This document shows, one piece after another, positions 1 to 64,000 of a stretch of 64,000 bases of DNA. Position 1 is the first letter of the stretch. Each line of letters opens with the position of its first letter. The stretch is taken from contig OZ245002.1 in the NCBI GenBank assembly GCA_965223415.1, forward strand, positions 5,472,001 to 5,536,000. Reading direction: 5' to 3'. Position numbers and translations under genes: made by a program. Under the pieces are notes generated by a model that did no database searches, was not told where the DNA came from, and worked only from the letters and a program-made list of their open reading frames with translations. Source of the DNA: Myxococcota bacterium (lineage in GTDB: Bacteria > Myxococcota_A > UBA9160 > UBA6930).

Positions 1-520
1 GCTGCCCGGCGTCTTCGCGATCGAGCTCGAGCGCCACGGCGACGACCGCGGCTGGCTGGCCCGCACCTTCTGCGAGGAGGAGTTCGCGGCCGCCGGCCTG
101 CCCACCCGCTTCCCCCAGTCGACGGTCACGCGGACGCGCCAGAAGGGGATGCTGCGCGGGCTGCACTACCAGGCCGCGCCGAACCCGGAGGGCAAGCTCA
201 TCCGTTGCGGGCGCGGGCGCGTGTTCGACGTCGTGGTCGATCTCCGCGAAGACCTGCCCAGCTTCTGCCGCTGGCTCTCCTTCGAGCTCGACGGCGAAGG
301 CACGACCACCCTCTTCCTGCCGGCGGGCACGGCCCACGGCTTCCAGGCGCTCTCGGACGACGTGGAGATGGCCTACCAGATGACGACGGCCTACGTGCCC
401 GGGGCCGAGCGAGGCGTCCGGTGGGACGACCCAACCCTCGCGATCCCGTGGCCGCTGGCCGATCCGATCCTGTCGGACCGCGACCGCGCCCTCCCCTCCC
501 TCGCCGACCGCCTGCCGTGA
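1..520 (+). CDS. rmlC: dTDP-4-dehydrorhamnose 3,5-epimerase family (5' end outside window)
   Basis: Frame open from base 2 (LPGVFAIELERHGDDRGW); motifs LRGLHYQ, KLIRC, DVVVDLR, AHGFQAL, GVRWDDP. Confidence 0.9.
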   Translation, partial: LPGVFAIELERHGDDRGWLARTFCEEEFAAAGLPTRFPQSTVTRTRQKGMLRGLHYQAAPNPEGKLIRCGRGRVFDVVVDLREDLPSFCRWLSFELDGEGTTTLFLPAGTAHGFQALSDDVEMAYQMTTAYVPGAERGVRWDDPTLAIPWPLADPILSDRDRALPSLADRLP

Positions 521-1377
521 GAGTCCTCGTCACCGGCGCGAGCGGCTTCCTGGGCGGCGCGATCGCCCGGGAGCTCGACGCCGCGGGCCACGAGCTGGGC
601 CTGCTGCGGCACCGCTCGGACCCGCCCCCGCTGCAGGGCGCCGTCGCGATCGCCGGCAGCCTGGCGGAGGTCGACGACGGGGCGTTGCGCGCCTTCGCTC
701 CCGAGGCCTGCGTGCACGCGGCCTGGATGGCGACGCCCGGTGCCTACCTCCAGTCTCCCGAGAACGCTTCCCTGGTGGAGGCGTCGCTCGTATTGGCCGA
801 GCGGCTCACTTTTCTGGGAGCCCGCCACCTCGTCGTGCTCGGAAGCTGCGCCGAGAACGCCCCGGACGACGGTCCGGATTCCCTCGGCGGCTCCGCCTAC
901 GCCCGGGCCAAACGTTCGCTGGCCGAGCAGCTCCTGGCGGAAGGGGCCCGCGTCCCTCCCACCAGCTGGCTTCGGGTCTTCCACCCCTACGGCCCGGGCG
1001 AAGCGGCGGAGCGGCTCCCGAGCGCCTGCGCCCGCGCCCTGGCGTCCGGCGAGACCTTCCACGTCAGGCACCCGGACGTTCAGCGCGACTTCGTCTTCGT
1101 GACTGACGTGGCGGCGGCGGTGCGCTGCGTGCTTGCGAGCGAGCCCATCGGCGCCGCCGACCTCGGAACCGGCCAGCCGGTCACGGTCGGCGAGCTCGTG
1201 GATCGTGTGGCCGCGCTGGTGGGCGCCGACCCGGCGCTCGTCGTGCGGGGTACCGGAGCGTCCGCCGAGCCGCCCCTCGTCGCGGATCCCCGCGCCCTCG
1301 CCGCCCTGGGCTGGGCGCCGAAGCACGACCTCGCGAGCGGCCTCGCCCAGCTGCTCGCGGCCCTGGGCCTGCGCTGA
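517..1377 (+). CDS. NAD-dependent epimerase/dehydratase (NDP-sugar reductase-like)
   Basis: GTG overlaps rmlC stop; VTGASGFLG Rossmann motif, YARAK, PYGPGE, RDFVFVTD. Confidence 0.85.
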   Translation: MRVLVTGASGFLGGAIARELDAAGHELGLLRHRSDPPPLQGAVAIAGSLAEVDDGALRAFAPEACVHAAWMATPGAYLQSPENASLVEASLVLAERLTFLGARHLVVLGSCAENAPDDGPDSLGGSAYARAKRSLAEQLLAEGARVPPTSWLRVFHPYGPGEAAERLPSACARALASGETFHVRHPDVQRDFVFVTDVAAAVRCVLASEPIGAADLGTGQPVTVGELVDRVAALVGADPALVVRGTGASAEPPLVADPRALAALGWAPKHDLASGLAQLLAALGLR

Positions 1378-1378
1378 C

Positions 1379-2263
1379 ATGGCCGCGCCCCGGGTCACGA
1401 TCGGCGTCCCCACCCGCAACCGGGCGAAGAGCCTCGACCACACCCTGAGCTGCCTGGCCGGGCAGGGCTTCCGCGACCTGGAGCTGCGGATCTCGGACAA
1501 CGCCTCTTCCGACGAGACCCCCGAGGTGATCCGCCGCTGGACCGCCGCCGACCCGCGCATCCGTGCCACCCGCCACGCCGCCGACGTGGGCCCGGTCGAG
1601 AACTTCGACGGCCTGCGCCGCGACGTCGAGAGCGAGTACTTCATGTGGCTCGCCGACGACGACGAGGTGGACCCGGACTACGTGGAGACCTGCGTCGCCT
1701 TCCTGGACGCCCACCCCGACCACGTCCTGGCCTCGGGGCAGGCGACCCTCGACAACGTGGAGGGCAGCGGGAAGGGAACCGTGGTGCCGGGCGTGCCCGT
1801 GAACCTGCAGGACGCCCGTCCCGCGGAACGCGTGCTCCGCTACTACGAAGAGGTGATGGACAACAGCAGCTTCTACGGCGTCATCCGACGAGCGGCCCTG
1901 GACCGCATCCCGTTCCGCAACACCCTCGGAGCGGACTGGCTGATCGTCGCCGCCCTGGCGGCCCAGGGCCGCGTCCGCACCCTGGAGACGACGGGCCTGC
2001 GGCGGCCCCACCGCTGGGGGCCGGACAGCTTCTCGCGCATCCTGGCCGCCCAGCAGCTCCCGGCGGGCTGGGCGCGCCTACCCGGCTGGATCATCGCGCG
2101 GGACGCGTTTCGCGACGTACTGAGCTCCCCGGCCTACGCTCTGATGAGCCGCCCGGAACGGCTCCGCCTGGGCGCGCGCTGCACGCGCGCCGTGTGCCGT
2201 CACTTCCGCATCGGCGCCCGGGACGTGTTGGGCTTCTACGCCTCCGGCCGATCTACTCGATGA
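1379..2263 (+). CDS. Glycosyltransferase family 2
   Basis: VTIGVPTRNR, ISDNASSDET, YFMWLADDD. Confidence 0.9.
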   Translation: MAAPRVTIGVPTRNRAKSLDHTLSCLAGQGFRDLELRISDNASSDETPEVIRRWTAADPRIRATRHAADVGPVENFDGLRRDVESEYFMWLADDDEVDPDYVETCVAFLDAHPDHVLASGQATLDNVEGSGKGTVVPGVPVNLQDARPAERVLRYYEEVMDNSSFYGVIRRAALDRIPFRNTLGADWLIVAALAAQGRVRTLETTGLRRPHRWGPDSFSRILAAQQLPAGWARLPGWIIARDAFRDVLSSPAYALMSRPERLRLGARCTRAVCRHFRIGARDVLGFYASGRSTR

Positions 2264-3020
2264 CGCAGTAGGACACGTAGGGATCAAACGGGAAGCGTCG
2301 GATGCGGACCTGACCCAGGCCCAGCACCTCCTGCACCGCGGTCGTCTCTCCCGGGAAGATCTCGACGTTCAGCTCGTCGAAGGCGATGATGCCGCCCTTC
2401 GGCATGCGGGGGACGAAGGCCTCGAGGGCCGCCTTGGTCGGCTCGTACAAGTCGACGTCCAGGTGCAGGAGCGAGATGCGAAGGCCCGGGAAGTCCTCGG
2501 CGAACTTCGGCGCCGTCTCCGTGATGTCGCCCTCGATCACCACCGCCCGCTTCGCCCGGGGAAGGAAGCTGTCCCGGTGGAACAGGTCCACGTGGGTCAT
2601 CAGCTCGTCCCGGAAGGGCCCGGCGTCCCAGCCGCCTTCGCGCTTCTGCCACTTCTCGTCCGGCGGGCCGTCCTCGTCGGCGAGTCCGGTGAAGCCGGCG
2701 AAGCTGTCGAAGCCGAAGACGCGCCGCGTGCGGTCGCCGGGATGGAAGATCTCCAGGAACTTGGCCCAGGAGAAGAAGCTCACGCCTCGGTAGATCCCGA
2801 CCTGGACGACGTTCCCCGGGAGGTGGGCGACGCGCCGGTAGAGCTCGTAGTGCGCCAGGAAGCGCGTCATGGTGACGCGGCGTACGTAGACCGGGAACGA
2901 CTCCAGGATGTCGGAGAGGCGGTGGCCGGCCTTCTGGGTGACCGCGTCCAGCTCCTGCCGGATCTGCTCGTCGTGGTTGGTCGAGGCGCCGTGCCGCTGC
3001 CCCGCCTTCTCAGCCGCCAT
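2253..3020 (-). CDS. TylF/MycF-family sugar O-methyltransferase
   Basis: FGFDSFAGF, ISLLHLDVDLYEPT, GGIIAFDE, FPGET. Confidence 0.8.
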   Translation of the reverse strand: MAAEKAGQRHGASTNHDEQIRQELDAVTQKAGHRLSDILESFPVYVRRVTMTRFLAHYELYRRVAHLPGNVVQVGIYRGVSFFSWAKFLEIFHPGDRTRRVFGFDSFAGFTGLADEDGPPDEKWQKREGGWDAGPFRDELMTHVDLFHRDSFLPRAKRAVVIEGDITETAPKFAEDFPGLRISLLHLDVDLYEPTKAALEAFVPRMPKGGIIAFDELNVEIFPGETTAVQEVLGLGQVRIRRFPFDPYVSYCVIE

Positions 3021-3191
3021 GGGACCTCCGCGCGGGCGATCCCCTCCTGCCCGCTCGCGCCCTACTGATCTCCGAGAATCCTGCCAGATCGCCAAGCCTG
3101 CGCCGTCCCTCGGGAATCAGCCGTTGGCGGCACTGAACGAATCTCGCTACCCAGGACGCCCTGTCCCGGAGACCCACGAAACGGAGCCGTC

Positions 3192-4373
3192 GTGAGCGCG
3201 CCCCATTGCCCCGTCTGCGAAGGCTCGGAGAGCTTCCCGTTCCTGCGCCGGGAGCAGGTGGTCGCCAACCAGAACCGGCTCTTCGCCGACGCGGACGCGG
3301 CCCGGAACGCGCCGCGCGGCGATCTCGATCTCCGGCTCTGCACTGCCTGCGGCATGGGCTGGAACGCGGCCTTCGACCCGTCCCTCCCGCTCTACGGCGA
3401 GGACTACGAGAACGACCAGACGAGCTCGGCGGCCTTCCGTGAGCACCTGGGCGCGGTGCTCGACCGGATCCTCGCCAACGCGCCGGCAGCGGGCACCGTG
3501 GTCGAGGTCGGCTGCGGACAGGGAGTCTTCCTTCGCAAACTCCTGGCGGATCCCCGCATGGCGGGCTGGCGCGGCGAAGGCTTCGACCCCTCCTACCGCG
3601 GCGATGGCGAAGCAGACGCGGCCGAGCGCCTTCGCCTGCACCCGCGGCGCTACGACGCCGAGGCGGCCGCGCTGGCCGCCGACCTGGTGGTCTGTCGTCA
3701 CGTGATCGAGCACCTGCCGCGGCCGATGGCGCTTCTGAGCGACGCGGCCCGCGCGCTCCGCGGCTCCCCCGACGCGTCGGTCTGGTTCGAGACGCCCTGC
3801 CTCGAGTGGATCCTGCGCCACGGGGTGGCGTGGGATCTCTTCGTCGAGCATTGCGTGCTCTTCTCGGCCTCGTCCCTGGCGTTCGCCCTCTCGCGAGCGG
3901 GCTTCGCGGTCGGCGGCGTGGACACGATGTTCGGCGAGCAGTACCTGCTGGCCCACGCGACGCCCGGCCGCGCTGGCGTCGGCGCGCCGCCGAGCCGCGG
4001 CGCCACCCTCCCCCTGGCGCGTCGCTTCGCCGAGCTCGAGCCCAAACGGGTGGAGGGCTGGCGGGGCCTCGCCGCCCGGCAGCCGGGGCGCGGCACCAGC
4101 GTGCTCTGGAGCGCAGGCGCCAAGGGCGTGACCTTCGCGAACCTCGCGGATCCCGACGCGGAAGGTCTCGCCGCGGTGGTCGACAAGAACCCCGCCAAGC
4201 AGGACCTCTTCGTGCCGGGCACCGCCCATCGGGTGATCGCGCCGGCAGATCTTCGGGCCCTGGAGCCCTCGCGCGTGATCGTGCTGAATCCGAACTACAC
4301 CGCGGAGATTCGCGACGAGCTCCGGGAGCTGGGCGTGGATGCCGAGGTGATCGACCTGGGAGCCATCTCGTGA
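3192..4373 (+). CDS. SAM-dependent methyltransferase with N-terminal Zn site (NDP-hexose C-methyltransferase-like)
   Basis: CPVC..CTAC, VEVGCGQG, RHVIEH, SAGAKG, VDKNPAKQ. Confidence 0.8.
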   Translation: MSAPHCPVCEGSESFPFLRREQVVANQNRLFADADAARNAPRGDLDLRLCTACGMGWNAAFDPSLPLYGEDYENDQTSSAAFREHLGAVLDRILANAPAAGTVVEVGCGQGVFLRKLLADPRMAGWRGEGFDPSYRGDGEADAAERLRLHPRRYDAEAAALAADLVVCRHVIEHLPRPMALLSDAARALRGSPDASVWFETPCLEWILRHGVAWDLFVEHCVLFSASSLAFALSRAGFAVGGVDTMFGEQYLLAHATPGRAGVGAPPSRGATLPLARRFAELEPKRVEGWRGLAARQPGRGTSVLWSAGAKGVTFANLADPDAEGLAAVVDKNPAKQDLFVPGTAHRVIAPADLRALEPSRVIVLNPNYTAEIRDELRELGVDAEVIDLGAIS

Positions 4374-5140
4374 AGATCCTCGTGGACACCGATCGGGCGC
4401 TGCTGCGGGTCGAAGACGCGGAAGGCCAGCGCGAGATGGCGTTGCACTCGCCGGAGGCCTTCGAGGTGCTCTCCCGCGAGTGGCTGCGCGTGGGCTGGGG
4501 CCAGCGCTACAGCTACCGCTTCAGCTGGCTGGGTCGCCCGTTGATCCAGCTGCCCCAGGACCTGATGCGCATGCAGGAGCTAATCGTCGCCCAGCGTCCC
4601 GATCTCCTGATCGAGACCGGTGTCGCCCACGGCGGCTCGCTCGTCTTCCACGCCAGCCTGTTCGAGCTGCTGGGCCACGGCCGGGTGGTGGGCGTGGACG
4701 TCGAGATCCGCCCCCACAACCGCGAGGCGATCGAGACCCATCCGCTCGCCGGCCGCATCTCGCTGATCGAGGGGGACGCGATCGCCGAGGAGATCGTGGC
4801 GCGCGTCCGCGATCACGTGCGGCCGGACGAGCGCGTGATGGTGATCCTCGACTCGAATCACACCAAGGCCCACGTGGCCGGCGAGCTCGCGGCCTACTCC
4901 GACTTCGTCAGTCCCGGCCAGTACCTCGTGGTGGAGGACGGCTCGATGCGCGACCTGCACGACGTGCCGGGCGGGGACCCGTCCTGGATCCACGACAACC
5001 CGCTCGAGGCCGCTCGCGAGTTCCTCACCGCCCGTCCGGACTTCGAGCTGGCGCCGCCCCCGCCGCCCTTCCTCGAGAGCGAGATCCCCGAGGACCCGAA
5101 CACCTACTGGCCGGAGGCGTGGCTTCGCCGCAAGGGCTGA
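4370..5140 (+). CDS. CmcI/cephalosporin hydroxylase family (rhamnosyl O-methyltransferase-like)
   Basis: YSYRFSWLGRPLIQLPQD, IETGVAHGGS, VILDSNHT; GTG overlaps upstream stop. Confidence 0.85.
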   Translation: MKILVDTDRALLRVEDAEGQREMALHSPEAFEVLSREWLRVGWGQRYSYRFSWLGRPLIQLPQDLMRMQELIVAQRPDLLIETGVAHGGSLVFHASLFELLGHGRVVGVDVEIRPHNREAIETHPLAGRISLIEGDAIAEEIVARVRDHVRPDERVMVILDSNHTKAHVAGELAAYSDFVSPGQYLVVEDGSMRDLHDVPGGDPSWIHDNPLEAAREFLTARPDFELAPPPPPFLESEIPEDPNTYWPEAWLRRKG

Positions 5141-5151
5141 GCCGGGCTGCC

Positions 5152-5922
5152 GTGACCCGCCCCTTCCTCCTCCTCGCCACCCAACGCACCGGCTCCACCG
5201 TCGTCTGGCAGACCCTCGACGCCCACCCGCGGCTGCGCGTGCGGGGCGAGATGTTCATGAAGGGCATGGAACACCCGGAGTCGTACCCGGCTTCGCTGGC
5301 CCGCTGGGACCGCAGGCTGAGGGCGCGCCTGGCCCCGGGCGCGAGCGTGCAGCGCTACCTGAACGGCTTCTTCGCCGAGCGCGCCGGCATCGACGCCGCC
5401 GGCTTCAAGCTCATGTACAGCCAGGCGCGACCCGAGATCTGGGACTGGCTGGAGGCCCGGCGCGGCGACGTGCTCCACCTGGTGCGCGCCAACCCGCTCA
5501 AGATCCTGATCTCGAAGGCGGCGGCCGAGGCCAGTGGGCGGCGGCACCTGCCGCCCGGCGAGCGTCACGCGCCGCGTCCGGTCGCGTTGCCCACCGAAGG
5601 CCTGCTGGAGAGCCTCGACCGCATCCGCGCCCAGGTCGACACCCATCGCGCCCGGCTCGAAGGCCTGCGCCATCTCGAGATCACCTACGAAGAGCTGCTG
5701 GCGGCGCCCCAGGCGCTCTTCGACCGCTGCTTCTCGTTCCTCGGCGTCGAGCCCCGGCCGGTGGAGCTGGCGCTGCGCAAGCTCATGCCGGATGCGGTCC
5801 GCGATGCGCTGACGAACTACGAGGAGGTGGCGGCGATCCTCGCGGGCACGCCCCACGCCGCCCTCCTGGATCAGTCCGCCGACGGCTCCGCGCCCGCGGA
5901 TCAGTCGCCCGACGGCTCCTGA
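5152..5922 (+). CDS. Sulfotransferase (Stf0-like)
   Basis: TQRTGST PAPS-binding loop, GFKLMY, HLVR, ITYEEL, LTNYEEV. Confidence 0.8.
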   Translation: MTRPFLLLATQRTGSTVVWQTLDAHPRLRVRGEMFMKGMEHPESYPASLARWDRRLRARLAPGASVQRYLNGFFAERAGIDAAGFKLMYSQARPEIWDWLEARRGDVLHLVRANPLKILISKAAAEASGRRHLPPGERHAPRPVALPTEGLLESLDRIRAQVDTHRARLEGLRHLEITYEELLAAPQALFDRCFSFLGVEPRPVELALRKLMPDAVRDALTNYEEVAAILAGTPHAALLDQSADGSAPADQSPDGS

Positions 5923-6353
5923 TAGGGAATCACCTGGCCCGTCAGATCCGGCGGCCCCTGGTACAGCGGCTCGAACTGGCGGCGGGTGAAGAGCCAGCGC
6001 CCGTTCTGCTTGCGCAGCTCGTCGTGGTAGACGGCCAGGGTGAGCAGGCGGTCGCCCTTCGAGGTGTGGCCCATTTCGCTCAGGTAGAAGCGGCCGCGGG
6101 CGGTGTCGCCGTCGATCTCCACCGTGCCGGAGTAGATGAGCTGGATGACGAAGGAGAAGAAGCCCATGGCGCCGCGCCACATGTTCACGATGGCGTCGCG
6201 GCCCTCGATCGTGTTGCCCAGCATCTTCCAGACGCCGTCCTCGGCCCAGGTGGCGGCCCAGTCCGCCTCGGCGTGGCGGTTCACGGCGTCCGCGTAGCGG
6301 GCCACCAGGTTGCGGATCTCGAGCTCGTCCCGGAGGTTGTCGTCGCTGCTCAT
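5901..6353 (-). CDS. NTF2/SnoaL-like family protein
   Basis: EIRNLVARYADAV, WAEDGVW, YHDELRKQNGRWLFTRR. Confidence 0.8.
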   Translation of the reverse strand: MSSDDNLRDELEIRNLVARYADAVNRHAEADWAATWAEDGVWKMLGNTIEGRDAIVNMWRGAMGFFSFVIQLIYSGTVEIDGDTARGRFYLSEMGHTSKGDRLLTLAVYHDELRKQNGRWLFTRRQFEPLYQGPPDLTGQVIPYQEPSGD

Positions 6354-6392
6354 CCGGCGCAGTATGGCGCATTCCCGTAGCAGGAGAACCGC

Positions 6393-7364
6393 GTGGCCCG
6401 TCCCTTCCGATTCGCCGTCCAGTCTTTCAGCGCGCCGAGCGCCGCCGCCTGGCGCGATCGCGCCCGCCAGGTCGAGAGCCTGGGCTACGCGACCCTCCAC
6501 CTGGCCGACCACATCCTCGGGCCGGGCCCGGCGATCGCCTCGACGAACCACCCGATCCAGGAGCTGGCCGCGGTGCCCGCCATCGCCGCCGCGGCGGCCG
6601 CCACCGAGGCCCTGCGGGTCGGCTGCCGGGTCTTCTGCATCGACTACCGCCACCCGGTCATGCTCGTGAAGGAAGCCGCCACCCTCGACGTGCTCTCGGA
6701 CGGCCGCCTCGAGCTGGGGCTCGGCGCCGGCTGGCTGCAGGCGGAGTACGAGGCGATCGGCCTCCCCATGGACCCGATCGGCACGCGCATCGACCGGCTC
6801 GAAGAGACCCTGGGCCTGCTCAAGACCCTGACGGCTCCCGGCGAAGCGAAGGTGGAGGGACGCCACGTCCACGCGGCGGGCTTCGAGGGGGCTCCCCAGC
6901 CGGTGCAGAAGCCGCACCCGCCGGTCCTGATCGGCGGCGGCAGCAAGCGGGTCCTCTCGCTGGCCGGGCGCGAGGCGGACATCGTGAGCTTCAACTTCAA
7001 CAACCGCTCCGGCGTGCTGGGCCCCGACGGCATGGCGAGCGGCACCGCCGAGGAGACCGCCAAGAAGGTCGCCTGGGTGCGGGAGGCCGCCGGCGAGCGC
7101 TTCGATTCCCTCGAGCTCGAGATTGGCGCCTACATGACCTTCGTCACGGACGACGCGAACGGCATGGCCACGGCCATGGGCGGCGCCATGGGCCTCGAGC
7201 CCGAGGCGATGCTGGCCCATCCCCACGCGCTCATCGGCTCCGTCGACGGCATCTGCGAGGAGCTGGAGCGCCGCCGGGAGACCTTCGGCATCTCCTACGT
7301 CACGGTTCCCGACAACGTGATCGACGCGTTCGCGCCGGTCGTCGCGAAGCTCGCCGGACGTTAG
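6393..7364 (+). CDS. LLM-class (probably F420-dependent) oxidoreductase
   Basis: LHLADH, DYRHPVMLVKEAATLDVLSDGRLELGLGAGW; AGGAGA SD. Confidence 0.85.
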   Translation: MARPFRFAVQSFSAPSAAAWRDRARQVESLGYATLHLADHILGPGPAIASTNHPIQELAAVPAIAAAAAATEALRVGCRVFCIDYRHPVMLVKEAATLDVLSDGRLELGLGAGWLQAEYEAIGLPMDPIGTRIDRLEETLGLLKTLTAPGEAKVEGRHVHAAGFEGAPQPVQKPHPPVLIGGGSKRVLSLAGREADIVSFNFNNRSGVLGPDGMASGTAEETAKKVAWVREAAGERFDSLELEIGAYMTFVTDDANGMATAMGGAMGLEPEAMLAHPHALIGSVDGICEELERRRETFGISYVTVPDNVIDAFAPVVAKLAGR

Positions 7365-7367
7365 GCG

Positions 7368-8294
7368 CTACTCGAAGCGGGGGCCGATCCAGCCGTCGGC
7401 CAGGAGCCGCTCCCGCTGGTCGGCGTCGTGGGAGGCCACCAGCCTCACCGACCCGCTCCGGTCGAGCTCGTGCAGGGTGCGGAACTGGGCCATGGTCGCA
7501 GCGCGGTCCTCGCCGAGCAGGAAGTCCGTCACCAGGCGGGGCCGGTAGACGAGCTCGCGGATCTGGCGCATGTGCCAGGCGGTATCGCCGACGAAGAGGA
7601 GCTCGCGACCGTCGCGGAGGGCCACGTAGACCATCTGGTTCCCCGGCGTGTGGCCGGCGGCCTCGATGGCCACGACGCCCGGTGCCACCGGCGCGTAGCG
7701 GTCGGCGGGGAGCGGCGTGCCACCGGTGCGCAGGGCCTCCGGCATGTCGACCAGGTCGAGGGCGGAGGTGTTGGCGAGCTGCGCGGCATTGAAGCGGACA
7801 CGACCGGCCAGCGCGGCGGCGTCGCCCCGGGCCGCGCCGTCGATGTGGTCCTCGTGCTCGTGGGTGAAGACGATCGCCTCGGCGCCCCCGAACCCGGCCT
7901 GCATGCGGTCGTAGGCGTCGGGGTGGAAGGCGGCCTCGCCGCCCGCGGACGCGGCCATCTCCCGGGCCGTGGTCTCGGCCATGGCCGCGTCGATCACCAC
8001 GCGGCGGTCCTCCCAGACGACCTGGAAGGAGCGGTGGACCAACGGGTGGGGCTCGAAGCTCTCGCCGGCGAACAGCGCCGCCCGGGACATCGAGGTCTCG
8101 GCCACCAGCTCCTCGTTCACGCGCAACGGCCTGGCCCCGGGCAGCGAGGCCGCCACGCGTCGCACCTCCACCAGGTCCAGCTCGTAGCTCGACTCCTCGG
8201 GGATCGGCTCCGGGCCGAGCAGCCAGGAGCGCCCGAGCCATCCGAGGCCGACCAGCACGGCTCCCACGATCGCGAGGATGCGCAGCGCCTTCAC
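7368..8294 (-). CDS. MBL-fold metallo-hydrolase, N-terminally membrane-anchored
   Basis: THEHEDH, GHTPG, VGD, SHD; hydrophobic N-terminus; GTG overlaps upstream stop. Confidence 0.8.
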   Translation of the reverse strand: MKALRILAIVGAVLVGLGWLGRSWLLGPEPIPEESSYELDLVEVRRVAASLPGARPLRVNEELVAETSMSRAALFAGESFEPHPLVHRSFQVVWEDRRVVIDAAMAETTAREMAASAGGEAAFHPDAYDRMQAGFGGAEAIVFTHEHEDHIDGAARGDAAALAGRVRFNAAQLANTSALDLVDMPEALRTGGTPLPADRYAPVAPGVVAIEAAGHTPGNQMVYVALRDGRELLFVGDTAWHMRQIRELVYRPRLVTDFLLGEDRAATMAQFRTLHELDRSGSVRLVASHDADQRERLLADGWIGPRFE

Positions 8295-8749
8295 GCATAG
8301 CTCCAGCTCTTCGCGGGTGCCGTGCCCTCGGCGTACTCCATGCACTGGATGTCGAACCAGATCGGCAGCAGGTACTTCACGTAGAAGGCGTGCACCGTCA
8401 CGTCGCCGGCGGCGAGATCCTCGTACTCCTTGATCCGCACGCGGTCGTCCTTCGCCTGCCACTTGCGGCAGGCTTCGAGCAGGGCGTCCACCTCGGCGCG
8501 GGTCTCGTAGAGGAGCCCCAGGTGGTCGTAGCCCGGCGAGTGGAGGGGCTCGTCCACCTCGGTCACGAGGATGAACTGGCTCGTCTCCGGATCCGAGCGC
8601 AGCAGCAGGCCGGTCTGCTTCAGGATGGGCACGTCGAGCCCCTCCCAGCCGAGGACCTCGCCGTAGAAGGTGCGCAGGGCTTCGCGGTGACGGGTGAGCT
8701 CGCCCTTGGCGAGGGTGAGCTCCATGTGGTTGAAGCGCATGTCGGGCAT
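8291..8749 (-). CDS. VOC/glyoxalase-like protein
   Basis: FNHMELT, FYGEVLGW, DHLGL. Confidence 0.65.
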   Translation of the reverse strand: MPDMRFNHMELTLAKGELTRHREALRTFYGEVLGWEGLDVPILKQTGLLLRSDPETSQFILVTEVDEPLHSPGYDHLGLLYETRAEVDALLEACRKWQAKDDRVRIKEYEDLAAGDVTVHAFYVKYLLPIWFDIQCMEYAEGTAPAKSWSYA

Positions 8750-8786
8750 GCGGGGAGGCTACCCCAGGCGGCGCTACGCTCGGTGC

Positions 8787-9641
8787 GTGATCGAGGTGGA
8801 CGGCCTGGTCTTCTCCTACCCCGGGGCCACGAGACCCGCGGTGCAGGAGGTGTCCTTCGCGGTGGAGGCCGGCGAGGTCTTCGGCTTCCTCGGACCCAAC
8901 GGCGCCGGCAAGAGCACGACCCAGAAGATCCTGACGGGCCTGCTACGCGACTACACGGGCCGGGTGGACGTCCTCGACCGCGAGGTGCGGGCCTGGGGCG
9001 CGGACCTGTACGAGCGCGTGGGCGTCGGCTTCGAGCTGCCGGTGCACTACGGGCGGCTCACGGCCCGGGAGAACCTGCGCTACTTCGCGTCCCTCTACGC
9101 GGGGGAGACGGCGGACACGGACGAGCTGCTGGCCCAGGTGGACCTCCTGGACCAGGCGGACGTGCGGGTGGCGCGCTTCTCGAAGGGCATGCGGGTGCGG
9201 CTCTCCTTCGCCCGCGCGACCCTGAACCGCCCGGAGCTGCTGTTCCTGGACGAGCCCACCACCGGCCTCGACCCGCTGAGCGCGCGGCGCATCAAGGACC
9301 TGATCGAAGCGCACCGCGCCCGCGGAGCGACGGCCTTCCTCACCACCCACGACATGGCGACCGCCGACGAGCTGTGCGACCGCGTCGCCTTCCTGGTGGA
9401 CGGACGCGTGGCGCTGATCGATGCGCCGCGGGAGCTGAAGGTGCGCCACGGCGAGCGTCGCGTGCGCCTCGAGGTCCGGGCGAACGGGACGCTCGAGACC
9501 CGGGACTTCCCGTTGCAGGGCCTCGCCGAGAACGCGGCCTTCCAGGCGACCCTTCGCGAGCCGACCCTGGAGACGATCCACACCCAGGAGACCTCCCTGG
9601 AGGACATCTTCATCCGCGTCACCGGCCGGGAGCTCGGATGA
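8787..9641 (+). CDS. ABC exporter ATP-binding subunit (Rv2688c-like)
   Basis: GPNGAGKST, FSKGM, LFLDEPTTGLD. Confidence 0.9.
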   Translation: MIEVDGLVFSYPGATRPAVQEVSFAVEAGEVFGFLGPNGAGKSTTQKILTGLLRDYTGRVDVLDREVRAWGADLYERVGVGFELPVHYGRLTARENLRYFASLYAGETADTDELLAQVDLLDQADVRVARFSKGMRVRLSFARATLNRPELLFLDEPTTGLDPLSARRIKDLIEAHRARGATAFLTTHDMATADELCDRVAFLVDGRVALIDAPRELKVRHGERRVRLEVRANGTLETRDFPLQGLAENAAFQATLREPTLETIHTQETSLEDIFIRVTGRELG

Positions 9642-10345
9642 GCCGGCTCACCGCGACCCTGCGGCTCGACGGGCGGCTCCAGGCGCGCAACCACGTGTAC
9701 TGGATCGTGGGCATCGCTGCCCTGGCCCTGGCGCTTCCCCTGCGCGCGCTCTTCACGCCGGACCAGCTCCGCTTCGTGATGCCGATCCTGGCACTCTCCG
9801 GCGTGACGCTCACGACGCTCTTCCTGGTCGGCGTGCTGCTGATGCTCGAGCGCGGAGAAGGCACCCTCGACGTGGTGCGGGTCTCGCCGCTGCGGCCCTC
9901 GGAGTACCTCGCTTCGAAGCTCGTGACGGTGACGGCCCTCGCCCTCGTCGAGAGCGCCGTCATCGTCGGCGCCGCCTACGGCGGGGACGTCTCGCCGCCC
10001 TGGCTCGCGCTGGCGGTGCTGCTGCGCGCCGGCCTGGTGGGGGCCATCAGCGTGGCGGTGGGCGTGCGGCACCGGAGCCTCACCGAGTTCCTGCTGCCGG
10101 CGATCGCCTGGACCCTGGCCCTCGACCTGCCGGTGCTCTGGTACCTGGAGCTGTGGACCTCCCCCATCCTCTACGCCTGGCCCACCCTGCCCTCCCTGCT
10201 GCTGGCCAAGGCCGCGTTCCTGCCCGTCGAAGGCTGGCAGCTCGTCTACGGCTGCGCGTACGGCGCGGTCGCGTTCGCGGCCGCCGTCGTCTGGGCCTCC
10301 CGCTCCCTCGATCGCTTCGTCGTGCGCGGGGAGCCGGCCTCGTGA
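9638..10345 (+). CDS. ABC exporter permease
   Basis: Multiple TM segments, ERGEGTL..VSPLRPSEYLASK; coupled to ATPase. Confidence 0.8.
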   Translation: MSRLTATLRLDGRLQARNHVYWIVGIAALALALPLRALFTPDQLRFVMPILALSGVTLTTLFLVGVLLMLERGEGTLDVVRVSPLRPSEYLASKLVTVTALALVESAVIVGAAYGGDVSPPWLALAVLLRAGLVGAISVAVGVRHRSLTEFLLPAIAWTLALDLPVLWYLELWTSPILYAWPTLPSLLLAKAAFLPVEGWQLVYGCAYGAVAFAAAVVWASRSLDRFVVRGEPAS

Positions 10346-11079
10346 GCGCGCCCCTCGGCCGGGCCCTGCGCGTCCTCGCGCCCAACGACGTCCGCCTCAT
10401 CTGGCGGGACGGCTTCCTGCTGCTCGTGATCGTGGCCCTCCCCCTCGCCTGCCTGGCGCTGCGCTGGCTGGTGCCGATGGTGACGGAGCTCGTCGCCGAG
10501 TGGGTCGCCCTGGAGCGCTACTACGGACTGATCCTCGCCTACCTGCTCGGACAGCAGCCCGTCGTCGTGGGCTACGCCATCGGGATCCTGTTCATCGAGG
10601 AGCGCGACGAGGGAACGCTGCTGGCGCTGCAGACGACGCCGCTTCCCCTCGCGAGCTTCCTCGGCTACCGGCTCGTCGCGGGCATGGCGGTGAGCGTGGC
10701 GCTCACGGTGCTCGGCGTCTCCCTCGCCGGCCTGGTGGAGCTGTCCCTCGCCGAGCTGCTGGGCGCGGCGGCCACCGCCTCCCTCGCGGTTCCGTTGGTG
10801 GCGCTCGGCTACGCGATCTACCTCGACAACAAGCTGCAGGCGGTGGCGTCCGGGAAGCTCGTGCAGGCCTGGGCCGGGCTCCCCGCCCTGCTCTTCTTCG
10901 CGCCCGCGCCCTGGCCGTGGATCGGCAGCCTGGCGGCGCCCCTCTACTACCCCATGCGGCTCTTCTGGAGCGCCGCCGAAGGACGCGCCGAGTGGTGGCT
11001 CGTCCTCCCCGCCGCGCTGCTCATGGGCGGCGCCACCCTCTGGCTGCTCCGGCGCTTCCGGCGCGCCTCCTTCGCTTGA
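10342..11079 (+). CDS. ABC exporter permease (second subunit)
   Basis: TM-rich, EERDEGTL..TPL; coupled to previous gene. Confidence 0.8.
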   Translation: MSAPLGRALRVLAPNDVRLIWRDGFLLLVIVALPLACLALRWLVPMVTELVAEWVALERYYGLILAYLLGQQPVVVGYAIGILFIEERDEGTLLALQTTPLPLASFLGYRLVAGMAVSVALTVLGVSLAGLVELSLAELLGAAATASLAVPLVALGYAIYLDNKLQAVASGKLVQAWAGLPALLFFAPAPWPWIGSLAAPLYYPMRLFWSAAEGRAEWWLVLPAALLMGGATLWLLRRFRRASFA

Positions 11080-11112
11080 CAAGCTGCCGGCCATGGGCGA
11101 TTCGGAGGTGCC

Positions 11113-12282
11113 ATGGCCGTCCCGCTCCTCGACCTGCGCGCCCAGTACGCCGAGATCGCCGACGAGATCGACGAGGCACTGCGGCGGGTCGTGCGCAGCC
11201 AGCGCTTCGTGATGGGCGAAGAGGTCGAGGCCCTCGAGGAGGAGATCGCGGCCTACACCGAAGCGCGTCACGCGGTCGGCTGTGCCTCGGGCTCCGACGC
11301 GGTGCTCCTGGCGCTCTGGGCGTTGGACATAGGCCCCGGCGACGCCGTGCTCTGCCCGACCTACACCTTCTTCGCCACCGCGGGATCGATCTCCCGCCTC
11401 GGCGCCCGGCCCGTGTTCGTCGACCTCGACCCCGCCACCTACAACCTGTGCCTGGATTCCGCGCGCCGCGCCGCCGAGGGCCGGAGCGACCTCAAGGCCG
11501 TCATTCCGGTGGATCTCTACGGCCAGGCCGCCGACCTGGCGGGCACGCGCGCCCTGGCCGACGAGCTCGGCATCGCCGTGGTCGAGGACGCCGCCCAGGC
11601 GATCGGAGGGCGCGACCGGGAAGGCCGGCCGGTGGGCTCGGCCTGCGAGCAGGTCACCTTCAGCTTCTTCCCCAGCAAGAACCTGGGCGCCTTCGGCGAG
11701 GGCGGCATGATCACGACGGCGAGCGACGAGCTGGCCGAGCGCCTCCGCCTCCTGCGCCTGCACGGCGCCGAGCCCAAGTACCACCACACCCTCGTCGGCA
11801 TGAACTCGCGGCTCGACGCGCTGCAGGCCGCGGTGCTGCGGGTGAAGCTGCGCCACCTCGAGGGCTGGCACGAGCGGCGGCGCCAGAACGCGGAGCACTA
11901 CGACGCGCTCTTCCTCGGCGCGGGCGCCCGGGATTCGCGGATCTCCCTCGACGAGCCGGCCGAGCTGCCCCTGCGCGTGCCCTTCCGGGAGCCCGAGCCG
12001 GTCCGTCACATCGTGAACCAGTACGTCGTCCGCGTGCCTGCGGAGCGGCGCGACGCCCTGCGCGAGCACCTGGCCGCGGCGGAGATCGGCAGCGAGATCT
12101 ACTACCCGATCCCGCTCCACCTCCAGGCCTGCTTCACCGAGCTGGGCGGCCGCCCCGGCGACCATCCCCACGCCGAGCGCGCCGCCGCCGAGACCGTGGC
12201 CCTCCCCGTCTACCCCGAGCTCACGAAGGCGGGGCGCGAGACCGTCGCGACCCACGTGATCGACTTCCTGCGCCAGGGCTAG
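11113..12282 (+). CDS. DegT/DnrJ/EryC1/StrS-family PLP aminotransferase
   Basis: TFFATAG, VVEDAAQA, SFFPSKNLG, NSRLDALQAA. Confidence 0.92.
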   Translation: MAVPLLDLRAQYAEIADEIDEALRRVVRSQRFVMGEEVEALEEEIAAYTEARHAVGCASGSDAVLLALWALDIGPGDAVLCPTYTFFATAGSISRLGARPVFVDLDPATYNLCLDSARRAAEGRSDLKAVIPVDLYGQAADLAGTRALADELGIAVVEDAAQAIGGRDREGRPVGSACEQVTFSFFPSKNLGAFGEGGMITTASDELAERLRLLRLHGAEPKYHHTLVGMNSRLDALQAAVLRVKLRHLEGWHERRRQNAEHYDALFLGAGARDSRISLDEPAELPLRVPFREPEPVRHIVNQYVVRVPAERRDALREHLAAAEIGSEIYYPIPLHLQACFTELGGRPGDHPHAERAAAETVALPVYPELTKAGRETVATHVIDFLRQG

Positions 12283-12288
12283 ACGCCC

Positions 12289-13671
12289 ATGGCCTTCTCG
12301 CGCTGGCGCGACCACGACCACACCCGCGGCAGCCTGCTCACCTCGATCCTGGCGCTGGCCGTGCCCTCGATCGTCACCTCGGTCGGCGCCATGGGCCTGT
12401 TCCAGATGGTCGACCTGTGGTTCCTGGGCCAGCTCGGGCCGGACGCCCTGGCCGCCGCCGGCGCCACGAACCAGACGCTGCGCCAGATCATCTTCCTCGT
12501 GACGATGGGGCTGATGACCGCGACCCAGATGTTCGTCGCCCGCAGCATCGGCGAAGGCGCCATCGACCGCGCCGAGCACACAGCCGGCCAGACCCTGCTG
12601 ATCGGCACGGGGATCTGGCTGGCCGTCACCGCCCTCGGCCTCTTCGCCGCCCGCCCGCTCGTGAGCCTGGTCGCGACCGACCCGGCGGTGATCGACCTGG
12701 GCGAGGCCTACGTGCGCGTCGCCTTCCCGTTCATGGCCGCGGCCATCTTCACCCAGCTCGCCTCGGCGGTGCTGGGCGGCGCAGGCGACACGACCACCCC
12801 GATGATCGCCAGCTTCGTGCAGACGCCCATCGCGCTGCTCGGCGAGTGGTGCTTCGGCTTCGGTCACCTGGGAGCCCCGAACCTGGGCATCGTCGGGATC
12901 GCCCTGGGCACGGGCCTCGGCGGTTTGGCGGGCCTGGCCGTGCTGATCGCCGCCCTCTTCCGCGGCGGCGCCCGCGTGCACGTGCGCGCCCATCACCTGC
13001 GCCCGGACCTCCGCGCCATGGGCGACCTCCTGCGCTTCTCCTGGCAGCCGGCGGCGCACATGCTGGCCCGCAGCACCATCGTCGTCTTCTTCATGACCCT
13101 CGCCGGAAGGCTCGGCGGCGAGGTGCAGGCCGCCTACACCATCGGCCTGCGCGTGGAGATGCTGCCGATCATGGTGGCGTTCCCGATCGCCAACGCCTGC
13201 GCCACGATGGTCGGCCAGAACCTGGGCGCGGGCTCCCTGCCCCGGGCCTGGCGCGCGATCCGCGTCACCTTCGCCGTCGAGCTCGCCGCCATGTGGCCCG
13301 CGGCCCTGGCGATCTTCCTCTTCCGCCACACGCTCGTCGGCTGGTTCACCGACGATCCGGAGGTCGCGCGCCTGGCCGCCGAGTACCTCGTCTACGCCTC
13401 CGTGATCCTCGCCTTCTACGGCCTCTACTTCGCCTCCTTCCGCGCGCTCCAGGCCGCCGGCGACATGACCTCCCCGATGGTCATCTCGATCAGCGTCGCC
13501 GGCTTCCTCGGCATCCCCCTGGCCCTCTACCTGACCGGCACCGACTACGGCGCCACCGGCATGTGGATCGCGAACCTGGCCTACGCCCTCGTGAACGCCC
13601 TGCTGATGGTCGGCTGGCTCCTCACCGGACGCTGGGCGCGGCCCCACGTCCCGGATGCGCCGCCAGGATAG
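12289..13671 (+). CDS. MATE-family efflux transporter
   Basis: LAVPSI, VDLWFLGQLG, GAGDTTTPM, VGQNLGAG; TM-rich throughout. Confidence 0.9.
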   Translation: MAFSRWRDHDHTRGSLLTSILALAVPSIVTSVGAMGLFQMVDLWFLGQLGPDALAAAGATNQTLRQIIFLVTMGLMTATQMFVARSIGEGAIDRAEHTAGQTLLIGTGIWLAVTALGLFAARPLVSLVATDPAVIDLGEAYVRVAFPFMAAAIFTQLASAVLGGAGDTTTPMIASFVQTPIALLGEWCFGFGHLGAPNLGIVGIALGTGLGGLAGLAVLIAALFRGGARVHVRAHHLRPDLRAMGDLLRFSWQPAAHMLARSTIVVFFMTLAGRLGGEVQAAYTIGLRVEMLPIMVAFPIANACATMVGQNLGAGSLPRAWRAIRVTFAVELAAMWPAALAIFLFRHTLVGWFTDDPEVARLAAEYLVYASVILAFYGLYFASFRALQAAGDMTSPMVISISVAGFLGIPLALYLTGTDYGATGMWIANLAYALVNALLMVGWLLTGRWARPHVPDAPPG

Positions 13672-13701
13672 AGCGCGGCCGTGGCCTATGTTCCGGAGCC
13701 C

Positions 13702-13775
13702 GGGCGCGTAGCTCAGTTGGCTAGAGCACCTGCCTTACAAGCAGGGGGTCCCCCGTTCGAGTCGGGGCGCGCCCA
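13702..13775 (+). tRNA. tRNA-Val(TAC), CCA not encoded in this copy
   Basis: GGGCGCG/CGCGCCC acceptor stem, TAGCTCAG D arm, CCTGC-CTTACAA-GCAGG anticodon arm, GTTCGAGTC T loop. Confidence 0.95.
13733..13775 (+). repeat. att core copy 1 (43 bp, 3' part of tRNA-Val)
   Basis: Identical to 18788-18830. Confidence 0.95.
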
Positions 13776-13867
13776 GGGGCGCGGGGGCGTCGAAGTGCCC
13801 GGCGCTACAGGCGAAGTGTCGACGCGCTCACTAGGTCGCTCACGGTCGGCTTGACCTGCCGCGACCG

Positions 13868-13887
13868 CCGGTGCCGCCAGGTGCCGT
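13868..13887. repeat. Candidate arm-type integrase sites (CCGGTGCCGC CAGGTGCCGT)
   Basis: Tandem 10-mers ~100 bp inside the left att, matching 18035-18062. Confidence 0.6.
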
Positions 13888-14930
13888 TCGGAGACGTTCG
13901 TGAGGGCGTCCGCGTAGCCAGTCGTCTCGTCGGGGAGGAAGTGCCCGTAGGTGTCCCAAAGCATCGACGCGCTCTCCCAGCCACCCTGGGCCTGAACCCA
14001 CTTCGGGTTCGTGCCCCGCGCCAGGTGGAGCGTCGCGAACGTGTGTCGCAGTCCGTGGGGGGTCAACCCCCGATCGGCCCCAAGGACATCTTCGACGAGC
14101 TTGTCGAAGGTCCGGCTACGGAAGTTCTTGGGATTGCGGAATCCCCCTTCCCGGGTCGGGAACACCAACGTGTCAGGGCCGAAGAGGTCGGGGCGCCGTA
14201 GCTCCAGCTCATGTCGAAGACGGCCAGACAGCTCGATGCTGCGACTCACTCCGGTCTTTGTGCTCTCCATCAGGTGCTTGCCGCTGGAGAAGCTTCGGCA
14301 AATTCGGGCTTTGCCCGCGTGCAGGTCTACGTCAGCCCAACGCAAAGCGCTCGCCTCGCCGATTCGAGCCCCTGTGTCGGCCATGAATAGGATGAAAGGG
14401 AAGTCGAACGGGAACCGGGCCTGAGCCCGCCTCAGAAACGCGTCAAGCTCGTCTCCAGTCAGGACGTTCTCGGGATTGACCTCACGAGAACGCCGGCCAC
14501 GTCGCCGCCGCCGGTTTCGCATCCAGACCTCTGCCGGATTGCGGGCGATGTGCTCCCTCGATTCGGCATCCGCGAGGACAAGCCGGAGGGTCTTGATGAC
14601 CTTGAGAATCCATACATCGGACCAGACCTCCCGACGGACCCAAGAGCTCAAGCCGTCGCTGATGTCATTGGACCGATGATCCCCATCGCCATCGCAAGTG
14701 GAGTAGCATCAACGGTAGTTGCGCCGGTGGCGGCCGGGGGCGTGTCTGTATACACGTCGGTGCAGGCAGGAGCTATCAACTACGTCGGCATCACGAACAA
14801 GATTGCGAGACGGGCTGGTGAGCAGCTCCTCGAGCGAGGCATCGCGATTCGGGGAGTTCCGGGCCTTGAGAACTTGACGCGTCTACAGGCGCGAGGAGTT
14901 GAGCAGGCTCTCATAAACTCCCTAGGTCTA

Positions 14931-16589
14931 CTTCCCGTCCGAGAAGAGCCGTTCGTCGGCCTCTTAGTGGATCGTTGGCGGTCTTCGCGGGCGTTGAGAG
15001 TAGCGATGTCACAGCAGTCCCGGAGCCGTCGGGGTGAGTGAGCGACCGTGTTCCGATGCGCGGGCGCACGTGTCCACCGACCGAACCACTCTCAGGGGTT
15101 CAGGCGAACTCGCGAGTCAGCAGGTGGCGGGCCAAGGCGACGAGGTTGAAGCTCGTCACACTGGCCCAGACATAGGCCTTGAAGGACGCCAGGCCCCGCC
15201 AGGTGCATCGGTCCATCTGGAACGCTCGCTTGAGCGTCGAGATCACGCCCTCGATCCCCGAGCGGAAGTCACGAAGGCGCCGGAAGACCCAGGCGCTGCG
15301 CACCATCTCGTGGACCTCGAGTCCGCTCTTCTTGTTGAAGGCCATGTCTTCCACGCCGAGCGCCTTGGCCTTGGCAACGTTGTCCATGGACGCGAAGCCT
15401 CCGTCCATCGCCACTTGGCGGGGTGCCTTGCCGAAGAGATCTGCATGGCGCTCGAGCGTACGTTCGACCAGCGTCGAGTCCGTAGGGTTTCCTTCCTCGA
15501 TGACACAGTCGAGGACGAGTGACGACCTGCCGCCAGTCAGACAGACCTTGTGACCGTAGTAGGTGCCTCGATTGTCCTTCACGAGGATGTCCGAGTGCGG
15601 CTCGAAGATCGACACGATCTTCTCGGCTGCAGGGACGCGCTCGCCTTCGAGGACACGGCGACGGCTCTGATCGATGACGCGCTCGACGAGGGGAAGCACC
15701 GCGAGGAGCTCTTCGCGAAGCGGCGTCGTGTCTTCGACTCGGGCGACCCTCTCCGCGACGCTACGGGCCGCTTGGCAGACCTCTTCCGTGGCCCGGATCA
15801 TGCACCGATAGCTCGCGACCAGGTTGATCGACCGCCGGTGGAACTTGATCGCGTAGGCGCGTCGCTTCACGCAACGACGACGATCCGGGAACATCTTGCG
15901 CAGCGAAGGGCGTTGCTTCGCCATCCTTCGCAAAATCCGCGTCATCACCCGAACGCTGTCCCAGAGCAGGGCCGAGTCGGCGGGCTCGTGGATGTTCGCC
16001 TCGACGACCGTCGTATCCGCCCGAATCGTCTCGCCTCGTTCGATTCCTTCCCGGCGAGCCAGGCCGATCAACGCACGGTGGATGGCTTCCCACGTCTCGG
16101 GCCGGATCCGTTTGACGTTGTCCTGAAGGGTCTGGAAGCGGGGCCAGTCACCAAGCCCGAGTCCTACGAAGCTGCGGAAGGCGGCCGAGTCCTGGAGGTG
16201 AAACTCCAACTCCCGGTAGCTCAGCCCGTGGATCTGCTTGAGTAGGGCGATTCGAAGGACCTGATCGCCGCTGAGGCCCCGACGGCCGGTATCGGCGCGA
16301 CGTTCCCCGATCAGATCTCCGTGCACAACAGCACCCAAGCGCGGATCCGCCCCGAGGATCCTGGCGATCATCTGCAGCTCTCGGGTATGTTGATGCGGAC
16401 CCCATGTGGGCGTGAGTGAGAGCTGAGTTTCTCGGAATTGGCGCATCGCTTCACCCCCCGGTTGGCGAATTGCTGTGTATGTTCGGTAGGTTGGCACCAC
16501 CTAACATACACCAATCGCAACTCGATCGGGAGGCGCGTTTGCGCCAATTCCTTTTCTTCTCAGTGACTTACGAGTTCTTGGACGGGAAG
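14931..16589 (-). mobile_element. Insertion sequence, ISNCY/IS5-like DDE, 1659 bp
   Basis: Terminal IRs CTTCCCGTCC(G/A)AGAA; flanking direct repeat TAGGTCTA at 14923-14930 and 16590-16597. Confidence 0.92.
15100..16446 (-). CDS. DDE transposase (ISNCY/IS5-like)
   Basis: LSYRELEFHLQDS, RADTTVVEANIHEPADS, EKIVSIFEPH, MDGGF, FRSGIEGVIS. Confidence 0.9.
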   Translation of the reverse strand: MRQFRETQLSLTPTWGPHQHTRELQMIARILGADPRLGAVVHGDLIGERRADTGRRGLSGDQVLRIALLKQIHGLSYRELEFHLQDSAAFRSFVGLGLGDWPRFQTLQDNVKRIRPETWEAIHRALIGLARREGIERGETIRADTTVVEANIHEPADSALLWDSVRVMTRILRRMAKQRPSLRKMFPDRRRCVKRRAYAIKFHRRSINLVASYRCMIRATEEVCQAARSVAERVARVEDTTPLREELLAVLPLVERVIDQSRRRVLEGERVPAAEKIVSIFEPHSDILVKDNRGTYYGHKVCLTGGRSSLVLDCVIEEGNPTDSTLVERTLERHADLFGKAPRQVAMDGGFASMDNVAKAKALGVEDMAFNKKSGLEVHEMVRSAWVFRRLRDFRSGIEGVISTLKRAFQMDRCTWRGLASFKAYVWASVTSFNLVALARHLLTREFA

Positions 16590-16741
16590 TAGGTCTAGCG
16601 AAGAACGGGGGATCTCTTCTGAACAAGATCAACAGCATTTCGCCGAAGAACGCCAACTACAACGCGTTGGTTCGGGAAGGCCAGCGGCTCCTGCGGAGAG
16701 CGGGGTTCCCGGGCTTCTAGAGGGACTCACGTAGGGGCAAC

Positions 16742-17209
16742 ATGACAGTCAAGAAAGCAAGGCCTGGCGATGTGTTCGAAATCGGCACCAGCCGCGGCCT
16801 CGCGTACGCGCAGATCACTCACCGTCACAAGCAGTACGGCCATCTGGTACGCGTCCTGCCAGGGCTCTTCCCTGCGACTCCCAGGGACCTCGGAGGTCTT
16901 GTGAGTGAGCCGGCCGCGTTCGCAACATTCTTCCCGCTCGACGCCGCGCTGAGGGCAGGGGTTGTCAAGGCGATTGGGAACTACCCGATTCCACGCTCAG
17001 CAGCCGGCTTTCCGTTGTTCAGAACTGGCGTTCCCAATCCTGCAACCGGCGAAGTGGAGACGTGGTGGTTTTGGGACGGCGAAAGGGAGTGGCGTGTCGG
17101 TTCGATCTCTGACGAGCAGCAGTCAATGCCCATCAGGGAGATCCTCACGCTCCCGACGCTTGTGGAGAGGATCGAGGATCAGGAGGCAAAGGGGGGCGGC
17201 TCCGGTTAG
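16742..17209 (+). CDS. Probable immunity protein (Imm26-like)
   Basis: GDVFEI..GLAYAQ..YGHLVRV..WWFWDG; begins 21 nt after the toxin stop. Confidence 0.65.
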   Translation: MTVKKARPGDVFEIGTSRGLAYAQITHRHKQYGHLVRVLPGLFPATPRDLGGLVSEPAAFATFFPLDAALRAGVVKAIGNYPIPRSAAGFPLFRTGVPNPATGEVETWWFWDGEREWRVGSISDEQQSMPIREILTLPTLVERIEDQEAKGGGSG

Positions 17210-17225
17210 CCTTGCCGGCGAATCA

Positions 17226-17627
17226 ATGGGTGCATGGGGCGTAGGCTGCTTCGACAACGATGACGCTGTTGATTGGCTGAATCGGATCATTAGCGCGGAG
17301 GACGGTCTGCTAGAGGTCGAGGGGGCGCTTCAAGCTGTGGTTCATGACTCCGCCGCTGAGTACGTCGACGCACCGGAAGCCTGTGAAGCGTTGGTTGCGG
17401 CTGAGGTTGTCGCAGCCTTGTGCGGAAGTCCCGCGCGCCATCTCCCCCCCGAGTTGATCGCCTGGCTGAGCGGGAAGCCTGTTGCCGACAATGACACCCG
17501 AGGTCTCGCACGCGAGGCCGTCGAGCAGATCGGAATACGATCAGAGCTGCGAGAGCTGTGGGGCGAGTCCGGTGAGCTAGCCGAGTGGTTCTCGGTGCTA
17601 CGCGACCTGGCCGATCGCCTTCAATAG
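17226..17627 (+). CDS. DUF4259-like protein
   Basis: MGAWGVGCFDNDDAVDW, ALVAAEVVA, SELRELW. Confidence 0.8.
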   Translation: MGAWGVGCFDNDDAVDWLNRIISAEDGLLEVEGALQAVVHDSAAEYVDAPEACEALVAAEVVAALCGSPARHLPPELIAWLSGKPVADNDTRGLAREAVEQIGIRSELRELWGESGELAEWFSVLRDLADRLQ

Positions 17628-17858
17628 TGCGAAGGCGCTTCGGTGTCGGCTGTCGCGTGGCGTACGAATGTTGAGCCAGCGGTCGGCGGGAGGACCGAGA
17701 ATGGCCGCAACGGACTGCCATGGCGGGTGCTGATCGGGCACGCGGATTTGGAGTGCCGGCGGTCGAGGTCTTGTCCCCCAGGGGAATAGCCACTCCCGGA
17801 GGTTCTCCAATTTTCGAGAGGTCCCACTGACGAAACCGAGGGGGGTCCGTGGGTGGGT

Positions 17859-17886
17859 CCCCCCCCCCCCCCCCCCCCCCCCCCCC
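17859..17886. repeat. Poly-C homopolymer (28 nt)
   Basis: Directly visible. Confidence 0.9.
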
Positions 17887-18034
17887 TGGTGCCGGCAGGG
17901 CGGCCCAGCACATGCGGCACAACCACGTGTAGGGTCCGCCTGGGGGGCGTCGGGGCGTCACCGGCGCCCTGCCCTGCTCCCTCGCGCAGCCGCTTGGCTG
18001 AGCCGCGTTGCACGGCCGCGTGTCGCATCCAGAA

Positions 18035-18062
18035 CAGGTGCCGTCAGGTGCCGCGGTGCCGT
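18035..18062. repeat. Candidate arm-type integrase sites (CAGGTGCCGT CAGGTGCCGC GGTGCCGT)
   Basis: Three tandem copies matching 13868-13887. Confidence 0.6.
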
Positions 18063-18116
18063 CCCAGGATCATCACGGTTCCGCACATTGCCGCTCCCTG
18101 CAGAGGCCCAGACACA

Positions 18117-18752
18117 AGTGACTGCTCCCCCGGCAAAGCCGGGGGCATCAGGTGAGCCGCTCAAAGCGGCTGGACGGGGCCGCTTCGCGACCCCTTGCGC
18201 CCCCCTACGGGGGGCAGTGATCCACCGAACTTCAGCTGATCCTGCTGGCGGTCCTCGTTCTCCTGATTCTGGATGTACCGCCGGATCACCTCTTCGTCTC
18301 GCCCCACCGTGGACGCGAAGTAGCCCCGCGCCCAGAAGTGATGCCCCACGAAGTTCCGGCGCCTTTCGCCGAAGTGCCTTGCGATGTGGATCGCGCTCTT
18401 CCCCTTGAGATACCCGATCACCTGCGCCACGGCGTACTTCGGTGGAATCGAGATCAGCATGTGCACGTGATCATCCATCAGATGGCCTTCCTCGATCTCG
18501 CTCTCCTTCTGGCGGGCAAGCCGATGAAAGACCTCCCCCAGGTGCCGCCGGAGCGTCCCGTACAGGACCTTTCGACGGTACTTCGGGATGAAGACGACGT
18601 GGTACTTACACTCCCATTCGCTGTGCTGTAGCTTCCGATGGTTCGACAAGATGCTCCCTCTCGCGATGCTTTGAGCGGCTCACGAGGGGGAGTTTCGCAT
18701 TCCGGAACTGTCAAACTCTGACTGCCTCCCCGGCAAAGCCGGGGGGACTCCC
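18117..18752 (-). mobile_element. IS200-type element (tnpA only; ends approximate)
   Basis: Subterminal hairpins CCCCGGC-AAA-GCCGGGG at 18127-18145 and 18728-18744, both preceded by TGACTGC. Confidence 0.85.
18161..18649 (-). CDS. tnpA: IS200/IS605 Y1 transposase
   Basis: CKYHVVFIPKYRRK, DHVHM (HUH), LKGKS, FWARGY, YIQNQ. Confidence 0.93.
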   Translation of the reverse strand: MSNHRKLQHSEWECKYHVVFIPKYRRKVLYGTLRRHLGEVFHRLARQKESEIEEGHLMDDHVHMLISIPPKYAVAQVIGYLKGKSAIHIARHFGERRRNFVGHHFWARGYFASTVGRDEEVIRRYIQNQENEDRQQDQLKFGGSLPPVGGRKGSRSGPVQPL

Positions 18753-18787
18753 GACGGGCTAGGCGTCGTCGTTAGGCCCCTTGTCGT

Positions 18788-18830
18788 CCTTACAAGCAGG
18801 GGGTCCCCCGTTCGAGTCGGGGCGCGCCCA
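18788..18830 (+). repeat. att core copy 2 (displaced tRNA-Val 3' end, followed by CCA)
   Basis: Identical to 13733-13775; CCA at 18831-18833. Confidence 0.95.
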
Positions 18831-18860
18831 CCAGCGGCCCCTCGACATCGGAGATCTGAC

Positions 18861-20321
18861 ATGACCGGCCAGGCAAGACGCGACCCGCGAGTCGCCATCG
18901 TAGGCGCCGGGCCGGGCGGACTCTGCACGGGCGTCTTGCTGAAGCGGGCCGGCTTCGAGGACTTCGTGATCCTCGAGAAGAACGCCGGGGTCGGCGGCAC
19001 CTGGTACCGCAACCGCTATCCGGGCCTCACCTGCGACATCGCGGCGCCGCTCTACTCCTTCTCCTTCGAGCTGAACCCGGAGTGGTCCGGGCCCTACCCG
19101 CCCCAGCCGGAGCTGCTCGCCTACTTCGAGCACACCGCCCGGAAGTACGACCTGCTTTCCCATTGCCGGTTCGAGGTCGCGGTGGAGAGCGCGGTGTGGA
19201 GCGACGAGGAGGCGCGCTGGACCCTGGGGCTCGATTCCGGCGAGACGCTCGAGGCTGACGCGGTGGTGAGTGCTGTGGGCATGTTCGGGGCCCTCAACCT
19301 CCCGGAGATCGAGGGCCTCGATTCCTTCCGCGGCACCTGCTTCCACTCCGCGGCGTGGGACCACGAGCACGACCTGCGCGGCGAGGCCGTCGGTGTGATC
19401 GGCAGCGCGGCCAGCGCCGTCCAGTTCGTGCCCGAGATCGTGAAGCGGGCGGAGCGGGTCCACCTCTTCCAGCGGAGCGCCAACTGGGTCCTTCCCAAGG
19501 GCGACGAGCCCTACACCGAGGAGCAGCGCGAGCGCTTCCGCAGCGACCCGGCGGCGGTCCAGACGGCCCGGGACGAGGTCTGGAACACCCTCGATCCGGG
19601 GGGAGCCGGCGCGTTCACGTCGATCCACGCCCAGATGGCGGAGGTGTGCCTCGGCCACATGGCCGTGGTCGAGGATCCGGAGATCCGGCGCAAGCTCGTG
19701 CCGGACCATCCGTGGGGCTGCAAGCGGCCCCTGCTCTCGAACCACTACTACCCGGCCTTCAACCGGCCCAACCTGGAGCTGGTGACCGAGGGCATCGAGC
19801 GGATCACACCGACGTCGGTCGTCACCGTGGACGGCAAGGACCGCCCGATCGACACGCTGGTGCTGGCGACCGGCTACGAGACCACGAAGTTCGCCTCGGT
19901 CATCGACTTCGTGGGCCGCGGCGGGCTCCCGCTCTCGGAGGCCTGGAACGACGGCGCCCAGGCCTACAAGGGCGTCATGACCTCGGGCTTTCCCAACCTC
20001 TTCATGCTCTACGGCCCCAACACCAACGGCGACTCGCTCATCACCACCATCGAGTTCGAGGCCGAGTACGCGGTGCGCCAGATCCGTCGCCTGGTGGAAG
20101 AGGACCTGGCCTGGGTCGACGTGCGGCCGGAGGCCATGGCCATCTACAACGAGAAGCTCCAGAAGGACATCGCCGCGGTCGAGCCCTGGCAGGCGGGCTG
20201 CACCGACTACTACCGCTCCCCGAGCGGCCGCATCGTGACCCAGTGGCCGGGCCGCATGAGCGAGCTGCGGGGGCTGCTGGAGACCCCGGACCCGGGCGAC
20301 TACGAGACCGCCCCGCGCTGA
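18861..20321 (+). CDS. Baeyer-Villiger-type flavin monooxygenase
   Basis: GAGPGG, GGTWYRNRYPG, FRGTCFHSAAWD fingerprint, ATGY. Confidence 0.9.
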   Translation: MTGQARRDPRVAIVGAGPGGLCTGVLLKRAGFEDFVILEKNAGVGGTWYRNRYPGLTCDIAAPLYSFSFELNPEWSGPYPPQPELLAYFEHTARKYDLLSHCRFEVAVESAVWSDEEARWTLGLDSGETLEADAVVSAVGMFGALNLPEIEGLDSFRGTCFHSAAWDHEHDLRGEAVGVIGSAASAVQFVPEIVKRAERVHLFQRSANWVLPKGDEPYTEEQRERFRSDPAAVQTARDEVWNTLDPGGAGAFTSIHAQMAEVCLGHMAVVEDPEIRRKLVPDHPWGCKRPLLSNHYYPAFNRPNLELVTEGIERITPTSVVTVDGKDRPIDTLVLATGYETTKFASVIDFVGRGGLPLSEAWNDGAQAYKGVMTSGFPNLFMLYGPNTNGDSLITTIEFEAEYAVRQIRRLVEEDLAWVDVRPEAMAIYNEKLQKDIAAVEPWQAGCTDYYRSPSGRIVTQWPGRMSELRGLLETPDPGDYETAPR

Positions 20322-20950
20322 GGGGCGCCCTCTCCCTTCCGGGCCACGAGGAAGACGGCCTTGCTCCTGCCCGGCTGCCAGCGGTAGGCGATCTCGAAGC
20401 CGGTGTCCGTCAGGCTCGCCTCGAGCTCGTCCGCGCTGAACACCTTCACCAGCGGCATCCTCCCGAGCAGCCGCCCGATCGGCAGGACGAGCTTCATGAA
20501 CTTCATCGAGGCGCCGAGGCAAACGGTGCTGGTCACGAACACGCCGCCGGGCGCGAGCCAGCGGTGGACGCGGGCGATAGCGGCGTCCCGGTCCTCGAGA
20601 AGGTGCAGGATGCTGAGGCCCAGCACGGCGCCGAGCGACCCGTCGGCCACTTCCAGCTCGTCGACGGAGGACACCTCGAAGGTGACGTTCGTGACGCTCT
20701 CCGACTCGGCCTTTCGCCGAGCGATCTCGATCATCTTCGGCGACAGGTCGATCGCCCGGATGTGCGCGACATGGGGGGCGTGCAGGAGGGCGGTCGACCC
20801 GGTGCCACAGCCCAGCTCCAGCACCTCCATGTCCGGCCGGAGGTACTCGCGGGTCTTGGCGAGCTTCTTCTGGTAGGCCGCCTCGTCGGCGATGGGCTGC
20901 TTCGAATAGCGTTCTGCGATCCGGTCCCAGAACGCCCGATCGCTGGGCAT
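20300..20950 (-). CDS. Class I SAM-dependent methyltransferase
   Basis: VLELGCGTG, IDLSPKMI, LAPGG. Confidence 0.85.
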   Translation of the reverse strand: MPSDRAFWDRIAERYSKQPIADEAAYQKKLAKTREYLRPDMEVLELGCGTGSTALLHAPHVAHIRAIDLSPKMIEIARRKAESESVTNVTFEVSSVDELEVADGSLGAVLGLSILHLLEDRDAAIARVHRWLAPGGVFVTSTVCLGASMKFMKLVLPIGRLLGRMPLVKVFSADELEASLTDTGFEIAYRWQPGRSKAVFLVARKGEGAPQRGAVS

Positions 20951-21026
20951 CGGGAGAGCCTAGGAGATCCGGGTGCGACGCGACGCGGAGCCGCGTACCC
21001 TCCGCCCCCCGACGAGGAGAACGCTC

Positions 21027-21896
21027 ATGAGATTCGGCCTCGCCTTCGCGAGCAGTGTGGGAACCGATCCGGACTCGGCGCTCGAGGTGTGCCGGCGCGC
21101 CGAAGCGCTGGGCTTCGACTCGGTGTGGGGCGGAGAGCACGTGATCCGGCCGGACGCGATCGCCTCGTCCTATCCCTACACCGAGGACGGCGAGATGCCG
21201 GGCGACGCGGAGACGCCGATCCCGGACCCGCTGATCTGGCTCGCCTACGTGGCCGCGGCCGCGCCCACGGTCAAGCTCGGGACGTGCATCCTGATCGTCC
21301 CCCAGCGCAACCCGGTGGTGCTCGCGAAGGAGCTGGCGACCCTCGACCACCTCTCCGGCGGCCGGGTCCAGCTGGGCATCGGCGTCGGCTGGCTCGAGGA
21401 GGAGTTCCAGGCCCTCGGCGTGCCGTGGGAGCGGCGGGGCGCGCGGAACGACGAGTACGTCGCGGCCATGCGCGCGCTCTGGGCCGGCCCCCACGCGGAG
21501 TTCCACGGCGAGTTCGTCGACTTCCCGAGGGTCACCTGCAGCCCGCGGCCGGTGAACGGCTCGATCCCGATCCTGGTCGGCGGCGATTCGGCCGCGGCGA
21601 TCCGACGCGCCGCCCGCCTCGCGGACGGCTACTTCCCGGGCACCGGCGATCCCCAGGTGCTCGCCGGCCTGATCGAGCGGCTCGGCGAGGCGGCTGAGGC
21701 CGAGGGACGGAGCCGTGACGAGATCGCCGTCAACGCGATCTTCGGCGCCCAGATGGCCGATCCGCGGCCCGGGGCGGAGCAGATGGCGGAGCTCGGCATC
21801 TCGCGGGCGATGGTGCCGGCCTTCTTCTTTGCGGGTCCTGGCGGCCTGGATCGCCTGCAGGAGTTCGGCGAGGACGTGGTGAAGCCCCTCGCCTAG
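21027..21896 (+). CDS. LLM-class (probably F420-dependent) oxidoreductase
   Basis: GFDSVWGGEH, QRNPVVLAKELATLDHLSGGR; GAGGAG SD. Confidence 0.85.
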   Translation: MRFGLAFASSVGTDPDSALEVCRRAEALGFDSVWGGEHVIRPDAIASSYPYTEDGEMPGDAETPIPDPLIWLAYVAAAAPTVKLGTCILIVPQRNPVVLAKELATLDHLSGGRVQLGIGVGWLEEEFQALGVPWERRGARNDEYVAAMRALWAGPHAEFHGEFVDFPRVTCSPRPVNGSIPILVGGDSAAAIRRAARLADGYFPGTGDPQVLAGLIERLGEAAEAEGRSRDEIAVNAIFGAQMADPRPGAEQMAELGISRAMVPAFFFAGPGGLDRLQEFGEDVVKPLA

Positions 21897-22017
21897 CTCG
21901 GCCCGCCGCTCGCCGGCTCCACGACTTCCACAGCCTTCGTTCACCGCTCTCCGCGGCGCCCGACCGAACATCTGGGCCTTCGCCCGCACCGGGCCCGGCG
22001 GGCACCCAGGCGTCCGG

Positions 22018-22605
22018 CTACGAAGCGCTGTCGTCCCCCGCGTAGGCCGGCCGCGCTTCGATGCGCTTCACGTAGGCCGCCACCTTCGGCGAAGCCTGGA
22101 GCATCCCGAAGCCGGTGAAGAAGGCGAGCGCCCCGCCGAACACCACGTCGGCGGCGGTGAAGTCGCCGAGGGCCCAGCCGCTCTCGGGGGTCATCGCCTC
22201 GATGGTGTCGCTCACCCGGGGCAGATCGCCGAAGCCCATGCTGAAGGCGTTGACATCCTCGATGCCGAGGCTGCGCACCGAGAGCAGCGGTTCCACGGTG
22301 ACGTGGGGAAAGAACAGGTACCGGTAGTAGGGGCCCCGCAGCGGCGAATCGAACGGCGGCGCGAGCCCCTTCTCGGGGAAGCGGTCGGCCAGGTAGGCGC
22401 AGATCGCCGGCGTCTCGGTGACCACCGCGTCTCCGTCGACGAGCACCGGCAGCTTGCCCATCGGGTTGAGGGCGCGGAAGGCCGGCTCGTTCTGGGCGCC
22501 GGCGTGGATGTCGACGTCGACCACCTCGTGGGGAACGTCGAGCTCCCGGAGCATCCACGCAGTCGTCTCCGCGCGGGTCCGCGGGTGGAAGTAGTGCTTC
22601 AGCAT
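22018..22605 (-). CDS. Glutathione S-transferase family
   Basis: LNPMGKLPVL, ETPAICAYLAD, FTAADV. Confidence 0.88.
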   Translation of the reverse strand: MLKHYFHPRTRAETTAWMLRELDVPHEVVDVDIHAGAQNEPAFRALNPMGKLPVLVDGDAVVTETPAICAYLADRFPEKGLAPPFDSPLRGPYYRYLFFPHVTVEPLLSVRSLGIEDVNAFSMGFGDLPRVSDTIEAMTPESGWALGDFTAADVVFGGALAFFTGFGMLQASPKVAAYVKRIEARPAYAGDDSAS

Positions 22606-22697
22606 GGCCGAGCCCTCCTCGCTCCCCCGGCGCCCAAGCCTAGCGGGCAGGGCCGAGGCGATTCGAGGTAGCCTGGAGCCTGCTGACAGGAGATGCC

Positions 22698-23972
22698 ATG
22701 AGCGCGAACGCCACGAGCCCGCCGCCCTCCAAGGGCCAGGCCGGCGCGGACCCCTACGCGATCCCCCTCGAGCGCATCGACGTCTCCGACGCCGAGCTCT
22801 TCGAGACCGATACCCACTGGGGCTACTTCGAGCGCCTGAGGAAGGAAGACCCGGTCCACTTCTGCGCCGAGAGCGAGTCCGGCCCCTACTGGTCGGTGAC
22901 GCGCTTCGCCGACATCGTGGCGGTGGAGAAGGATCCGAAGACCTTCTCGTCCGAGCCCACGATCGTGATCGACGACCCGGAGCCGGACTTCCCCCTCGAG
23001 CCGGGCTTCATTTCCATGGACGGGGCGAAGCACGTCGCCCACCGCAAGACGGTCCAGCCGGTGGCGGCGCCGCGCAACCTGGCGACCCTGGAGCCCCTGA
23101 TCCGGGAGCGGGCGGTCGACATCCTCGAGAGCCTGCCGGTCGGCGAGACCTTCGACTGGGTCGACCGGGTCTCGATCGAGCTCACGACGGGCATGCTCGC
23201 CACCCTCTTCGACTTTCCCTGGGAGGAGCGTCGCAAGCTCACCTTCTGGTCGGACATGGCCACGGCCAGCGAGGAGCAGATCGCCGCCCAGGGCTACACC
23301 GAGGACGAGCGCCGGGGCGCCATGCTGGAGTGCCTCGACTACTTCACCCGGCTCTGGAAGGAGCGGGAGGTTCGCCCCGAGGGCGACCGCCTGGACTTCG
23401 TGACCGCCCTGGCCCAGGGCGCCGCCACCCGGAACATGGAGCCGATGGAGTACCTGGGGACGCTGGTGCTGCTCATCGTCGGCGGCAACGATACGACGAG
23501 GAACTCGATCTCCGGCGGCGTCGTGGCCCTGAACGAGAACCCGGCGGAGTACGAGAAGCTTCGCGCCGATCCGGGCCTCATCCCCAACATGGTGAACGAG
23601 ATCATCCGCTGGCAGACGCCCCTCGCCCACATGCGTCGCACGGCCACCCGAGACACCGAGCTGGCCGGCAAACGCATCCGCAAGGGCGACAAGCTGGTCC
23701 TCTGGTACGTCTCGGCGAACCGCGACAGCTCGGTGATCGAGCGGGCCGACGAGTTCCTGATCGATCGCCCGGACTCGAAGCAGCACCTCTCCTTCGGCTG
23801 GGGCGTGCACTTCTGCATGGGAAGCCGCCTGGCGGAGATGCAGCTGCGCGTGCTCTGGGAGGAGACCCTCGAGCGCTTCCGCTTCGTCGAGGTGGTAGGC
23901 GAGCCGATCCGCGTGCCGTCGAACTTCGTCAAGGGCTATTCGGAGCTCCCGGTCCGCGTCCATCCCTGGTAG
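22698..23972 (+). CDS. Cytochrome P450 (CYP153-like)
   Basis: LIVGGNDTTRNS I-helix, EIIRWQTP, FGWGVHFCMG haem motif. Confidence 0.9.
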   Translation: MSANATSPPPSKGQAGADPYAIPLERIDVSDAELFETDTHWGYFERLRKEDPVHFCAESESGPYWSVTRFADIVAVEKDPKTFSSEPTIVIDDPEPDFPLEPGFISMDGAKHVAHRKTVQPVAAPRNLATLEPLIRERAVDILESLPVGETFDWVDRVSIELTTGMLATLFDFPWEERRKLTFWSDMATASEEQIAAQGYTEDERRGAMLECLDYFTRLWKEREVRPEGDRLDFVTALAQGAATRNMEPMEYLGTLVLLIVGGNDTTRNSISGGVVALNENPAEYEKLRADPGLIPNMVNEIIRWQTPLAHMRRTATRDTELAGKRIRKGDKLVLWYVSANRDSSVIERADEFLIDRPDSKQHLSFGWGVHFCMGSRLAEMQLRVLWEETLERFRFVEVVGEPIRVPSNFVKGYSELPVRVHPW

Positions 23973-24030
23973 GGCGCCCTCGGCGCCCCGGCGAAAGCGC
24001 TACCGTGCGGCACCCCGATCGAGGAGAACG

Positions 24031-24831
24031 ATGACCGACGAGCCCCGCGTGGTGCAGGCGCTGGACGAGGAGGGCGTGCTGGCGCTCACCCTCAACCGGC
24101 CGCGCCGCAAGAACGCCTTCGACGAGCCCCAGTGGGACGCGCTGGCGGATGCCCTCGACCAGGCCCGGCAGGATCCGCAGGTGGCCGTCGCCGTGCTCAC
24201 CGGGGCCGGCGGGAACTTCTCCTCCGGGGTCGACCTGAACTCCTTCGCCGGCGAGCGCCCGCCGCCGCGGGCCGACGGCAAGCCAAGCGCGTTCTTCGCC
24301 TGCGTCGATGCGGTCTTCGCCTTCGACAAGCCGCTCCTGGCGGCGGTGCAAGGCGTGGCGGTCGGGGGCGGCTGCACCCTGGCCATCGCGGCGGACATCA
24401 CCTACGTGGGCGAGAGCGTTCGCATGCGGCTGCCCTTCGCGAACCTGGGGCTCGTGCCCGAGATCGCCAGCAGCTACACGCTCCAGTCGACCATCGGGCG
24501 CCAGCGGGCCAACGAGCTGATGTTCACGACCGAGTGGATCGACGCCCCCCGCGCCCTGGAGATGGGAATGGCCGCCCGCTGCCTGCCGGACGAGGAGCTG
24601 CTCCCGGCGACCCTGGCCAAGGCCCGGGAGATCGCCCAGTGGCCGGTCTCGGCCCTGGTCGGCATCAAGCGGACGCTCCAGGTGGCCCACCGCGCGGGCA
24701 TCGCAGCGGCCCGCGAGATCGAGGACGCGGAGATGATGCGACTGGCAGGCTCGCCGGAAAACGTCGAAGCGGTGACCGCCTTCCTCCAGAAACGCGCGCC
24801 GGACTTCAAGCAGTTCCGCAGGAAGCCATGA
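24031..24831 (+). CDS. Enoyl-CoA hydratase/isomerase family
   Basis: LNRPRRKNA, FSSGVDL, GVAVGGG, LGLVPE. Confidence 0.88.
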   Translation: MTDEPRVVQALDEEGVLALTLNRPRRKNAFDEPQWDALADALDQARQDPQVAVAVLTGAGGNFSSGVDLNSFAGERPPPRADGKPSAFFACVDAVFAFDKPLLAAVQGVAVGGGCTLAIAADITYVGESVRMRLPFANLGLVPEIASSYTLQSTIGRQRANELMFTTEWIDAPRALEMGMAARCLPDEELLPATLAKAREIAQWPVSALVGIKRTLQVAHRAGIAAAREIEDAEMMRLAGSPENVEAVTAFLQKRAPDFKQFRRKP

Positions 24832-26255
24832 CCGCGCCCCCGCTCCGCAAGGCGAAGATCGTGGCGACGATCGGGCCCGCGTGCGACGACGTGGACGTCC
24901 TGGTGCAGATGATCGAGGCGGGCATGAACGTGGCCCGGCTCAACATGTCCCACGAGGACCACGAGAGCCATCTGCGCCGGCTGGAGCGCGTCCGCGACGC
25001 CAGCGCGCGGGTGGGCGTGATGGTCGCCAGTATGATGGACACGAAGGGCGCGGAGATCCGCACCGGAACCGCCATCGAAGGCACCCGGCTCGAGACCGGC
25101 TCCGCGTTCCGTCTCTTCGCCGCCGACACGCTGGGCGACGCCTCGGGCGTCTCCGTGTCCTACCCGGCCCTGGTCACGCGGCTCGAGCCCGGCACCCGGG
25201 TGCTGATCGACGACGGCCATCTGGAGCTGGAGGTCGAGGAGGTCGGACCCGGGGAGCTCGTGTGCCGGGTGGTCCGGGGCGGCCCCCTCGACAGCCACAA
25301 GGGCGTGAACGTGCCCTCGGTCTCCCTGCTGCTCGACGGACTGAACGACGCGAACCGCGCCGACCTGCGCTTCGCCGTGTCGGCCGGCATCGACTACGTC
25401 GCCGCGTCGTTCATGCAGAGCCCGGCCGACGTCATGGCCATCCGCGGTTTCCTCGAGCTCCACGGCGGTGCCCACATCCCGATCATCGCGAAGATCGAGA
25501 GCACCCACGGGCTCGAGAACCTGGACGCGATCATCGAGGTGGCCGACGGCACGATGGTGGCCCGCGGCGATCTCGGCGTGGAGATCAGCGCCGCCCACGT
25601 GCCGGCGGCCCAGAAGCGCATCATCCGCCGCACGGTCTTCGCCGGAAAGCCGGTGATCACGGCGACCCAGATGCTCGATTCGATGGAGCGGAACCCGGAG
25701 CCCACCCGGGCCGAGGCCAGCGACGTGGTGAACGCGGTGCTCGACGGCACCTCGGCGGTGATGCTCTCCGGCGAGACGGCCCGCGGCGGCTACCCGGTGG
25801 AGGCCGTGCGCACGATGGCGGAGCTCGCCTCGGTCGCCGAGGCCTCCCTGCGCGAGTACGGCTTCCTCCAGCAGATCGCGGCCCATCCCACCGCGCGAGT
25901 CACCGACGCGGTGAGCCGTGCGGCCAGCGAGATGGCCAACCACCTGAACGCCCGCGCGATCCTGACGCTCACCGAGAGCGGCTTCACCTCCCGCCAGATC
26001 TCCAAGTACCGACCGCGCTGCCCGATCCTGGCGGCGACGCGTTCGCCGGAGGTGGCGCGACGGCTGGCCCTCAACTGGGGCGTCACCGCCTGGCTCGCCG
26101 AGGGCGCGGTCTCGGACGAGGACAAGCTCGACGCCGCCCTGCGCTGGGCCCGTGGCCGCGGCTACGTGGAGGCGGGCGACACCGTGGTCGTGACGGCCGG
26201 CATCTCGAGCGAGGCTGGCAGCACGAGCATGATCCGGGTCGTCACGGCCCCCTGA
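24828..26255 (+). CDS. pyk: Pyruvate kinase
   Basis: KIVATIGPA, ARLNMSH, IAKIE, MVARGDLGVE, TATQMLDSM, PTRAE, MLSGET. Confidence 0.95.
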   Translation: MTAPPLRKAKIVATIGPACDDVDVLVQMIEAGMNVARLNMSHEDHESHLRRLERVRDASARVGVMVASMMDTKGAEIRTGTAIEGTRLETGSAFRLFAADTLGDASGVSVSYPALVTRLEPGTRVLIDDGHLELEVEEVGPGELVCRVVRGGPLDSHKGVNVPSVSLLLDGLNDANRADLRFAVSAGIDYVAASFMQSPADVMAIRGFLELHGGAHIPIIAKIESTHGLENLDAIIEVADGTMVARGDLGVEISAAHVPAAQKRIIRRTVFAGKPVITATQMLDSMERNPEPTRAEASDVVNAVLDGTSAVMLSGETARGGYPVEAVRTMAELASVAEASLREYGFLQQIAAHPTARVTDAVSRAASEMANHLNARAILTLTESGFTSRQISKYRPRCPILAATRSPEVARRLALNWGVTAWLAEGAVSDEDKLDAALRWARGRGYVEAGDTVVVTAGISSEAGSTSMIRVVTAP

Positions 26256-26264
26256 CGCGCGGCC

Positions 26265-27056
26265 CTACTCGGCCTCGTCGCCGCCGTCGCCGAGGAGCCC
26301 CTCGAGCACCTTCTTCGCCGCGTCCGCGGCGGCGGGGCGATCCTCGAGCTTCTCGTCGATCCAGGCGTCCGCGGCACCGCGGGCACGGGCTCGGGCCACG
26401 GCCCCGGCGGCCCGGCCGAGGAGCTCTTCCAGCACGGCCTTGCCCAGCTCGGCGGGCGTGGCACCGCCCGGCCCGCCGACCCCCGTCATCGTGAAGCTCG
26501 GCAGGACGAACTCGCGGGCCGGCGCGTCCTCGTCGTGGGCCTCGAGGCGGATCGCGCCTTCGGCGAGCTCGAAGCGCTCCAGGCGCAGACGCAGGGGCTC
26601 GCCATCCGGCGTCGCGGCGCCCCCGGGCTGGGCGACCTCGGCGGCGGAGCGCGCGGCGACGCGCCGGCGCAGCACGTCGAGGTTGAGCTTCCCGTCGGCC
26701 ACCTCGGCGTTGATCTCCGGCCGGGCGGCGCGCAGGTGCTCGAGCACGATCGGCGAGCCGGTGAGCGAGCCGAGCCGCAGCTGCAGCGTCAGCTCCTGGA
26801 GCGCGAGGGCCGGTGCGCTCCCGAAGGCCAGCCCTTCCCCGGACGGGTTCGCGACGCGCAGCCCCCGGACCGTGCCAGCGCCCTCGGCCAGGTCGATCGA
26901 GACGCCGCCCACCATGACCGGGGCCCCGAGCAGATCGCTCCCGACTTGCTCGATGGCGGTCTCGACGAGCCCGTCGAGGGAGGACCGCAGCCACAAGAGG
27001 GCGGCCAGGACCAGCACGAGGACGGCGACCAGGGCCACCCCGAAAGCGCGTTGCAT
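26265..27056 (-). CDS. AsmA/DUF748-like membrane-anchored protein
   Basis: N-terminal TM, GTVRGLRVANP, beta-rich pattern. Confidence 0.55.
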   Translation of the reverse strand: MQRAFGVALVAVLVLVLAALLWLRSSLDGLVETAIEQVGSDLLGAPVMVGGVSIDLAEGAGTVRGLRVANPSGEGLAFGSAPALALQELTLQLRLGSLTGSPIVLEHLRAARPEINAEVADGKLNLDVLRRRVAARSAAEVAQPGGAATPDGEPLRLRLERFELAEGAIRLEAHDEDAPAREFVLPSFTMTGVGGPGGATPAELGKAVLEELLGRAAGAVARARARGAADAWIDEKLEDRPAAADAAKKVLEGLLGDGGDEAE

Positions 27057-27104
27057 TCCCCGAGGCTAGGTCACTGGGGGAAGTTTCCCACCCGGGGTCG
27101 CGCT

Positions 27105-27120
27105 GGGCACGAATCCTGCG
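27105..27120 (+). promoter_or_regulatory. Candidate sigma-54 promoter GGGCACG-AATC-CTGCG
   Basis: -24/-12 spacing; upstream of the 27238 gene. Confidence 0.55.
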
Positions 27121-27237
27121 AACATGGACGATTGGATCGAGGAGGGACCCAGGAGGACGCCGATTGGCGCACTCCGCCCCGGCGCGCTGGGGCGACATGG
27201 TTCACGGGTTCCCTTCCCGACCCGAGGAGGGGTCGAG

Positions 27238-30200
27238 ATGCTGGTTTGCCGTGCCGTGCCTGCGTGGCTGTGGGGATTCATCGCGGCGGGGCTCGCCCTG
27301 CCCTCGCCGGCCGCGGCCATCGACCTGTGGGACGGACGCGTCGAGATCCACGGCGCCTTCGAGATGCAGCTGCGCACGATGGCGCGCGATCTCGACATGT
27401 CCGACGACATCGACCTCACCCAGTGGTACAACATCATCAACCTGGAGATCGAAGCGGATCTGGCGCCGGACGGCTGGGGCCCCTTCGACCTCATCTCGGG
27501 CTTTGCACGCATCGAGGGGCGCTACGACTGCGTGTGGCGGCGCGGCTGCGGCCTCTTCCCGAACGTCGACGTGTACGGCGACCGGCCCGGGCGCCAGCCG
27601 AAGCGCCTCGCGGATGGCCGCCGGGCGGGCTTCCGCTCGACGGGCCAGCTCTTCAACGGCGACACGCGCTTCTTCCGCGACATCCCCCGAGAGTTCCTGC
27701 CCTACCGCTTCCGGGACCGCGATCGCGGCTCCCGGGTCGTCTCGCCCTTCTTCAACATCCAGGGCATCGACACCCTCTTCGACTCCCCCGGTGCTGACGG
27801 CGTCTTCGGAACCGAGGACGACCCGGCGCCCTTCTACTTCGCCGAGATCCTCGCCGACGACTGCGACTTCAACTTCCGCAAGCGCCGCGGCAGCATGGAC
27901 GGCGTCGGGAGCCAGATCATGGGCCCCTGGCAGCCCGCGTGCACGATCCGGCCCCTCGGAAAGCTGGCGGACAAGCCCAACCCCTTCTCCCGGCTCGATC
28001 GCTCGCCCATCACCGGCCGAATCGGCGCGGGCGAGCTCCCCTACCGGCCCGCACCCGCCGTGGCTGCCGACCACTGGGCGCCGAAGGACGTGGCCCGCGG
28101 CGCCTACTACCCGAACGAGCGCCTCCAGCAGGCCCTGCGCGAGAGCCGCTTCGATGGCTTCGACCAGAACTTCACGGTGAACGAGCTGCAGTGGAACCAG
28201 GGCGCGAGCCAGCAGGACGAGAAGTGGCTGAAGGAGGCCTATCTCGACGTCGAGGCCGTCGACAGCCAGCTCTGGCTGCGGCTCGGCAAGCAGACCATCG
28301 TCTGGGGCAAGACCGAGCTCTTCCGCAACCAGGACCAGTGGAATCCCCAGGATCTGGCCCTCGCCTCCCTGCCCAGCCTGGAGGACTCGCGTATCGCCCT
28401 GTGGGCGGCGCGCGCCGTGTGGTCCTTCTGGAATGTGGGGCCCTTCGAGGACGTCCGCGCCGAGGCCGTCGTCCTGATGGACCAGTTCGAGCCTGCCGAT
28501 CTGGGCCGCTGCGGCGAGCCCTACGCGCCCAACCCGGTCTGCGACAAGACCCTGGGCCTGTTCATTCACGGCCTCACCGGCTTCGGGGTCGCCGGCGAGC
28601 GGCGCCCGCCGAACCCGTGGAACAGCTGGCACGGCGTGGAGTTCGGCGCCCGCCTCGAGTGGCGCTACGACCGCTTCTCCTTCGCGCTCACGGACTACTA
28701 CGGCTTCACCGACATGGCCTACCAGGAGACGCTCTTCCGCTATGCCCGGAACGTCGATCCCGGGAGCGGACGGCCCCGTCACACCATGACCGAAGGCCGC
28801 TGCCGGACCGGGCGCGAGGGCGCGTGCCTCGACTCGGACGAGGCGCTCACCCGCCACAGTGCCAACCAGCAGCTCTTCGCCATGATCTGCTCGACGAGCA
28901 TCGGCTTCAGCTCCCTCGACCTGAGCGCCTGCGGCCAGTCCGTGCTGAACAGCCTGGCGACCGTCGACAACGACAATCCCGCCACGCCGGGGGTCGTCGA
29001 GGTGGCACCCCTTCCGGTGGTCGGGGTGGTCGGCACGATCCTCTCGGGCCAGAACGCGGCGGGCATCTTCGGCCCGACCCACGGCAACCAGTTCCTGCCC
29101 ACCCTGGCCGGCTACACGCCGGCTACCGTCACGGCGATCGCCGCCAACGCGCCCTTCGCCCAGTCCTACTTCAACCTCACCACCTTCACGACCGATCCCA
29201 CCGTGCTCGTGCCCCTGGTGGCCGACCCGGCCGACGGCGGCCAGGCCTTCGTCAGCCAGTATCCGGCCTCGGTCCAGGCGGCTCTGATCGCCGGCGCCGT
29301 CCCGCCGCTCCAGTCCAACGCGTTCCTCTCGAACGGCCTCTCCCCGTTCCTGACCGACGAGCAGGAGGCCCTGCTGGGGTGCGGCCCGTTCTACGGGACG
29401 AACTGCGACATCGACGGCGTCGACCTGCTGAACGCCGAGGCCACCGCACTGTTCCAGTCCTTCCCCGGCATCGCCGGCACCTTCGGCACCGACTGGGACA
29501 CCACCGACCGAGGCCTCGCCCAGCCCGGCACCGTCGGATTCGATCACGGGCCGCTGTGCACCCGCTGGGACGGCAGCGAGGTCGTGATCCTGCCGGGCTG
29601 CCGGGCCCCCGGCGAGGACGGCTACAGCCGGCTCGTCGACGGCAGCACCGCCGGTCAGGTCCATCCCTTCGTCGGCCAGGCCTGGCGCAGCGAGATGTCC
29701 ATCGTCTCGTGGAACTTCCTGATGGGCCTGGTCGGTCTCTCCAGCGCCGACGATCCGGCCAACCCCACCGAGAGCGACTTCGCGCCGAACAACCCGTTCC
29801 GCAAGAACGGCTGCTCCTTCGCCAAGCCCCAGCTCTGCAGCGTGGTGCAGTCCTTCTTCCAGATCACCGGCGTGCAGCGCAACACCCGCCGGGCCGGCGG
29901 CAACCACCGCTTCGGCCGGCGCGACTTCGCATGGCACGGAGGGCGCGACATCGTCCTCCGCTACCAGAAGCGCAACATCCTGGGCTTCTCCCTGGACTTC
30001 GCGGAAGACGTGACGAAGTCGAACGTCGGCCTCGAGTTCACCTGGGAGAACGACGTCCACCTGGCCGACTTCGACCGCATCGACGGCCTCACCGAGGTCG
30101 ACCAGTTCAACCTCACCGTCTCCGTGGACCGGCCGACCTTCATCAACTTCCTGAACGCCAACCGCACCTTCTTCATCAACACCCAGTGGTTCTTCCGCTA

Positions 30201-30561
30201 CGTGTCGGGCTACGAGGAGAGCTTCGCGAGCAGCGGCCCCTGGAACGTGCTGGCGGTCCTGACGGTGAACACCGGCTACTTCGACGACAGGCTCCAGCCG
30301 AGCATGCAGTTCGTGTACGACTTCCCATCGAACTCGAGCGCCATGATCAACCAGGTGACCTACCGGTACTCCTCGGACTTCTCGGTCACCTTCGGCTTCG
30401 CCCTCTTCCAGGGCCGTGAGGAGCGCCGCAACATGCCCCTCGTCCCGACCTCCCTCACGAACCGCGTCGGCCGGCACGCCTACAAGGACTTCGTCGAGAA
30501 CGGCCTCGCCGCCGTCCGGGACCGCGACGAGTTCTTCGTCCGCCTCCGCTACACCTTCTGA
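27238..30561 (+). CDS. Large outer-membrane beta-barrel protein (DUF1302-like) with Cys-rich insertions
   Basis: Signal peptide (AAA-ID), LKEAYLD, LRLGKQTIVWGKT, C-terminal RLRYTF. Confidence 0.7.
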   Translation: MLVCRAVPAWLWGFIAAGLALPSPAAAIDLWDGRVEIHGAFEMQLRTMARDLDMSDDIDLTQWYNIINLEIEADLAPDGWGPFDLISGFARIEGRYDCVWRRGCGLFPNVDVYGDRPGRQPKRLADGRRAGFRSTGQLFNGDTRFFRDIPREFLPYRFRDRDRGSRVVSPFFNIQGIDTLFDSPGADGVFGTEDDPAPFYFAEILADDCDFNFRKRRGSMDGVGSQIMGPWQPACTIRPLGKLADKPNPFSRLDRSPITGRIGAGELPYRPAPAVAADHWAPKDVARGAYYPNERLQQALRESRFDGFDQNFTVNELQWNQGASQQDEKWLKEAYLDVEAVDSQLWLRLGKQTIVWGKTELFRNQDQWNPQDLALASLPSLEDSRIALWAARAVWSFWNVGPFEDVRAEAVVLMDQFEPADLGRCGEPYAPNPVCDKTLGLFIHGLTGFGVAGERRPPNPWNSWHGVEFGARLEWRYDRFSFALTDYYGFTDMAYQETLFRYARNVDPGSGRPRHTMTEGRCRTGREGACLDSDEALTRHSANQQLFAMICSTSIGFSSLDLSACGQSVLNSLATVDNDNPATPGVVEVAPLPVVGVVGTILSGQNAAGIFGPTHGNQFLPTLAGYTPATVTAIAANAPFAQSYFNLTTFTTDPTVLVPLVADPADGGQAFVSQYPASVQAALIAGAVPPLQSNAFLSNGLSPFLTDEQEALLGCGPFYGTNCDIDGVDLLNAEATALFQSFPGIAGTFGTDWDTTDRGLAQPGTVGFDHGPLCTRWDGSEVVILPGCRAPGEDGYSRLVDGSTAGQVHPFVGQAWRSEMSIVSWNFLMGLVGLSSADDPANPTESDFAPNNPFRKNGCSFAKPQLCSVVQSFFQITGVQRNTRRAGGNHRFGRRDFAWHGGRDIVLRYQKRNILGFSLDFAEDVTKSNVGLEFTWENDVHLADFDRIDGLTEVDQFNLTVSVDRPTFINFLNANRTFFINTQWFFRYVSGYEESFASSGPWNVLAVLTVNTGYFDDRLQPSMQFVYDFPSNSSAMINQVTYRYSSDFSVTFGFALFQGREERRNMPLVPTSLTNRVGRHAYKDFVENGLAAVRDRDEFFVRLRYTF

Positions 30562-30584
30562 GGGGCCGGTTCCGATGGTTGCGT

Positions 30585-31070
30585 TCAGCCGCCCATCGGG
30601 TCGAGGGTGACGACGTCGTCGCGGAGCAGGTTCTCGGAGAGGACCGACTCCTCCTCGTGGAGCATGTCGGTCTCGATGTCCGCGATGAGGAAGAGGGTGC
30701 GCCGGGCCAGGCGGCCGATGTCCGCGTTGGGCTTGCTCAGCTCCTGGACGTAGGAGAGGAGCAGCTTCCGCTGGTCGCGGTGCTCGTCGAGGACGAGCTG
30801 GGCCCGCTCCTCCCCCCAGGCGTCCACGGTGCGCAGCAGCGGCACCATGAAGCGCTCCTCCATGTCCAGATGGCGGAAGAACCGATCGGCGAAACGCTCC
30901 GCCTCGCGCTTGAGCTCGACGCTCCGGGTCCGATCCCCGGTCCGCGCCCACTCGGCGGCGGCACGGAGATCGCGGAGCAGGAGGCGGAGGCGGGCGTGGT
31001 CCTCGAGCACCATGCGGCGGATTTCGCTCGGGCGGAGCTCCCCTGGCCGCTCGGTACCTTCGGTCGTCAT
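30585..31070 (-). CDS. Hemerythrin/HHE-domain protein
   Basis: EDH, HLDMEE, DEH, HEEE; ATG overlaps upstream stop. Confidence 0.75.
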   Translation of the reverse strand: MTTEGTERPGELRPSEIRRMVLEDHARLRLLLRDLRAAAEWARTGDRTRSVELKREAERFADRFFRHLDMEERFMVPLLRTVDAWGEERAQLVLDEHRDQRKLLLSYVQELSKPNADIGRLARRTLFLIADIETDMLHEEESVLSENLLRDDVVTLDPMGG

Positions 31071-32497
31071 CGTGGATCCTCCGTGGCCCGCCGAAGGGGC
31101 GTCGGACGCCGAGCCGCGTCCACGAGCTCCCGACAAGCCTCATCGGTCGCCACGACGAGCTCATGAAGGTCCGGGAAGGCGTCCCAATCCGCATTGAAGC
31201 CCCAGGAGAGGCCGGCGGGTCCGTAGGCCAGGGAGATCCCGAGGGCGAGGCCGTGGGTGACCGGCTCGATAGGGATGGTCTCCTCGACGGGCGCCTCCAG
31301 CAGGAACCGGGGACTGGAGGGGCCGTGCTCGACGGCGATCACCAGGTGGAAGGGGTGGCGGCTGCGCAGGACGCGTGTGGCCAGGGAGAAGATGGCGCCG
31401 GGGATCTGCGTGCCGAGCTCCGCCAGCAGGCCCGCGCCCCGTCCCTGCTCCCGGGCCTCGCGGCTGCGGGTGCGGCGACGGACCTCCTCCAGGCGTCGCA
31501 CCGGGTCCGGCTCGTCCAGGGGCAGCAGGGTCATCCACGCGACCTGCTCGCCGGCGGCCGCCTCCGCCGCCACGTCGAGGGGCGCGAGGGCACGCAGCTC
31601 GAAGCCGTCGAGATCGATGGCGCGCGTCTCGGCGAGGAAGCGGGCCAGGGCGCGCGCCGCACAGGTGAGCGCGATCTCCTCGACACTCGCACCGAAGCGA
31701 CGCACCACCGAATCGACCGCCTCGCGATCCATCCGGCACCAATCGGTGCGGCGGAGCGAGCTCACCCGCACGTCGAAGGGGCTGTCGGAGCCGTGGTGGA
31801 GGCCGCTGGCGACGGCCTGCCCGACGGCTCGGAGGCGCTCGCCGAGCCCGGCCTCCCCCGGCTCCGGCGCGACCCAGCGACGCATGCGCTCCCACCAGGT
31901 GGCGGGCAGCTGCGCCAGCTCCTGCAGCTCGTCGAGCGCGAGCTCGGCCCGACTCGGCCGGGGATGGGGGCGCCAGTGGGCGGGCGGACCGACCTTGTCC
32001 GATGGTTCGTCGGCGAGGAGCGCATAGGGCAGCCCGGTGCGATGCTCTGGATCGTCCACGCACACGTGCAGCTTGCTCGCGAGCACCACGCGCTCGTCCT
32101 CGAGCCCCTCGATGATCCAGAGCTCCCAGAGCGGGCGGCCCGGGTCGAGCGGCGTGGCCGCGATGCGGCCGATGAGGCGCTTCAGCTGGCGCTCGCTCCC
32201 GGGGCGGGGAAGCCGGACGTGTCGAACGTGATAGTCGAGGTCCACGTCTTCCGCGTCCACCCAGATCGGCTGGGTCTCGAGAGGAAGCTCGGCGATCACC
32301 TGGCGGTAGCGGTGGAGATCCCCGATTCGCGCCGCGACCCGGTCGCGGATGCGGTTCACCGCGACGCTCCCCGTGTCGTTGCGCAGACCGGCGGCGGGAA
32401 AGCGCTGCACCCGCAGCACGTGGAGCGGGGCGTCCGGGTGCTCGAGCTTGAGGAAGCCCTGCTCTCTCGCGGTCAGGTGCTCGTAGTCCGCGTGCAT
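31067..32497 (-). CDS. Wax ester synthase/DGAT-like protein with degenerate active site
   Basis: DLDYHVRHVRLPRPG, PLDPGRPLWELWIIEGL; HHxxxDG position reads KLHVCVDDP. Confidence 0.8.
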   Translation of the reverse strand: MHADYEHLTAREQGFLKLEHPDAPLHVLRVQRFPAAGLRNDTGSVAVNRIRDRVAARIGDLHRYRQVIAELPLETQPIWVDAEDVDLDYHVRHVRLPRPGSERQLKRLIGRIAATPLDPGRPLWELWIIEGLEDERVVLASKLHVCVDDPEHRTGLPYALLADEPSDKVGPPAHWRPHPRPSRAELALDELQELAQLPATWWERMRRWVAPEPGEAGLGERLRAVGQAVASGLHHGSDSPFDVRVSSLRRTDWCRMDREAVDSVVRRFGASVEEIALTCAARALARFLAETRAIDLDGFELRALAPLDVAAEAAAGEQVAWMTLLPLDEPDPVRRLEEVRRRTRSREAREQGRGAGLLAELGTQIPGAIFSLATRVLRSRHPFHLVIAVEHGPSSPRFLLEAPVEETIPIEPVTHGLALGISLAYGPAGLSWGFNADWDAFPDLHELVVATDEACRELVDAARRPTPLRRATEDPR

Positions 32498-32532
32498 CCG
32501 CCTTCCACCTCCAACCCGGACGCTACGGTGGG

Positions 32533-32548
32533 AGCAAGACGCATGCCG
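32533..32548 (-). promoter_or_regulatory. Sigma-54 promoter CGGCATG-CGTC-TTGCT
   Basis: Upstream of WS/DGAT-like gene and its GGAGGTGG SD. Confidence 0.7.
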
Positions 32549-32670
32549 CGAGGAAGTCGCACCGGCCGCGGCAGATCCACGCCGATGGCCCTTGCTGCCC
32601 CCGGCCCCTTCGCCGTGCCCCATCCTGCCCCCTGACGCGATGCCGCAGCGTGTCGTGCGCCCGCCCGATC

Positions 32671-32686
32671 CGGCACGCCGCTTGCG
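32671..32686 (+). promoter_or_regulatory. Sigma-54 promoter CGGCACG-CCGC-TTGCG
   Basis: Upstream of the 32728 gene. Confidence 0.7.
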
Positions 32687-32727
32687 TTCCCCACGGCCGA
32701 AACTCGGCAGCTTCCACGGGAGGGATC

Positions 32728-33735
32728 ATGCGTTTCGGACGGTCGAGCTGGCTCGGATGGGGATTGGCCACGGCTCTGGGCCTGGCCATGGGAGGAGGCG
32801 TGGCCAGCGCCTCGGCACAGGAAGGGGGGTCCTGCGACGGCTTCCTTCCGGACTTCACCTGCGATCGGTCCGGCCGCTGGGAGGGCTTCCACCGTCCCAT
32901 CGTGTCGTTCCCGTTGTTCGAGGACCCGTTCATCACGACGGGGATCTATCCCTACTACGCGTTCCACGAGTTCCCGGATCGCTCGGCCTTGCAGGGCGGC
33001 GAGGCCCACGACGTGTCGGTGCAGGCGCGCATCGCGCTCACCGACCGGCTGGCGTTCATCGCCACCAAGGACGGCTACGTCTGGAAGCGGCCTGACAACC
33101 CGCTCCTCGACGATACGGAGGGCACCCTGAACCTGGCCGGCGGCCTGAAGTACGCCCTCGTCCAGGACGAGGAGGCCGGCTACATCGTGTCCGGCGTGCT
33201 GCGCGTGGAGTTCGACACGGGCAGCTCGGACACCTTCCAGGGCTGGGGCGACGGCATGGTGCTGCCCTCGGTCACCGGCGCCTGGGGGAGCGGCCCGCTC
33301 CACATCATGGCCGACATCGGGGCCCAGATCCCCTTCGACGGCGATGACCAGAGCACGTCGCTCTTCTACCACCTGTATGCCGACTACAACGTGACCCCGA
33401 ACTTCGCGCCCTTCGTGCAGCTGAGCGGCCTCACCTGGATCAGCTCGGGCAACGGCGAGATCCCGGTCAAGCTGAAGCGCGGCATCGTGCCCGGCAGCGA
33501 GCTGCCGCTCGACCTGGTGCAGACCGTGCTCGGCACGGGCGCCTTCGAGGGTGCGGACCTGATGAATCTGGGCTCGCGGAACGTCGACGGTCTCGACCTC
33601 TGGACCTGGGCGATCGGTGCTCACATCCCGCTCACCGACCACATCACGTTCAGCGTCGGCTACGAGCGCCCCTTCAGTCACCACAAGGGGATCTTCAAGC
33701 AGCGGGTGACGAGCGGGCTGACGATCGAGTTCTGA
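32728..33735 (+). CDS. Putative outer-membrane beta-barrel protein
   Basis: Signal peptide (ASA-Q), amphipathic strands, C-terminal LTIEF. Confidence 0.6.
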   Translation: MRFGRSSWLGWGLATALGLAMGGGVASASAQEGGSCDGFLPDFTCDRSGRWEGFHRPIVSFPLFEDPFITTGIYPYYAFHEFPDRSALQGGEAHDVSVQARIALTDRLAFIATKDGYVWKRPDNPLLDDTEGTLNLAGGLKYALVQDEEAGYIVSGVLRVEFDTGSSDTFQGWGDGMVLPSVTGAWGSGPLHIMADIGAQIPFDGDDQSTSLFYHLYADYNVTPNFAPFVQLSGLTWISSGNGEIPVKLKRGIVPGSELPLDLVQTVLGTGAFEGADLMNLGSRNVDGLDLWTWAIGAHIPLTDHITFSVGYERPFSHHKGIFKQRVTSGLTIEF

Positions 33736-33840
33736 CCGGAGCCTCTGTGGAGCCCGTGCGGCGGTGCGCCGCCACCGGCGAGCTGGCCTCGCCGGGGCGG
33801 ACGTCATCCGCCGCACGTCGCTCCAGGGGGTTTCGCCCGT

Positions 33841-34287
33841 CTAGGCCACCACCGGCCCCGGCCCCTCGTAGCGCTCGCGCAGGATGGCGGCCAGCACGCG
33901 GCAGACGTCGGTGAGGGTGAGGATGCCCGCCAGGCGGTCGTCCTTGGCGACGAGGGCGGTGCCGATCCTTCGCTCGGCCAGCACGTCGAGGACGTCCGCC
34001 AGGGATGCGTCGAGGGAGGCCACGTAGGGATCGGGGGTCATCACCTGCTCGGCGTGGATGCGCTCCCAGCCGTCGGTGGGGAGCGCCGGGTTCACCAGCC
34101 GATCGACGTCGCGCCGGCTGATGACGCCGACCAGCGCGCCGTCGCGCTTCACGGGCACGTGGCGGACGCCGTGGTCGTCCATGAGGCGGCGGACGCGGCC
34201 CAGGGAATCCCCGGCCTCGGCGAAGTAGGGAAACGGCGTCATGACGGCCGCCAACGTGGGCATCCGGTCGTGATCGCGAAGGTGCAT
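33841..34287 (-). CDS. CBS-domain protein
   Basis: VMTP, RHVPV, VGVISRRD, GILTLTD. Confidence 0.88.
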   Translation of the reverse strand: MHLRDHDRMPTLAAVMTPFPYFAEAGDSLGRVRRLMDDHGVRHVPVKRDGALVGVISRRDVDRLVNPALPTDGWERIHAEQVMTPDPYVASLDASLADVLDVLAERRIGTALVAKDDRLAGILTLTDVCRVLAAILRERYEGPGPVVA

Positions 34288-34319
34288 GGGACGACTCCCT
34301 CCTCTCGGGACGGCTCAGG

Positions 34320-34335
34320 AGCAAGCAGCGTGCCG
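34320..34335 (-). promoter_or_regulatory. Sigma-54 promoter CGGCACG-CTGC-TTGCT
   Basis: Upstream of CBS gene 34287. Confidence 0.75.
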
Positions 34336-34438
34336 CATCCCGGCGACCCCTGGCGAGGCGGAGCGCCCCCGATGGGGCGCGCTGGGACAAGGGTGCCTCC
34401 GCTGCCGTCTCCCCCCGCCCGCCGGCGGGCCTTGGCCC

Positions 34439-34454
34439 TGGCACGGATCCTGCG
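34439..34454 (+). promoter_or_regulatory. Sigma-54 promoter TGGCACG-GATC-CTGCG
   Basis: Upstream of USP gene 34469. Confidence 0.7.
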
Positions 34455-34468
34455 AAACCCGGAGAGAG

Positions 34469-34915
34469 ATGAAGCTCGACCACATCCTCGTGCCCTTCGA
34501 CTTCTCGGCCTGTGCCGGGCGCGCCTTCGACCAGGCCCTCGAACTGGCGGGCCGCTACGGAGGCCGCCTCACCCTGCTCCATGCCTTCCAGCTGAACGAG
34601 CAGGTCTATCCCTACTCGGCAATCCTGACCCACGAGCGGGTGGAGGACGCACGGGAGGCGGCCACCCGGGCCCTGGCCGAGTGGCGCGACCGGGCGGACG
34701 CAGGCGGGGTCGAGGTGGACGTCCGCGTGGCCCCCGGCATGCCCTCGGAGACGATCGTCGCCGTCGCCCAGGAGATCGCCGCGGACCTGATCGTGATGGG
34801 CACCCATGGCCGCACGGGCCTGGGCCACGTGATGCTCGGCAGCGTCGCCGAGCGCACCCTGCGCGCTGCGCCCTGCCCGGTTCTCACGGTGCGGCCGCCG
34901 GACGAGGCCTCGTGA
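34469..34915 (+). CDS. Universal stress protein
   Basis: ILVPFDFS, DLIVMGTHGRTG..LGSVAE..APCPVLTV. Confidence 0.92.
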   Translation: MKLDHILVPFDFSACAGRAFDQALELAGRYGGRLTLLHAFQLNEQVYPYSAILTHERVEDAREAATRALAEWRDRADAGGVEVDVRVAPGMPSETIVAVAQEIAADLIVMGTHGRTGLGHVMLGSVAERTLRAAPCPVLTVRPPDEAS

Positions 34916-35367
34916 CGGGCGCGACCCTGCCCGACGACCTCGTTGATCGGCTCGTGCGCCGCAACGTGGTGACCGTCTCCCCGGACGCGGTGATCGGCTC
35001 GGTGATCGAGGTGATGCGCCTGGGCCGGCTGCGGGCGCTGCCGGTCGTCGACAAGGGAGAACGGTTGCTGGGCGCCCTGGCCTTCGTCGATTGCTGCGAT
35101 CTCGTCGCCAAGGCCCTGTCGGGCGACGATTCGGATCGGGAGGTCCTGGAGCGGCTCGAGGCCGCCCTGAACGTCCCGGTGCACGTGGTGATGACGCCCG
35201 CCGATCAGCTGGTCGAGGGCGAGGCCAACCTGCGCTCGGCCGTGCGCCAGCTCGGTGACGCGCGCTGGGGGCACCTGTGCGTCGTCCGCAGCACGTCCGA
35301 AGGCCCGCGGCTGCTCGGCCTGCTGACGGAGAACGACGTCCTTCGTCACCTCGTGATCGACGCCTGA
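34912..35367 (+). CDS. CBS-domain protein
   Basis: VVTVSPD, LPVVD, VMTP, GLLTEND; GTG overlaps USP stop. Confidence 0.8.
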   Translation: MTGATLPDDLVDRLVRRNVVTVSPDAVIGSVIEVMRLGRLRALPVVDKGERLLGALAFVDCCDLVAKALSGDDSDREVLERLEAALNVPVHVVMTPADQLVEGEANLRSAVRQLGDARWGHLCVVRSTSEGPRLLGLLTENDVLRHLVIDA

Positions 35368-35792
35368 GCGGGCGAGTCCCCGTAGGCCCCGCGCAGCAGG
35401 TCCGTCTCCGTGACCAGGCCCACCATGTGGTCGCCGTCGTCCACCACCGGCAGGCAGCCGATCCGGTGGGCGAGCATGAGCCGGGCCGCCTCCCGCAGGG
35501 TGGCCTCCGGCGCCACCGTGATGGGCTGGGCGGTCATCACCTCCTGCACGACGACGGAGCGCATGAAGTTCCGCCGCTGGTCGCCCTCGAAGGCCAGGGC
35601 CCTCGAGAGGGAGGCCGCGAGCAGGTCCCGCTGGGAGACGACGCCGATCAGCTGCTCGCCGTCGAGGACCGGCATGTGGCGGATGCGGCCGAGCTGCATG
35701 ACGTCGTCGACGAAGTCGAGCTGGTCCTTGGCCTTCACGGAGACGAAGTCGCTGGCCATGACCGAAGAGACCTGACGTTCGGCGGGATGCAT
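35346..35792 (-). CDS. CBS-domain protein
   Basis: IRHMPVLD, GVVSQRD, IGCLPVVD, GLVTETD; GGAGG SD. Confidence 0.88.
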   Translation of the reverse strand: MHPAERQVSSVMASDFVSVKAKDQLDFVDDVMQLGRIRHMPVLDGEQLIGVVSQRDLLAASLSRALAFEGDQRRNFMRSVVVQEVMTAQPITVAPEATLREAARLMLAHRIGCLPVVDDGDHMVGLVTETDLLRGAYGDSPAQASITR

Positions 35793-35819
35793 GCGGACGA
35801 ATCCTCCTACTCGAATCGA

Positions 35820-35835
35820 AGCAACGGTCGTGCCA
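35820..35835 (-). promoter_or_regulatory. Sigma-54 promoter TGGCACG-ACCG-TTGCT (full consensus)
   Basis: Exact TGGCACG-N4-TTGCW upstream of CBS gene 35792. Confidence 0.85.
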
Positions 35836-35873
35836 GCTCCCGGGGCCCACGATCCCGCGCCTGCTCGCCGGGC

Positions 35874-35890
35874 TGGGGCGCTCCACCCCA
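35874..35890. promoter_or_regulatory. Candidate activator site TGGGG-N7-CCCCA
   Basis: Perfect inverted repeat 38 nt upstream of the sigma-54 motif. Confidence 0.65.
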
Positions 35891-35898
35891 ATGTCCGG

Positions 35899-37125
35899 TC
35901 ATCCTGCGACCCTGCGCCAGACTTCGAGCCCGATCAAGACGACGCTCGCGAGGCCACCGACCACCGGGATCCAGCGGGGACAGTGGAAGATCTCGCCGGC
36001 GGGCGGTCGGCGCCTGTGGAGCACCCACAGGGAGGCGTGCATGAGCCCGAAGACGGTCAAGGCCAGGAGGGCCGTCACCCGGGCCAGCCCGGCCAGGGGG
36101 AAGGCCACCGCCAGCACCCAGACGACGGCCGCCACCGCCCAGGTCGCCACCCAGGGCGTGCCGGTCCGCGGCGAGACCCGCCCCAGCGGCGCCGGCAGGA
36201 GCTGCCGCTGGGCGAGCCCGTAGAGCACCCGGGAGGCCATGACCACCTGGATCAGGGCGCCGTTCACCATGGCCAGCACGCCGATCACCACCAGCTCCAC
36301 CGGCTCCCGGCCCACCGCGCGCTCGAAGACCAGGGCGAGGGGCGCGTCGGAGGCGGCCAGCTCCGCCGGCGCCACCCGCGCCACGGCGGCGAAGGCAACG
36401 GCCACGTAGAGCAGGCTCGTCAGGCCGAGCGTCCACAGGATCGCGCGGGGAAGCGCGCGACGGACCTGCTTCACCTCTTCGGCGACGTTGACCATGTCCT
36501 CGAAGCCCAGGAACGCGTAGAAGGCCAGGGTCGCCGCGTTGACGATGCCGGCGATCGGAATGGCTCCGCCGCCGACCCACGCCGCCTCGGGTGCCGCGGG
36601 CGCCTCCGCCACGCTCACCGCGGTGACCACGGCGATGAGCCCGCCCACCTCGAGCAACGTGATCACGGCGGCCACCAGCAGCGACTCCTTCACTCCCCAG
36701 GCCGCGATCGCCCCCAGCGCGAGGGTGAGGCCGCTGATCGCCACGATGGGGGCCGTGGGGACGAGAGCGCTCCAGTAGCCGGCGAAGCCGTTCGCGACAG
36801 CGGCGGCCGAGACGACGCCGGCCAGCACCACCGCCATGCCCACCGCCCACGCCAGCCACGGCGAGGCGAAGGCCTGGCGGACGTACTCGGCCTCGCCGGC
36901 GGCGCGCGGATGGCGGGAGGAGAGCTCGGCGAAGGCCAGCGCCGTGGCTCCGGCCAGGAGCGACGCCAGGCCGAAGGCAGCCGGCGCCCAGGCCCCGGCC
37001 AGGCCGGCCACCTCGCCCACCAGCGCGTAGACGCCGGCGCCCACGGTGGTGCCGAGCCCGTACAGGACGAGCAGCGGAAACGAGACCCGCCGCCGCAGCG
37101 CCGCCTGCGGTGCCGCGCCGGACAT
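35899..37125 (-). CDS. APC-family amino acid permease
   Basis: YGLGTTVGAGVY, AELSSRHP, FYAFLGFE, SRVLYGLA. Confidence 0.88.
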   Translation of the reverse strand: MSGAAPQAALRRRVSFPLLVLYGLGTTVGAGVYALVGEVAGLAGAWAPAAFGLASLLAGATALAFAELSSRHPRAAGEAEYVRQAFASPWLAWAVGMAVVLAGVVSAAAVANGFAGYWSALVPTAPIVAISGLTLALGAIAAWGVKESLLVAAVITLLEVGGLIAVVTAVSVAEAPAAPEAAWVGGGAIPIAGIVNAATLAFYAFLGFEDMVNVAEEVKQVRRALPRAILWTLGLTSLLYVAVAFAAVARVAPAELAASDAPLALVFERAVGREPVELVVIGVLAMVNGALIQVVMASRVLYGLAQRQLLPAPLGRVSPRTGTPWVATWAVAAVVWVLAVAFPLAGLARVTALLALTVFGLMHASLWVLHRRRPPAGEIFHCPRWIPVVGGLASVVLIGLEVWRRVAG

Positions 37126-37135
37126 GGAGGCGGTC

Positions 37136-38019
37136 TCAGCCGGCCTTCGGGCGAACCGTCCAGACCGGGCAGGGAGCGCCGCGCAGGGTGCGCTCGGCGA
37201 CGCTGCCCAGGACCATGTGCTTGAGGCCGGTGAGGCCCCGGGAGCCGGTGACGACCAGGTCGGCCTCGTGGTCCGCCGCCGCGTCGATCAGGGCGAAGGA
37301 CGGGGGGGCGCTGCGCACCTCGGTCTTCACCGACATGATGTCGGTGATCCCCTGGGCCATCTCCTCGAGCTTGGACGTCGCCTCGGCGTGGGCCCGCTCG
37401 ATCACGTTGTCGGGCACCGACACCTCGTAGGGCGTGACGAAGGGGATGCGCAGATCGAGCGCATGCACCAGGTGCAGGGCCGCACCGAACTCCTGGGCGA
37501 GGTCGACGGCCGTCTGGAAAGCGGCGGAGGCGCCTTCGGAGAAGTCCACCCCGACGACGATGCGCTTCGGTCCCTCGGAGAGGGCGCCGTCCTTGATCGT
37601 GAGCACCGAGCACGGAGCCAGCTTGACCGTGTGCTCGGCCACGCTGCCCAGCACGACCCGCTTCACGCCCGTCTGGCCGTGGGTTCCGACCACGACGAGA
37701 TCCACGTCGAGCTCGCGCGCGCGATCGGCGACCGCGTAGGCGGCCGGCACCTCGCCCAGGTGGATCGAGCCCTCCAGGCCGGCCTCGCGCCCACGCGCGG
37801 CGGCCTCCTCGAGCTTCTCCTTGGCGGCCGTGCGCGCGGCGCCGAGGGTCGCTTCCGGCACGGCGACCGCGTACGGCTCGAAGATCGGGAGCGGCACCTC
37901 GAGGGCGTGCACCCAATGCAGCTCGGCACCGAAGCGCTTCGCCAGCACGATCGCGGCCGTCTCCGCGGCACTGGCGGCCTCGGAGAAATCGGTGGCGACG
38001 AGCAGCTTGCGGGGACGAC

Positions 38020-38023
<4 letters not shown>
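37136..38023 (-). CDS. Tandem-domain universal stress protein
   Basis: Two USP repeats (LVATDFS..GTHG..LGSVAE; VGVDFS..GSRG..LGSVAE). Confidence 0.92.
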
Positions 38024-39435
<1,412 letters not shown>

Positions 39436-39447
39436 GGCCTTCTCGGA

Positions 39448-39463
39448 AGCACGGGGCGTGCCA
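39448..39463 (-). promoter_or_regulatory. Sigma-54 promoter TGGCACG-CCCC-GTGCT
   Basis: Directly upstream of the response regulator. Confidence 0.75.
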
Positions 39464-39500
39464 GACCTTGCGGTCGAGATCGGCTTCCGGGGCGTGAGTG

Positions 39501-39517
39501 TGGGGCAAAATTCCCCA
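39501..39517. promoter_or_regulatory. Candidate activator site TGGGG-CAAAATT-CCCCA
   Basis: Perfect inverted repeat 37 nt upstream of the sigma-54 motif. Confidence 0.7.
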
Positions 39518-39547
39518 GCACGCTACAGACGACTGGGCCTCGTTGAC

Positions 39548-40789
39548 TCACCCGACGACGGGCAGAAGAAGGCGGAAGTCGGTGCCCCGGGCGTCGGAGC
39601 GAGCCACCTCGATGAGCCCGCCGTGCTCCGTCACGATGCCGTGGGCCACCGCCAGCCCCAGGCCGTGGCCTTCGCCCGCTTCCTTGGTGGTGACGAAGGG
39701 ATCGAAGACCTGCTCCGGGTCTTCCATGCCGATACCGGGGCCGGTGTCCTCGACGTGCACCTCCACCTCGCCCTCGTCCGTCTGGGCCAGGGAGACGCGG
39801 ATCTCGCCGCCATCGGGCATGGCGTCGGCGGCGTTCAGCAGCAGGTTCAGCAGCACCTGCTGCAGCCGCTCGGGATCGCCGGAGACGCTGGCCACGTCGG
39901 CCAGCCTGAGGACCGGTTCGATTCCGCGGCGCGCGAACTTCTCGTTGAGGAAGGCCACCGTGTTCTCGATCAGCGGCCGCAGGTCAACGGGGATGCTGCG
40001 GGAGCGCGACGGACGCGCCATCCCGAGCAGGCTCTCGATGATGCGGGAGATGCGTCCGATCTGCTGCTGGATCGTCTCGAGCCGCCAGCCCGCGTCCTCC
40101 CCCCGCACCGAGGACTCGAGCAGCTTGGCGTGGCCCCGGATCACGCCCATGGGGGTGCCGATCTCGTGGGCGAGCCCCGCGACGAGCACGCCGATCGATG
40201 CCAACCGCTCGGCGGCCCGGGCGCGCTCGGTCGTCTGCCTCAGCTCGACTCCGGTGCTCTCCAGGTCCCGGGCCAGCTGGCGGCCCGCGTTCGAGAGCTC
40301 TTCGTTCAGGTGCTGCAGGTCCCGCTCGCGGCGCGCGATGTAGCGATCCATGGCGATGTGCATGTCGAACATCATCAGCTTCTGGAGGGCGACCAGGGTC
40401 CGCTCACCCCGCACCAGGTCGCCGTGGGTGTGCTCCCAGACGAGCGGCGTGAGCAGCCCGAAGTAGAGGCTGTAGGCGCCGATGTACCAGCGCGGATCGA
40501 GGCCGATGCGCTCGTGGGCCTCGCCGATGCGCCGCCGCTCCCGGACGTAGGCCTCGTCGATCTCGGGCCCGGCCAGGCTCATCAGGTAGCGGCGCTGCTC
40601 ATCCAGCAACCGCTTCGTCACCTCGGGCTCTCGCAGGTGCCGCTGCGTGTCCGGGAAGGAGAGCAAGTGGCGGTAGAAGGCCGAGACGAGCCGCTCCGCG
40701 TGCTGCTCGAGGATCGGCTTCAGGTCGCGCAGCGCCTCCCGATCGGCCTCGCCGTACTCGAAGAACGCGATCTCGTCGGAGACGTCCAT
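39548..40789 (-). CDS. Globin-coupled sensor histidine kinase
   Basis: Sensor globin (FYRHLLSF, IGEAHERIGL), H-box AHEIGTP, NLLLNA, DTGPG, GHGLGL; no TM segment. Confidence 0.9.
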   Translation of the reverse strand: MDVSDEIAFFEYGEADREALRDLKPILEQHAERLVSAFYRHLLSFPDTQRHLREPEVTKRLLDEQRRYLMSLAGPEIDEAYVRERRRIGEAHERIGLDPRWYIGAYSLYFGLLTPLVWEHTHGDLVRGERTLVALQKLMMFDMHIAMDRYIARRERDLQHLNEELSNAGRQLARDLESTGVELRQTTERARAAERLASIGVLVAGLAHEIGTPMGVIRGHAKLLESSVRGEDAGWRLETIQQQIGRISRIIESLLGMARPSRSRSIPVDLRPLIENTVAFLNEKFARRGIEPVLRLADVASVSGDPERLQQVLLNLLLNAADAMPDGGEIRVSLAQTDEGEVEVHVEDTGPGIGMEDPEQVFDPFVTTKEAGEGHGLGLAVAHGIVTEHGGLIEVARSDARGTDFRLLLPVVG

Positions 40790-40842
40790 CCGGCTAGACG
40801 ATTGACGCCAGAGTGGGCGCTGTCAAGCCGGCGGAGACGTCG

Positions 40843-41289
40843 TCAGATCGGCCCGCTGGCCTTCTCGCCCTGCACCGCCCGGCGCAGCGCCTTGAGGATG
40901 TCGCACCGCGCGATCATGCCCACCACCTCGTGGTCGTCGACGACGGGGAAGCTCTTCGTGCGCAGCTCGACCATCCGCTCGAGGGCGCGAGTGAGCGGCA
41001 TGCGCGGTGTCACCGTGGTGACGTCCGTGACCATCACATCGGAAACGGGGCCGGCCATGATCTGCTCGTAGGGGGGCAGCATGGAATCCTGGCTGAAGCG
41101 GAAGGCCTTGAGGATGTCGAGCTGGGTCACGAAGCCCAGGAGACGCCCGTCCGGGCCCAGGACCGGCAAGCCGTTCCAGTTCTTCTCCTCGAGGATCTTC
41201 TCCACCTCGGCCAGGGAAGTCTCGGGGCCGAGACCGACGGGCTCGCGGGTCATCGCGTCGAGGACCCGGTAGTCGAGGAACTCGTACAT
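40843..41289 (-). CDS. CBS-domain protein
   Basis: AMTREP, GLPVL, GFVTQLD, SFPVVD. Confidence 0.88.
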   Translation of the reverse strand: MYEFLDYRVLDAMTREPVGLGPETSLAEVEKILEEKNWNGLPVLGPDGRLLGFVTQLDILKAFRFSQDSMLPPYEQIMAGPVSDVMVTDVTTVTPRMPLTRALERMVELRTKSFPVVDDHEVVGMIARCDILKALRRAVQGEKASGPI

Positions 41290-41302
41290 GCCAAGGGCCC
41301 TT

Positions 41303-41566
41303 CTAGAGGCGGCTGCGCAGGTGCTGGAACCCCTTGCGCAGCTCCTCGCCGAGGATCTTCGCGGCCTCGCGGATCTCGGCGGCGTCCTCCTGGGCGCCCT
41401 CCCGGATCAGCTTCACCTTGCCCTCGAGCTCGCCCCAGCGGTGCTCCAGCTCCTGCCACTGATCCCGCAGCTCCATGCTGCCGAGCTCGCTCTGCACGCG
41501 CAGCTCGTCGCGCAGCTGGTGGAGTCCCTCCATCTCCTCCTCGAAGAAGTCAGTCCACTTCGACAT
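41303..41566 (-). CDS. Small helical hypothetical protein
   Basis: LRDELRVQ..MELRDQWQELE; AAGGAG SD. Confidence 0.7.
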   Translation of the reverse strand: MSKWTDFFEEEMEGLHQLRDELRVQSELGSMELRDQWQELEHRWGELEGKVKLIREGAQEDAAEIREAAKILGEELRKGFQHLRSRL

Positions 41567-43217
41567 CGCGGTCTCCTTGGCGCTTGCGGTTCTCCATTAG
41601 GCTAAGCACATGCCGTGCCACGTCCAACGCCCCGCGTCGCCAGGCAGGCCGATCCGTGCGCAGGGCGAAGCGGGCGCGACGCGGCCATTCGAAGGGTGGC
41701 TCGAAGCTCCGTATCGAGTGATCGAGGAACTCGGGGCCCGCATCGGAGAGGCTCCTGCCGAGGCGCCGGCGGCGCGCGAGCCGGCGCCGCGCCACCGCGC
41801 GCCCGACGCGCACCTCGATGAGCAGGGCGGGACTGCCGGTCGCGTCGGCCAGGGCCCGGGCGGCTTCCCGCTCTCGCCGCGAGGCGAAAGTGGCGTCGAG
41901 CAGCGTGGGCCGGCCCGCGTCCAGGGGCGCCCGGGCGCGCCGCAGCACCGCGCGGTAGACGGCGTGGCGCTTTGCGGGCGCATAGCGTCCACGATCGGCC
42001 GCCGCCGGCCCGGACACGCCACGCTGGCCGGCCGCCACGGGCCCGGAGCCGCCGCCCACCTTGCGCACGCGGTCCGTCGCCACGACCACGCCTCCCACCG
42101 CCCGGGCGATCTCCCGCGCCACACTGCTCTTGCCGCTGCCGACGGTTCCGCACATCACCAGCAGGGGCGCCGGCGGGCGGGGCGCGAGCAGCCGTTGGGC
42201 GAGGGCCGCGTGTCGCAGGGCGCTCTCCCGCGCCGCCGCCCGCTGGGCCTCGGGCAGACCGGCGTCTCCCGCCGCGATCGCCGCGACCTTGCCGCGGACC
42301 GCCGCCCGGTAGCTCATGAAGAGATCGACCACGTCGTAGAGCCCGTAGTCGTCGGCGCGCTCGGCGTAGCGGGCGAGGAAGCCCTCGGCGAGGGCCCCGT
42401 GGTCCCTGTAGCGCAGGTCCATCGCCAGAAACGCCACCTCCGAGGCGGCGTCGATATGTCGCAGCTCTTCGGAGAACTCGAGACCGTCGATCACCCGCGG
42501 CGCGTCCGGCCCGGCCTCGAACCACACGTGCTGCAGGTGGAGGTCGCCGTGGCCGTCGACCGCCCGGCCCTCCCGACGCCGGCGCTCGAGGGCGGGGGCG
42601 GCGGCCGCGAGCGCCGCCTCGGTGGCGTCCCGTAGCCCCTTCAGCGCGTCCGGGCCGAGCACCTCCTCCAGGATGTCCAGGTTGTCGCGGATCGGTGCCG
42701 CCACCCGCTCCTGCCAGGCCTCCGGCGGCCAGGGAGCCGGCGTGCCGAGGCCGTGGTGGCGGTGGAACGCCGCCATGCGGTCGGCCACCGCATTGAGGTG
42801 GGCGGAGGTCAGCGCCCCCCGCTCGAGCAGCGAGAGCGCGTCGCGCCCCTCCGCGAGCCGCCGCATCACCACGACGTGCTCGGCCTCCGGATCCTCCACC
42901 CGCGGGCCGACATCTCCCACGCGCACGCCGCCCGAGCCCGGGAGGACCGGTGCCAGTCCGAGGTACACGTCCGGCGAGAGGCGCCGGTTCACCGCCAGCT
43001 CGCGCTCGCAATCCCGGTTGCGCGCGGCGCGCAGGGAGAAGTCGACGAAGCCCAGGGCGACGGACTTGCGCAGCTTGAAGACCCTCCGGCCGGCCAGGAA
43101 GACGTGGGACAAATGGGTCTGAACCCACTCCACGGGCCCAAGGGCGTCCTGGAGCCCCCGGTAGGCCTCCGGACGCGCCAGACCCTCGGCGAGGCGATCG
43201 ATCGGACTCGTCGTCAC
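41550..43217 (-). CDS. Phosphotransferase-like domain + AAA_33 P-loop kinase fusion (Rv2004c-like)
   Basis: QTHLSHVF, FKLRK, DGHGDLH, AFLAMDL, GTVGSGKS, LDATF, SDA. Confidence 0.85.
   Translation of the reverse strand: MTTSPIDRLAEGLARPEAYRGLQDALGPVEWVQTHLSHVFLAGRRVFKLRKSVALGFVDFSLRAARNRDCERELAVNRRLSPDVYLGLAPVLPGSGGVRVGDVGPRVEDPEAEHVVVMRRLAEGRDALSLLERGALTSAHLNAVADRMAAFHRHHGLGTPAPWPPEAWQERVAAPIRDNLDILEEVLGPDALKGLRDATEAALAAAAPALERRRREGRAVDGHGDLHLQHVWFEAGPDAPRVIDGLEFSEELRHIDAASEVAFLAMDLRYRDHGALAEGFLARYAERADDYGLYDVVDLFMSYRAAVRGKVAAIAAGDAGLPEAQRAAARESALRHAALAQRLLAPRPPAPLLVMCGTVGSGKSSVAREIARAVGGVVVATDRVRKVGGGSGPVAAGQRGVSGPAAADRGRYAPAKRHAVYRAVLRRARAPLDAGRPTLLDATFASRREREAARALADATGSPALLIEVRVGRAVARRRLARRRRLGRSLSDAGPEFLDHSIRSFEPPFEWPRRARFALRTDRPAWRRGALDVARHVLSLMENRKRQGDRDVEVD
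41605..41620 (-). promoter_or_regulatory. Sigma-54 promoter TGGCACG-GCAT-GTGCT
   Basis: Upstream of the 41566 gene, inside the 3' end of the preceding ORF. Confidence 0.7.
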
Positions 43218-43229
43218 GGGATCCTCCTG

Positions 43230-43245
43230 TGCAGGGCCGGTGCCA
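43230..43245 (-). promoter_or_regulatory. Sigma-54 promoter TGGCACC-GGCC-CTGCA
   Basis: Upstream of the Rv2004c-like gene. Confidence 0.65.
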
Positions 43246-43254
43246 AGGCCGGGC

Positions 43255-43270
43255 TGGCACGCGCCGTGCA
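43255..43270 (+). promoter_or_regulatory. Sigma-54 promoter TGGCACG-CGCC-GTGCA
   Basis: Upstream of CBS gene 43309. Confidence 0.75.
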
Positions 43271-43308
43271 CTCCCACCGGGCTGTCGGACACGACGAGGA
43301 GGACGATC

Positions 43309-43782
43309 ATGCACTCGGCGCAGAACGTGATGACGAATCCGGTGGTGGCGGTGAGCCCCGCAATGAGCCTGGCCGACGCCCATCGCCTGTTCGTCGAAGA
43401 GGGCATCCACGGGGCGCCGGTGCTCGATGACGATGGATCGATCGTCGGCGTCGTCACCAGCAGCGATCTGCTGCGCGCCGTCCACGACGAGCACGACAGC
43501 GTCACCCGCTCCAGCGACTACCTCCGGGACCTGCTGGAGTTCTCCGCGCCGGATTGGGCCGGAGAGACCTCCGACTTCCAGGACCGGCTGGGGGAGCGCT
43601 CGGTCGAGGAAGTGATGACCCCCACGGCCGTGACGGTGCGCCCGGACGCCCCCATCTCCGAGGTGGCCCGCGCTCTGCGGGAGAACCGGATCCACCGGGT
43701 CTGGGTGGAAGAAGACGGTAAGCTTCGCGGCGTGATCTCAACCTTCGATCTGCTCCCCATCCTGGAGGAGCTGGCCGGATGA
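43309..43782 (+). CDS. CBS-domain protein
   Basis: VMTNP, GAPVLD, GVVTSSD, GVISTFD; GAGGAGG SD. Confidence 0.88.
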   Translation: MHSAQNVMTNPVVAVSPAMSLADAHRLFVEEGIHGAPVLDDDGSIVGVVTSSDLLRAVHDEHDSVTRSSDYLRDLLEFSAPDWAGETSDFQDRLGERSVEEVMTPTAVTVRPDAPISEVARALRENRIHRVWVEEDGKLRGVISTFDLLPILEELAG

Positions 43783-44945
43783 ACGCCCTCCGCCGCTGGG
43801 GCCACGTGCCCCAGCTCGGGATCGTCTTCGGGGCGCTTCTCCTCGGCTGCGGGCATCGTCCGGAGCCGGTTCCGGAGCCGCCGGAGACCCGCGCGACCAT
43901 GGCCGAGATCGTCGCGGCCCTCCAGGTGGCCCTGCCCCTCAGCCTGAGCGAGGAGGCCTTCCACGCGCCGGAGAACCGCGTGGCCCTGGACGAGGCCTTG
44001 GCCCAGCTCAGCCGCAGCGCCGGGGCGCTCGAAGCTCACGGCCAGGGCCGCGACGCGGGCTTCGCCCACATGAGCCACGCCCTCTCCCGCGACGCGGCAG
44101 AGATCGAGTGGCGCCTCCGCCAGGGCCGCTCGGAGGAGGCGCGCTTCCTGCTGGGCGAGCTGGTCGGCGATTGCGTGACCTGCCACTCGCGCCTGCCCGC
44201 CGAGGGCTCGGACCTGGGCCGCTCCCTCTACGAATCCGTCGACGCGAACGCCCTGCCCCGCGCCGAGCGCGTGCGTCTCGAAATCGCCACCCGCCAGTTC
44301 GACCTGGCGCTCACCACCCTCGAGGCGTTGATCGCCGACGAGACGGTGAGCCCGTCCCAGCTCGACCTGGGCGGCTTCCTCTCGGACTACCTACGCGTGA
44401 GCATCCGCGTCCGGGCGGATCTGGCCCGACCGCGCACGACCCTCGACGCGTGGCGTCAGCGCGCCGAGCTGCCGGCCTACCTCGATCACATCACGGCCAG
44501 CTGGGTCGACGCCCTCGGGAGCCTGCGCGTCGACGCGGAGCCCGGTGCCGAGCTGGCAGAGGCGCGCACCGTGGCCGACCAGGCGACGGCCCTGCGGCGC
44601 TTCCCCGCGGATCGCGGCACCCTCGTCCACGACCTGGTGGTGTCGAGCCTGCTCCACCGGGCGCTGGCGCGGCAGACCCTCGCGCCGGACGACGCCTCCG
44701 AGGCGTACTTCCTGCTCGGCCTCGCGGAGCTGCGGGTCGCCCACTCCTACTGGCTCGCGGCGCCGGAGGCCTACCTGGAAGCGGCGATCCGCTCCGCGCC
44801 GGGCTCGCGCTTCGCGCGGGAGGCCTACCTGGTGCTCGAAGAGGAGACGATCGCCGGCTACACGGGCTCGGGAGGCACCCAGCTTCCGGCGGCCGTGGCG
44901 AGCTGGCTGGAAGAGCTGCGGGGGCTGGCGCTCACGGAGCCCTAG
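43779..44945 (+). CDS. Helical lipoprotein with one c-type haem motif
   Basis: Lipobox LLGC, CVTCH, helical/TPR-like remainder. Confidence 0.7.
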   Translation: MNALRRWGHVPQLGIVFGALLLGCGHRPEPVPEPPETRATMAEIVAALQVALPLSLSEEAFHAPENRVALDEALAQLSRSAGALEAHGQGRDAGFAHMSHALSRDAAEIEWRLRQGRSEEARFLLGELVGDCVTCHSRLPAEGSDLGRSLYESVDANALPRAERVRLEIATRQFDLALTTLEALIADETVSPSQLDLGGFLSDYLRVSIRVRADLARPRTTLDAWRQRAELPAYLDHITASWVDALGSLRVDAEPGAELAEARTVADQATALRRFPADRGTLVHDLVVSSLLHRALARQTLAPDDASEAYFLLGLAELRVAHSYWLAAPEAYLEAAIRSAPGSRFAREAYLVLEEETIAGYTGSGGTQLPAAVASWLEELRGLALTEP

Positions 44946-45071
44946 ACCGGGATGCGTCCCAGCCCTCTCCTCCGACGCGCCGGCAGTGAGCCCGCAGCGC
45001 TTCCGCCGTCGGTCGCTCCCCGGGTTCCAGGAGCGCGTGACCGCCGCGTGCGACGGCGATGTGCACGCCGC

Positions 45072-46427
45072 CTACCCGAGACCGTGCTCCTCGAGCACGG
45101 TCGCGAGCACCGCCTCGAGCCCCGGCGTGTCGAGGTCCTGGTAGCCGTAACGAGCCCGCACGACGGGAAGATCCAGCTCGAGGAGGGACGCCAGGTCGAC
45201 CGGCGTTCCGGCCACCACCACCTCGGCCCCGGAAGCCTCGATGGTCTGCCGGAGCGCCGCGCGCTGGGCCGCGTCGTAGCCCATGGCGGGGAGGATCGGC
45301 CCGAGGTGCGGAAACGCCGCGAACACCTCGGCGATGGGCGGCGCGGCCTTCGCGCGCGGATCGACGATCTCGGCGGCTCCCGCGCCGGTGGCGGCGACGT
45401 AGCCGGCACCGTGGGGCATGCCGCCGTGGGTGGTCGTCGGTCCATCCTCGACCACGAGGACCCGCCGTCCGCGAACCTGCTCCGGCGCGTCGAGGACCAC
45501 CGGCGAGGCGGCACGCAGCACGGGCACATCCGGCCGCAGGCGACGAACGCCGGCCACGGCCTGCTCGCCGCCCGCCTCGCCAGCGCTGTCCACTTTGTTG
45601 ACCACCACCACGTCGGCCATGCGCAGCACCGTTTCGCCCGGGTGGTGCGTATCGATCTGATCCGGCCGCAGGGCATCGACGACCACGACGTGGAGGTCCG
45701 GCCGCAGGAACGGGAAGTCGTTGTTCCCGCCGTCCCAGACGATCACCTGGGCCTCCTTCTCGGCCGCCGCCAGGATCGCGGCGTAGTCGACGCCGGCGAA
45801 TACGACGGCGCCGGCCTCCAGGTACGCCTCGTACTCCTCCCGCTCCTCGGCGGTGCAGTCGTGGGCTCGCAGGTCCGCGCGCTCGGCGAAGCGCTGCACC
45901 CGCTGGCGGGCGAGATCGCCGTAGGGCATGGGATGGCGCATCGCGACGGCGCGCAGCCCCCGCGCGTGCAGATGAGCGACGATCCAACGCGCGGTCTGCG
46001 ACTTGCCACAGCCGGTGCGAACGGCGGACACGGCGATCACGGGCAGCATGGACGTCAGCATCGTGCGGCGCGGCCCGAGCAGCTCGAAGTCCGCGCCGGC
46101 GGCCAGGGCCCGGGAGGCGAGATGCATGACGTGCTCGTGGGAGACGTCGCTGTAGGCGAACACCACGTCGTGGACGTCCCGCTCGGCGCAGATCTCCTCG
46201 AGGTCTGCCTCCGGGAGGATCGGAATCCCCTGTGGATGGTGCGGGCCGGACAGCTCCCGCGGATAGCGGCGGCCGTCGATCCCGGGGATCTGGGCGGCGG
46301 TGAAGGCCACCACCTCGTGGCGAGGGTCTTCCCGGTAGACCGTGTTGAAGCAGTGGAAGTCACGGCCGGCCGCGCCCAGGATCAGGACGCGGCGTCGCGG
46401 CGGCCCTCCTTCCGTCGGCGATACCAT
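45072..46427 (-). CDS. COG2403-type P-loop ligase (cDPG synthetase/arginine synthetase-like)
   Basis: ILGAAGRDFH, AVRTGCGKS, RHPMPYG, EEREEYE, WDGGNND, VEDGPT. Confidence 0.8.
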   Translation of the reverse strand: MVSPTEGGPPRRRVLILGAAGRDFHCFNTVYREDPRHEVVAFTAAQIPGIDGRRYPRELSGPHHPQGIPILPEADLEEICAERDVHDVVFAYSDVSHEHVMHLASRALAAGADFELLGPRRTMLTSMLPVIAVSAVRTGCGKSQTARWIVAHLHARGLRAVAMRHPMPYGDLARQRVQRFAERADLRAHDCTAEEREEYEAYLEAGAVVFAGVDYAAILAAAEKEAQVIVWDGGNNDFPFLRPDLHVVVVDALRPDQIDTHHPGETVLRMADVVVVNKVDSAGEAGGEQAVAGVRRLRPDVPVLRAASPVVLDAPEQVRGRRVLVVEDGPTTTHGGMPHGAGYVAATGAGAAEIVDPRAKAAPPIAEVFAAFPHLGPILPAMGYDAAQRAALRQTIEASGAEVVVAGTPVDLASLLELDLPVVRARYGYQDLDTPGLEAVLATVLEEHGLG

Positions 46428-46873
46428 CAGCGCGGGACCTGGATCGACTCCAGGTACTCGACCAGGGTCTCGATGCGACCACGGACGATCGCGTCCCCCA
46501 GCTCGTCCTGGGGCAGGCCCTCGAGGAAACGGGTGCCCCAGACCGGCATCTCGCGGGTACCGTGGGCCTGCACCTCGAAGCGCCCATCGATCACGTAGGC
46601 GACGTCGAGGCGGGGGAAGTGGCCGTCGCGGCGCGCGGCGATCCGGGTGAGATCGGCCGGCGGCGTGGCGAGGGCCGTCCCGGCCGGGCCGTCACCCTGG
46701 CCGCCCGCACCGTGACAGGAGGCGCAATGGCGGGCGAACTCCCGGGCGCCCTCGTCCGCCAGGAAGGCGTTGGCCCGGCGCGGCTCCGGCCCGGGCGCGG
46801 CGCAGGCCCCCACCAGGGAGGCGGCTGCGGCGAGGAGGAGGGGGCGGCGGAGCGATCGGACGTGGTGACGCAT
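46427..46873 (-). CDS. Monohaem cytochrome c lipoprotein
   Basis: Lipobox VGAC, CASCH, GDGP, HGTREMPVWG. Confidence 0.85.
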   Translation of the reverse strand: MRHHVRSLRRPLLLAAAASLVGACAAPGPEPRRANAFLADEGAREFARHCASCHGAGGQGDGPAGTALATPPADLTRIAARRDGHFPRLDVAYVIDGRFEVQAHGTREMPVWGTRFLEGLPQDELGDAIVRGRIETLVEYLESIQVPR

Positions 46874-46885
46874 GGCCCAGGCTCT

Positions 46886-46901
46886 AGCAAGACGTGGGCC
46901 C
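46886..46901 (-). promoter_or_regulatory. Candidate sigma-54 promoter GGGCCCA-CGTC-TTGCT
   Basis: GGC/TTGC at correct spacing upstream of the cytochrome c gene. Confidence 0.55.
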
Positions 46902-46911
46902 AGCGGCCCGG

Positions 46912-47484
46912 CTACTCGCTGCTCTCGGCCACGTCGGCGCGCTGGCGGACCGCGACGCGGTGCTCGTCCGTCTCGGAGAGATCGATGTCCACCCGGATCG
47001 CGCCAGCCTCCCGCTCGGATTCCTCCTCGTAGCCGACCTTCTGGAAGACATCGAGCATGCGCCGATTGGTCGGGAGCACGTGGGCCACGAAACGCTCGAT
47101 GCCGTGGGGTCGCGCCGCCTCCGCCAGGCCCTCGAACAGCAGGGTGGCCAGCCCGCGGCCCTGGTGGGCATCGGCCACCTCGAAGGCCACCTCCGCCTCG
47201 CCGGCCACCTGGACGCGCTGGTAGCAGCCGTGGGCCACGATCTCGCCGTCGATCCATGCGGCCAGGCCCAGGTGGCGGCCCGGGTCCGGGTGCGTGTAGC
47301 GATGCAGCTCCTGGGCGGGCAGCTTCGGCCGCGCCGTGAAGTAGCGCAGGTAACGCGTCTCCGGGGAGAGGGCCGCGTGGAAGCGCTCGAAGGCTTCCAG
47401 GTCACCGGGGACGAGGGGCCGCATCCGGGCCTCCCCGCCGTCCTTGAGCCGGACGATCCGCGCCTCGTCCTCCGCGTCGTTCAT
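46912..47484 (-). CDS. Stand-alone GNAT acetyltransferase (Pat-type GNAT domain)
   Basis: LSPETRYLRYF, AEVAFEVADAHQGRGLAT, VLPTNRRMLDVF. Confidence 0.85.
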   Translation of the reverse strand: MNDAEDEARIVRLKDGGEARMRPLVPGDLEAFERFHAALSPETRYLRYFTARPKLPAQELHRYTHPDPGRHLGLAAWIDGEIVAHGCYQRVQVAGEAEVAFEVADAHQGRGLATLLFEGLAEAARPHGIERFVAHVLPTNRRMLDVFQKVGYEEESEREAGAIRVDIDLSETDEHRVAVRQRADVAESSE

Positions 47485-47504
47485 GCCTCCGAGGCTAGCC
47501 AGGC

Positions 47505-47541
47505 TGGGGCGGAACGTCCCAGGGTGGGGCACAAGGAAACC
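47505..47541. promoter_or_regulatory. Tandem candidate activator sites TGGGG-N7-TCCCA and TGGGG half site
   Basis: 47505-47521 and 47525-47541, ending 39 nt before the sigma-54 motif. Confidence 0.6.
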
Positions 47542-47580
47542 GGCGTCGGCGTTGCGCGCCATCCGAGCTCGCCGGGAGGG

Positions 47581-47596
47581 CGGCATGCCGGTTGCT
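47581..47596 (+). promoter_or_regulatory. Sigma-54 promoter CGGCATG-CCGG-TTGCT
   Basis: Upstream of the HPF-like gene and di-iron operon. Confidence 0.7.
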
Positions 47597-47608
47597 TCCC
47601 ATGCGGTC

Positions 47609-47950
47609 ATGGAGATCCATTGGCGAAACCCCGGTGAGCTGGACGAGGCGGAACGCGACCAGGCGGAGGAGCGGCTCGCGCGCCTCGCCGACGGACACAA
47701 CGACCTGATCGACGTGTGGGTCGACGTGGAGAGCGAGAGCGGCCACCACCGCAACGGGCCGCGCCGGGTCGCCATCCGCTGCCAGGCTCGGCGGGCCGAG
47801 CTGGTCGCCCATGGCGAGGCGGACGAGCCCGCCACCGCCCTCCACCACGCCCTCGAGACCTTCTCCCGCGAAGTCCACCGTCTCCGCGACAAGCGCCGCG
47901 AGAGACGTGCGCGCACCGCCCCACGCATTCCCGAGGAGGAAGCACCGTGA
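47609..47950 (+). CDS. HPF/RaiA-like ribosome hibernation protein
   Basis: MEIHWRN, AEERLARL, GHHRNG, basic C-terminal helix; size fits. Confidence 0.65.
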   Translation: MEIHWRNPGELDEAERDQAEERLARLADGHNDLIDVWVDVESESGHHRNGPRRVAIRCQARRAELVAHGEADEPATALHHALETFSREVHRLRDKRRERRARTAPRIPEEEAP

Positions 47951-48831
47951 CCGATTTCCTGAAGGGCTACGACATCCAGTACTGGCTCGAATCCGCTCCC
48001 CAGGGCTACCTGCAGGACACGGAGTACGGCCACCGGGTGGGCGAGAAGGAGCCGGACCTGCTGATGGAGGAGGCGACCCTCCGCGAGCAGGCCATCGACA
48101 CCACGGTGCAGCTCGTCGTCGGCGAGCGCTGCGCGCTCGCGGCGTCCTCGGGCCTGATCAACGCCGCCCCGGACGAGGCCAGCAAGCGCTTCCTCGCCAC
48201 CCAGACCCTCGACGAGGCCCGCCATGTCGAGATCTTCACCCATCGGCTCTTCGACCTCGGCGTGAAGCCGAAGGAGCTCGAGGACGTGATCTCCCAGCGG
48301 GCCAACCCGCATCTGGTGAGCTTCGCCGAGCTGCTGCTGGACAAAGTCGACAAGAAGGACTTCGTCGCCGGCGTGGTGGGGCAGAACGTGGTGCTCGAGG
48401 GCATGGCGTTCCGCGTCTTCGAGATGCTCCACGAGGGCAACGCGAAGACCAACCCCAAGTTCGCCCACATCCTCTCGGGCACGATCGCCGACGAGCGTCG
48501 CCACGTAGGCTTCGGCGAGAACCGCATCGGCTCGCTCATCCGCGAGCATCCCGATCGCAAGGGCGACGTGGAGCAGCTGCAGAAGGAGATGTCCTACCAC
48601 ATGCTCGCCACCTTCGGCGCCCAGTTCCGCAAGGGCCCGAGCCCGGCCGAGATGCAGCAGATCATGGAGGACCGCGGCGTGCAGCGAGACGAGGCCGAGT
48701 GGCAGGGCGTGAAGCTCGGTCAGGCCTCTCCGGAAGAGCTCGAAGAGGTGCTCGGCGACACGATCCTGAAGGAGTTCAAGCTCCGGCTCGAGCGGATCGG
48801 CGTCGAGTACCAGACGCCGATCCGGCCCTAG
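47947..48831 (+). CDS. Ferritin-like di-iron protein A
   Basis: GE..DEARH..VLE..DERRH. Confidence 0.8.
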   Translation: MTDFLKGYDIQYWLESAPQGYLQDTEYGHRVGEKEPDLLMEEATLREQAIDTTVQLVVGERCALAASSGLINAAPDEASKRFLATQTLDEARHVEIFTHRLFDLGVKPKELEDVISQRANPHLVSFAELLLDKVDKKDFVAGVVGQNVVLEGMAFRVFEMLHEGNAKTNPKFAHILSGTIADERRHVGFGENRIGSLIREHPDRKGDVEQLQKEMSYHMLATFGAQFRKGPSPAEMQQIMEDRGVQRDEAEWQGVKLGQASPEELEEVLGDTILKEFKLRLERIGVEYQTPIRP

Positions 48832-48832
48832 C

Positions 48833-49618
48833 ATGGCAACCCGCGAGCCGGGGGCAGGCGAGCTGCACGATCTGCCCCCGGACCTCTTCCACGAGCACGT
48901 CCACTCCTTCGAGCACTGGCTGGGCTCGGTCCACGGCTACCTCGAGGACCGTCCCTGGGGCCATCGGGAGGATCTCGCCACCGGGGAGCTCTCCGCCGCC
49001 GAGCGCGACCGACTGGTGTCGACCCTCTGCAACTACTGCGTCGGGGAGACCGCCGCCCTCGAGGGCGCCGGCGGCCTGATCCGCGTGGCCCCGAACCGCC
49101 CCCTCAAGGTGTTCGTCGCCACCCAGGCCGCCGACGAGGCGCGGCACCTCGAGGTGCTGATCCACCGCCTGCGCGAGCTCGGCGTGGACGATCCCGAGGC
49201 GGAGATCACCCGCCGCGCCCACCCGGGCCTGCTGCGCTTCAAGCAAGAGCTCCTCGGCCTGGTCGGCGACGGCGACTGGCTGCGCGCGCTGTTCGCCCAG
49301 AACGTCATTCTCGAGGCGATGGAGTTCACCGTCTTCCGCTACCACGCTCGCGAGGCCGATCCGGTGACGAAGGACCTGCTGGTCGGCATCATCAAGGACG
49401 AGCGCCGTCACATCGGCTTCGGCGAGAACGAGCTGGGCCGCCAGCTCAAGCAGGACGCCGATGCGGCCGCCCGCCTGGCCGCGGTGCGGGAGCGCCTCGA
49501 CCCCCTCGTCCTCCAGAGCTTCGAGCAGGCCCTCGAAGAGCTGGCCGTGCCGGCCGGCGAGCGCCACGAGCTGGGCCGCGACTACCTCGCCGCCGTCGGG
49601 AGGCTCGGGATCGTATGA
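48833..49618 (+). CDS. Ferritin-like di-iron protein B (paralogue of A)
   Basis: GE..DEARH..ILE..DERRH. Confidence 0.8.
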   Translation: MATREPGAGELHDLPPDLFHEHVHSFEHWLGSVHGYLEDRPWGHREDLATGELSAAERDRLVSTLCNYCVGETAALEGAGGLIRVAPNRPLKVFVATQAADEARHLEVLIHRLRELGVDDPEAEITRRAHPGLLRFKQELLGLVGDGDWLRALFAQNVILEAMEFTVFRYHAREADPVTKDLLVGIIKDERRHIGFGENELGRQLKQDADAAARLAAVRERLDPLVLQSFEQALEELAVPAGERHELGRDYLAAVGRLGIV

Positions 49619-49881
49619 GTCTCGACGAACCCCGCCAGCGGTTCGACCTCGACGATCGGGGCTTCGACGAGGTGCCCCGCAAGTACCGCAAGTACTACCG
49701 GCGCTGGGAGGGGCCCGACGACGAGCTCGGCCCCAACGAGATCCTGTGCCCGGTCTGCAAGATCGTGGTCCGATCCAATCGCGAGCTGCGCCCGGGCGAT
49801 CGGATGTACTGTATGGCGTGTCTGACGAGGCTGCGGATCACCGAGGCCGAGGGCCGATTGGAGGCCGAGGTCGAGTACTGA
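49615..49881 (+). CDS. Small CxxC..CxxC metal-ribbon protein
   Basis: CPVC and CMAC; coupled to both neighbours. Confidence 0.75.
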   Translation: MSLDEPRQRFDLDDRGFDEVPRKYRKYYRRWEGPDDELGPNEILCPVCKIVVRSNRELRPGDRMYCMACLTRLRITEAEGRLEAEVEY

Positions 49882-50330
49882 TGCGCACCTCCTGGACATG
49901 GGAGCCCCGAGACACCATGGACCAGCCCGGTGCGCACAAGCGGATGAGCCTCGAAGCCCGGCGCATCTCCTCCCAGCACCGCAAGCTCAACATGCTCCAC
50001 CGCGTGGTGGTCGACGCCATCAACCGCGCCCGCCCCGCCGAGTGCATCACCGCCTTCAAGCGCTTCCGGGAGGCCCTCGACTCCCACTTCTCCCTGGAGG
50101 ACGAACTCTACTTCCCGGCCCTCCACGGCCTGCGCCGCGACCTGTCCGCCACCCTCGAACGGCTGAGCCAGGAGCACGCCGCCCTGCGAAGCCGCCTGGC
50201 GGAGCTGGAGGCGGCGTTCGTCGAGGCCCGGCTGGACGAGTGCGCGCGGCTCCTCGATACCGTGGGCGCGGCGATCGCCGACCACGAGAGCCGGGAAGAG
50301 CAGGTGCTGCGGGCGTTCCGCGATTCCTAG
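49881..50330 (+). CDS. Hemerythrin/HHE-domain protein (start could be 49917)
   Basis: SQH, HFSLEDELYFP, QEH, HESREE. Confidence 0.78.
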   Translation: MRTSWTWEPRDTMDQPGAHKRMSLEARRISSQHRKLNMLHRVVVDAINRARPAECITAFKRFREALDSHFSLEDELYFPALHGLRRDLSATLERLSQEHAALRSRLAELEAAFVEARLDECARLLDTVGAAIADHESREEQVLRAFRDS

Positions 50331-50523
50331 TCCCGGCCGGTGGGTCGAGATCCGAAAACCCCTCGCTCTCGCGCTCCGGGCAGGCGTCGTCGTCGTAGAC
50401 GTGCCGGAACGAAGGCCCCTCCCAGTCCTCGAACTGGCCCTCCCGGGCCGCCCGGAGCACCAGGGCCAGGAGCAGGGCCGCGAGCAGCAGCGAGACCGGC
50501 AGGGTCACGGCGAGGAAGCTCAT
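50056..50523 (-). CDS. ccoS: cbb3 oxidase maturation protein CcoS (homology ends ~50390; long read-through tail)
   Basis: TM helix then GQFEDWEGP..DDD; ATG overlaps ccoI stop. Confidence 0.75.
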   Translation of the reverse strand: MSFLAVTLPVSLLLAALLLALVLRAAREGQFEDWEGPSFRHVYDDDACPERESEGFSDLDPPAGTRNRGTPAAPALPGSRGRRSPRPRYRGAARTRPAGPRRTPPPAPPGGFAGRRAPGSAVRGWRTGRGAGRGGPGSRVRPPGRSGSRGPPGSA

Positions 50524-52700
50524 GCGTCGGGGCTCCAGCGCAGCAGCCGGATCGCGTTGCCGGTCACCACGAGAGACGACGCGCTCATGGCGATCGCTGC
50601 GTGGAGGGGCTCGAGCCAGCCGGCCACCGCGAGCGGAACGGCCACCAGGTTGTAGAGCAGCGCGAAGCCCAGGTTCTCGCGGATGCGGGCCACGCAGGCC
50701 CGGGCCAGGCCCAGGGTCGTCGGGAGCGCCGTGAGACGAGGCGAGCGGATCACCAGATCGGCCGCGTGGAGGGTGACGTCGGAGCCGCGGTGCATGGCGA
50801 GGCCGACGTCGGCGGCTCCGAGGGCGGCGGCGTCGTTGATGCCGTCGCCGGCCACGAGCACACGGCGGCCGGCCCGTCGCAGGGTGCGCACCTGGGCGAC
50901 CTTCTCCTCCGGCGACTGCTCGGCGTGGACCACCGGCACGCCCGCAGCGGCGGCGGCCAGACGGGCGGCCGTAGGGTGGTCGCCGGTCACGAGGGAGGCG
51001 GCGACGCCCTGGCGCTGCAACGCCTCCACGGCCAGGCCGGCGTCCTCCCGCGGCGGATCCCAGAGAGCGAGCAGGCCCAGAACCTCCTCGTCCCGTGAGA
51101 CGGCGACGAGGCTCAGGCCCGCCGCGGCGGCCTTGTCCGCGGCCTCGCGGAGCGGCGCGGGCAGCGCGGCCCCCGCCTCCTCCAGCCAGCGCGGAGAGCC
51201 CGCGCGCAAGAGCGCATCTCCCGCCCGCGCCTCGACGCCAGCACCGGGCCAGGTGCGCCGCTCCGTGAGCTCGGGCAGCACGGCGTCGGCGGCGGCCTCG
51301 CGCAGGGCCTCGGCCACGGGATGGGTCGAGGCGCCTTCGACGGCGGCGGCCCAGAGCCGGAGCTCCTGCTCGCTCACGCCGGGCGCGGTGTGCAGCTCGC
51401 GCACGGCGAAGCGCCCCTCGGTGAGGGTGCCGGTCTTGTCCAGGGCCACCGCGTCGACCCCGGCGCAGCGCTCCAGCGCCTCGCCGCTCTTCACCAGGAT
51501 GCCGAGGGACGCGGCGCGGCCGACGGCGGCGGTGATCGCCGCGGGCGTGGCGAGACCGAGAGCGCAGGGACAGGCCACGATCAGCACGGCGGCGGTGGCG
51601 AGCGCCACGTCCAGGGGCGCGGCCCCCTTCCACAGCCAGAAGCCGGCGGTGGCGGTGGCGATGGCCAGCACCGCCGGCGCGAAGACCGAGGCCACCCGGT
51701 CCGCCAGCCGTTGGATGCGGGGCCGCTCGGCCTGGGCGCGCTCGAGGAGCGCCGCCATCTTGGCGAGGGTGCCCTCGGCGGGCCGAGCCACGACCTCGAT
51801 CTCCGCTTCCACCAGCAGGTTGCGGCTGCCGCCGATCAGGAGCTCGCCGGGCTCCCGCAGGACCGGGCGCGCCTCGCCCGTGAACGGCGCCTCGTCCACC
51901 TCGGTGGCGCCGGAGCACAGGCGCCCGTCGGCGGGCACGGCCTGGCCGGCGGGGACGAGGACGCGGTCGCCTACCGCGAGACTCGCGGCGTCCACCTCGA
52001 CGGGGCCCTCGGGCGTGCACAGGAGCGCCTTCGGCGGCGCCAGGGCGGCCAGGCGATCGACCGCCGAGCGTGCCTTGCCCCGCGCGCCGCGCTCGAGGGT
52101 GCGGCCGAGGAGCACCAGGAAGACGATCATGGCCGCCGAGTCCATGTAGAGGTGCGACGTGCCGGCGAGAGTACCGGCCACGCCGACCCCGAAGGCGGTC
52201 GTGATGCCGGCGACGATGGGCACGTCGACGGAGAGCTCGCCGCAGCGCAGTCCGCTCCAGGCCCCGCGCCAGAAGGGTGCCGCACACCAGGTGATCGCCG
52301 GCACCGTGAGCACCAGCGTGAGCCAGCGCAGGACCTGGCGCACGGCCGGATCCATGCCCTGGTAGCTGCCGGAGTAGAGAGCGACCGAGAGCCACATCAC
52401 GTTGCCGGCCAGGAAGGCCGCCACCAGCAGGCGCACGAGGGCGGCGCGCTGGCTGCCGGCGGCCGGCCGATCCAGCACCTCCGGGTCGAAGGGGGTCGCG
52501 TCGTAGCCGAGCTCGCGCACCACCCCGACGAGGGCGTCGGCGGAGCTGCGCTCCGGGTCGATGCGCACCAGGGCCCGGTGGCTGGTGTAGTTCACGGCGG
52601 CCTCGTCCACGCCGTCGGCAGCGCGCAGGGCCCGCTCCACCCGGTTCACACAGCCGGCGCAGTGGAGCCCGTCCAGGAAGAGGCCGACGTCCGCGGTCAT
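50520..52700 (-). CDS. ccoI: Cu-type P1B ATPase CcoI/FixI
   Basis: HCAGC HMA domain, TGE, CPCALG, DKTGT, GDGIND; cco context. Confidence 0.9.
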   Translation of the reverse strand: MTADVGLFLDGLHCAGCVNRVERALRAADGVDEAAVNYTSHRALVRIDPERSSADALVGVVRELGYDATPFDPEVLDRPAAGSQRAALVRLLVAAFLAGNVMWLSVALYSGSYQGMDPAVRQVLRWLTLVLTVPAITWCAAPFWRGAWSGLRCGELSVDVPIVAGITTAFGVGVAGTLAGTSHLYMDSAAMIVFLVLLGRTLERGARGKARSAVDRLAALAPPKALLCTPEGPVEVDAASLAVGDRVLVPAGQAVPADGRLCSGATEVDEAPFTGEARPVLREPGELLIGGSRNLLVEAEIEVVARPAEGTLAKMAALLERAQAERPRIQRLADRVASVFAPAVLAIATATAGFWLWKGAAPLDVALATAAVLIVACPCALGLATPAAITAAVGRAASLGILVKSGEALERCAGVDAVALDKTGTLTEGRFAVRELHTAPGVSEQELRLWAAAVEGASTHPVAEALREAAADAVLPELTERRTWPGAGVEARAGDALLRAGSPRWLEEAGAALPAPLREAADKAAAAGLSLVAVSRDEEVLGLLALWDPPREDAGLAVEALQRQGVAASLVTGDHPTAARLAAAAAGVPVVHAEQSPEEKVAQVRTLRRAGRRVLVAGDGINDAAALGAADVGLAMHRGSDVTLHAADLVIRSPRLTALPTTLGLARACVARIRENLGFALLYNLVAVPLAVAGWLEPLHAAIAMSASSLVVTGNAIRLLRWSPDA

Positions 52701-52897
52701 CCCTGCGCCTCCACCTCCCGCGGGTGGAAGCCGCTGCGTCCGCCGTCGGCTTCGAAGGCCTCGTCCACGATGACCGGGTCCGGCGTGCGGTAGGCAACGA
52801 CGGCGAAGCCGATCGACACCAGCATCATCAGGGCGAGCATCGAGGCGAGGATCCAGGGCCAGGGCTCGGTGCGGCGCTCCGTCGGGTCAGCCTGCAT
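52697..52897 (-). CDS. Very short CcoH/FixH-like protein
   Basis: PWPW + TM helix + DPVI; lies between ccoG and ccoI. Confidence 0.55.
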   Translation of the reverse strand: MQADPTERRTEPWPWILASMLALMMLVSIGFAVVAYRTPDPVIVDEAFEADGGRSGFHPREVEAQG

Positions 52898-54203
52898 CGC
52901 GGATCTCCGGTGTGAGGAAGTGGGTCGGCCGCACGAGGGGGCGATCGCCCCCCTCGACCGGCTCGAGCACGAAGCGCAGCTCCTTGCGGGTTCCGTCGGG
53001 CTCCCAGCCGAGCGGCGCCATCACGAAGACGCGGGCCTCCACCGCGTCGGTCGGCCCGACGGGGATCGGGTTCTGGCCGGCGATCAGGGCGAAGTCGGTA
53101 CCCGTGGCCTCGACGCGGATCCGGTAGGCGTGCTCGACCCGATCGCGGTTCTCGAGGCGGAGGGTGAAGGCGTTGCCATAGCGCCCGTCCGCGGCGCGAC
53201 CGAACAGGGCCTGGCGGTTGTGCATGACCGTGAAGTCCATCGGCACGCGCACCATGAGCAGCGCGGCAAAGGCCACGCCGGCAGCGACGAGCATGCCGCC
53301 GTAGACGACCACCCGGGGCCGCAGGACCCGGGCCGGCCGGGTGCCCTCGAGGGCCGAGAGCGCGCGGTATCCGATCAGCTCGGGCTCCCGGCCAGTGCGG
53401 GCCATCACCCCGTTGCAGGCGTCGATGCACTGGGTGCAGGTGATGCATTCGAGCTGCAGGCCGTCGCGGATGTCGATCTCGGTGGGGCAGACCTGCACGC
53501 AGAGGCCGCAATCGACACAGTCGCCTGCGACGGTCCCGCGCTTGCCCCGCGGCTCGCCGCGGGCCCGGTCGTAGCTGATGACGAGGGTGTCGCGGTCGAA
53601 CAGCACGCCCTGGAAGCGGGCGTAGGGGCAGAGATAGCGACAGAAGGTCTGCTTCACGACGACGAAGTCGAGGTAGGAGAGGACGGCCATCACCACGAGG
53701 AAGCCGAAGGCGGCGCCGTAGGGGCCGCCGGACTGGAGGCGTTCCAGCAGCTGGTAGGGCGAGGCGAAGTAGGCCACGAGGTGGAAGCCGATCACGAGGG
53801 AGAGTCCCATCCACACGAGGTGGGTGAGCAGGATCCGCCAGGCCGCGACCCGCTCGGGCGGCCGCGGCCCCTTCCAGCCCTGGAGGAAGCGCGCCACCAC
53901 GGCGAAGACATCGGTGAAGACGGTCTGCGGGCAGGCCCAGCCGCACCAGACGCGCCCGAGGAGGGCCGTGAAGAAGAAGAGCGCCAGGGCCAGCGCTGCC
54001 AGGATCAGCCACAGGAAGTAGAGCTCCTGGGGCGCGATCACGAGGCCCAGCACGTGGAACTCGCGGGCCGGGATGTCGAGCTGCACCAGGGGCTCGCCGC
54101 CGATCCGGATCCACGGGATCCCGAACAGGACGGCGATGAGCGCCACGTCGGCCCAGGCGCGCAGCGTACGGAACCGGCCGCTCACCGCGCGAGCGGAGAG
54201 CAC
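52887..54203 (-). CDS. ccoG: cbb3 oxidase accessory protein CcoG/FixG
   Basis: GRVWCGWACPQTV, CRYLCPY, CVDCGLCVQVCP, CITCTQCIDAC. Confidence 0.93.
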   Translation of the reverse strand: MLSARAVSGRFRTLRAWADVALIAVLFGIPWIRIGGEPLVQLDIPAREFHVLGLVIAPQELYFLWLILAALALALFFFTALLGRVWCGWACPQTVFTDVFAVVARFLQGWKGPRPPERVAAWRILLTHLVWMGLSLVIGFHLVAYFASPYQLLERLQSGGPYGAAFGFLVVMAVLSYLDFVVVKQTFCRYLCPYARFQGVLFDRDTLVISYDRARGEPRGKRGTVAGDCVDCGLCVQVCPTEIDIRDGLQLECITCTQCIDACNGVMARTGREPELIGYRALSALEGTRPARVLRPRVVVYGGMLVAAGVAFAALLMVRVPMDFTVMHNRQALFGRAADGRYGNAFTLRLENRDRVEHAYRIRVEATGTDFALIAGQNPIPVGPTDAVEARVFVMAPLGWEPDGTRKELRFVLEPVEGGDRPLVRPTHFLTPEIRDAG

Positions 54204-54206
54204 GCC

Positions 54207-54782
54207 CTACCCCCCTGCGCCCTGCTGGGCCTGGGCCGCGTCGTGCTCCGGCGAGCCCACGCCGGGCTCGTCGGTGCGCTCGAGGGTCTCCATGTAGGCG
54301 AGCACCTTCCAGATCTTCTCGTTGCCGAGCTGGGGGCCCCAGGGCGGCATGCCGAGGGGCCGGCCGGCGTTCACCGTCTCGAAGAGCGCGGCGTCGCTGT
54401 CGCCGTACTTCCAGTAGGGATCGATCACGCTCGGACCCACGAGCCCCCGCCCGTCGGGCAGGTGGCAGGCGACGCAGATCTGGGTCCACACCTCCTGGCC
54501 CTGGGCGATCGCGGCGCTGTCGCCGCGGTACGGATTCGTGTCCGGGAGGGCCTCGCGCACGGAGGCGAAGGCGGCTTCCGCCTCGGCGACCTCGGCCTGC
54601 CAGCGCTCCGCCTGGGAGTGCGGCGCCATGGCGCCGTAGAAGAAGATGTAGCCGAGCCCGTAGAGGATCAGCCCATAGAAGCCCAGGTTGAACCAGGCCG
54701 GGATCGCGTTGTCCTCTTCGCCGATGCCGTCCCGCTCGGGCTCGTCCACCAGCGGCCGCTCGGGAATCTGCTCCGAGCTCAT
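54207..54782 (-). CDS. ccoP: cbb3 oxidase subunit III, short monohaem form
   Basis: DGIGEEDNAIPAW, single CVACH, GMPPWG. Confidence 0.85.
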   Translation of the reverse strand: MSSEQIPERPLVDEPERDGIGEEDNAIPAWFNLGFYGLILYGLGYIFFYGAMAPHSQAERWQAEVAEAEAAFASVREALPDTNPYRGDSAAIAQGQEVWTQICVACHLPDGRGLVGPSVIDPYWKYGDSDAALFETVNAGRPLGMPPWGPQLGNEKIWKVLAYMETLERTDEPGVGSPEHDAAQAQQGAGG

Positions 54783-54931
54783 TCTCCGTCCTCCTCGAGC
54801 ATGCGGTGGGCAGGCGCTTCGAAGCGCGCCCTCTGGCCGGGCCGGAAGAGCCACACGCCGATACCGACCAGAACCAGGGCCAGGAACGCCAGACGGCCCA
54901 GCTTGTAGAGGGCGACCCACTCCTCGCTCAT
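54779..54931 (-). CDS. ccoQ: cbb3 oxidase subunit CcoQ
   Basis: 50 aa, single TM, RARFEAPA..ED; between ccoO and ccoP. Confidence 0.8.
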   Translation of the reverse strand: MSEEWVALYKLGRLAFLALVLVGIGVWLFRPGQRARFEAPAHRMLEEDGE

Positions 54932-55611
54932 CGGGCCGCTCCCTTCACCGAGGTCCCCAGGGACTGCAGGTAGGCGATCAGCGCCACGGTCTCGCTGCGG
55001 GCCTGGGCTTCGCTCAGCTCGATGCGATCGCGCCGGAGCTCCGCTGCGATGGCGTCGGCCTGAGCCAGGGCGTCCCGCCCCGCGTTCGCCACCTCGGCGT
55101 CCTCGTAGGGCGCGCCCAGCATGCGGAGCACCTCCAGCTTGCGAGGGAGCGTCGAGGTATCGATCGGTCTCGACGAGAGGAAGGAGAAGCTCGGCATGTT
55201 CGAGCGCGGCTCGATCTTCTGCGGGTCCTCGAAGTGCAGCCAGTGCCAGGAGTGTGGGTAGCGCCCGCCGACCCGCGCCAGGTCCGGCCCCGTGCGGCGG
55301 GAGCCGAACAGGAAGGGCCGGTCGTAGACCGACTCGCCGGCCAGGGAGTACGGCCCGTAGCGGTCGGTCTCGGTCTTGAAGGGCCGCACCTGCTGGCTGT
55401 GGCAGGTGTTGCAGCCCTCGCGCACGTAGATGTCCCGGCCCTCCTGCTCGAGGGCGGTGTAGGGCCGGTGGCCCTCGATCGTCTCCACCGTGCCCTGGAG
55501 GTAGAAGGGAGGGATCAGCAGGACGAGGCCGCCGACCACGATGCACAGCAGGGTGAGCCCGGTCAGGGACAGCCACTTCCGCTCCAGGGGGCGATGCCAC
55601 TCGTACGCCAT
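54928..55611 (-). CDS. ccoO: cbb3 oxidase subunit II
   Basis: GRDIYVREGCNTCHSQQVRP, GSRRTGPDLAR, SNMP. Confidence 0.95.
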   Translation of the reverse strand: MAYEWHRPLERKWLSLTGLTLLCIVVGGLVLLIPPFYLQGTVETIEGHRPYTALEQEGRDIYVREGCNTCHSQQVRPFKTETDRYGPYSLAGESVYDRPFLFGSRRTGPDLARVGGRYPHSWHWLHFEDPQKIEPRSNMPSFSFLSSRPIDTSTLPRKLEVLRMLGAPYEDAEVANAGRDALAQADAIAAELRRDRIELSEAQARSETVALIAYLQSLGTSVKGAAR

Positions 55612-55612
55612 C

Positions 55613-57070
55613 TCAGCGCCCTCCCGCCACGGCGGCCGCGGCGCCGGCCGGGGGCGCGTCGGCCTCCGGGACCTCCACCGAGCCCTGCTGGATCGTCTTC
55701 CAGACGTTGTAGACCATCACCAGGGCGCCTCCGAGGAAGAAGACGCCGCCCACCACGCGGATCACGTCGTAGATACGAATGGCAGAGACGGTCTCGATGA
55801 AGGTGTAGGTGAGGCTCCCGTCCGGGTTGACCGCCCGCCACATGAGGCCCTGGGTCACGCCGGACACCCACATCGGCGTCACGTAGAGCACGATGCCGAG
55901 GGTGGCGACCCAGAAGTGCACCTCGGCCAGGCGCTGGCTGTAGAGCTTCGTGTGCCACAGCCGCGGCACCATGTAGTAGAGGGTGGCGAAGCAGGTGAGC
56001 GCCACCCAGCCGAGGGCGCCGGAGTGGACGTGGCCGATCGTCCAGTTGGTGAAGTGGGAGAGCGAGTTCACCGAGCGGAGCGACATCATCGGCCCCTCGA
56101 AGGTGCTCATCCCGTAGAAGGTCAGCCCCACCGCGAACATCTTGAGCAGCGGATCCGTGCGCACCTTGTGCCAGGCGCCGCGGAGGGTGAGCAGCCCGTT
56201 CAGCATCCCGCCCCAGGAGGGGAAGATCAGCATGATCGAGAAGGCGGCACCGAAGGTCTGTGCCCAATCCGGCAGCGGCGAGTAGATCAGGTGATGCGGC
56301 CCGGCCCAGATGTAGATGAAGATCAGCGACCAGAAGTGCAGGATCGAGAGCCGGTGGGAGAAGATCGGCCGCCCCGCCTGCTTCGGCAGGAAGTAGTACA
56401 TGAGGCCCAGGATCGGCGTGGTGAGCAGGAAGCCCACCGCGTTGTGGCCGTACCACCACTGGATGTTCGCATCGTAGACGCCGGAGTAGGCCGAGTAGGA
56501 CTTCATCCACGAGACCGGCCAGGCCATGCTGTTCGTGATGTGCAGCATGGCGATGGTCAGCACCGTCGCGACCCAGAACCAGATGGCCGCGTACATCGCC
56601 TTCTCCCGCCGCTTGGCGAGAGTGCCGAAGACATTGATCGCGTAGACCACCCACACGACGGCGATGGCGATGTCGATGGGCCACTCGAGCTCGGCGTACT
56701 CCTTGGCGGTGGAGTAGCCCCCGAGCAGACTCACGGCGGCGGCGACGATGATGCCGTTCCACAGCCACAGGTTGATCCGCGAGAGCGTGTCGCTGAACAT
56801 CCGCACGCGGCACAGGCGCTGGAGCCCGTAGTAGGTGCCCGCAAAGACCACGCCCAGCGTGAAGCCGAAGATCACCGCGTTCGTATGGACCGGGCGCACG
56901 CGCCCGAAATGCAGGTACGGCCCCCAGTTCCATTCCGGCCAGGCCAGCTGGATCGCAGCCAGCAGTCCCACCAGCATGCCCACCACACCCCACAGCAGCG
57001 CTGACAGGGAAAACCCCCGCACCACCGCCATGTCGTAGAGGACGGGCTCGGCGTTCGTTCGTGTGCTCAC
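55613..57070 (-). CDS. ccoN: cbb3 oxidase subunit I
   Basis: RPVHTN, KEYAELEW, QWWYGHNAVGF, GPHH, WTIGHVH; GTG start with GGAAGG SD. Confidence 0.95.
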   Translation of the reverse strand: MSTRTNAEPVLYDMAVVRGFSLSALLWGVVGMLVGLLAAIQLAWPEWNWGPYLHFGRVRPVHTNAVIFGFTLGVVFAGTYYGLQRLCRVRMFSDTLSRINLWLWNGIIVAAAVSLLGGYSTAKEYAELEWPIDIAIAVVWVVYAINVFGTLAKRREKAMYAAIWFWVATVLTIAMLHITNSMAWPVSWMKSYSAYSGVYDANIQWWYGHNAVGFLLTTPILGLMYYFLPKQAGRPIFSHRLSILHFWSLIFIYIWAGPHHLIYSPLPDWAQTFGAAFSIMLIFPSWGGMLNGLLTLRGAWHKVRTDPLLKMFAVGLTFYGMSTFEGPMMSLRSVNSLSHFTNWTIGHVHSGALGWVALTCFATLYYMVPRLWHTKLYSQRLAEVHFWVATLGIVLYVTPMWVSGVTQGLMWRAVNPDGSLTYTFIETVSAIRIYDVIRVVGGVFFLGGALVMVYNVWKTIQQGSVEVPEADAPPAGAAAAVAGGR

Positions 57071-57099
57071 GCAAAGGCCCCCTTCCGCGCCGGACGTCG

Positions 57100-57115
57100 T
57101 GCAGGAGAGATGCCA
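57100..57115 (-). promoter_or_regulatory. Sigma-54 promoter TGGCATC-TCTC-CTGCA
   Basis: Upstream of ccoN. Confidence 0.65.
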
Positions 57116-57185
57116 ACGCAGGGCGGCATGAAACGGGCTCTCCGCGGGAAGGCGGCCCAATGCCTCCCCAACCCTGGCCTCACAT

Positions 57186-57202
57186 TGGGGCTCGGCGCCG
57201 CA
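57186..57202. promoter_or_regulatory. Candidate activator site TGGGG-N7-CCGCA
   Basis: One mismatch to the palindrome; a half site ending CCCCA lies at 57154-57170. Confidence 0.55.
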
Positions 57203-57339
57203 GAATCGAGGGCCGGCCCGGAGCCGCTGCGACGCGGTGCGTTGAGGGGAAGCCGCGAGACCACCCGAACGAACCGAACCCAAGCCCGCACCGCCCCGTT
57301 GCCCGCAAGCGCACCCCGCTCTCGCCCCGGGCCCCGCGC

Positions 57340-57957
57340 CCCCTGGTGCCGCCGAATCCAGACCGACCCGGGCCGCCGGGTCTCCGGGTCGTAGGCCGCG
57401 AAGGCGGCGCGGAAGCGCTCGCGGTGGTGGGTGTCGAGCCAGCTGCCGGGCCCGGGGCTGGGTAGGGCTCGATCGAGGTCAGGCCCGCCGCCGGCGCGCC
57501 CTTGTGCTGGTTGCGCGCGAGCGTCGCCGCGATGGTCCGCGTGGAGTGGCCCCGCCCACCTCGATCACCTGCCTCGGCCGGTAGCGGCGGAGGATTGCGA
57601 AGAGCGCGGCCGCGTCGGCGCCGCCGAAGGCACCGTGGAGGGGATCGAAGGCGTGGCGGCCGGGCTCCTGGGTAGCGGCCGCCTCCAGGAGCTCGGCGGC
57701 GAGGCCACCCTCCAGGGCCGCCAGCAGCTCGAGCTGCCCCGGCTCGTTCATGTCGAGGCCGGCGAGCCCCGAGGGCGCTCCCACAGCTCGGGGCCCAGCT
57801 CACGGGTATCCGGAATGGGCGAGTAGAAGTGGACCCGGCTGGCGTGGACGCCCCGCTGCTGGAAGCGCTCGAAGAAGCGACGATCGGTCAGCAGGCCCGG
57901 TGGAAGCCGCGCGACGGCCTCTGCCAACAGGCCGCGCACGAGTTCGCGGAGGCTCAA
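57340..57957 (-). pseudogene. Class I methyltransferase (Methyltransf_24-like) pseudogene; ends approximate
   Basis: Fragments in shifting frames: HFYSPIP / GLDMNE..QL..VIEVG / GHST..LTSIEPYP / PGSVWIRR; central part absent. Confidence 0.7.
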
Positions 57958-57974
57958 GGCAGCTCGCCCGGCGG

Positions 57975-60452
<2,478 letters not shown>

Positions 60453-60473
60453 GCGCTCTCCTGGCGGACGGCC

Positions 60474-61720
<1,247 letters not shown>

Positions 61721-61724
<4 letters not shown>

Positions 61725-62380
61725 GAGCTCGCCTCCCCACCGTTCGCCGGGTTCGACGCCGCCGGTGCACCGCCGTTCGCCCCGTTCGCGCCCGGCCGCG
61801 TGCGTTCCGCGGCCACCACGTCGACCAGGCCGTACTCGCGCGCCTCCTCTCCGGAGAGATAGTAGTCACGCTCGGTATCCCTGGCGATCTCGTCCAGGCT
61901 GCGTCCCGTGTGGCGCGCCAGGATCTCGTTGAGCTGGTCGCGCATGCGCAGCAGCTCCTTCGCCTGGATGTCGATGTCGGAGGCCTGGCCCTGGGCGCCG
62001 CCCCAGGGTTGGTGGATCATCACCCGCGCGTTGGGCAGCGCGTGGCGCTTGCCCTTCTCGCCGGCGGCCAGCAGCACCGCGCCCATCGAGGCGGCGAGAC
62101 CGACGCAGAAGGTCGAGACCGCCGGGCGGATGTACTGCATGGTGTCGTAGATCGCGAGGCCGGCGGAGACCGCGCCACCGGGCGAGTTGATGTAGAGGTT
62201 GACGTCCGCCTCGGGATCCTCGGACTCGAGGTAGAGCAGCTGGGCCACCACGACATTGGCCATCTCGTCGTGGATCTGGCCTCCGAGGAAGATCACCCGA
62301 TCGCGCAGCAGCCTCGAGTAGATGTCGTAGGCCCGCTCTCCGCGGTGGTCCTGCTCGACGACGATCGGGATCAGCGGCAT
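61721..62380 (-). CDS. clpP: Clp protease proteolytic subunit
   Basis: [27 protein letters not shown]. Confidence 0.97.
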
Positions 62381-62420
62381 GGCTCGTCCTGCACGGGGAT
62401 CGGGATCAGCGGCATGGCTC
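62363..62420. repeat. 23-bp direct repeat spanning the clpP start (62363-62385 and 62398-62420)
   Basis: GATCGGGATCAGCGGCATGGCTC twice, period 35. Confidence 0.9.
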
Positions 62421-62553
62421 TCCACCCCCTCCACCCCGGAGGGGTTACTGAGGTTCCAGTCTAACGAGGGCGCGGCCGGCGCGGGTCCCCCCCAAGAACC
62501 CGCGGACCGTTCGGAGCACGCTCACAGGCCGCCGCGAGGCGGCAAATGCGGGG

Positions 62554-63879
62554 CTAACTCCCCGCAATCTCTTCGACTTTAGCCCCAGCCAGGAGGAATT
62601 CAAGCGCCTTGTCCGAGCGGATCTGGGCCTTGAGCGCCTCTGCCATCCCCTGCTGCTCGTAGATCTGGCGGAGGCGATCCGGGTCGATCCCCTGATCCCG
62701 CGCCATGGTCTCGAGCTTCGCGTCCACCTCGGCGTCGTCGCTCTCGATCTCCTGCTGGTCCGCCACGGCGTCGAGCAGCAGGTGCTCGCGCACGTCGCGC
62801 TCGGCCTCCGGCCGCCAGCTCTCGGCCCACTCGCTGAGGCGCCGGTGGAGCTCTTCGTGGCCCATCGACTGGGCCAGCTGGTCGTGGGCGCGGCGCAGCT
62901 GCTGGTCCAGCCGCCGCTCGATCATGCCGGGCGGCACGTCGAACTCGGTGCGCTCGATGAGCGCATCCATCACGCTGCGCTGGAGCGCCTCCTTGGCCTG
63001 GCCCTCGCGGGCTTCCGTCATGTCCGTGCGCAGCTTGTCGCGCAGGGCATCGAGCCCGTCGAGCTCCTCGTCGACCTCCGAGGCGAAGGCATCGTCGAGG
63101 TCCGGCACCACCTTGCGCTGGACCTTGCTGACCGTGACGTCGAAGGTCGCGTCCTTGCCGGCCACGTCCTCGGAGGGGTAGTCCTCCGGGAAGGTCAGGG
63201 AGATGGTCCGCTCCTGGCCCGCGGCCAGGCCCTCCAGCTGGTCCTCGAAGCCCGGGATCATGCGCCCGGAGCCGAGCTCGATGGTCGCGCCTTCGGCGGC
63301 GCCGCCCTCGAAGGGCTCGCCGTCGATCTTGCCCAGGTAGTCCAGGGTGAGGAAGGAGCCCGGCCCGGACTCGCTGCCCTCGGGCTCGTCCTCGAAGCGG
63401 GCGCGGCGCTGGCGCAGGGCCTCGAGCTCGCTCTCGAGCTCCTCGTCGGTCACGTCCACCGGCGGCCGCTGGCCCGGCAGGCCCTGGAGCTCCGGCAGCT
63501 CGATCGCAGGCCGCACCTCGACGGTGGCCGTGTAGGCGAAGGCCTCGCCCTCCACCGGGGCACTCGCCTCGACCTGCGGCTCTGCCACCGGCTCGACCCC
63601 CGCCACCTCGATGGCGGTGCCGAGGCTCTCGCGAACGAGCTGCTGCTCGAGCTCCTCGCCCAGGCCGGCCCCGTACATCTTCTGCAGCACCGCCTTCGGC
63701 ACCTTGCCCGGCCGGAAGCCCTTCACCCGGACGTTGCGGCCCAGCTCCTTGTAGGCCTTGTCGAAGGCCTTGCGCACGCGCTTCGCGTCCAGCTCGATGC
63801 GCAGGGTGCGCAGGACCGGACTCGTCTCGGTGGTCTCCACCGCCGGGGGCGGCGGGGTCTGGCTCTCGCTCTCGCTCAT
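62554..63879 (-). CDS. tig: Trigger factor
   Basis: GFRPGKVP, FEGG, MIPGFEDQL; tig-clpP-clpX-lon order. Confidence 0.95.
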   Translation of the reverse strand: MSESESQTPPPPAVETTETSPVLRTLRIELDAKRVRKAFDKAYKELGRNVRVKGFRPGKVPKAVLQKMYGAGLGEELEQQLVRESLGTAIEVAGVEPVAEPQVEASAPVEGEAFAYTATVEVRPAIELPELQGLPGQRPPVDVTDEELESELEALRQRRARFEDEPEGSESGPGSFLTLDYLGKIDGEPFEGGAAEGATIELGSGRMIPGFEDQLEGLAAGQERTISLTFPEDYPSEDVAGKDATFDVTVSKVQRKVVPDLDDAFASEVDEELDGLDALRDKLRTDMTEAREGQAKEALQRSVMDALIERTEFDVPPGMIERRLDQQLRRAHDQLAQSMGHEELHRRLSEWAESWRPEAERDVREHLLLDAVADQQEIESDDAEVDAKLETMARDQGIDPDRLRQIYEQQGMAEALKAQIRSDKALEFLLAGAKVEEIAGS

Positions 63880-63935
63880 GGGGATCCCTTGGATAGGAGG
63901 GGGTGCCGGGATGCTTCCGGGGAAGGACTGACGGG

Positions 63936-64000
63936 TGCCGGGGACAGGACTCGAACCTGCACGTCCAACGGACGGTGGCTCCTAAGGCCACTGCGTCTAC
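63936..64000 (-). tRNA. tRNA-Leu(TAG), 5' end outside window
   Basis: GTGGC-CTTAGGA-GCCAC anticodon arm, long variable arm, GGTTCGAGTCC. Confidence 0.9.

Follow-up and report, generated by a model that had tools for sequence, protein, structure and literature searches.

The rhizobial FixL-FixJ-FixK system is a haem-kinase circuit that, when O2 is low, governs the fixNOQP-GHIS cbb3 genes, hemN and genes for denitrification. FixL is a PAS-haem sensor, FixJ is of the LuxR type and acts via a FixK cascade, and a sigma-54 enhancer is absent. In Mycobacterium tuberculosis, the haem kinases DosS and DosT sense hypoxia with a GAF-haem sensor and signal to DosR, a NarL/LuxR-type regulator working with sigma-70, whose output comprises many USPs, a CBS-pair protein, a WS/DGAT-family triacylglycerol synthase and ribosome-hibernation functions. 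The NmpRSTU system of Myxococcus xanthus contains a globin kinase that is linked with an NtrC-like activator (PMC6211767, Bretl et al. 2018; PMC11841059, McAllister et al. 2025). NmpR is described as controlling CBS, USP, P-type ATPase plus cbb3, and hemN plus hemerythrin genes as well as its own operon, with induction by hypoxia, in a study that mentions the DosR system and cites FixL-FixJ-FixK (PMC11841059). NmpU and AfGcHK of Anaeromyxobacter are reported to be active in the O2-bound form, and Myxococcus needs the NmpS inverter (PMC6211767); AfGcHK has as its partner an NmpT-type protein with two receivers (PMC11841059).

Here, we analysed a 64,000-nucleotide stretch of the genome of an uncultured member of the Myxococcota (the window), in which 13 sigma-54 promoters (-24/-12 motifs) lie within about 30 kb (the block) around a globin kinase and an NtrC-type activator. 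The original prediction held that an output map had not been described for such kinases, but that of NmpRSTU had already been published (PMC6211767, 2018; PMC11841059, 2025), and the present system is a simpler-wired relative of NmpRSTU and not a new kind of circuit. Both occur in the same phylum and place a protoglobin histidine kinase above an NtrC-like sigma-54-dependent regulator, the activator here being likened to NmpR by published description and not by NmpR sequence. They also share a 5-N5-5 dyad enhancer before -24/-12 promoters, autoregulation, low-O2 induction (proposed here) and, as targets, a CBS-pair gene next to that of the regulator, USP genes, a P-type ATPase with cbb3 oxidase, and hemN with hemerythrin.

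The wiring differs in that NmpT (double REC) and NmpS (a REC-kinase inverter) were not found beside the pair here, where the activator follows the kinase directly, as it does in 8 of 9 relatives' loci. The enhancer here is TGGGGC-N5-GCCCCA, whereas that of Nmp is GCGCA-N5-TGCGC, a motif absent, at up to 1 mismatch, before all 13 block promoters. The predicted regulon is also larger, with 15 high-confidence promoters and a 30-kb block that contains 13 sigma-54 promoters; its predicted extras are nosZ, copper chaperones, WS/DGAT and HPF, with nor at 2 mismatches only. The kinase shares with AfGcHK (Anaeromyxobacter sp. Fw109-5; 5ohe/5ohf/6otd) the globin-HisKA-HATPase arrangement, and the FY(B10) and RIGxxHxRIGL proximal-His motifs align; however, its globin resembles that of AfGcHK, the NmpU homologue, only weakly (phmmer E 3e-12, 50 bits) and no better than it resembles HemAT or the Geobacter sensor. 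AfGcHK is, moreover, O2-activated and paired with a double-receiver protein, in contrast to the sigma-54 activator found here. The likeness in output content to DosS/DosT-DosR, which has GAF-haem and sigma-70 in place of globin and sigma-54, is an analogy only, since the two systems have no sequence relationship. FixL, an O2-inhibited kinase, has the logic that a direct pair here would need, whereas its circuit uses PAS-haem and a LuxR-type regulator where this locus has a globin and a candidate sigma-54 enhancer.

Methods

Promoters were scored against the consensus TGGCACG-N4-TTGCW, with GG-N10-GC required and the 8 other positions scored (x/8). Gene starts and operons were all taken from a crude gene caller of our own. 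The enhancer dyad was searched for as a palindrome with up to 1 mismatch in the 200 nt upstream of 216 oriented intergenic sigma-54-like sites.

A sigma-54 gene island

The genome is complete (5.83 Mb, 71% GC), carries rpoN once, as the original prediction presupposed, and encodes about 22 sigma-54 activators (22 strong PF00158 matches). All 13 predicted motifs were found in place and correctly oriented; each has GG-N10-GC, agrees with the consensus at 5-8 of the 8 other positions and lies 14-137 nt before a start codon. As predicted, one is a full consensus (35820, 8/8) and one (39448) precedes the activator gene, while the rest of the window, where none had been noticed before genes, is without a site of at least 5/8 within 250 nt 5' of a gene start.

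In the genome-wide scan that had been proposed, the 30-kb block was the densest sigma-54 promoter region of the genome. Of the 71 exact TGGCAC-N6-TGC matches in the genome, 6 fall in the block, where 0.37 would be expected. Oriented intergenic sites of at least 5/8 number 216 genome-wide, with 11 in the block against 1.12 expected, this first count including 43665, inside a gene, and leaving out three true sites owing to a miscalled ORF. With corrected gene calls, 12 sites were counted in the 2062 nt of intergenic DNA of the block (5.8/kb), compared with 0.84/kb elsewhere (Poisson P 3e-7). When 30-kb windows were slid along the genome, all three counts peaked on the block (10-11 in two, 7 in the third; genome means 0.6-2.3), and the best window outside it contained 9 sites by the first measure and 7 by the second, both times at ~4.25 Mb, and no more than 4 by the third. 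A density equal to background had been named as counting against the prediction; 200 dinucleotide shuffles gave 0.87 +/- 0.90 sites (maximum 4) against 11 observed. That the motifs are chance matches in GC-rich DNA has a practically negligible probability: the genome is GC-rich, and in the whole window TGGCAC-N6-TGC with up to 1 mismatch occurs 26 times against 17.3 expected, a number reached by 5 of 100 shuffles, but enrichment in the block and motif conservation in relatives contradict this explanation. We read the block as a sigma-54 gene island whose promoters are real and enriched.

Of the 32 genes that our caller placed between 27.2 and 57.1 kb, 31 fall into 13 transcription units, and every unit begins with a -24/-12 promoter. 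Their content (cbb3 oxidase, hemerythrins, USP, CBS, HPF and wax-ester/TAG synthase) fits a response to O2 limitation. The promoters and the genes behind them are as follows:

27105..27120, plus strand: sigma-54-like site, GGGCACGAATCCTGCG, 5/8; large DUF1302 protein gene 27256-30561
32533..32548, minus strand: promoter, CGGCATGCGTCTTGCT, 6/8; WS/DGAT 31067-32497 and hemerythrin 30585-31070
32671..32686, plus strand: promoter, CGGCACGCCGCTTGCG, 6/8; 335-aa protein gene 32728-33735 (no match in Pfam or NCBIfam)
34320..34335, minus strand: promoter, CGGCACGCTGCTTGCT, 7/8; CBS pair 33841-34287
34439..34454, plus strand: promoter, TGGCACGGATCCTGCG, 6/8; USP 34469-34915 and CBS pair 34912-35367
35820..35835, minus strand: promoter, TGGCACGACCGTTGCT, full consensus 8/8; CBS-pair gene 35346-35793
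39448..39463, minus strand: promoter, TGGCACGCCCCGTGCT, 7/8, -12 GC 14 nt from the ATG; activator, tandem USP 37136-38023 and amino-acid permease 35899-37125
41605..41620, minus strand: promoter, TGGCACGGCATGTGCT, 7/8, within the 3' end of gene 41550-43208; 87-aa protein 41303-41566, CBS pair 40843-41289 and globin kinase
43230..43245, minus strand: promoter, TGGCACCGGCCCTGCA, 6/8; P-loop kinase (AAA_33) fusion gene 41550-43208
43255..43270, plus strand: promoter, TGGCACGCGCCGTGCA, 7/8; CBS pair 43309-43782 and lipoprotein 43779-44945
46886..46901, minus strand: promoter, GGGCCCACGTCTTGCT, 5/8; cytochrome c 46427-46873 and CobW-like 45072-46427
47581..47596, plus strand: promoter, CGGCATGCCGGTTGCT, 6/8; HPF 47609-47950, R2lox-like 47947-48831, di-iron protein 48833-49618, 88-aa protein 49615-49881 and hemerythrin 49917-50330 (Pfam/NCBIfam)
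57100..57115, minus strand: promoter, TGGCATCTCTCCTGCA, 5/8; cbb3 operon ccoNOQP-ccoG-fixH-like-ccoI 50520-57070 (Pfam COX1, FixO, FixQ, FixP_N, FixG_C, E1-E2 ATPase)

The globin kinase and its neighbouring activator

The predicted globin-coupled kinase and GAFTGA activator were verified in their domains, GAFTGA and haem motifs:

39548..40789, minus strand: globin-coupled histidine kinase, 413 aa; protoglobin PF11563 (8e-35), HisKA PF00512, HATPase_c PF02518
38020..39435, minus strand: NtrC-type sigma-54 activator, 471 aa; REC PF00072, AAA+ PF00158 (4e-71), HTH_8 PF02954

The kinase accounts for the sole protoglobin match of the genome. Its globin aligns with those of AfGcHK (5ohe), HemAT and GsGCS and retains FY and RIGxxHxRIGL, so that at the level of sequence it shows the haem-ligand pattern. 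The activator translation contains D55, GESGTGKE and GAFTGA, and its best NCBIfam matches are NtrC, AtoC and ZraR, each below its cut-off. The activator gene lies directly downstream of the kinase gene, and the AtoS/ZraS-like kinase core and AtoC/ZraR/NtrC-like activator belong to pairing families, which supports a direct two-component pair with predicted phosphotransfer between the two.

The adjacency, the activator promoter and the ccoN promoter are kept across an order of uncultured Myxococcota, as a proposed check of synteny and motifs in relatives brought out. In the nine relatives' loci with downstream DNA, the activator lies directly 3' of the kinase in eight; in the exception (L022) a hemerythrin gene follows instead. 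All eight have a sigma-54 promoter 13-15 nt before the activator gene, and most have related dyads with an AT-rich spacer upstream of it. Of 14 ccoN loci in relatives, 12 have a sigma-54-like site before the gene, and 9 of these 12 promoters have an enhancer-like dyad (PWM of at least 5), against 3.6% in the null. In five relatives (G012, G020, G030, G031 and G035), ccoN lies 3-30 kb from the kinase on the same contig.

A candidate enhancer in phase with the promoters

The candidate enhancer is the dyad cTGGGGC-N5-GCCCCAg, whose centre precedes the -24 GG by 47-49, 67-69 or 77-80 nt. The search returned 19 occurrences, 15 of them at 47-49, 67-69 or 78-80 nt against about 0.4 expected from the off-phase density; six control palindromes of the same composition gave 0-4 matches each and none phased, and the 200 nt downstream of the sigma-54-like sites gave 5 copies of the dyad. 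Two positions left free in the search are 83% C/G. Sites with a PWM score of at least 14 number 29 in the genome and 5 in the block (0.15 expected):

35874..35890, no strand: candidate enhancer of CBS promoter 35820; exact palindrome, centre 48 nt from GG, PWM 18.8
39501..39517, no strand: candidate enhancer (UAS) of the activator promoter; exact TGGGG-N7-CCCCA, centre 47 nt from GG, PWM 19.0, the highest of the block
43797..43813, no strand: orphan exact palindrome within signal-peptide codons of lipoprotein gene 43779-44945, PWM 18.5; no sigma-54 site of at least 5/8 at a phased distance
47505..47521, no strand: candidate enhancer of the HPF promoter; 1 mismatch, centre 69 nt from GG, PWM 17.3
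57186..57202, no strand: candidate enhancer of the ccoN promoter; 1 mismatch, centre 80 nt from GG, PWM 16.4

Strong dyads thus serve 4 of the 13 block promoters. Another four have weak shared dyads (PWM 2-3.5): a half-site dyad 47 nt from 34320 (PWM 3.5), a dyad 78 nt from 34439 (PWM 3.5), and one common to the divergent promoters 32533 and 32671, at 47 and 78 nt respectively (PWM 2.1). Divergent promoter pairs use one common dyad, at 47/78 or 48/69 nt. The remaining five have none within 200 nt, among them 41605, 43230, 43255 and the site at 27105, and no other common dyad was found among these five. The position and conservation of the dyad suggest that the adjacent activator binds it, and an exact candidate enhancer together with a sigma-54 promoter before the activator gene predicts positive autoregulation.

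Predicted targets outside the block

The best enhancer and promoter pairs number 15 in the genome, 4 in the block and 11 elsewhere, and the regulon is therefore not limited to the block. Strong pairs elsewhere precede nosZ, hemN, SCO1/PCuAC copper chaperones, CBS/USP genes and a glutamate dehydrogenase operon; a WS/DGAT lipid-storage gene belongs to the hemN operon and its strong-dyad promoter. Dyad copies with 2 mismatches only were found outside the block at the promoters of cNOR, one hemerythrin and two more WS/DGAT genes. The genes served by dyad promoters are functionally coherent. The hemN promoter and dyad are kept in few relatives, with a sigma-54-like site at 4 of 22 hemN loci and a dyad of PWM at least 9 in 2 of those 4.

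Proposed mechanism and alternative explanations

To the promoters, their enrichment, the phased dyad and its conservation, all found by computation, we add a model in which phosphotransfer, the dyad-binding protein, the ligand and low-O2 induction are predicted. We consider it likely that the block is a sigma-54 island in which the globin kinase and activator form a direct pair acting through the dyad on a programme of low-oxygen respiration and quiescence. The haem of the cytoplasmic kinase would report a diatomic gas, most likely O2, and the kinase would set the phosphorylation state of the activator receiver; the activator would then bind the dyad on one helical face and remodel the sigma-54 holoenzyme. 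Strong-site targets in the block would be the activator's own operon, the cbb3 operon, the HPF/di-iron/hemerythrin operon and one CBS gene, and those elsewhere nosZ, hemN, copper chaperones, WS/DGAT, CBS/USP and the glutamate dehydrogenase operon. The kinase and activator thus probably switch on low-oxygen survival genes in the block and elsewhere; the content of this output would resemble FixLJ/FixK plus mycobacterial DosR, and its lineage would be like that of M. xanthus NmpR. The O2-bound form is the active one in AfGcHK and NmpU, and this locus has no linked inverter, so that low-O2 induction needs an O2-inhibited kinase or an activator inactivated by phosphorylation. The original prediction of a clustered, autoregulated O2 regulon holds in its predicted autoregulation and its fitting gene content, but not in its confinement to the block; with a strong dyad at only 4 of 13 promoters and about 22 activators in the genome, control of all 13 by this activator is unproven, and some of them probably respond to others.

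The same figures leave a real, if less than even, chance that the island is mixed, with stress and respiration genes under several activators and the adjacent one controlling the dyad-bearing subset only (its own operon, cbb3, HPF, one CBS gene and perhaps the weak-site pairs), the rest answering to others of the ~22. The five dyad-less and four weak-only promoters fit this, as does the failure to find a second common motif. However, NtrC-type activators can work from distant sites, three of the dyad-less promoters have strong dyads at a distance of 0.55-0.6 kb, and the dyad-less promoters serve families (CBS, cytochrome c, kinase operon) that have dyads in relatives or paralogues. It is quite improbable that a different regulator binds the dyad and that the globin pair has another, unrecognised target set. 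The link between dyad and activator is drawn from position and conservation, but the top dyad of the block and related dyads in most of the eight relatives precede the activator promoter, the neighbourhood of the pair holds 5 of the 29 strongest copies, and the dyads keep a fixed helical phase to sigma-54 promoters, like activator sites; loci with non-orthologous globin-kinase/activator pairs (L109-L111) have no copy of PWM at least 12.

The ligand could also be NO or CO, or the signal the haem redox state, with a nitrosative or denitrification response as the regulon. Globin sensors are described as binding NO and CO beside O2, as do DosS/DosT (PMC9062744), and the predicted targets include nor and nosZ; we nevertheless hold this to be somewhat unlikely, given that O2 limitation is the classic setting for cbb3 oxidase, hemN, hemerythrin and USP/CBS/HPF genes and that the Myxococcus counterpart is reported to be induced by hypoxia (PMC11841059). 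An improbable arrangement, although one that would solve the sign problem, is a hidden relay, as in NmpRSTU: the globin kinase would act on the activator not directly but by way of an unlinked REC-HisKA-CA hybrid kinase, and the latter would invert the signal. A 378-aa REC-kinase of NmpS-like architecture lies at genome 1176607-1177743, and phosphorylation of NmpR by NmpU was not seen in the in vitro work described (PMC6211767). Against the relay, no hybrid kinase or double-REC protein adjoins the pair, the latter giving no match in the genome with one query; the activator directly follows the kinase in nearly all relatives' loci, and the AtoS/ZraS-type core is of a type that partners NtrC-family regulators.

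Individual promoters in relatives

Several block promoters have counterparts in relatives. The GNAT gene 46912-47424 stands between the cytochrome c and HPF promoters here, and in L014 one common enhancer serves the cytochrome c promoter and a divergent HPF promoter; the GGGCCC-N5-CTTGCT of the former recurs there, and the enhancer-like site lies 67 nt from the latter. L014 lacks the -12 GC of promoter 43230..43245 and has kept, as has L019, promoter 43255..43270 before the orthologous CBS gene; the orphan palindrome retains its half-sites in L014 with a changed spacer. A sigma-54 site precedes the 87-aa gene in L016 and L018, in the latter with an enhancer at 47 nt, and L015 likewise has a scored site just upstream of the 87-aa gene region. 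Within the genome itself, a paralogue of the DUF1302 gene (4400909) has a sigma-54 site and a 2-mismatch enhancer at 49 nt.

Gene calling and motif searches

The genome is a single complete contig of 5.83 Mb with a GC content of 71%. Genes were called by a codon-usage score trained on long ORFs and named from Pfam and NCBIfam; every gene start and operon stated here is a product of those calls. An iterated sigma-54 position weight matrix (PWM) drifted towards T-rich, RBS-like sequence and was abandoned, and a fixed consensus score was therefore adopted. For the distance analysis, 216 oriented intergenic sigma-54-like sites were collected with 200 nt upstream of each. Targets outside the block (the region at window positions 27075-57202) were named by searching 46 downstream proteins against Pfam, and loci of relatives were taken from contigs of public metagenome-assembled genomes (MAGs). 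Promoters are named by their first window coordinate.

Density of predicted sigma-54 promoters

All 13 of the -24/-12 motifs in the original prediction were recovered at exactly the positions and in the orientations it gave. GG-N10-GC is present in every one of them, with 5-8 of the 8 remaining positions of TGGCACG-N4-TTGCW matched. The site described as a full consensus is a complete match (35820-35835), and the one said to precede the activator gene itself lies at 39448-39463, 14 nt ahead of the activator ATG. The transcription units headed by the 13 promoters take in 31 of the 32 genes called between 27.2 and 57.1 kb, the sole gene outside them being a GNAT acetyltransferase gene.

The enrichment claimed for the block was borne out genome-wide. 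Although TGGCAC-N6-TGC with at most one mismatch was not clearly enriched over the whole window (26 vs 17.3; 5 of 100 shuffles reach 26), the loose pattern TGGC-N8-TGC occurs there 32 times against 12.1 ± 3.9 in shuffles, and exact TGGCAC-N6-TGC, found 71 times in the genome, occurs 6 times in the block where 0.37 were expected. Three sliding 30-kb counts with the fixed consensus score all peak in the block, at 10-11 sites in two and 7 in the third, compared with genome means of 0.6-2.3 and best values elsewhere of 9, 7 or at most 4 (the first two at ~4.25 Mb). The block is also far denser than GC-matched intergenic background, the comparison on which the original prediction had staked its regulon: with corrected gene calls, 12 sites fall in its 2062 nt of intergenic DNA, a density of 5.8/kb where intergenic DNA of the remaining genome has 0.84/kb, and 200 dinucleotide shuffles gave 0.87 ± 0.90 sites against 11 observed. 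The rpoN gene, which the prediction also needed, is present as a single copy (PF04552, E 8e-63). Among the 30 PF00158 matches listed for sigma-54 activators, 22 are strong (E ≤ 1.6e-48).

Only 13-16 nt separate the -12 GC from the start codon in the genes for the activator, cytochrome c, HPF and USP, and in several targets outside the block, which suggests near-leaderless sigma-54 transcripts for these genes. The distance is 13-15 nt at the activator gene in most of eight relatives (loci L015-L021 and L083).

Short-leader promoters in the block (window coordinates; -12 GC 13-16 nt before the start)
39435-39463
46873-46901
47581-47611
34439-34471

A phased palindrome upstream of the promoters

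The palindrome TGGGG-N7-CCCCA was first spotted upstream of the activator promoter and of the full-consensus promoter 35820; its exact form occurs 10 times in the genome, three of them in the block. Within 200 nt upstream of the 216 sites there are 19 palindromes with at most one mismatch, and for 15 of these the distance between their centre and the first G of the -24 GG is 47-49, 67-69 or 78-80 nt (for the remaining four it is 22, 24, 95 and 144 nt). As the spacing steps are about 10 and 20 nt, the dyad stays on one face of the helix. Six control palindromes of the same composition occurred 0-4 times each and never at these three distances, and the 200 nt downstream of the promoters held five occurrences of the palindrome. 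In 83% of the dyad sites, two positions left free in the search are occupied by C and G, which gives the candidate enhancer consensus cTGGGGC-N5-GCCCCAg. Divergent promoter pairs have one dyad in common, at 47/78 or 48/69 nt from the two promoters. Dyads with a PWM score of at least 14 number 29 in the genome, five of them in the block against 0.15 expected.

Within the block, a strong phased dyad (PWM 16-19) stands at four promoters, those of the activator operon, the CBS gene at 35346-35793, the HPF operon and ccoN. At the divergent pairs 32533/32671 and 34320/34439 the only dyads, at 47 and 78 nt, are weak and resemble half-sites (PWM 2-3.5), and no dyad lies within 200 nt of promoters 27105, 41605, 43230, 43255 and 46886. 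A search of seven dyad-poor upstream regions for a second common motif (4+4 dyads, gaps of 0-11) returned none shared by at least five of the seven. For the cytochrome c promoter 46886, an explanation is offered by L014, a locus of the same genus in which its counterpart and the HPF promoter point away from each other and have one dyad in common: compared with L014, the present genome has the GNAT gene as an insertion that separates the cytochrome c promoter from the HPF enhancer.

Features of the block related to the dyad (window coordinates)
46912-47424, minus strand: GNAT acetyltransferase gene, resembling the C-terminal half of mycobacterial Pat, below cut-off
43797-43813: exact TGGGGC-N5-GCCCCA palindrome within the signal-peptide codons of a lipoprotein gene, the fifth strong copy in the block

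The half-sites of the palindrome at 43797-43813 are conserved in L014, and no sigma-54 site matching at least 5 of 8 positions was found at a phased distance from it. A palindrome one base wider, TGGGG-N8-CCCCA, is commoner than any other spacing (17 genome-wide, 10 intergenic) and could be bound by some other factor.

Gene content of the block and predicted targets outside it

By predicted function, the gene set of the block is that expected of an oxygen-limitation response.

Gene content of the block
cbb3 oxidase operon: ccoNOQP, ccoG, a FixH-like gene and the P-type ATPase gene ccoI
two hemerythrins
six CBS-pair proteins
two USP proteins, one single and one tandem
one short HPF
one WS/DGAT acyltransferase
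one cytochrome c
two di-iron-like proteins, resemblance weak
one P-loop kinase fusion
one amino-acid permease
several proteins without a family

With up to two mismatches allowed, 22 oriented intergenic promoters in the genome carry a phased dyad, where off-phase density leads to a chance expectation of about 4-5; 18 of the 22 are outside the block. With up to one mismatch there are 15, of which 11 are elsewhere in the genome. The proposal of a physically clustered regulon thus holds in that the block is its densest portion, whereas the regulon as a whole appears dispersed. The predicted targets are coherent as a set, being consistent with microoxic or anoxic respiration and quiescence.

Predicted targets outside the block
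unknown protein with SCO1/SenC and PCuAC copper chaperones
hemN with an amidohydrolase and a WS/DGAT gene
two more WS/DGAT genes
nosZ cluster with NosD and cytochromes c
cNOR-type norCBQD set, a weaker candidate (dyad with two mismatches)
CBS-CBS-USP unit
CBS-hydrolase unit
hemerythrin
paralogue of the DUF1302 protein of the block
P450
thiolase-like protein with DUF2959
flavin monooxygenase
glutamate dehydrogenase operon

The second-densest sigma-54 zone, at genome position ~4.24-4.29 Mb (7-9 sites per 30 kb), contains norCBQD and a CBS unit as well as another activator gene (4279990-4281375); a dyad stands at only two of its promoters.

The globin-coupled kinase and the activator

Genes of the pair (window coordinates)
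39548-40789, minus strand: globin-coupled histidine kinase
38020-39435, minus strand: NtrC-type sigma-54 activator

The presence of a globin-coupled kinase next to a GAFTGA activator was upheld by Pfam domains, the kinase comprising an N-terminal sensor globin, HisKA and HATPase_c, and the GAFTGA motif is present in the activator, whose receiver carries D55. Aligned with 5ohe, 1or4 and 2w31, the kinase retains FY and RIGxxHxRIGL, which include the distal Tyr and proximal His; the assignment of these haem residues follows the residue numbering of AfGcHK, the globin kinase of Anaeromyxobacter. The kinase is the one protoglobin protein of the genome. Its core is AtoS/ZraS-like and the activator is AtoC/ZraR/NtrC-like, a combination compatible with direct partnership. 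No NmpT- or NmpS-like gene was found within the block, and one phmmer query found no double-REC protein genome-wide. An unlinked REC-kinase of 378 aa is encoded at genome position 1176607-1177743.

Comparison with the Myxococcus NmpRSTU pathway

As described in two reports (PMC11841059, PMC6211767), the Myxococcus xanthus O2 pathway NmpRSTU includes NmpU, a haem-requiring protoglobin kinase homologous to AfGcHK. NmpU phosphorylates the double-receiver protein NmpT as well as the receiver of NmpS, a REC-HisKA-CA hybrid kinase, and does not phosphorylate NmpR. At low O2 the unphosphorylated NmpS phosphorylates the NtrC-like NmpR, which binds GCGCA-N5-TGCGC, present as two copies 14-15 bp apart, and activates sigma-54 promoters. 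NmpU, like AfGcHK, is active with O2 bound; in Myxococcus the signal is inverted via NmpS. The targets given there for NmpR are a CBS gene heading its own operon, nmpUTS, a USP gene, a P-type ATPase with a cbb3 oxidase, and hemN with a hemerythrin. The view that no output map had been described for such kinases is accordingly outdated, these targets having been published in the same two reports, and the present system is not new in kind, as publications of 2018 and 2025 had already presented this type of circuit and a large part of its output.

The likeness extends to a protoglobin kinase and an NtrC-like regulator encoded in one locus and to a predicted regulon in which CBS, USP, P-type ATPase with cbb3, hemN with hemerythrin and the regulator's own operon all lie behind a dyad and a putative sigma-54 promoter. 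The two systems differ in that NmpT and NmpS stand between sensor and regulator in Myxococcus while neither is found beside the pair here, in the larger predicted regulon here, and in the enhancer, where TGGGGC-N5-GCCCCA would take the role that GCGCA-N5-TGCGC has in Myxococcus. The Nmp consensus was rejected as the enhancer of the block promoters: with up to one mismatch it has no match before any of them, and genome-wide it shows no distance peak. The globin domain of the kinase matches AfGcHK at only E 3e-12 and is no nearer to it than to HemAT. A literature search found no publication on a direct globin-kinase/activator pair or on the TGGGGC-N5-GCCCCA dyad.

Conservation in related genomes

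A full-length match to the kinase (52-80% identity) was found in 26 of 40 related genomes. Among nine public loci whose sequence continues downstream of the kinase, eight have the activator gene directly after it, the exception being L022, where a hemerythrin gene follows; L014 was omitted from this count as its contig ends at the kinase. The same gene families neighbour the pair across relatives, in reshuffled order. In all eight relatives the activator gene has a sigma-54 promoter in front of it, and in most of them related dyads, their spacer AT-rich, are found upstream as well.

Upstream of ccoN, a sigma-54-like site occurs within 400 nt in 12 of 14 loci of relatives (L146 and L150, whose contigs start inside the gene and offer no upstream DNA, were omitted). 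A dyad with a PWM score of at least 5 lies at 30-130 nt in 9 of these 12 promoters, against a null of 3.6% per such stretch in the present genome; the relatives are not independent, yet their intergenic regions are not alignable. The gene is on the kinase contig, 3-30 kb away, in five relatives (G012, G020, G030, G031 and G035). In five MAGs of the same genus (G001-G005, 82-97% complete) no ccoN was found at E ≤ 1e-100, whereas the gene is present in other genera of the family. For hemN, only 4 of 22 loci of relatives have a sigma-54-like site, two of those four with a dyad of PWM at least 9; it was ruled out as a conserved target. Hence the conservation looked for among relatives was found for the kinase-activator adjacency and for the activator and ccoN promoters, while the hemN promoter is rarely kept, which indicates a plastic regulon periphery.

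Across 201 sampled Myxococcota genomes, 23 have globin matches of at least 39% identity, all in the same order or class. A globin-kinase gene also lies beside a sigma-54 activator gene in three further Myxococcota families (L109, L110 and L111, in genomes G052, G179 and G202). These were rejected as orthologues, their activators being only 41-43% identical to the present one, like paralogues, and no strong dyad is present at the three loci. Since their activators are no closer to the present activator than its own paralogues are, globin-kinase/activator pairs may have formed more than once.

Proposed circuit

Most likely, the kinase and activator would be direct partners in a two-component system, driving the dyad-bearing promoters and also their own synthesis. 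If cbb3, hemN and nosZ (and, less securely, nor) are induced at low O2, the sign of the signal would then need one of three solutions. The globin kinase could be inhibited by O2, following FixL-like logic. Alternatively, the activator could be inactive when phosphorylated; HoxA and HupR are regulators of this kind. An unlinked inverter, for instance the 378-aa REC-kinase, would be the third. In a pair working without an inverter, the kinase would have to be O2-inhibited, opposite to AfGcHK and NmpU, or the activator would have to be switched off by phosphorylation.

The original observation is therefore confirmed and its interpretation partly supported. Our full reading is a tentative one, to which we give a little less than even confidence: an order-wide direct globin kinase-activator pair without an NmpS inverter, with the kinase O2-inhibited or the activator off when phosphorylated, would act through a new phased enhancer, TGGGGC-N5-GCCCCA, on 15-25 promoters, joining a FixK-type microoxic and denitrifying set (cbb3, hemN, nosZ, nor and copper chaperones) to a DosR-type quiescence set (USP, CBS, WS/DGAT and HPF).

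Because the genome is a complete single contig, a full list of the predicted targets of a globin-coupled kinase pathway can be drawn up. The main added value lies in a testable enhancer motif, its spacing rule and a genome-wide target list, which in an uncultured Myxococcota order would connect high-affinity respiration and the reduction of N2O and NO with lipid storage and ribosome hibernation. The contrast with NmpRSTU is a clean one, with the same gene classes served by two components instead of four, which demands another way of dealing with the sign of the haem signal. Comparing the signs would show how evolution simplifies or elaborates a sensory relay.

Surroundings of the block

Between window positions 14000 and 18700 the GC content falls to 63%, and two transposase genes lie in this region.

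Transposase genes in the 63%-GC region (window coordinates)
15100-16326, minus strand: DDE transposase
18161-18649, minus strand: IS200-type Y1 transposase

Immediately past the block, at window positions 57975-63879, is an ordinary cluster of lon, clpX, clpP and trigger-factor genes.

Follow-up and report, generated by a model that had tools for sequence, protein, structure and literature searches.

The window, that is, the whole 64,000-nucleotide stretch of a Myxococcota bacterium genome (contig OZ245002.1) analyzed here, contains five plus-strand genes which overlap or abut one another behind one sigma-54 motif and converge on a cbb3 oxidase cluster encoded on the minus strand. Both aspects of this layout had been described in the original prediction and were confirmed. 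The operon and the elements next to it are as follows.

47505-47521, no strand assigned: palindrome TGGGGCGGAACGTCCCA with one mismatch to TGGGG-N7-CCCCA, a candidate enhancer (UAS)
47581-47595, plus strand: sigma-54 -24/-12 promoter motif CGGCATGCCGGTTGC, a modest match to the consensus (8 of 10 positions), GG-N10-GC intact
47609-47950, plus strand: HPF-like gene, 113 aa, HPF/YfiA-like short ribosome hibernation factor
47947-48831, plus strand: di-iron protein A, 294 aa, read from a GTG start, ferritin-like and similar to VlmB/R2lox
48833-49618, plus strand: di-iron protein B, 261 aa, paralogous to A and fully liganded
49615-49881, plus strand: four-Cys ribbon protein, 88 aa, third member of the conserved trio
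49878-50330, plus strand: hemerythrin HHE-domain protein, 150 aa
50520-57202, minus strand: convergent cbb3 cluster (CcoN-O-P, FixG, P-type ATPase), assigned from Pfam domains, as are its members below
50520-52700, minus strand: P-type ATPase
52887-54203, minus strand: FixG
54207-54773, minus strand: FixP
54928-55611, minus strand: FixO
55613-57070, minus strand: COX1/CcoN

The five genes are translationally coupled. The GTG start of A overlaps the stop codon of the HPF-like gene (47948-47950), a single base separates the stop of A from the start of B, and ATGA overlaps join the ribbon gene to B and the hemerythrin gene to the ribbon gene. Protein A was mostly analyzed as the product of 47950-48831, one codon short of the 294-aa form, which is the window's own copy among the listed relatives.

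Conservation of the operon was assessed in 80 related loci from Myxococcota, Binatia, Actinomycetota, and Proteobacteria. A, B, and the ribbon gene are contiguous in 64 of these loci, which come from at least four phyla, always in this order and with coupled starts and stops, and a further locus (L056) has them in a divergent arrangement. The ribbon gene adjoins A in 69/80 loci, comprising the 64 contiguous trios, L056, and four loci with A and the ribbon only, while A stands alone in seven; B is thus not always needed. B was never seen without the other two, as all 64 of the 64 loci with room for the complete set have both. Homologues of the HPF-like gene and the hemerythrin gene were found in only 1/80 (L001) and 8/80 loci (within 5 kb), respectively. 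Therefore, co-conservation holds for A, B, and the ribbon protein but not for the two flanking genes, and the five-gene system of the original prediction is a local assembly. The conserved unit is A-B-ribbon only: an uncharacterized set in which a four-Cys protein accompanies two paralogous di-iron proteins, each with its full set of ligands. A relative of A is encoded in at least 486 stretches of one-genome-per-species contigs, its identity across loci from different phyla is 62-84%, and the genome studied here carries a second, solo copy of A.

The HPF-like protein scores above the cut-off of PF02482 (28.6 versus 23.7 bits), which places it in the S30AE family, and below that of the stricter equivalog TIGR00741 (26.4 versus 40.9 bits), so it is a distant HPF/YfiA member. 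With respect to the trio it is a lineage-specific rider. The hemerythrin domain is clearly recognized (PF01814, 55.7 bits versus a cut-off of 25.3, E 9.3e-15), and its gene is a frequent but not obligatory companion.

A and B share 41% identity over 193 residues (E 1e-41) and have in common the N-terminal motif W-L...G-Y-L...G-H as well as QNV.LE and GFGEN, as noted previously. The ligand pattern E, ExxH, E, ExxH assigns both to the ferritin-like di-iron carboxylate superfamily. All six ligands of each protein (E59, E89/H92, E150, and E182/H185 in A; E72, E102/H105, E161, and E190/H193 in B) proved invariant in alignments of 31 sequences each. The structural model of A (pLDDT 86.9) is helical and its predicted fold matches di-iron oxidases, with Foldseek ranking VlmB first (8wvr, the same protein as 6d9f; TM 0.78, 22% identity), followed by R2lox and the aldehyde-deformylating oxygenase ADO. 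VlmB, the valanimycin azoxy synthase, is likewise the best sequence match of both proteins (A, E 1.5e-15 in a single-sequence search and 3.5e-19 in a profile search; B profile, E 2.6e-11, versus 1.7e-9 for ADO), so that the likeness is significant in sequence as well as in fold. VlmB shares with A and B the ferritin-like di-iron fold, the six-ligand pattern, and an N-terminal W-L..G.L...G-H segment. In a protein atlas, too, the nearest clusters carry the VlmB name. R2lox forms the second fold group for A (TM 0.64-0.68), with weak sequence matches at about 15% identity. ADO has the same fold as the A model, and its sequence matches the C-terminal half of B at E values of 1e-7 to 2e-9.

The absence of a close characterized family was borne out by the family and structure searches, in which VlmB, at 22-23% identity, remained the best match. 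A reached none of the curated Pfam and NCBIfam/TIGR cut-offs searched, while B was just above three Pfam cut-offs (MiaE_2, 32.1/25.2 bits; Phenol_Hydrox, 30.6/24.4 bits; Ald_deCOase, PF11266, 29.7/28 bits). PF11266 covers only the C-terminal half of B and gave no match to A. Neither protein scored high enough for curated assignment to a specific enzyme family. B scored 31.2 bits against the 222.65 bits required by TIGR04059 and was rejected as an aldehyde-deformylating oxygenase, and R2lox membership (NF006200/NF006198) was rejected at 27.7 bits for A and 19.1 bits for B against a cut-off of 194. The PaaA/PaaC Pfam families gave no match to A or B at E≤1. Among 2258 relatives of A, the best 120, which are 73-100% identical and include the window's own copy, are all unnamed or generically named, while some JGI records name relatives "phenylacetyl-CoA epoxidase catalytic subunit".

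The ribbon protein has the signature CPVC...CM(A/P)C, and its four cysteines are among 28 invariant alignment columns. The original prediction had called it rubredoxin-like. This label is a conjecture: the searches gave no rubredoxin Pfam match at E≤1, and of the 13 chains that reached Z≥2 in the comparison of its modeled fold (pLDDT 90.6) none is a rubredoxin. The best fold match is the zinc ribbon of LysW (Foldseek E 0.013), which VIA superimposes on ribbon residues 40-88 with Z 5.1 and an rmsd of 1.8 over 48 residues. LysW/ArgW carriers have a zinc-ribbon domain followed by a substrate-carrying C-terminal tail, flexible and acidic, with Glu as its last residue. In contrast, the ribbon protein ends in a β-strand with a near-invariant V-x-Y and without an acidic tail, and it has 40 additional conserved N-terminal residues; a role as amino-group carrier was rejected. 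A search for fused forms of the ribbon found none. The protein resembles a zinc ribbon, and a role in electron transfer may be considered.

The sigma-54 motif upstream of the operon is real and conserved. In L001, the closest relative, TGGCATGCCAGTTGC likewise lies 13 bases from the ATG of the HPF gene, with a similar palindrome-type site upstream of the motif. Similar motifs lie upstream of A in 44/79 loci, compared with about 0.09 expected per 350 nt (402 matches in 1.54 Mb of background). Within 200 nt upstream of A, the motif is present in 41/60 Myxococcota/Binatia-type loci, 1/7 Alpha/Gammaproteobacteria loci, and 0/12 Actinomycetota loci. To our knowledge, Actinomycetota have no sigma-54, and their loci thus serve as a natural negative control. 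Because it is conserved in relatives, the motif goes beyond chance; an rpoN gene in the genome and an activator gene in the window complete the picture of a sigma-54 promoter. Transcription is predicted to start near position 47607, leaving a leader of about 2 nt. The second, solo copy of A has a perfect motif at -73.

The palindrome lies 59 nt from the -24/-12 motif. Such palindromes occur 37-70 nt upstream of sigma-54 motifs, and 18 of 28 palindrome-motif pairs in the genome are spaced by 37-39, 57-62, or 67-70 nt. Their number in the window is by itself not above chance (six versus 4.0 expected), and in other loci only 13/42 have the palindrome at two or fewer mismatches. Binding of the activator to the palindrome is predicted. 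Two genes of the window would provide the regulators, and a second hemerythrin was also detected.

38020-39435, minus strand: NtrC-type response regulator/sigma-54 activator with receiver, AAA+, and HTH_8 domains (Pfam)
39548-40789, minus strand: protoglobin (globin-coupled) sensor histidine kinase (Protoglobin 120.6 bits, HisKA, HATPase_c), a proposed gas sensor
30585-31136, minus strand: second hemerythrin

The activator gene is equipped with a sigma-54 motif of its own (39463-39449) as well as a perfect palindrome (39501-39517), and the cbb3 cluster likewise has a sigma-54-like motif (57115-57101) and a palindrome (57186-57202). All eight sigma-54 motifs of the window scoring at least 9/10 lie within 32.5-43.3 kb. 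Palindrome-motif pairs mark cbb3 oxidase, HemN, USP, CBS, WS/DGAT, and copper-chaperone genes, and the putative regulon includes the cbb3 oxidase, SCO1 with PCuAC, a HemN-amidohydrolase-WS/DGAT operon, CBS and USP proteins, alanine and glutamate dehydrogenases, and the activator itself. The gene content of this set suggests a regulon for low oxygen or dormancy, and the operon seems to be switched on here alongside low-oxygen survival genes. The direction of the oxygen response is a prediction. A globin-coupled kinase from Anaeromyxobacter is reportedly active with O2 bound, and the regulon could for this reason answer the arrival of oxygen rather than its loss. The regulators recur at other loci: activator homologues are found beside the trio in 7/80 loci, with 63% identity in L039, and a globin-domain homologue occurs no more than 5 kb from A in 8/80, the globin kinase gene being the nearest upstream gene in L014.

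This arrangement is reminiscent of the DosS/DosT-DosR dormancy regulons, in which matching families (USP, CBS, WS/DGAT, HPF-like, and PNPOx-like, the last from among the nearest neighbors) are controlled by a gas-sensing two-component system, and it would share sigma-54 dependence with the NorR response to NO. Unlike Dos, it has a protoglobin kinase as its proposed sensor, and an NtrC-type sigma-54 activator takes the place of the LuxR-type DosR. We know of no di-iron trio in the Dos or NorR regulons.

Outside the trio, the surroundings vary, and no neighbor family occurs in more than 12/80 loci (the USP, CBS, and lipid counts being without a background rate). WS/DGAT genes lie within 5 kb of the trio in 9/80 loci, immediately 3' of it in L039 and L056; 19 of the 110 nearest neighbors belong to lipid or acyl-CoA families, and in the window a WS/DGAT-hemerythrin pair is located behind a sigma-54 motif. 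Gas-related nearest neighbors (of 110) comprise NnrS (2), NnrU (2), hemerythrin (3), NapC/NirT (2), and a protoglobin kinase (1), and 27/80 loci have at least one gas- or hypoxia-type neighbor. No reductase or ferredoxin conserved beside the trio was found among the neighbor clusters of the 80 loci or the 110 nearest neighbors.

The reading we prefer, to which we assign an even chance of being correct, is that the trio is a VlmB/R2lox-type di-iron oxidase belonging to a sigma-54 low-oxygen regulon and oxidizing an aliphatic or lipid-type substrate. A and B would be paralogous subunits, each holding a dinuclear metal site, and the ribbon protein a dedicated third subunit with a structural or electron-passing function. 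Gene order suggests that A and B form a heterodimer, as originally proposed, to which the ribbon protein binds; the complex, the identity of the metal, and the substrate are all predictions. The trio would be co-transcribed with the HPF-like factor and the hemerythrin from the sigma-54 promoter after the haem-containing protoglobin kinase has phosphorylated the NtrC-type activator and the latter has bound the TGGGGC-N5-GCCCCA palindrome. Most likely, the enzyme would use O2 to desaturate or hydroxylate its substrate, which would be tied to storage-lipid metabolism under scarce oxygen, and the hemerythrin may act as a buffer or supplier of O2. VlmB, R2lox, and ADO all act on or bind aliphatic chains, R2lox binding a fatty acid, and an aliphatic or lipid substrate is our best guess. 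R2lox, itself without an assigned physiological function, is a single-gene homodimer lacking a ribbon partner. ADO, a single small subunit in contrast to the two paralogues and ribbon found here, is paired with an acyl-ACP reductase, a pairing not seen at this locus.

A more far-reaching version is possible but rather doubtful. It holds that the trio is an unrecognized three-subunit di-iron oxidase and the signature effector of a globin-sensor/sigma-54 low-oxygen program in uncultured Myxococcota/Binatia; Acidimicrobiia and marine Proteobacteria would have orthologues. Both paralogues would be catalytic and perform an O2-requiring lipid modification (or the removal of O2 or NO) tuned to trace oxygen, with O2 supplied by the hemerythrin.

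Alternatively, the trio could be a reductase that scavenges O2, H2O2, or NO in the manner of a split rubrerythrin or a flavorubredoxin, the ribbon feeding electrons from an Fe(Cys)4 center to the di-iron sites and the enzyme protecting the microaerobic cell without any organic substrate. A di-iron protein accompanied by a CxxC...CxxC protein is reminiscent of the two domains of rubrerythrin, and control by sigma-54 recalls NorR-norVW. The gas-related neighbors described above, the predicted regulon common to the operon and the cbb3 oxidase, and the lack of conserved substrate-pathway genes with the trio are consistent with such a function. However, at 260-294 aa A and B resemble R2lox, ADO, and VlmB rather than the 140-aa rubrerythrin bundles, and their rubrerythrin Pfam scores of 13.8 and 16.3 bits are below the cut-off of 22.8. 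The zinc-ribbon match of the third protein, with no rubredoxin at Z≥2, points in the same direction without being decisive, and no reductase is conserved nearby. Taken together, we consider this explanation unlikely.

It is less likely still that A and B are independent homodimeric enzymes with separate, related activities, and the ribbon protein a chaperone, metal-insertion factor, or regulator. PaaA/PaaC/PaaB and the alpha/beta/gamma subunits of multicomponent monooxygenases are likewise encoded as two paralogous ferritin-like subunits and a small subunit in a row. In these heteromeric systems (PaaA/PaaC, alpha/beta), metal ligands have been lost from the second paralogue, whereas both paralogues retain them here, and no reductase or coupling protein is found nearby. 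The full ligand sets thus favor two enzymes, as do the loci with A alone or with the ribbon only and the solo copy of A in this genome. In contrast, the strict dependence of B on the other two genes and the fixed, coupled gene order argue for a common complex, and the 28 invariant columns of the ribbon protein across phyla would fit a large permanent interface.

A VlmB-type N-oxidizing enzyme of a natural-product pathway, converting for example a hydrazine to an azoxy compound, is suggested by VlmB being the closest solved relative in sequence and fold, with an aligned N-terminal motif, and by the role of VlmB in a natural-product cluster with VlmO/VlmA, as described in PMC11705231. However, identity to VlmB is low, and as far as described there VlmB works without a paralogue or ribbon partner, unlike the paralogue pair and ribbon found here. 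By annotation, neither the VlmO/VlmA-type context nor any biosynthetic-cluster enzyme set is apparent among the 110 nearest neighbors, and the former is not apparent in the neighbor clusters either. The variable surroundings include stress and respiration genes, and the conservation of A across phyla is unlike that of fast-moving secondary-metabolite genes, making this explanation very improbable. We give equally little credence to A and B being iron-handling (ferroxidase/storage) proteins or R2-like radical-generating subunits for another partner, since, despite a ligand pattern common to ferritins and R2 proteins and weak matches to the Chlamydia class Ic R2 (E values between 7e-4 and 0.015), ferritin and RNR small-subunit scores are far below their cut-offs, no RNR large subunit occurs among the nearest neighbors, and size and fold best match substrate-binding oxidases.

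A search of the full-text literature returned no paper describing VlmB-like paralogues that pair up alongside a ribbon protein, nor one linking a globin kinase to sigma-54, and the trio, although strongly conserved across phyla, belongs to no curated family. If the more far-reaching version above is correct, this would be the first physiological role for the VlmB/R2lox branch outside natural-product chemistry, a branch whose chemistry is unusual in comprising azoxy formation, alkane formation, and whatever R2lox does. An enzyme of several subunits that keeps both metal sites intact and has a Cys4 subunit dedicated to it would be architecturally new. The regulatory context names an oxygen or gas shift as the condition under which to probe the function of the trio, and it outlines a predicted low-oxygen regulon in a lineage without cultured members among the matches listed.

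The operon was confirmed as a run of five plus-strand genes at 47609-50330 whose reading frames overlap or abut:

47609-47950, plus strand, HPF-like gene (Pfam S30AE, 28.6 bits against a cut-off of 23.7)
47947-48831, plus strand, di-iron protein A (294 aa, identical to entry P0001 of the protein listing), with a GTG start overlapping the HPF stop
48833-49618, plus strand, di-iron protein B, starting one base past the stop of A
49615-49881, plus strand, four-Cys ribbon protein (88 aa), with an ATGA overlap with B
49878-50330, plus strand, hemerythrin gene (Pfam Hemerythrin, 55.7 bits), with an ATGA overlap with the ribbon gene

A pairwise sequence comparison gave 41% identity between A and B (E 1e-41). 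An ATG further upstream, at 47585 behind a GGGAGG, was rejected as the HPF start because it lies within the conserved sigma-54 motif and because both the Pfam alignment and the closest relative (L001) begin at MEIHW/MEVHW. A cbb3 oxidase cluster (COX1/CcoN, FixO, FixP, FixG, and a P-type ATPase) converges on the operon from the right, and a search for an intrinsic terminator after the hemerythrin gene, between the operon and this cluster, found none. In the interval from the CBS gene to the operon, 43779-44945 (plus strand) encodes a protein of 388 aa that bears a CxxCH haem motif and belongs to no Pfam family, and 45072-46427 (minus strand) a 451-aa protein whose sole match is a weak CobW/HypB-type nucleotide-binding one.

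The search for relatives of A returned 2258 proteins at E≤0.001, the best 120 of which are 73-100% identical, the window's own copy included, all of them either nameless or labelled in generic or automatic terms. At least 486 stretches in the one-genome-per-species contigs encode such a relative, and the best 80 of these were taken as the locus sample, covering Myxococcota, Binatia, Acidimicrobiia and other Actinomycetota, Alpha- and Gammaproteobacteria, and some bins labelled otherwise. Co-conservation of the five genes held for A, B, and the ribbon, which are contiguous at 64 of these 80 loci, and failed for HPF (1/80) and hemerythrin (8/80); the conserved unit is therefore the trio, with HPF and hemerythrin as local riders. 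Of the remaining loci, one carries B and the ribbon divergent from A (L056), four have A and the ribbon without B, seven have A alone, and four are cut by contig ends. No neighbour family beyond the trio occurs in more than 12 of the 80. A sample of 401 genomes from the window's phylum contained the ribbon in 39, mainly members of the same order and class.

The window's genome encodes a second, solo copy of A (L089, G000:C1:4680965-4681849, minus strand; 70-71% identical by tblastn), with neither B nor a ribbon within 7 kb, as well as several distant paralogues. In a quick tree of A, which leaves out L072, L073, and L079 (odd lengths) and L062 (A reading frame not called), the solo copies fall into a few small clades within Myxococcota, and the topology roughly follows taxonomy. 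At L072 (4995-6166) and L073 (4998-6086) the A frame extends to 356-362 aa, overlapping the ribbon frame in L072, and may reflect a fusion, a frameshift, or a missed stop.

Neither A nor B scored high enough in Pfam or NCBIfam to pass the curated threshold of any specific enzyme family. A had no Pfam match above cut-off, B marginally passed three general di-iron models, and both fell below the NCBIfam equivalogs for R2-like ligand-binding oxidase (R2lox) and aldehyde-deformylating oxygenase (ADO) by a wide margin. Among solved structures, the single sequence of A matched the valanimycin azoxy synthase VlmB (6d9f/8wvr) at E 1.5e-15, and 31-sequence profiles matched it at E 3.5e-19 for A and 2.6e-11 for B; the B profile also matched ADO (E about 1e-9). 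VlmB-named clusters were likewise the nearest in the protein atlas. Modelled with AlphaFold (pLDDT 86.9), A has VlmB as its nearest fold (TM 0.78), followed by R2lox, ADO, and class Ic R2. At 22% identity in the fold search, even this best match leaves nothing close among the characterised di-iron families. VlmB is a di-iron enzyme whose reaction is the oxidation of an aliphatic hydrazine to the azoxy compound (PMC11705231).

The full ligand sets noticed at the outset are borne out by the 31-sequence alignments, in which all six metal ligands of each protein are invariant. The N-terminal W-L..G.L...G-H motif is present as well, and since it aligns with the N-terminus of VlmB in the profile alignment, it is a mark of this superfamily branch. 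We read the trio as a ferritin-like di-iron oxidase whose form would be heteromeric and include the ribbon. In a full-text search of freely available literature, neither such a trio nor a link between a globin kinase and sigma-54 was described, and one search returned solely VlmB natural-product papers.

The ribbon has 28 columns invariant across phyla, the four Cys among them. In its confident model (pLDDT 90.6), residues 40-88 have a fold like that of the LysW zinc ribbon (Foldseek E 0.013; VIA Z 5.1, rmsd 1.8 over 48 residues). The alignment shows no acidic carrier tail. The original prediction had made it a rubredoxin-like partner; no rubredoxin family or fold was matched in Pfam or by structure comparison, which leaves a possible role as electron carrier unsupported. 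The idea that the ribbon is itself a RiPP-like or carrier substrate, acting through its C-terminal V-x-Y, was rejected because 2 of 31 sequences have Phe in place of the Tyr, one extends a residue past it, and the C-terminus is modelled as a structured strand. A search for fusions to another domain gave three slightly longer proteins (158-177 aa) and none that was informative, a result of little weight. The deep conservation fits a permanent subunit, as which the ribbon would act. In one prediction of the A+B+ribbon complex, the ribbon as partner had a median score of 0.58, against 0.72 in the control with A replaced, an outcome that speaks neither for nor against binding.

The operon's sigma-54 motif at 47581-47595 is modest (8/10 match), and its conservation was corroborated by L001, which shares it, likewise 13 bases from the HPF ATG. 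With a criterion of at least 8/10 matches, GG and GC fixed, and at most 200 nt upstream of A, it was found at 41 of 60 Myxococcota/Binatia-type loci, 0 of 12 Actinomycetota, and 1 of 7 Alpha/Gammaproteobacteria; the background is 402 matches in 1.54 Mb on both strands. The solo copy of A has a perfect motif, TGGCACCCGTCTTGC, 73 nt upstream (-73), and sigma-54 itself is encoded in the genome. Eight window motifs match at 9/10 or better, all between 32.5 and 43.3 kb, and precede USP, CBS, a kinase-like gene, and the NtrC-type activator itself. A further 8/10 motif at 32548 (minus strand) precedes a second unit (30585-32548, minus strand) of WS/DGAT (31067-32500) and then a second hemerythrin (30585-31136).

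Three motifs end 13-15 nt before start codons (47595-47609; 39449-39435, minus strand; 34453-34469) for which homology gives good support: HPF MEIHW, activator MAKRPFQILVVDDD, and USP MKLDHILV. This distance predicts leaders of only about 2-4 nt, and the three transcripts may be leaderless mRNAs from sigma-54 promoters.

The window also encodes a protoglobin sensor histidine kinase and the NtrC-type sigma-54 activator about 8 kb upstream of the operon; their homologues adjoin the trio at 8 and 7, respectively, of the best 80 loci. A palindrome, TGGGGC-N5-GCCCCA, lies 37-70 nt upstream of several sigma-54 motifs, including those of the operon, the activator, and the cbb3 cluster. Its sites in the window include:

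35874-35890, palindrome, perfect
39501-39517, palindrome, perfect
43797-43813, palindrome, perfect, no clear promoter partner seen
47505-47521, palindrome of the operon, one mismatch
57186-57202, palindrome, one mismatch

With 6 sites observed against 4.0 expected, the window shows no excess of the palindrome over chance. Genome-wide, 28 of 186 sites with at most one mismatch are paired with a sigma-54-like motif, and 18 of these 28 pairs are spaced 37-39, 57-62, or 67-70 nt apart, where about 3 would be expected under uniform spacing; the steps near 38, 58, and 68 nt look like helical phasing. At other loci, the palindrome precedes the motif in 13 of 42 at up to two mismatches, compared with 5% of random windows, and 5 of those 13 loci bear the kinase. 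The palindrome is a candidate enhancer site.

Behind the pairs in the window's genome stand ccoNOP-fixG, SCO1 with PCuAC, a HemN-amidohydrolase-WS/DGAT operon, CBS and USP genes, glutamate and alanine dehydrogenases, and a distant ferritin-like paralogue, a set suggestive of a regulon for low oxygen or dormancy. The second gene behind one pair, divergent from the HemN operon, encodes a 379-aa distant ferritin-like protein (L096 1798-2934, G000:C1:997117-998253, minus strand) with weak DUF455, AurF, and R2 matches, all below cut-off. In the inferred chain, the kinase would act on the activator and the activator on the palindrome. The response to oxygen may run in either direction; a globin-coupled kinase studied in Anaeromyxobacter is reportedly active with O2 bound.

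The 110 nearest neighbours of 64 loci include, as raw counts, about 20 from gas- or hypoxia-type families and 19 from lipid or acyl-CoA families. WS/DGAT lies within 5 kb at 9 of the best 80 loci and directly 3' of the ribbon in L039 and L056; in L039, WS/DGAT and hemerythrin families follow the ribbon gene as they are paired in the window's second unit. The nearest characterised relatives handle aliphatic chains. The lipid neighbours, the WS/DGAT adjacency, and the aliphatic-chain relatives tentatively suggest that the trio might use O2 to oxidise a lipid-type substrate when oxygen is limiting, a reading that is favoured though less likely than not. Scavenging of O2, H2O2, or NO by the trio is the next most likely function.
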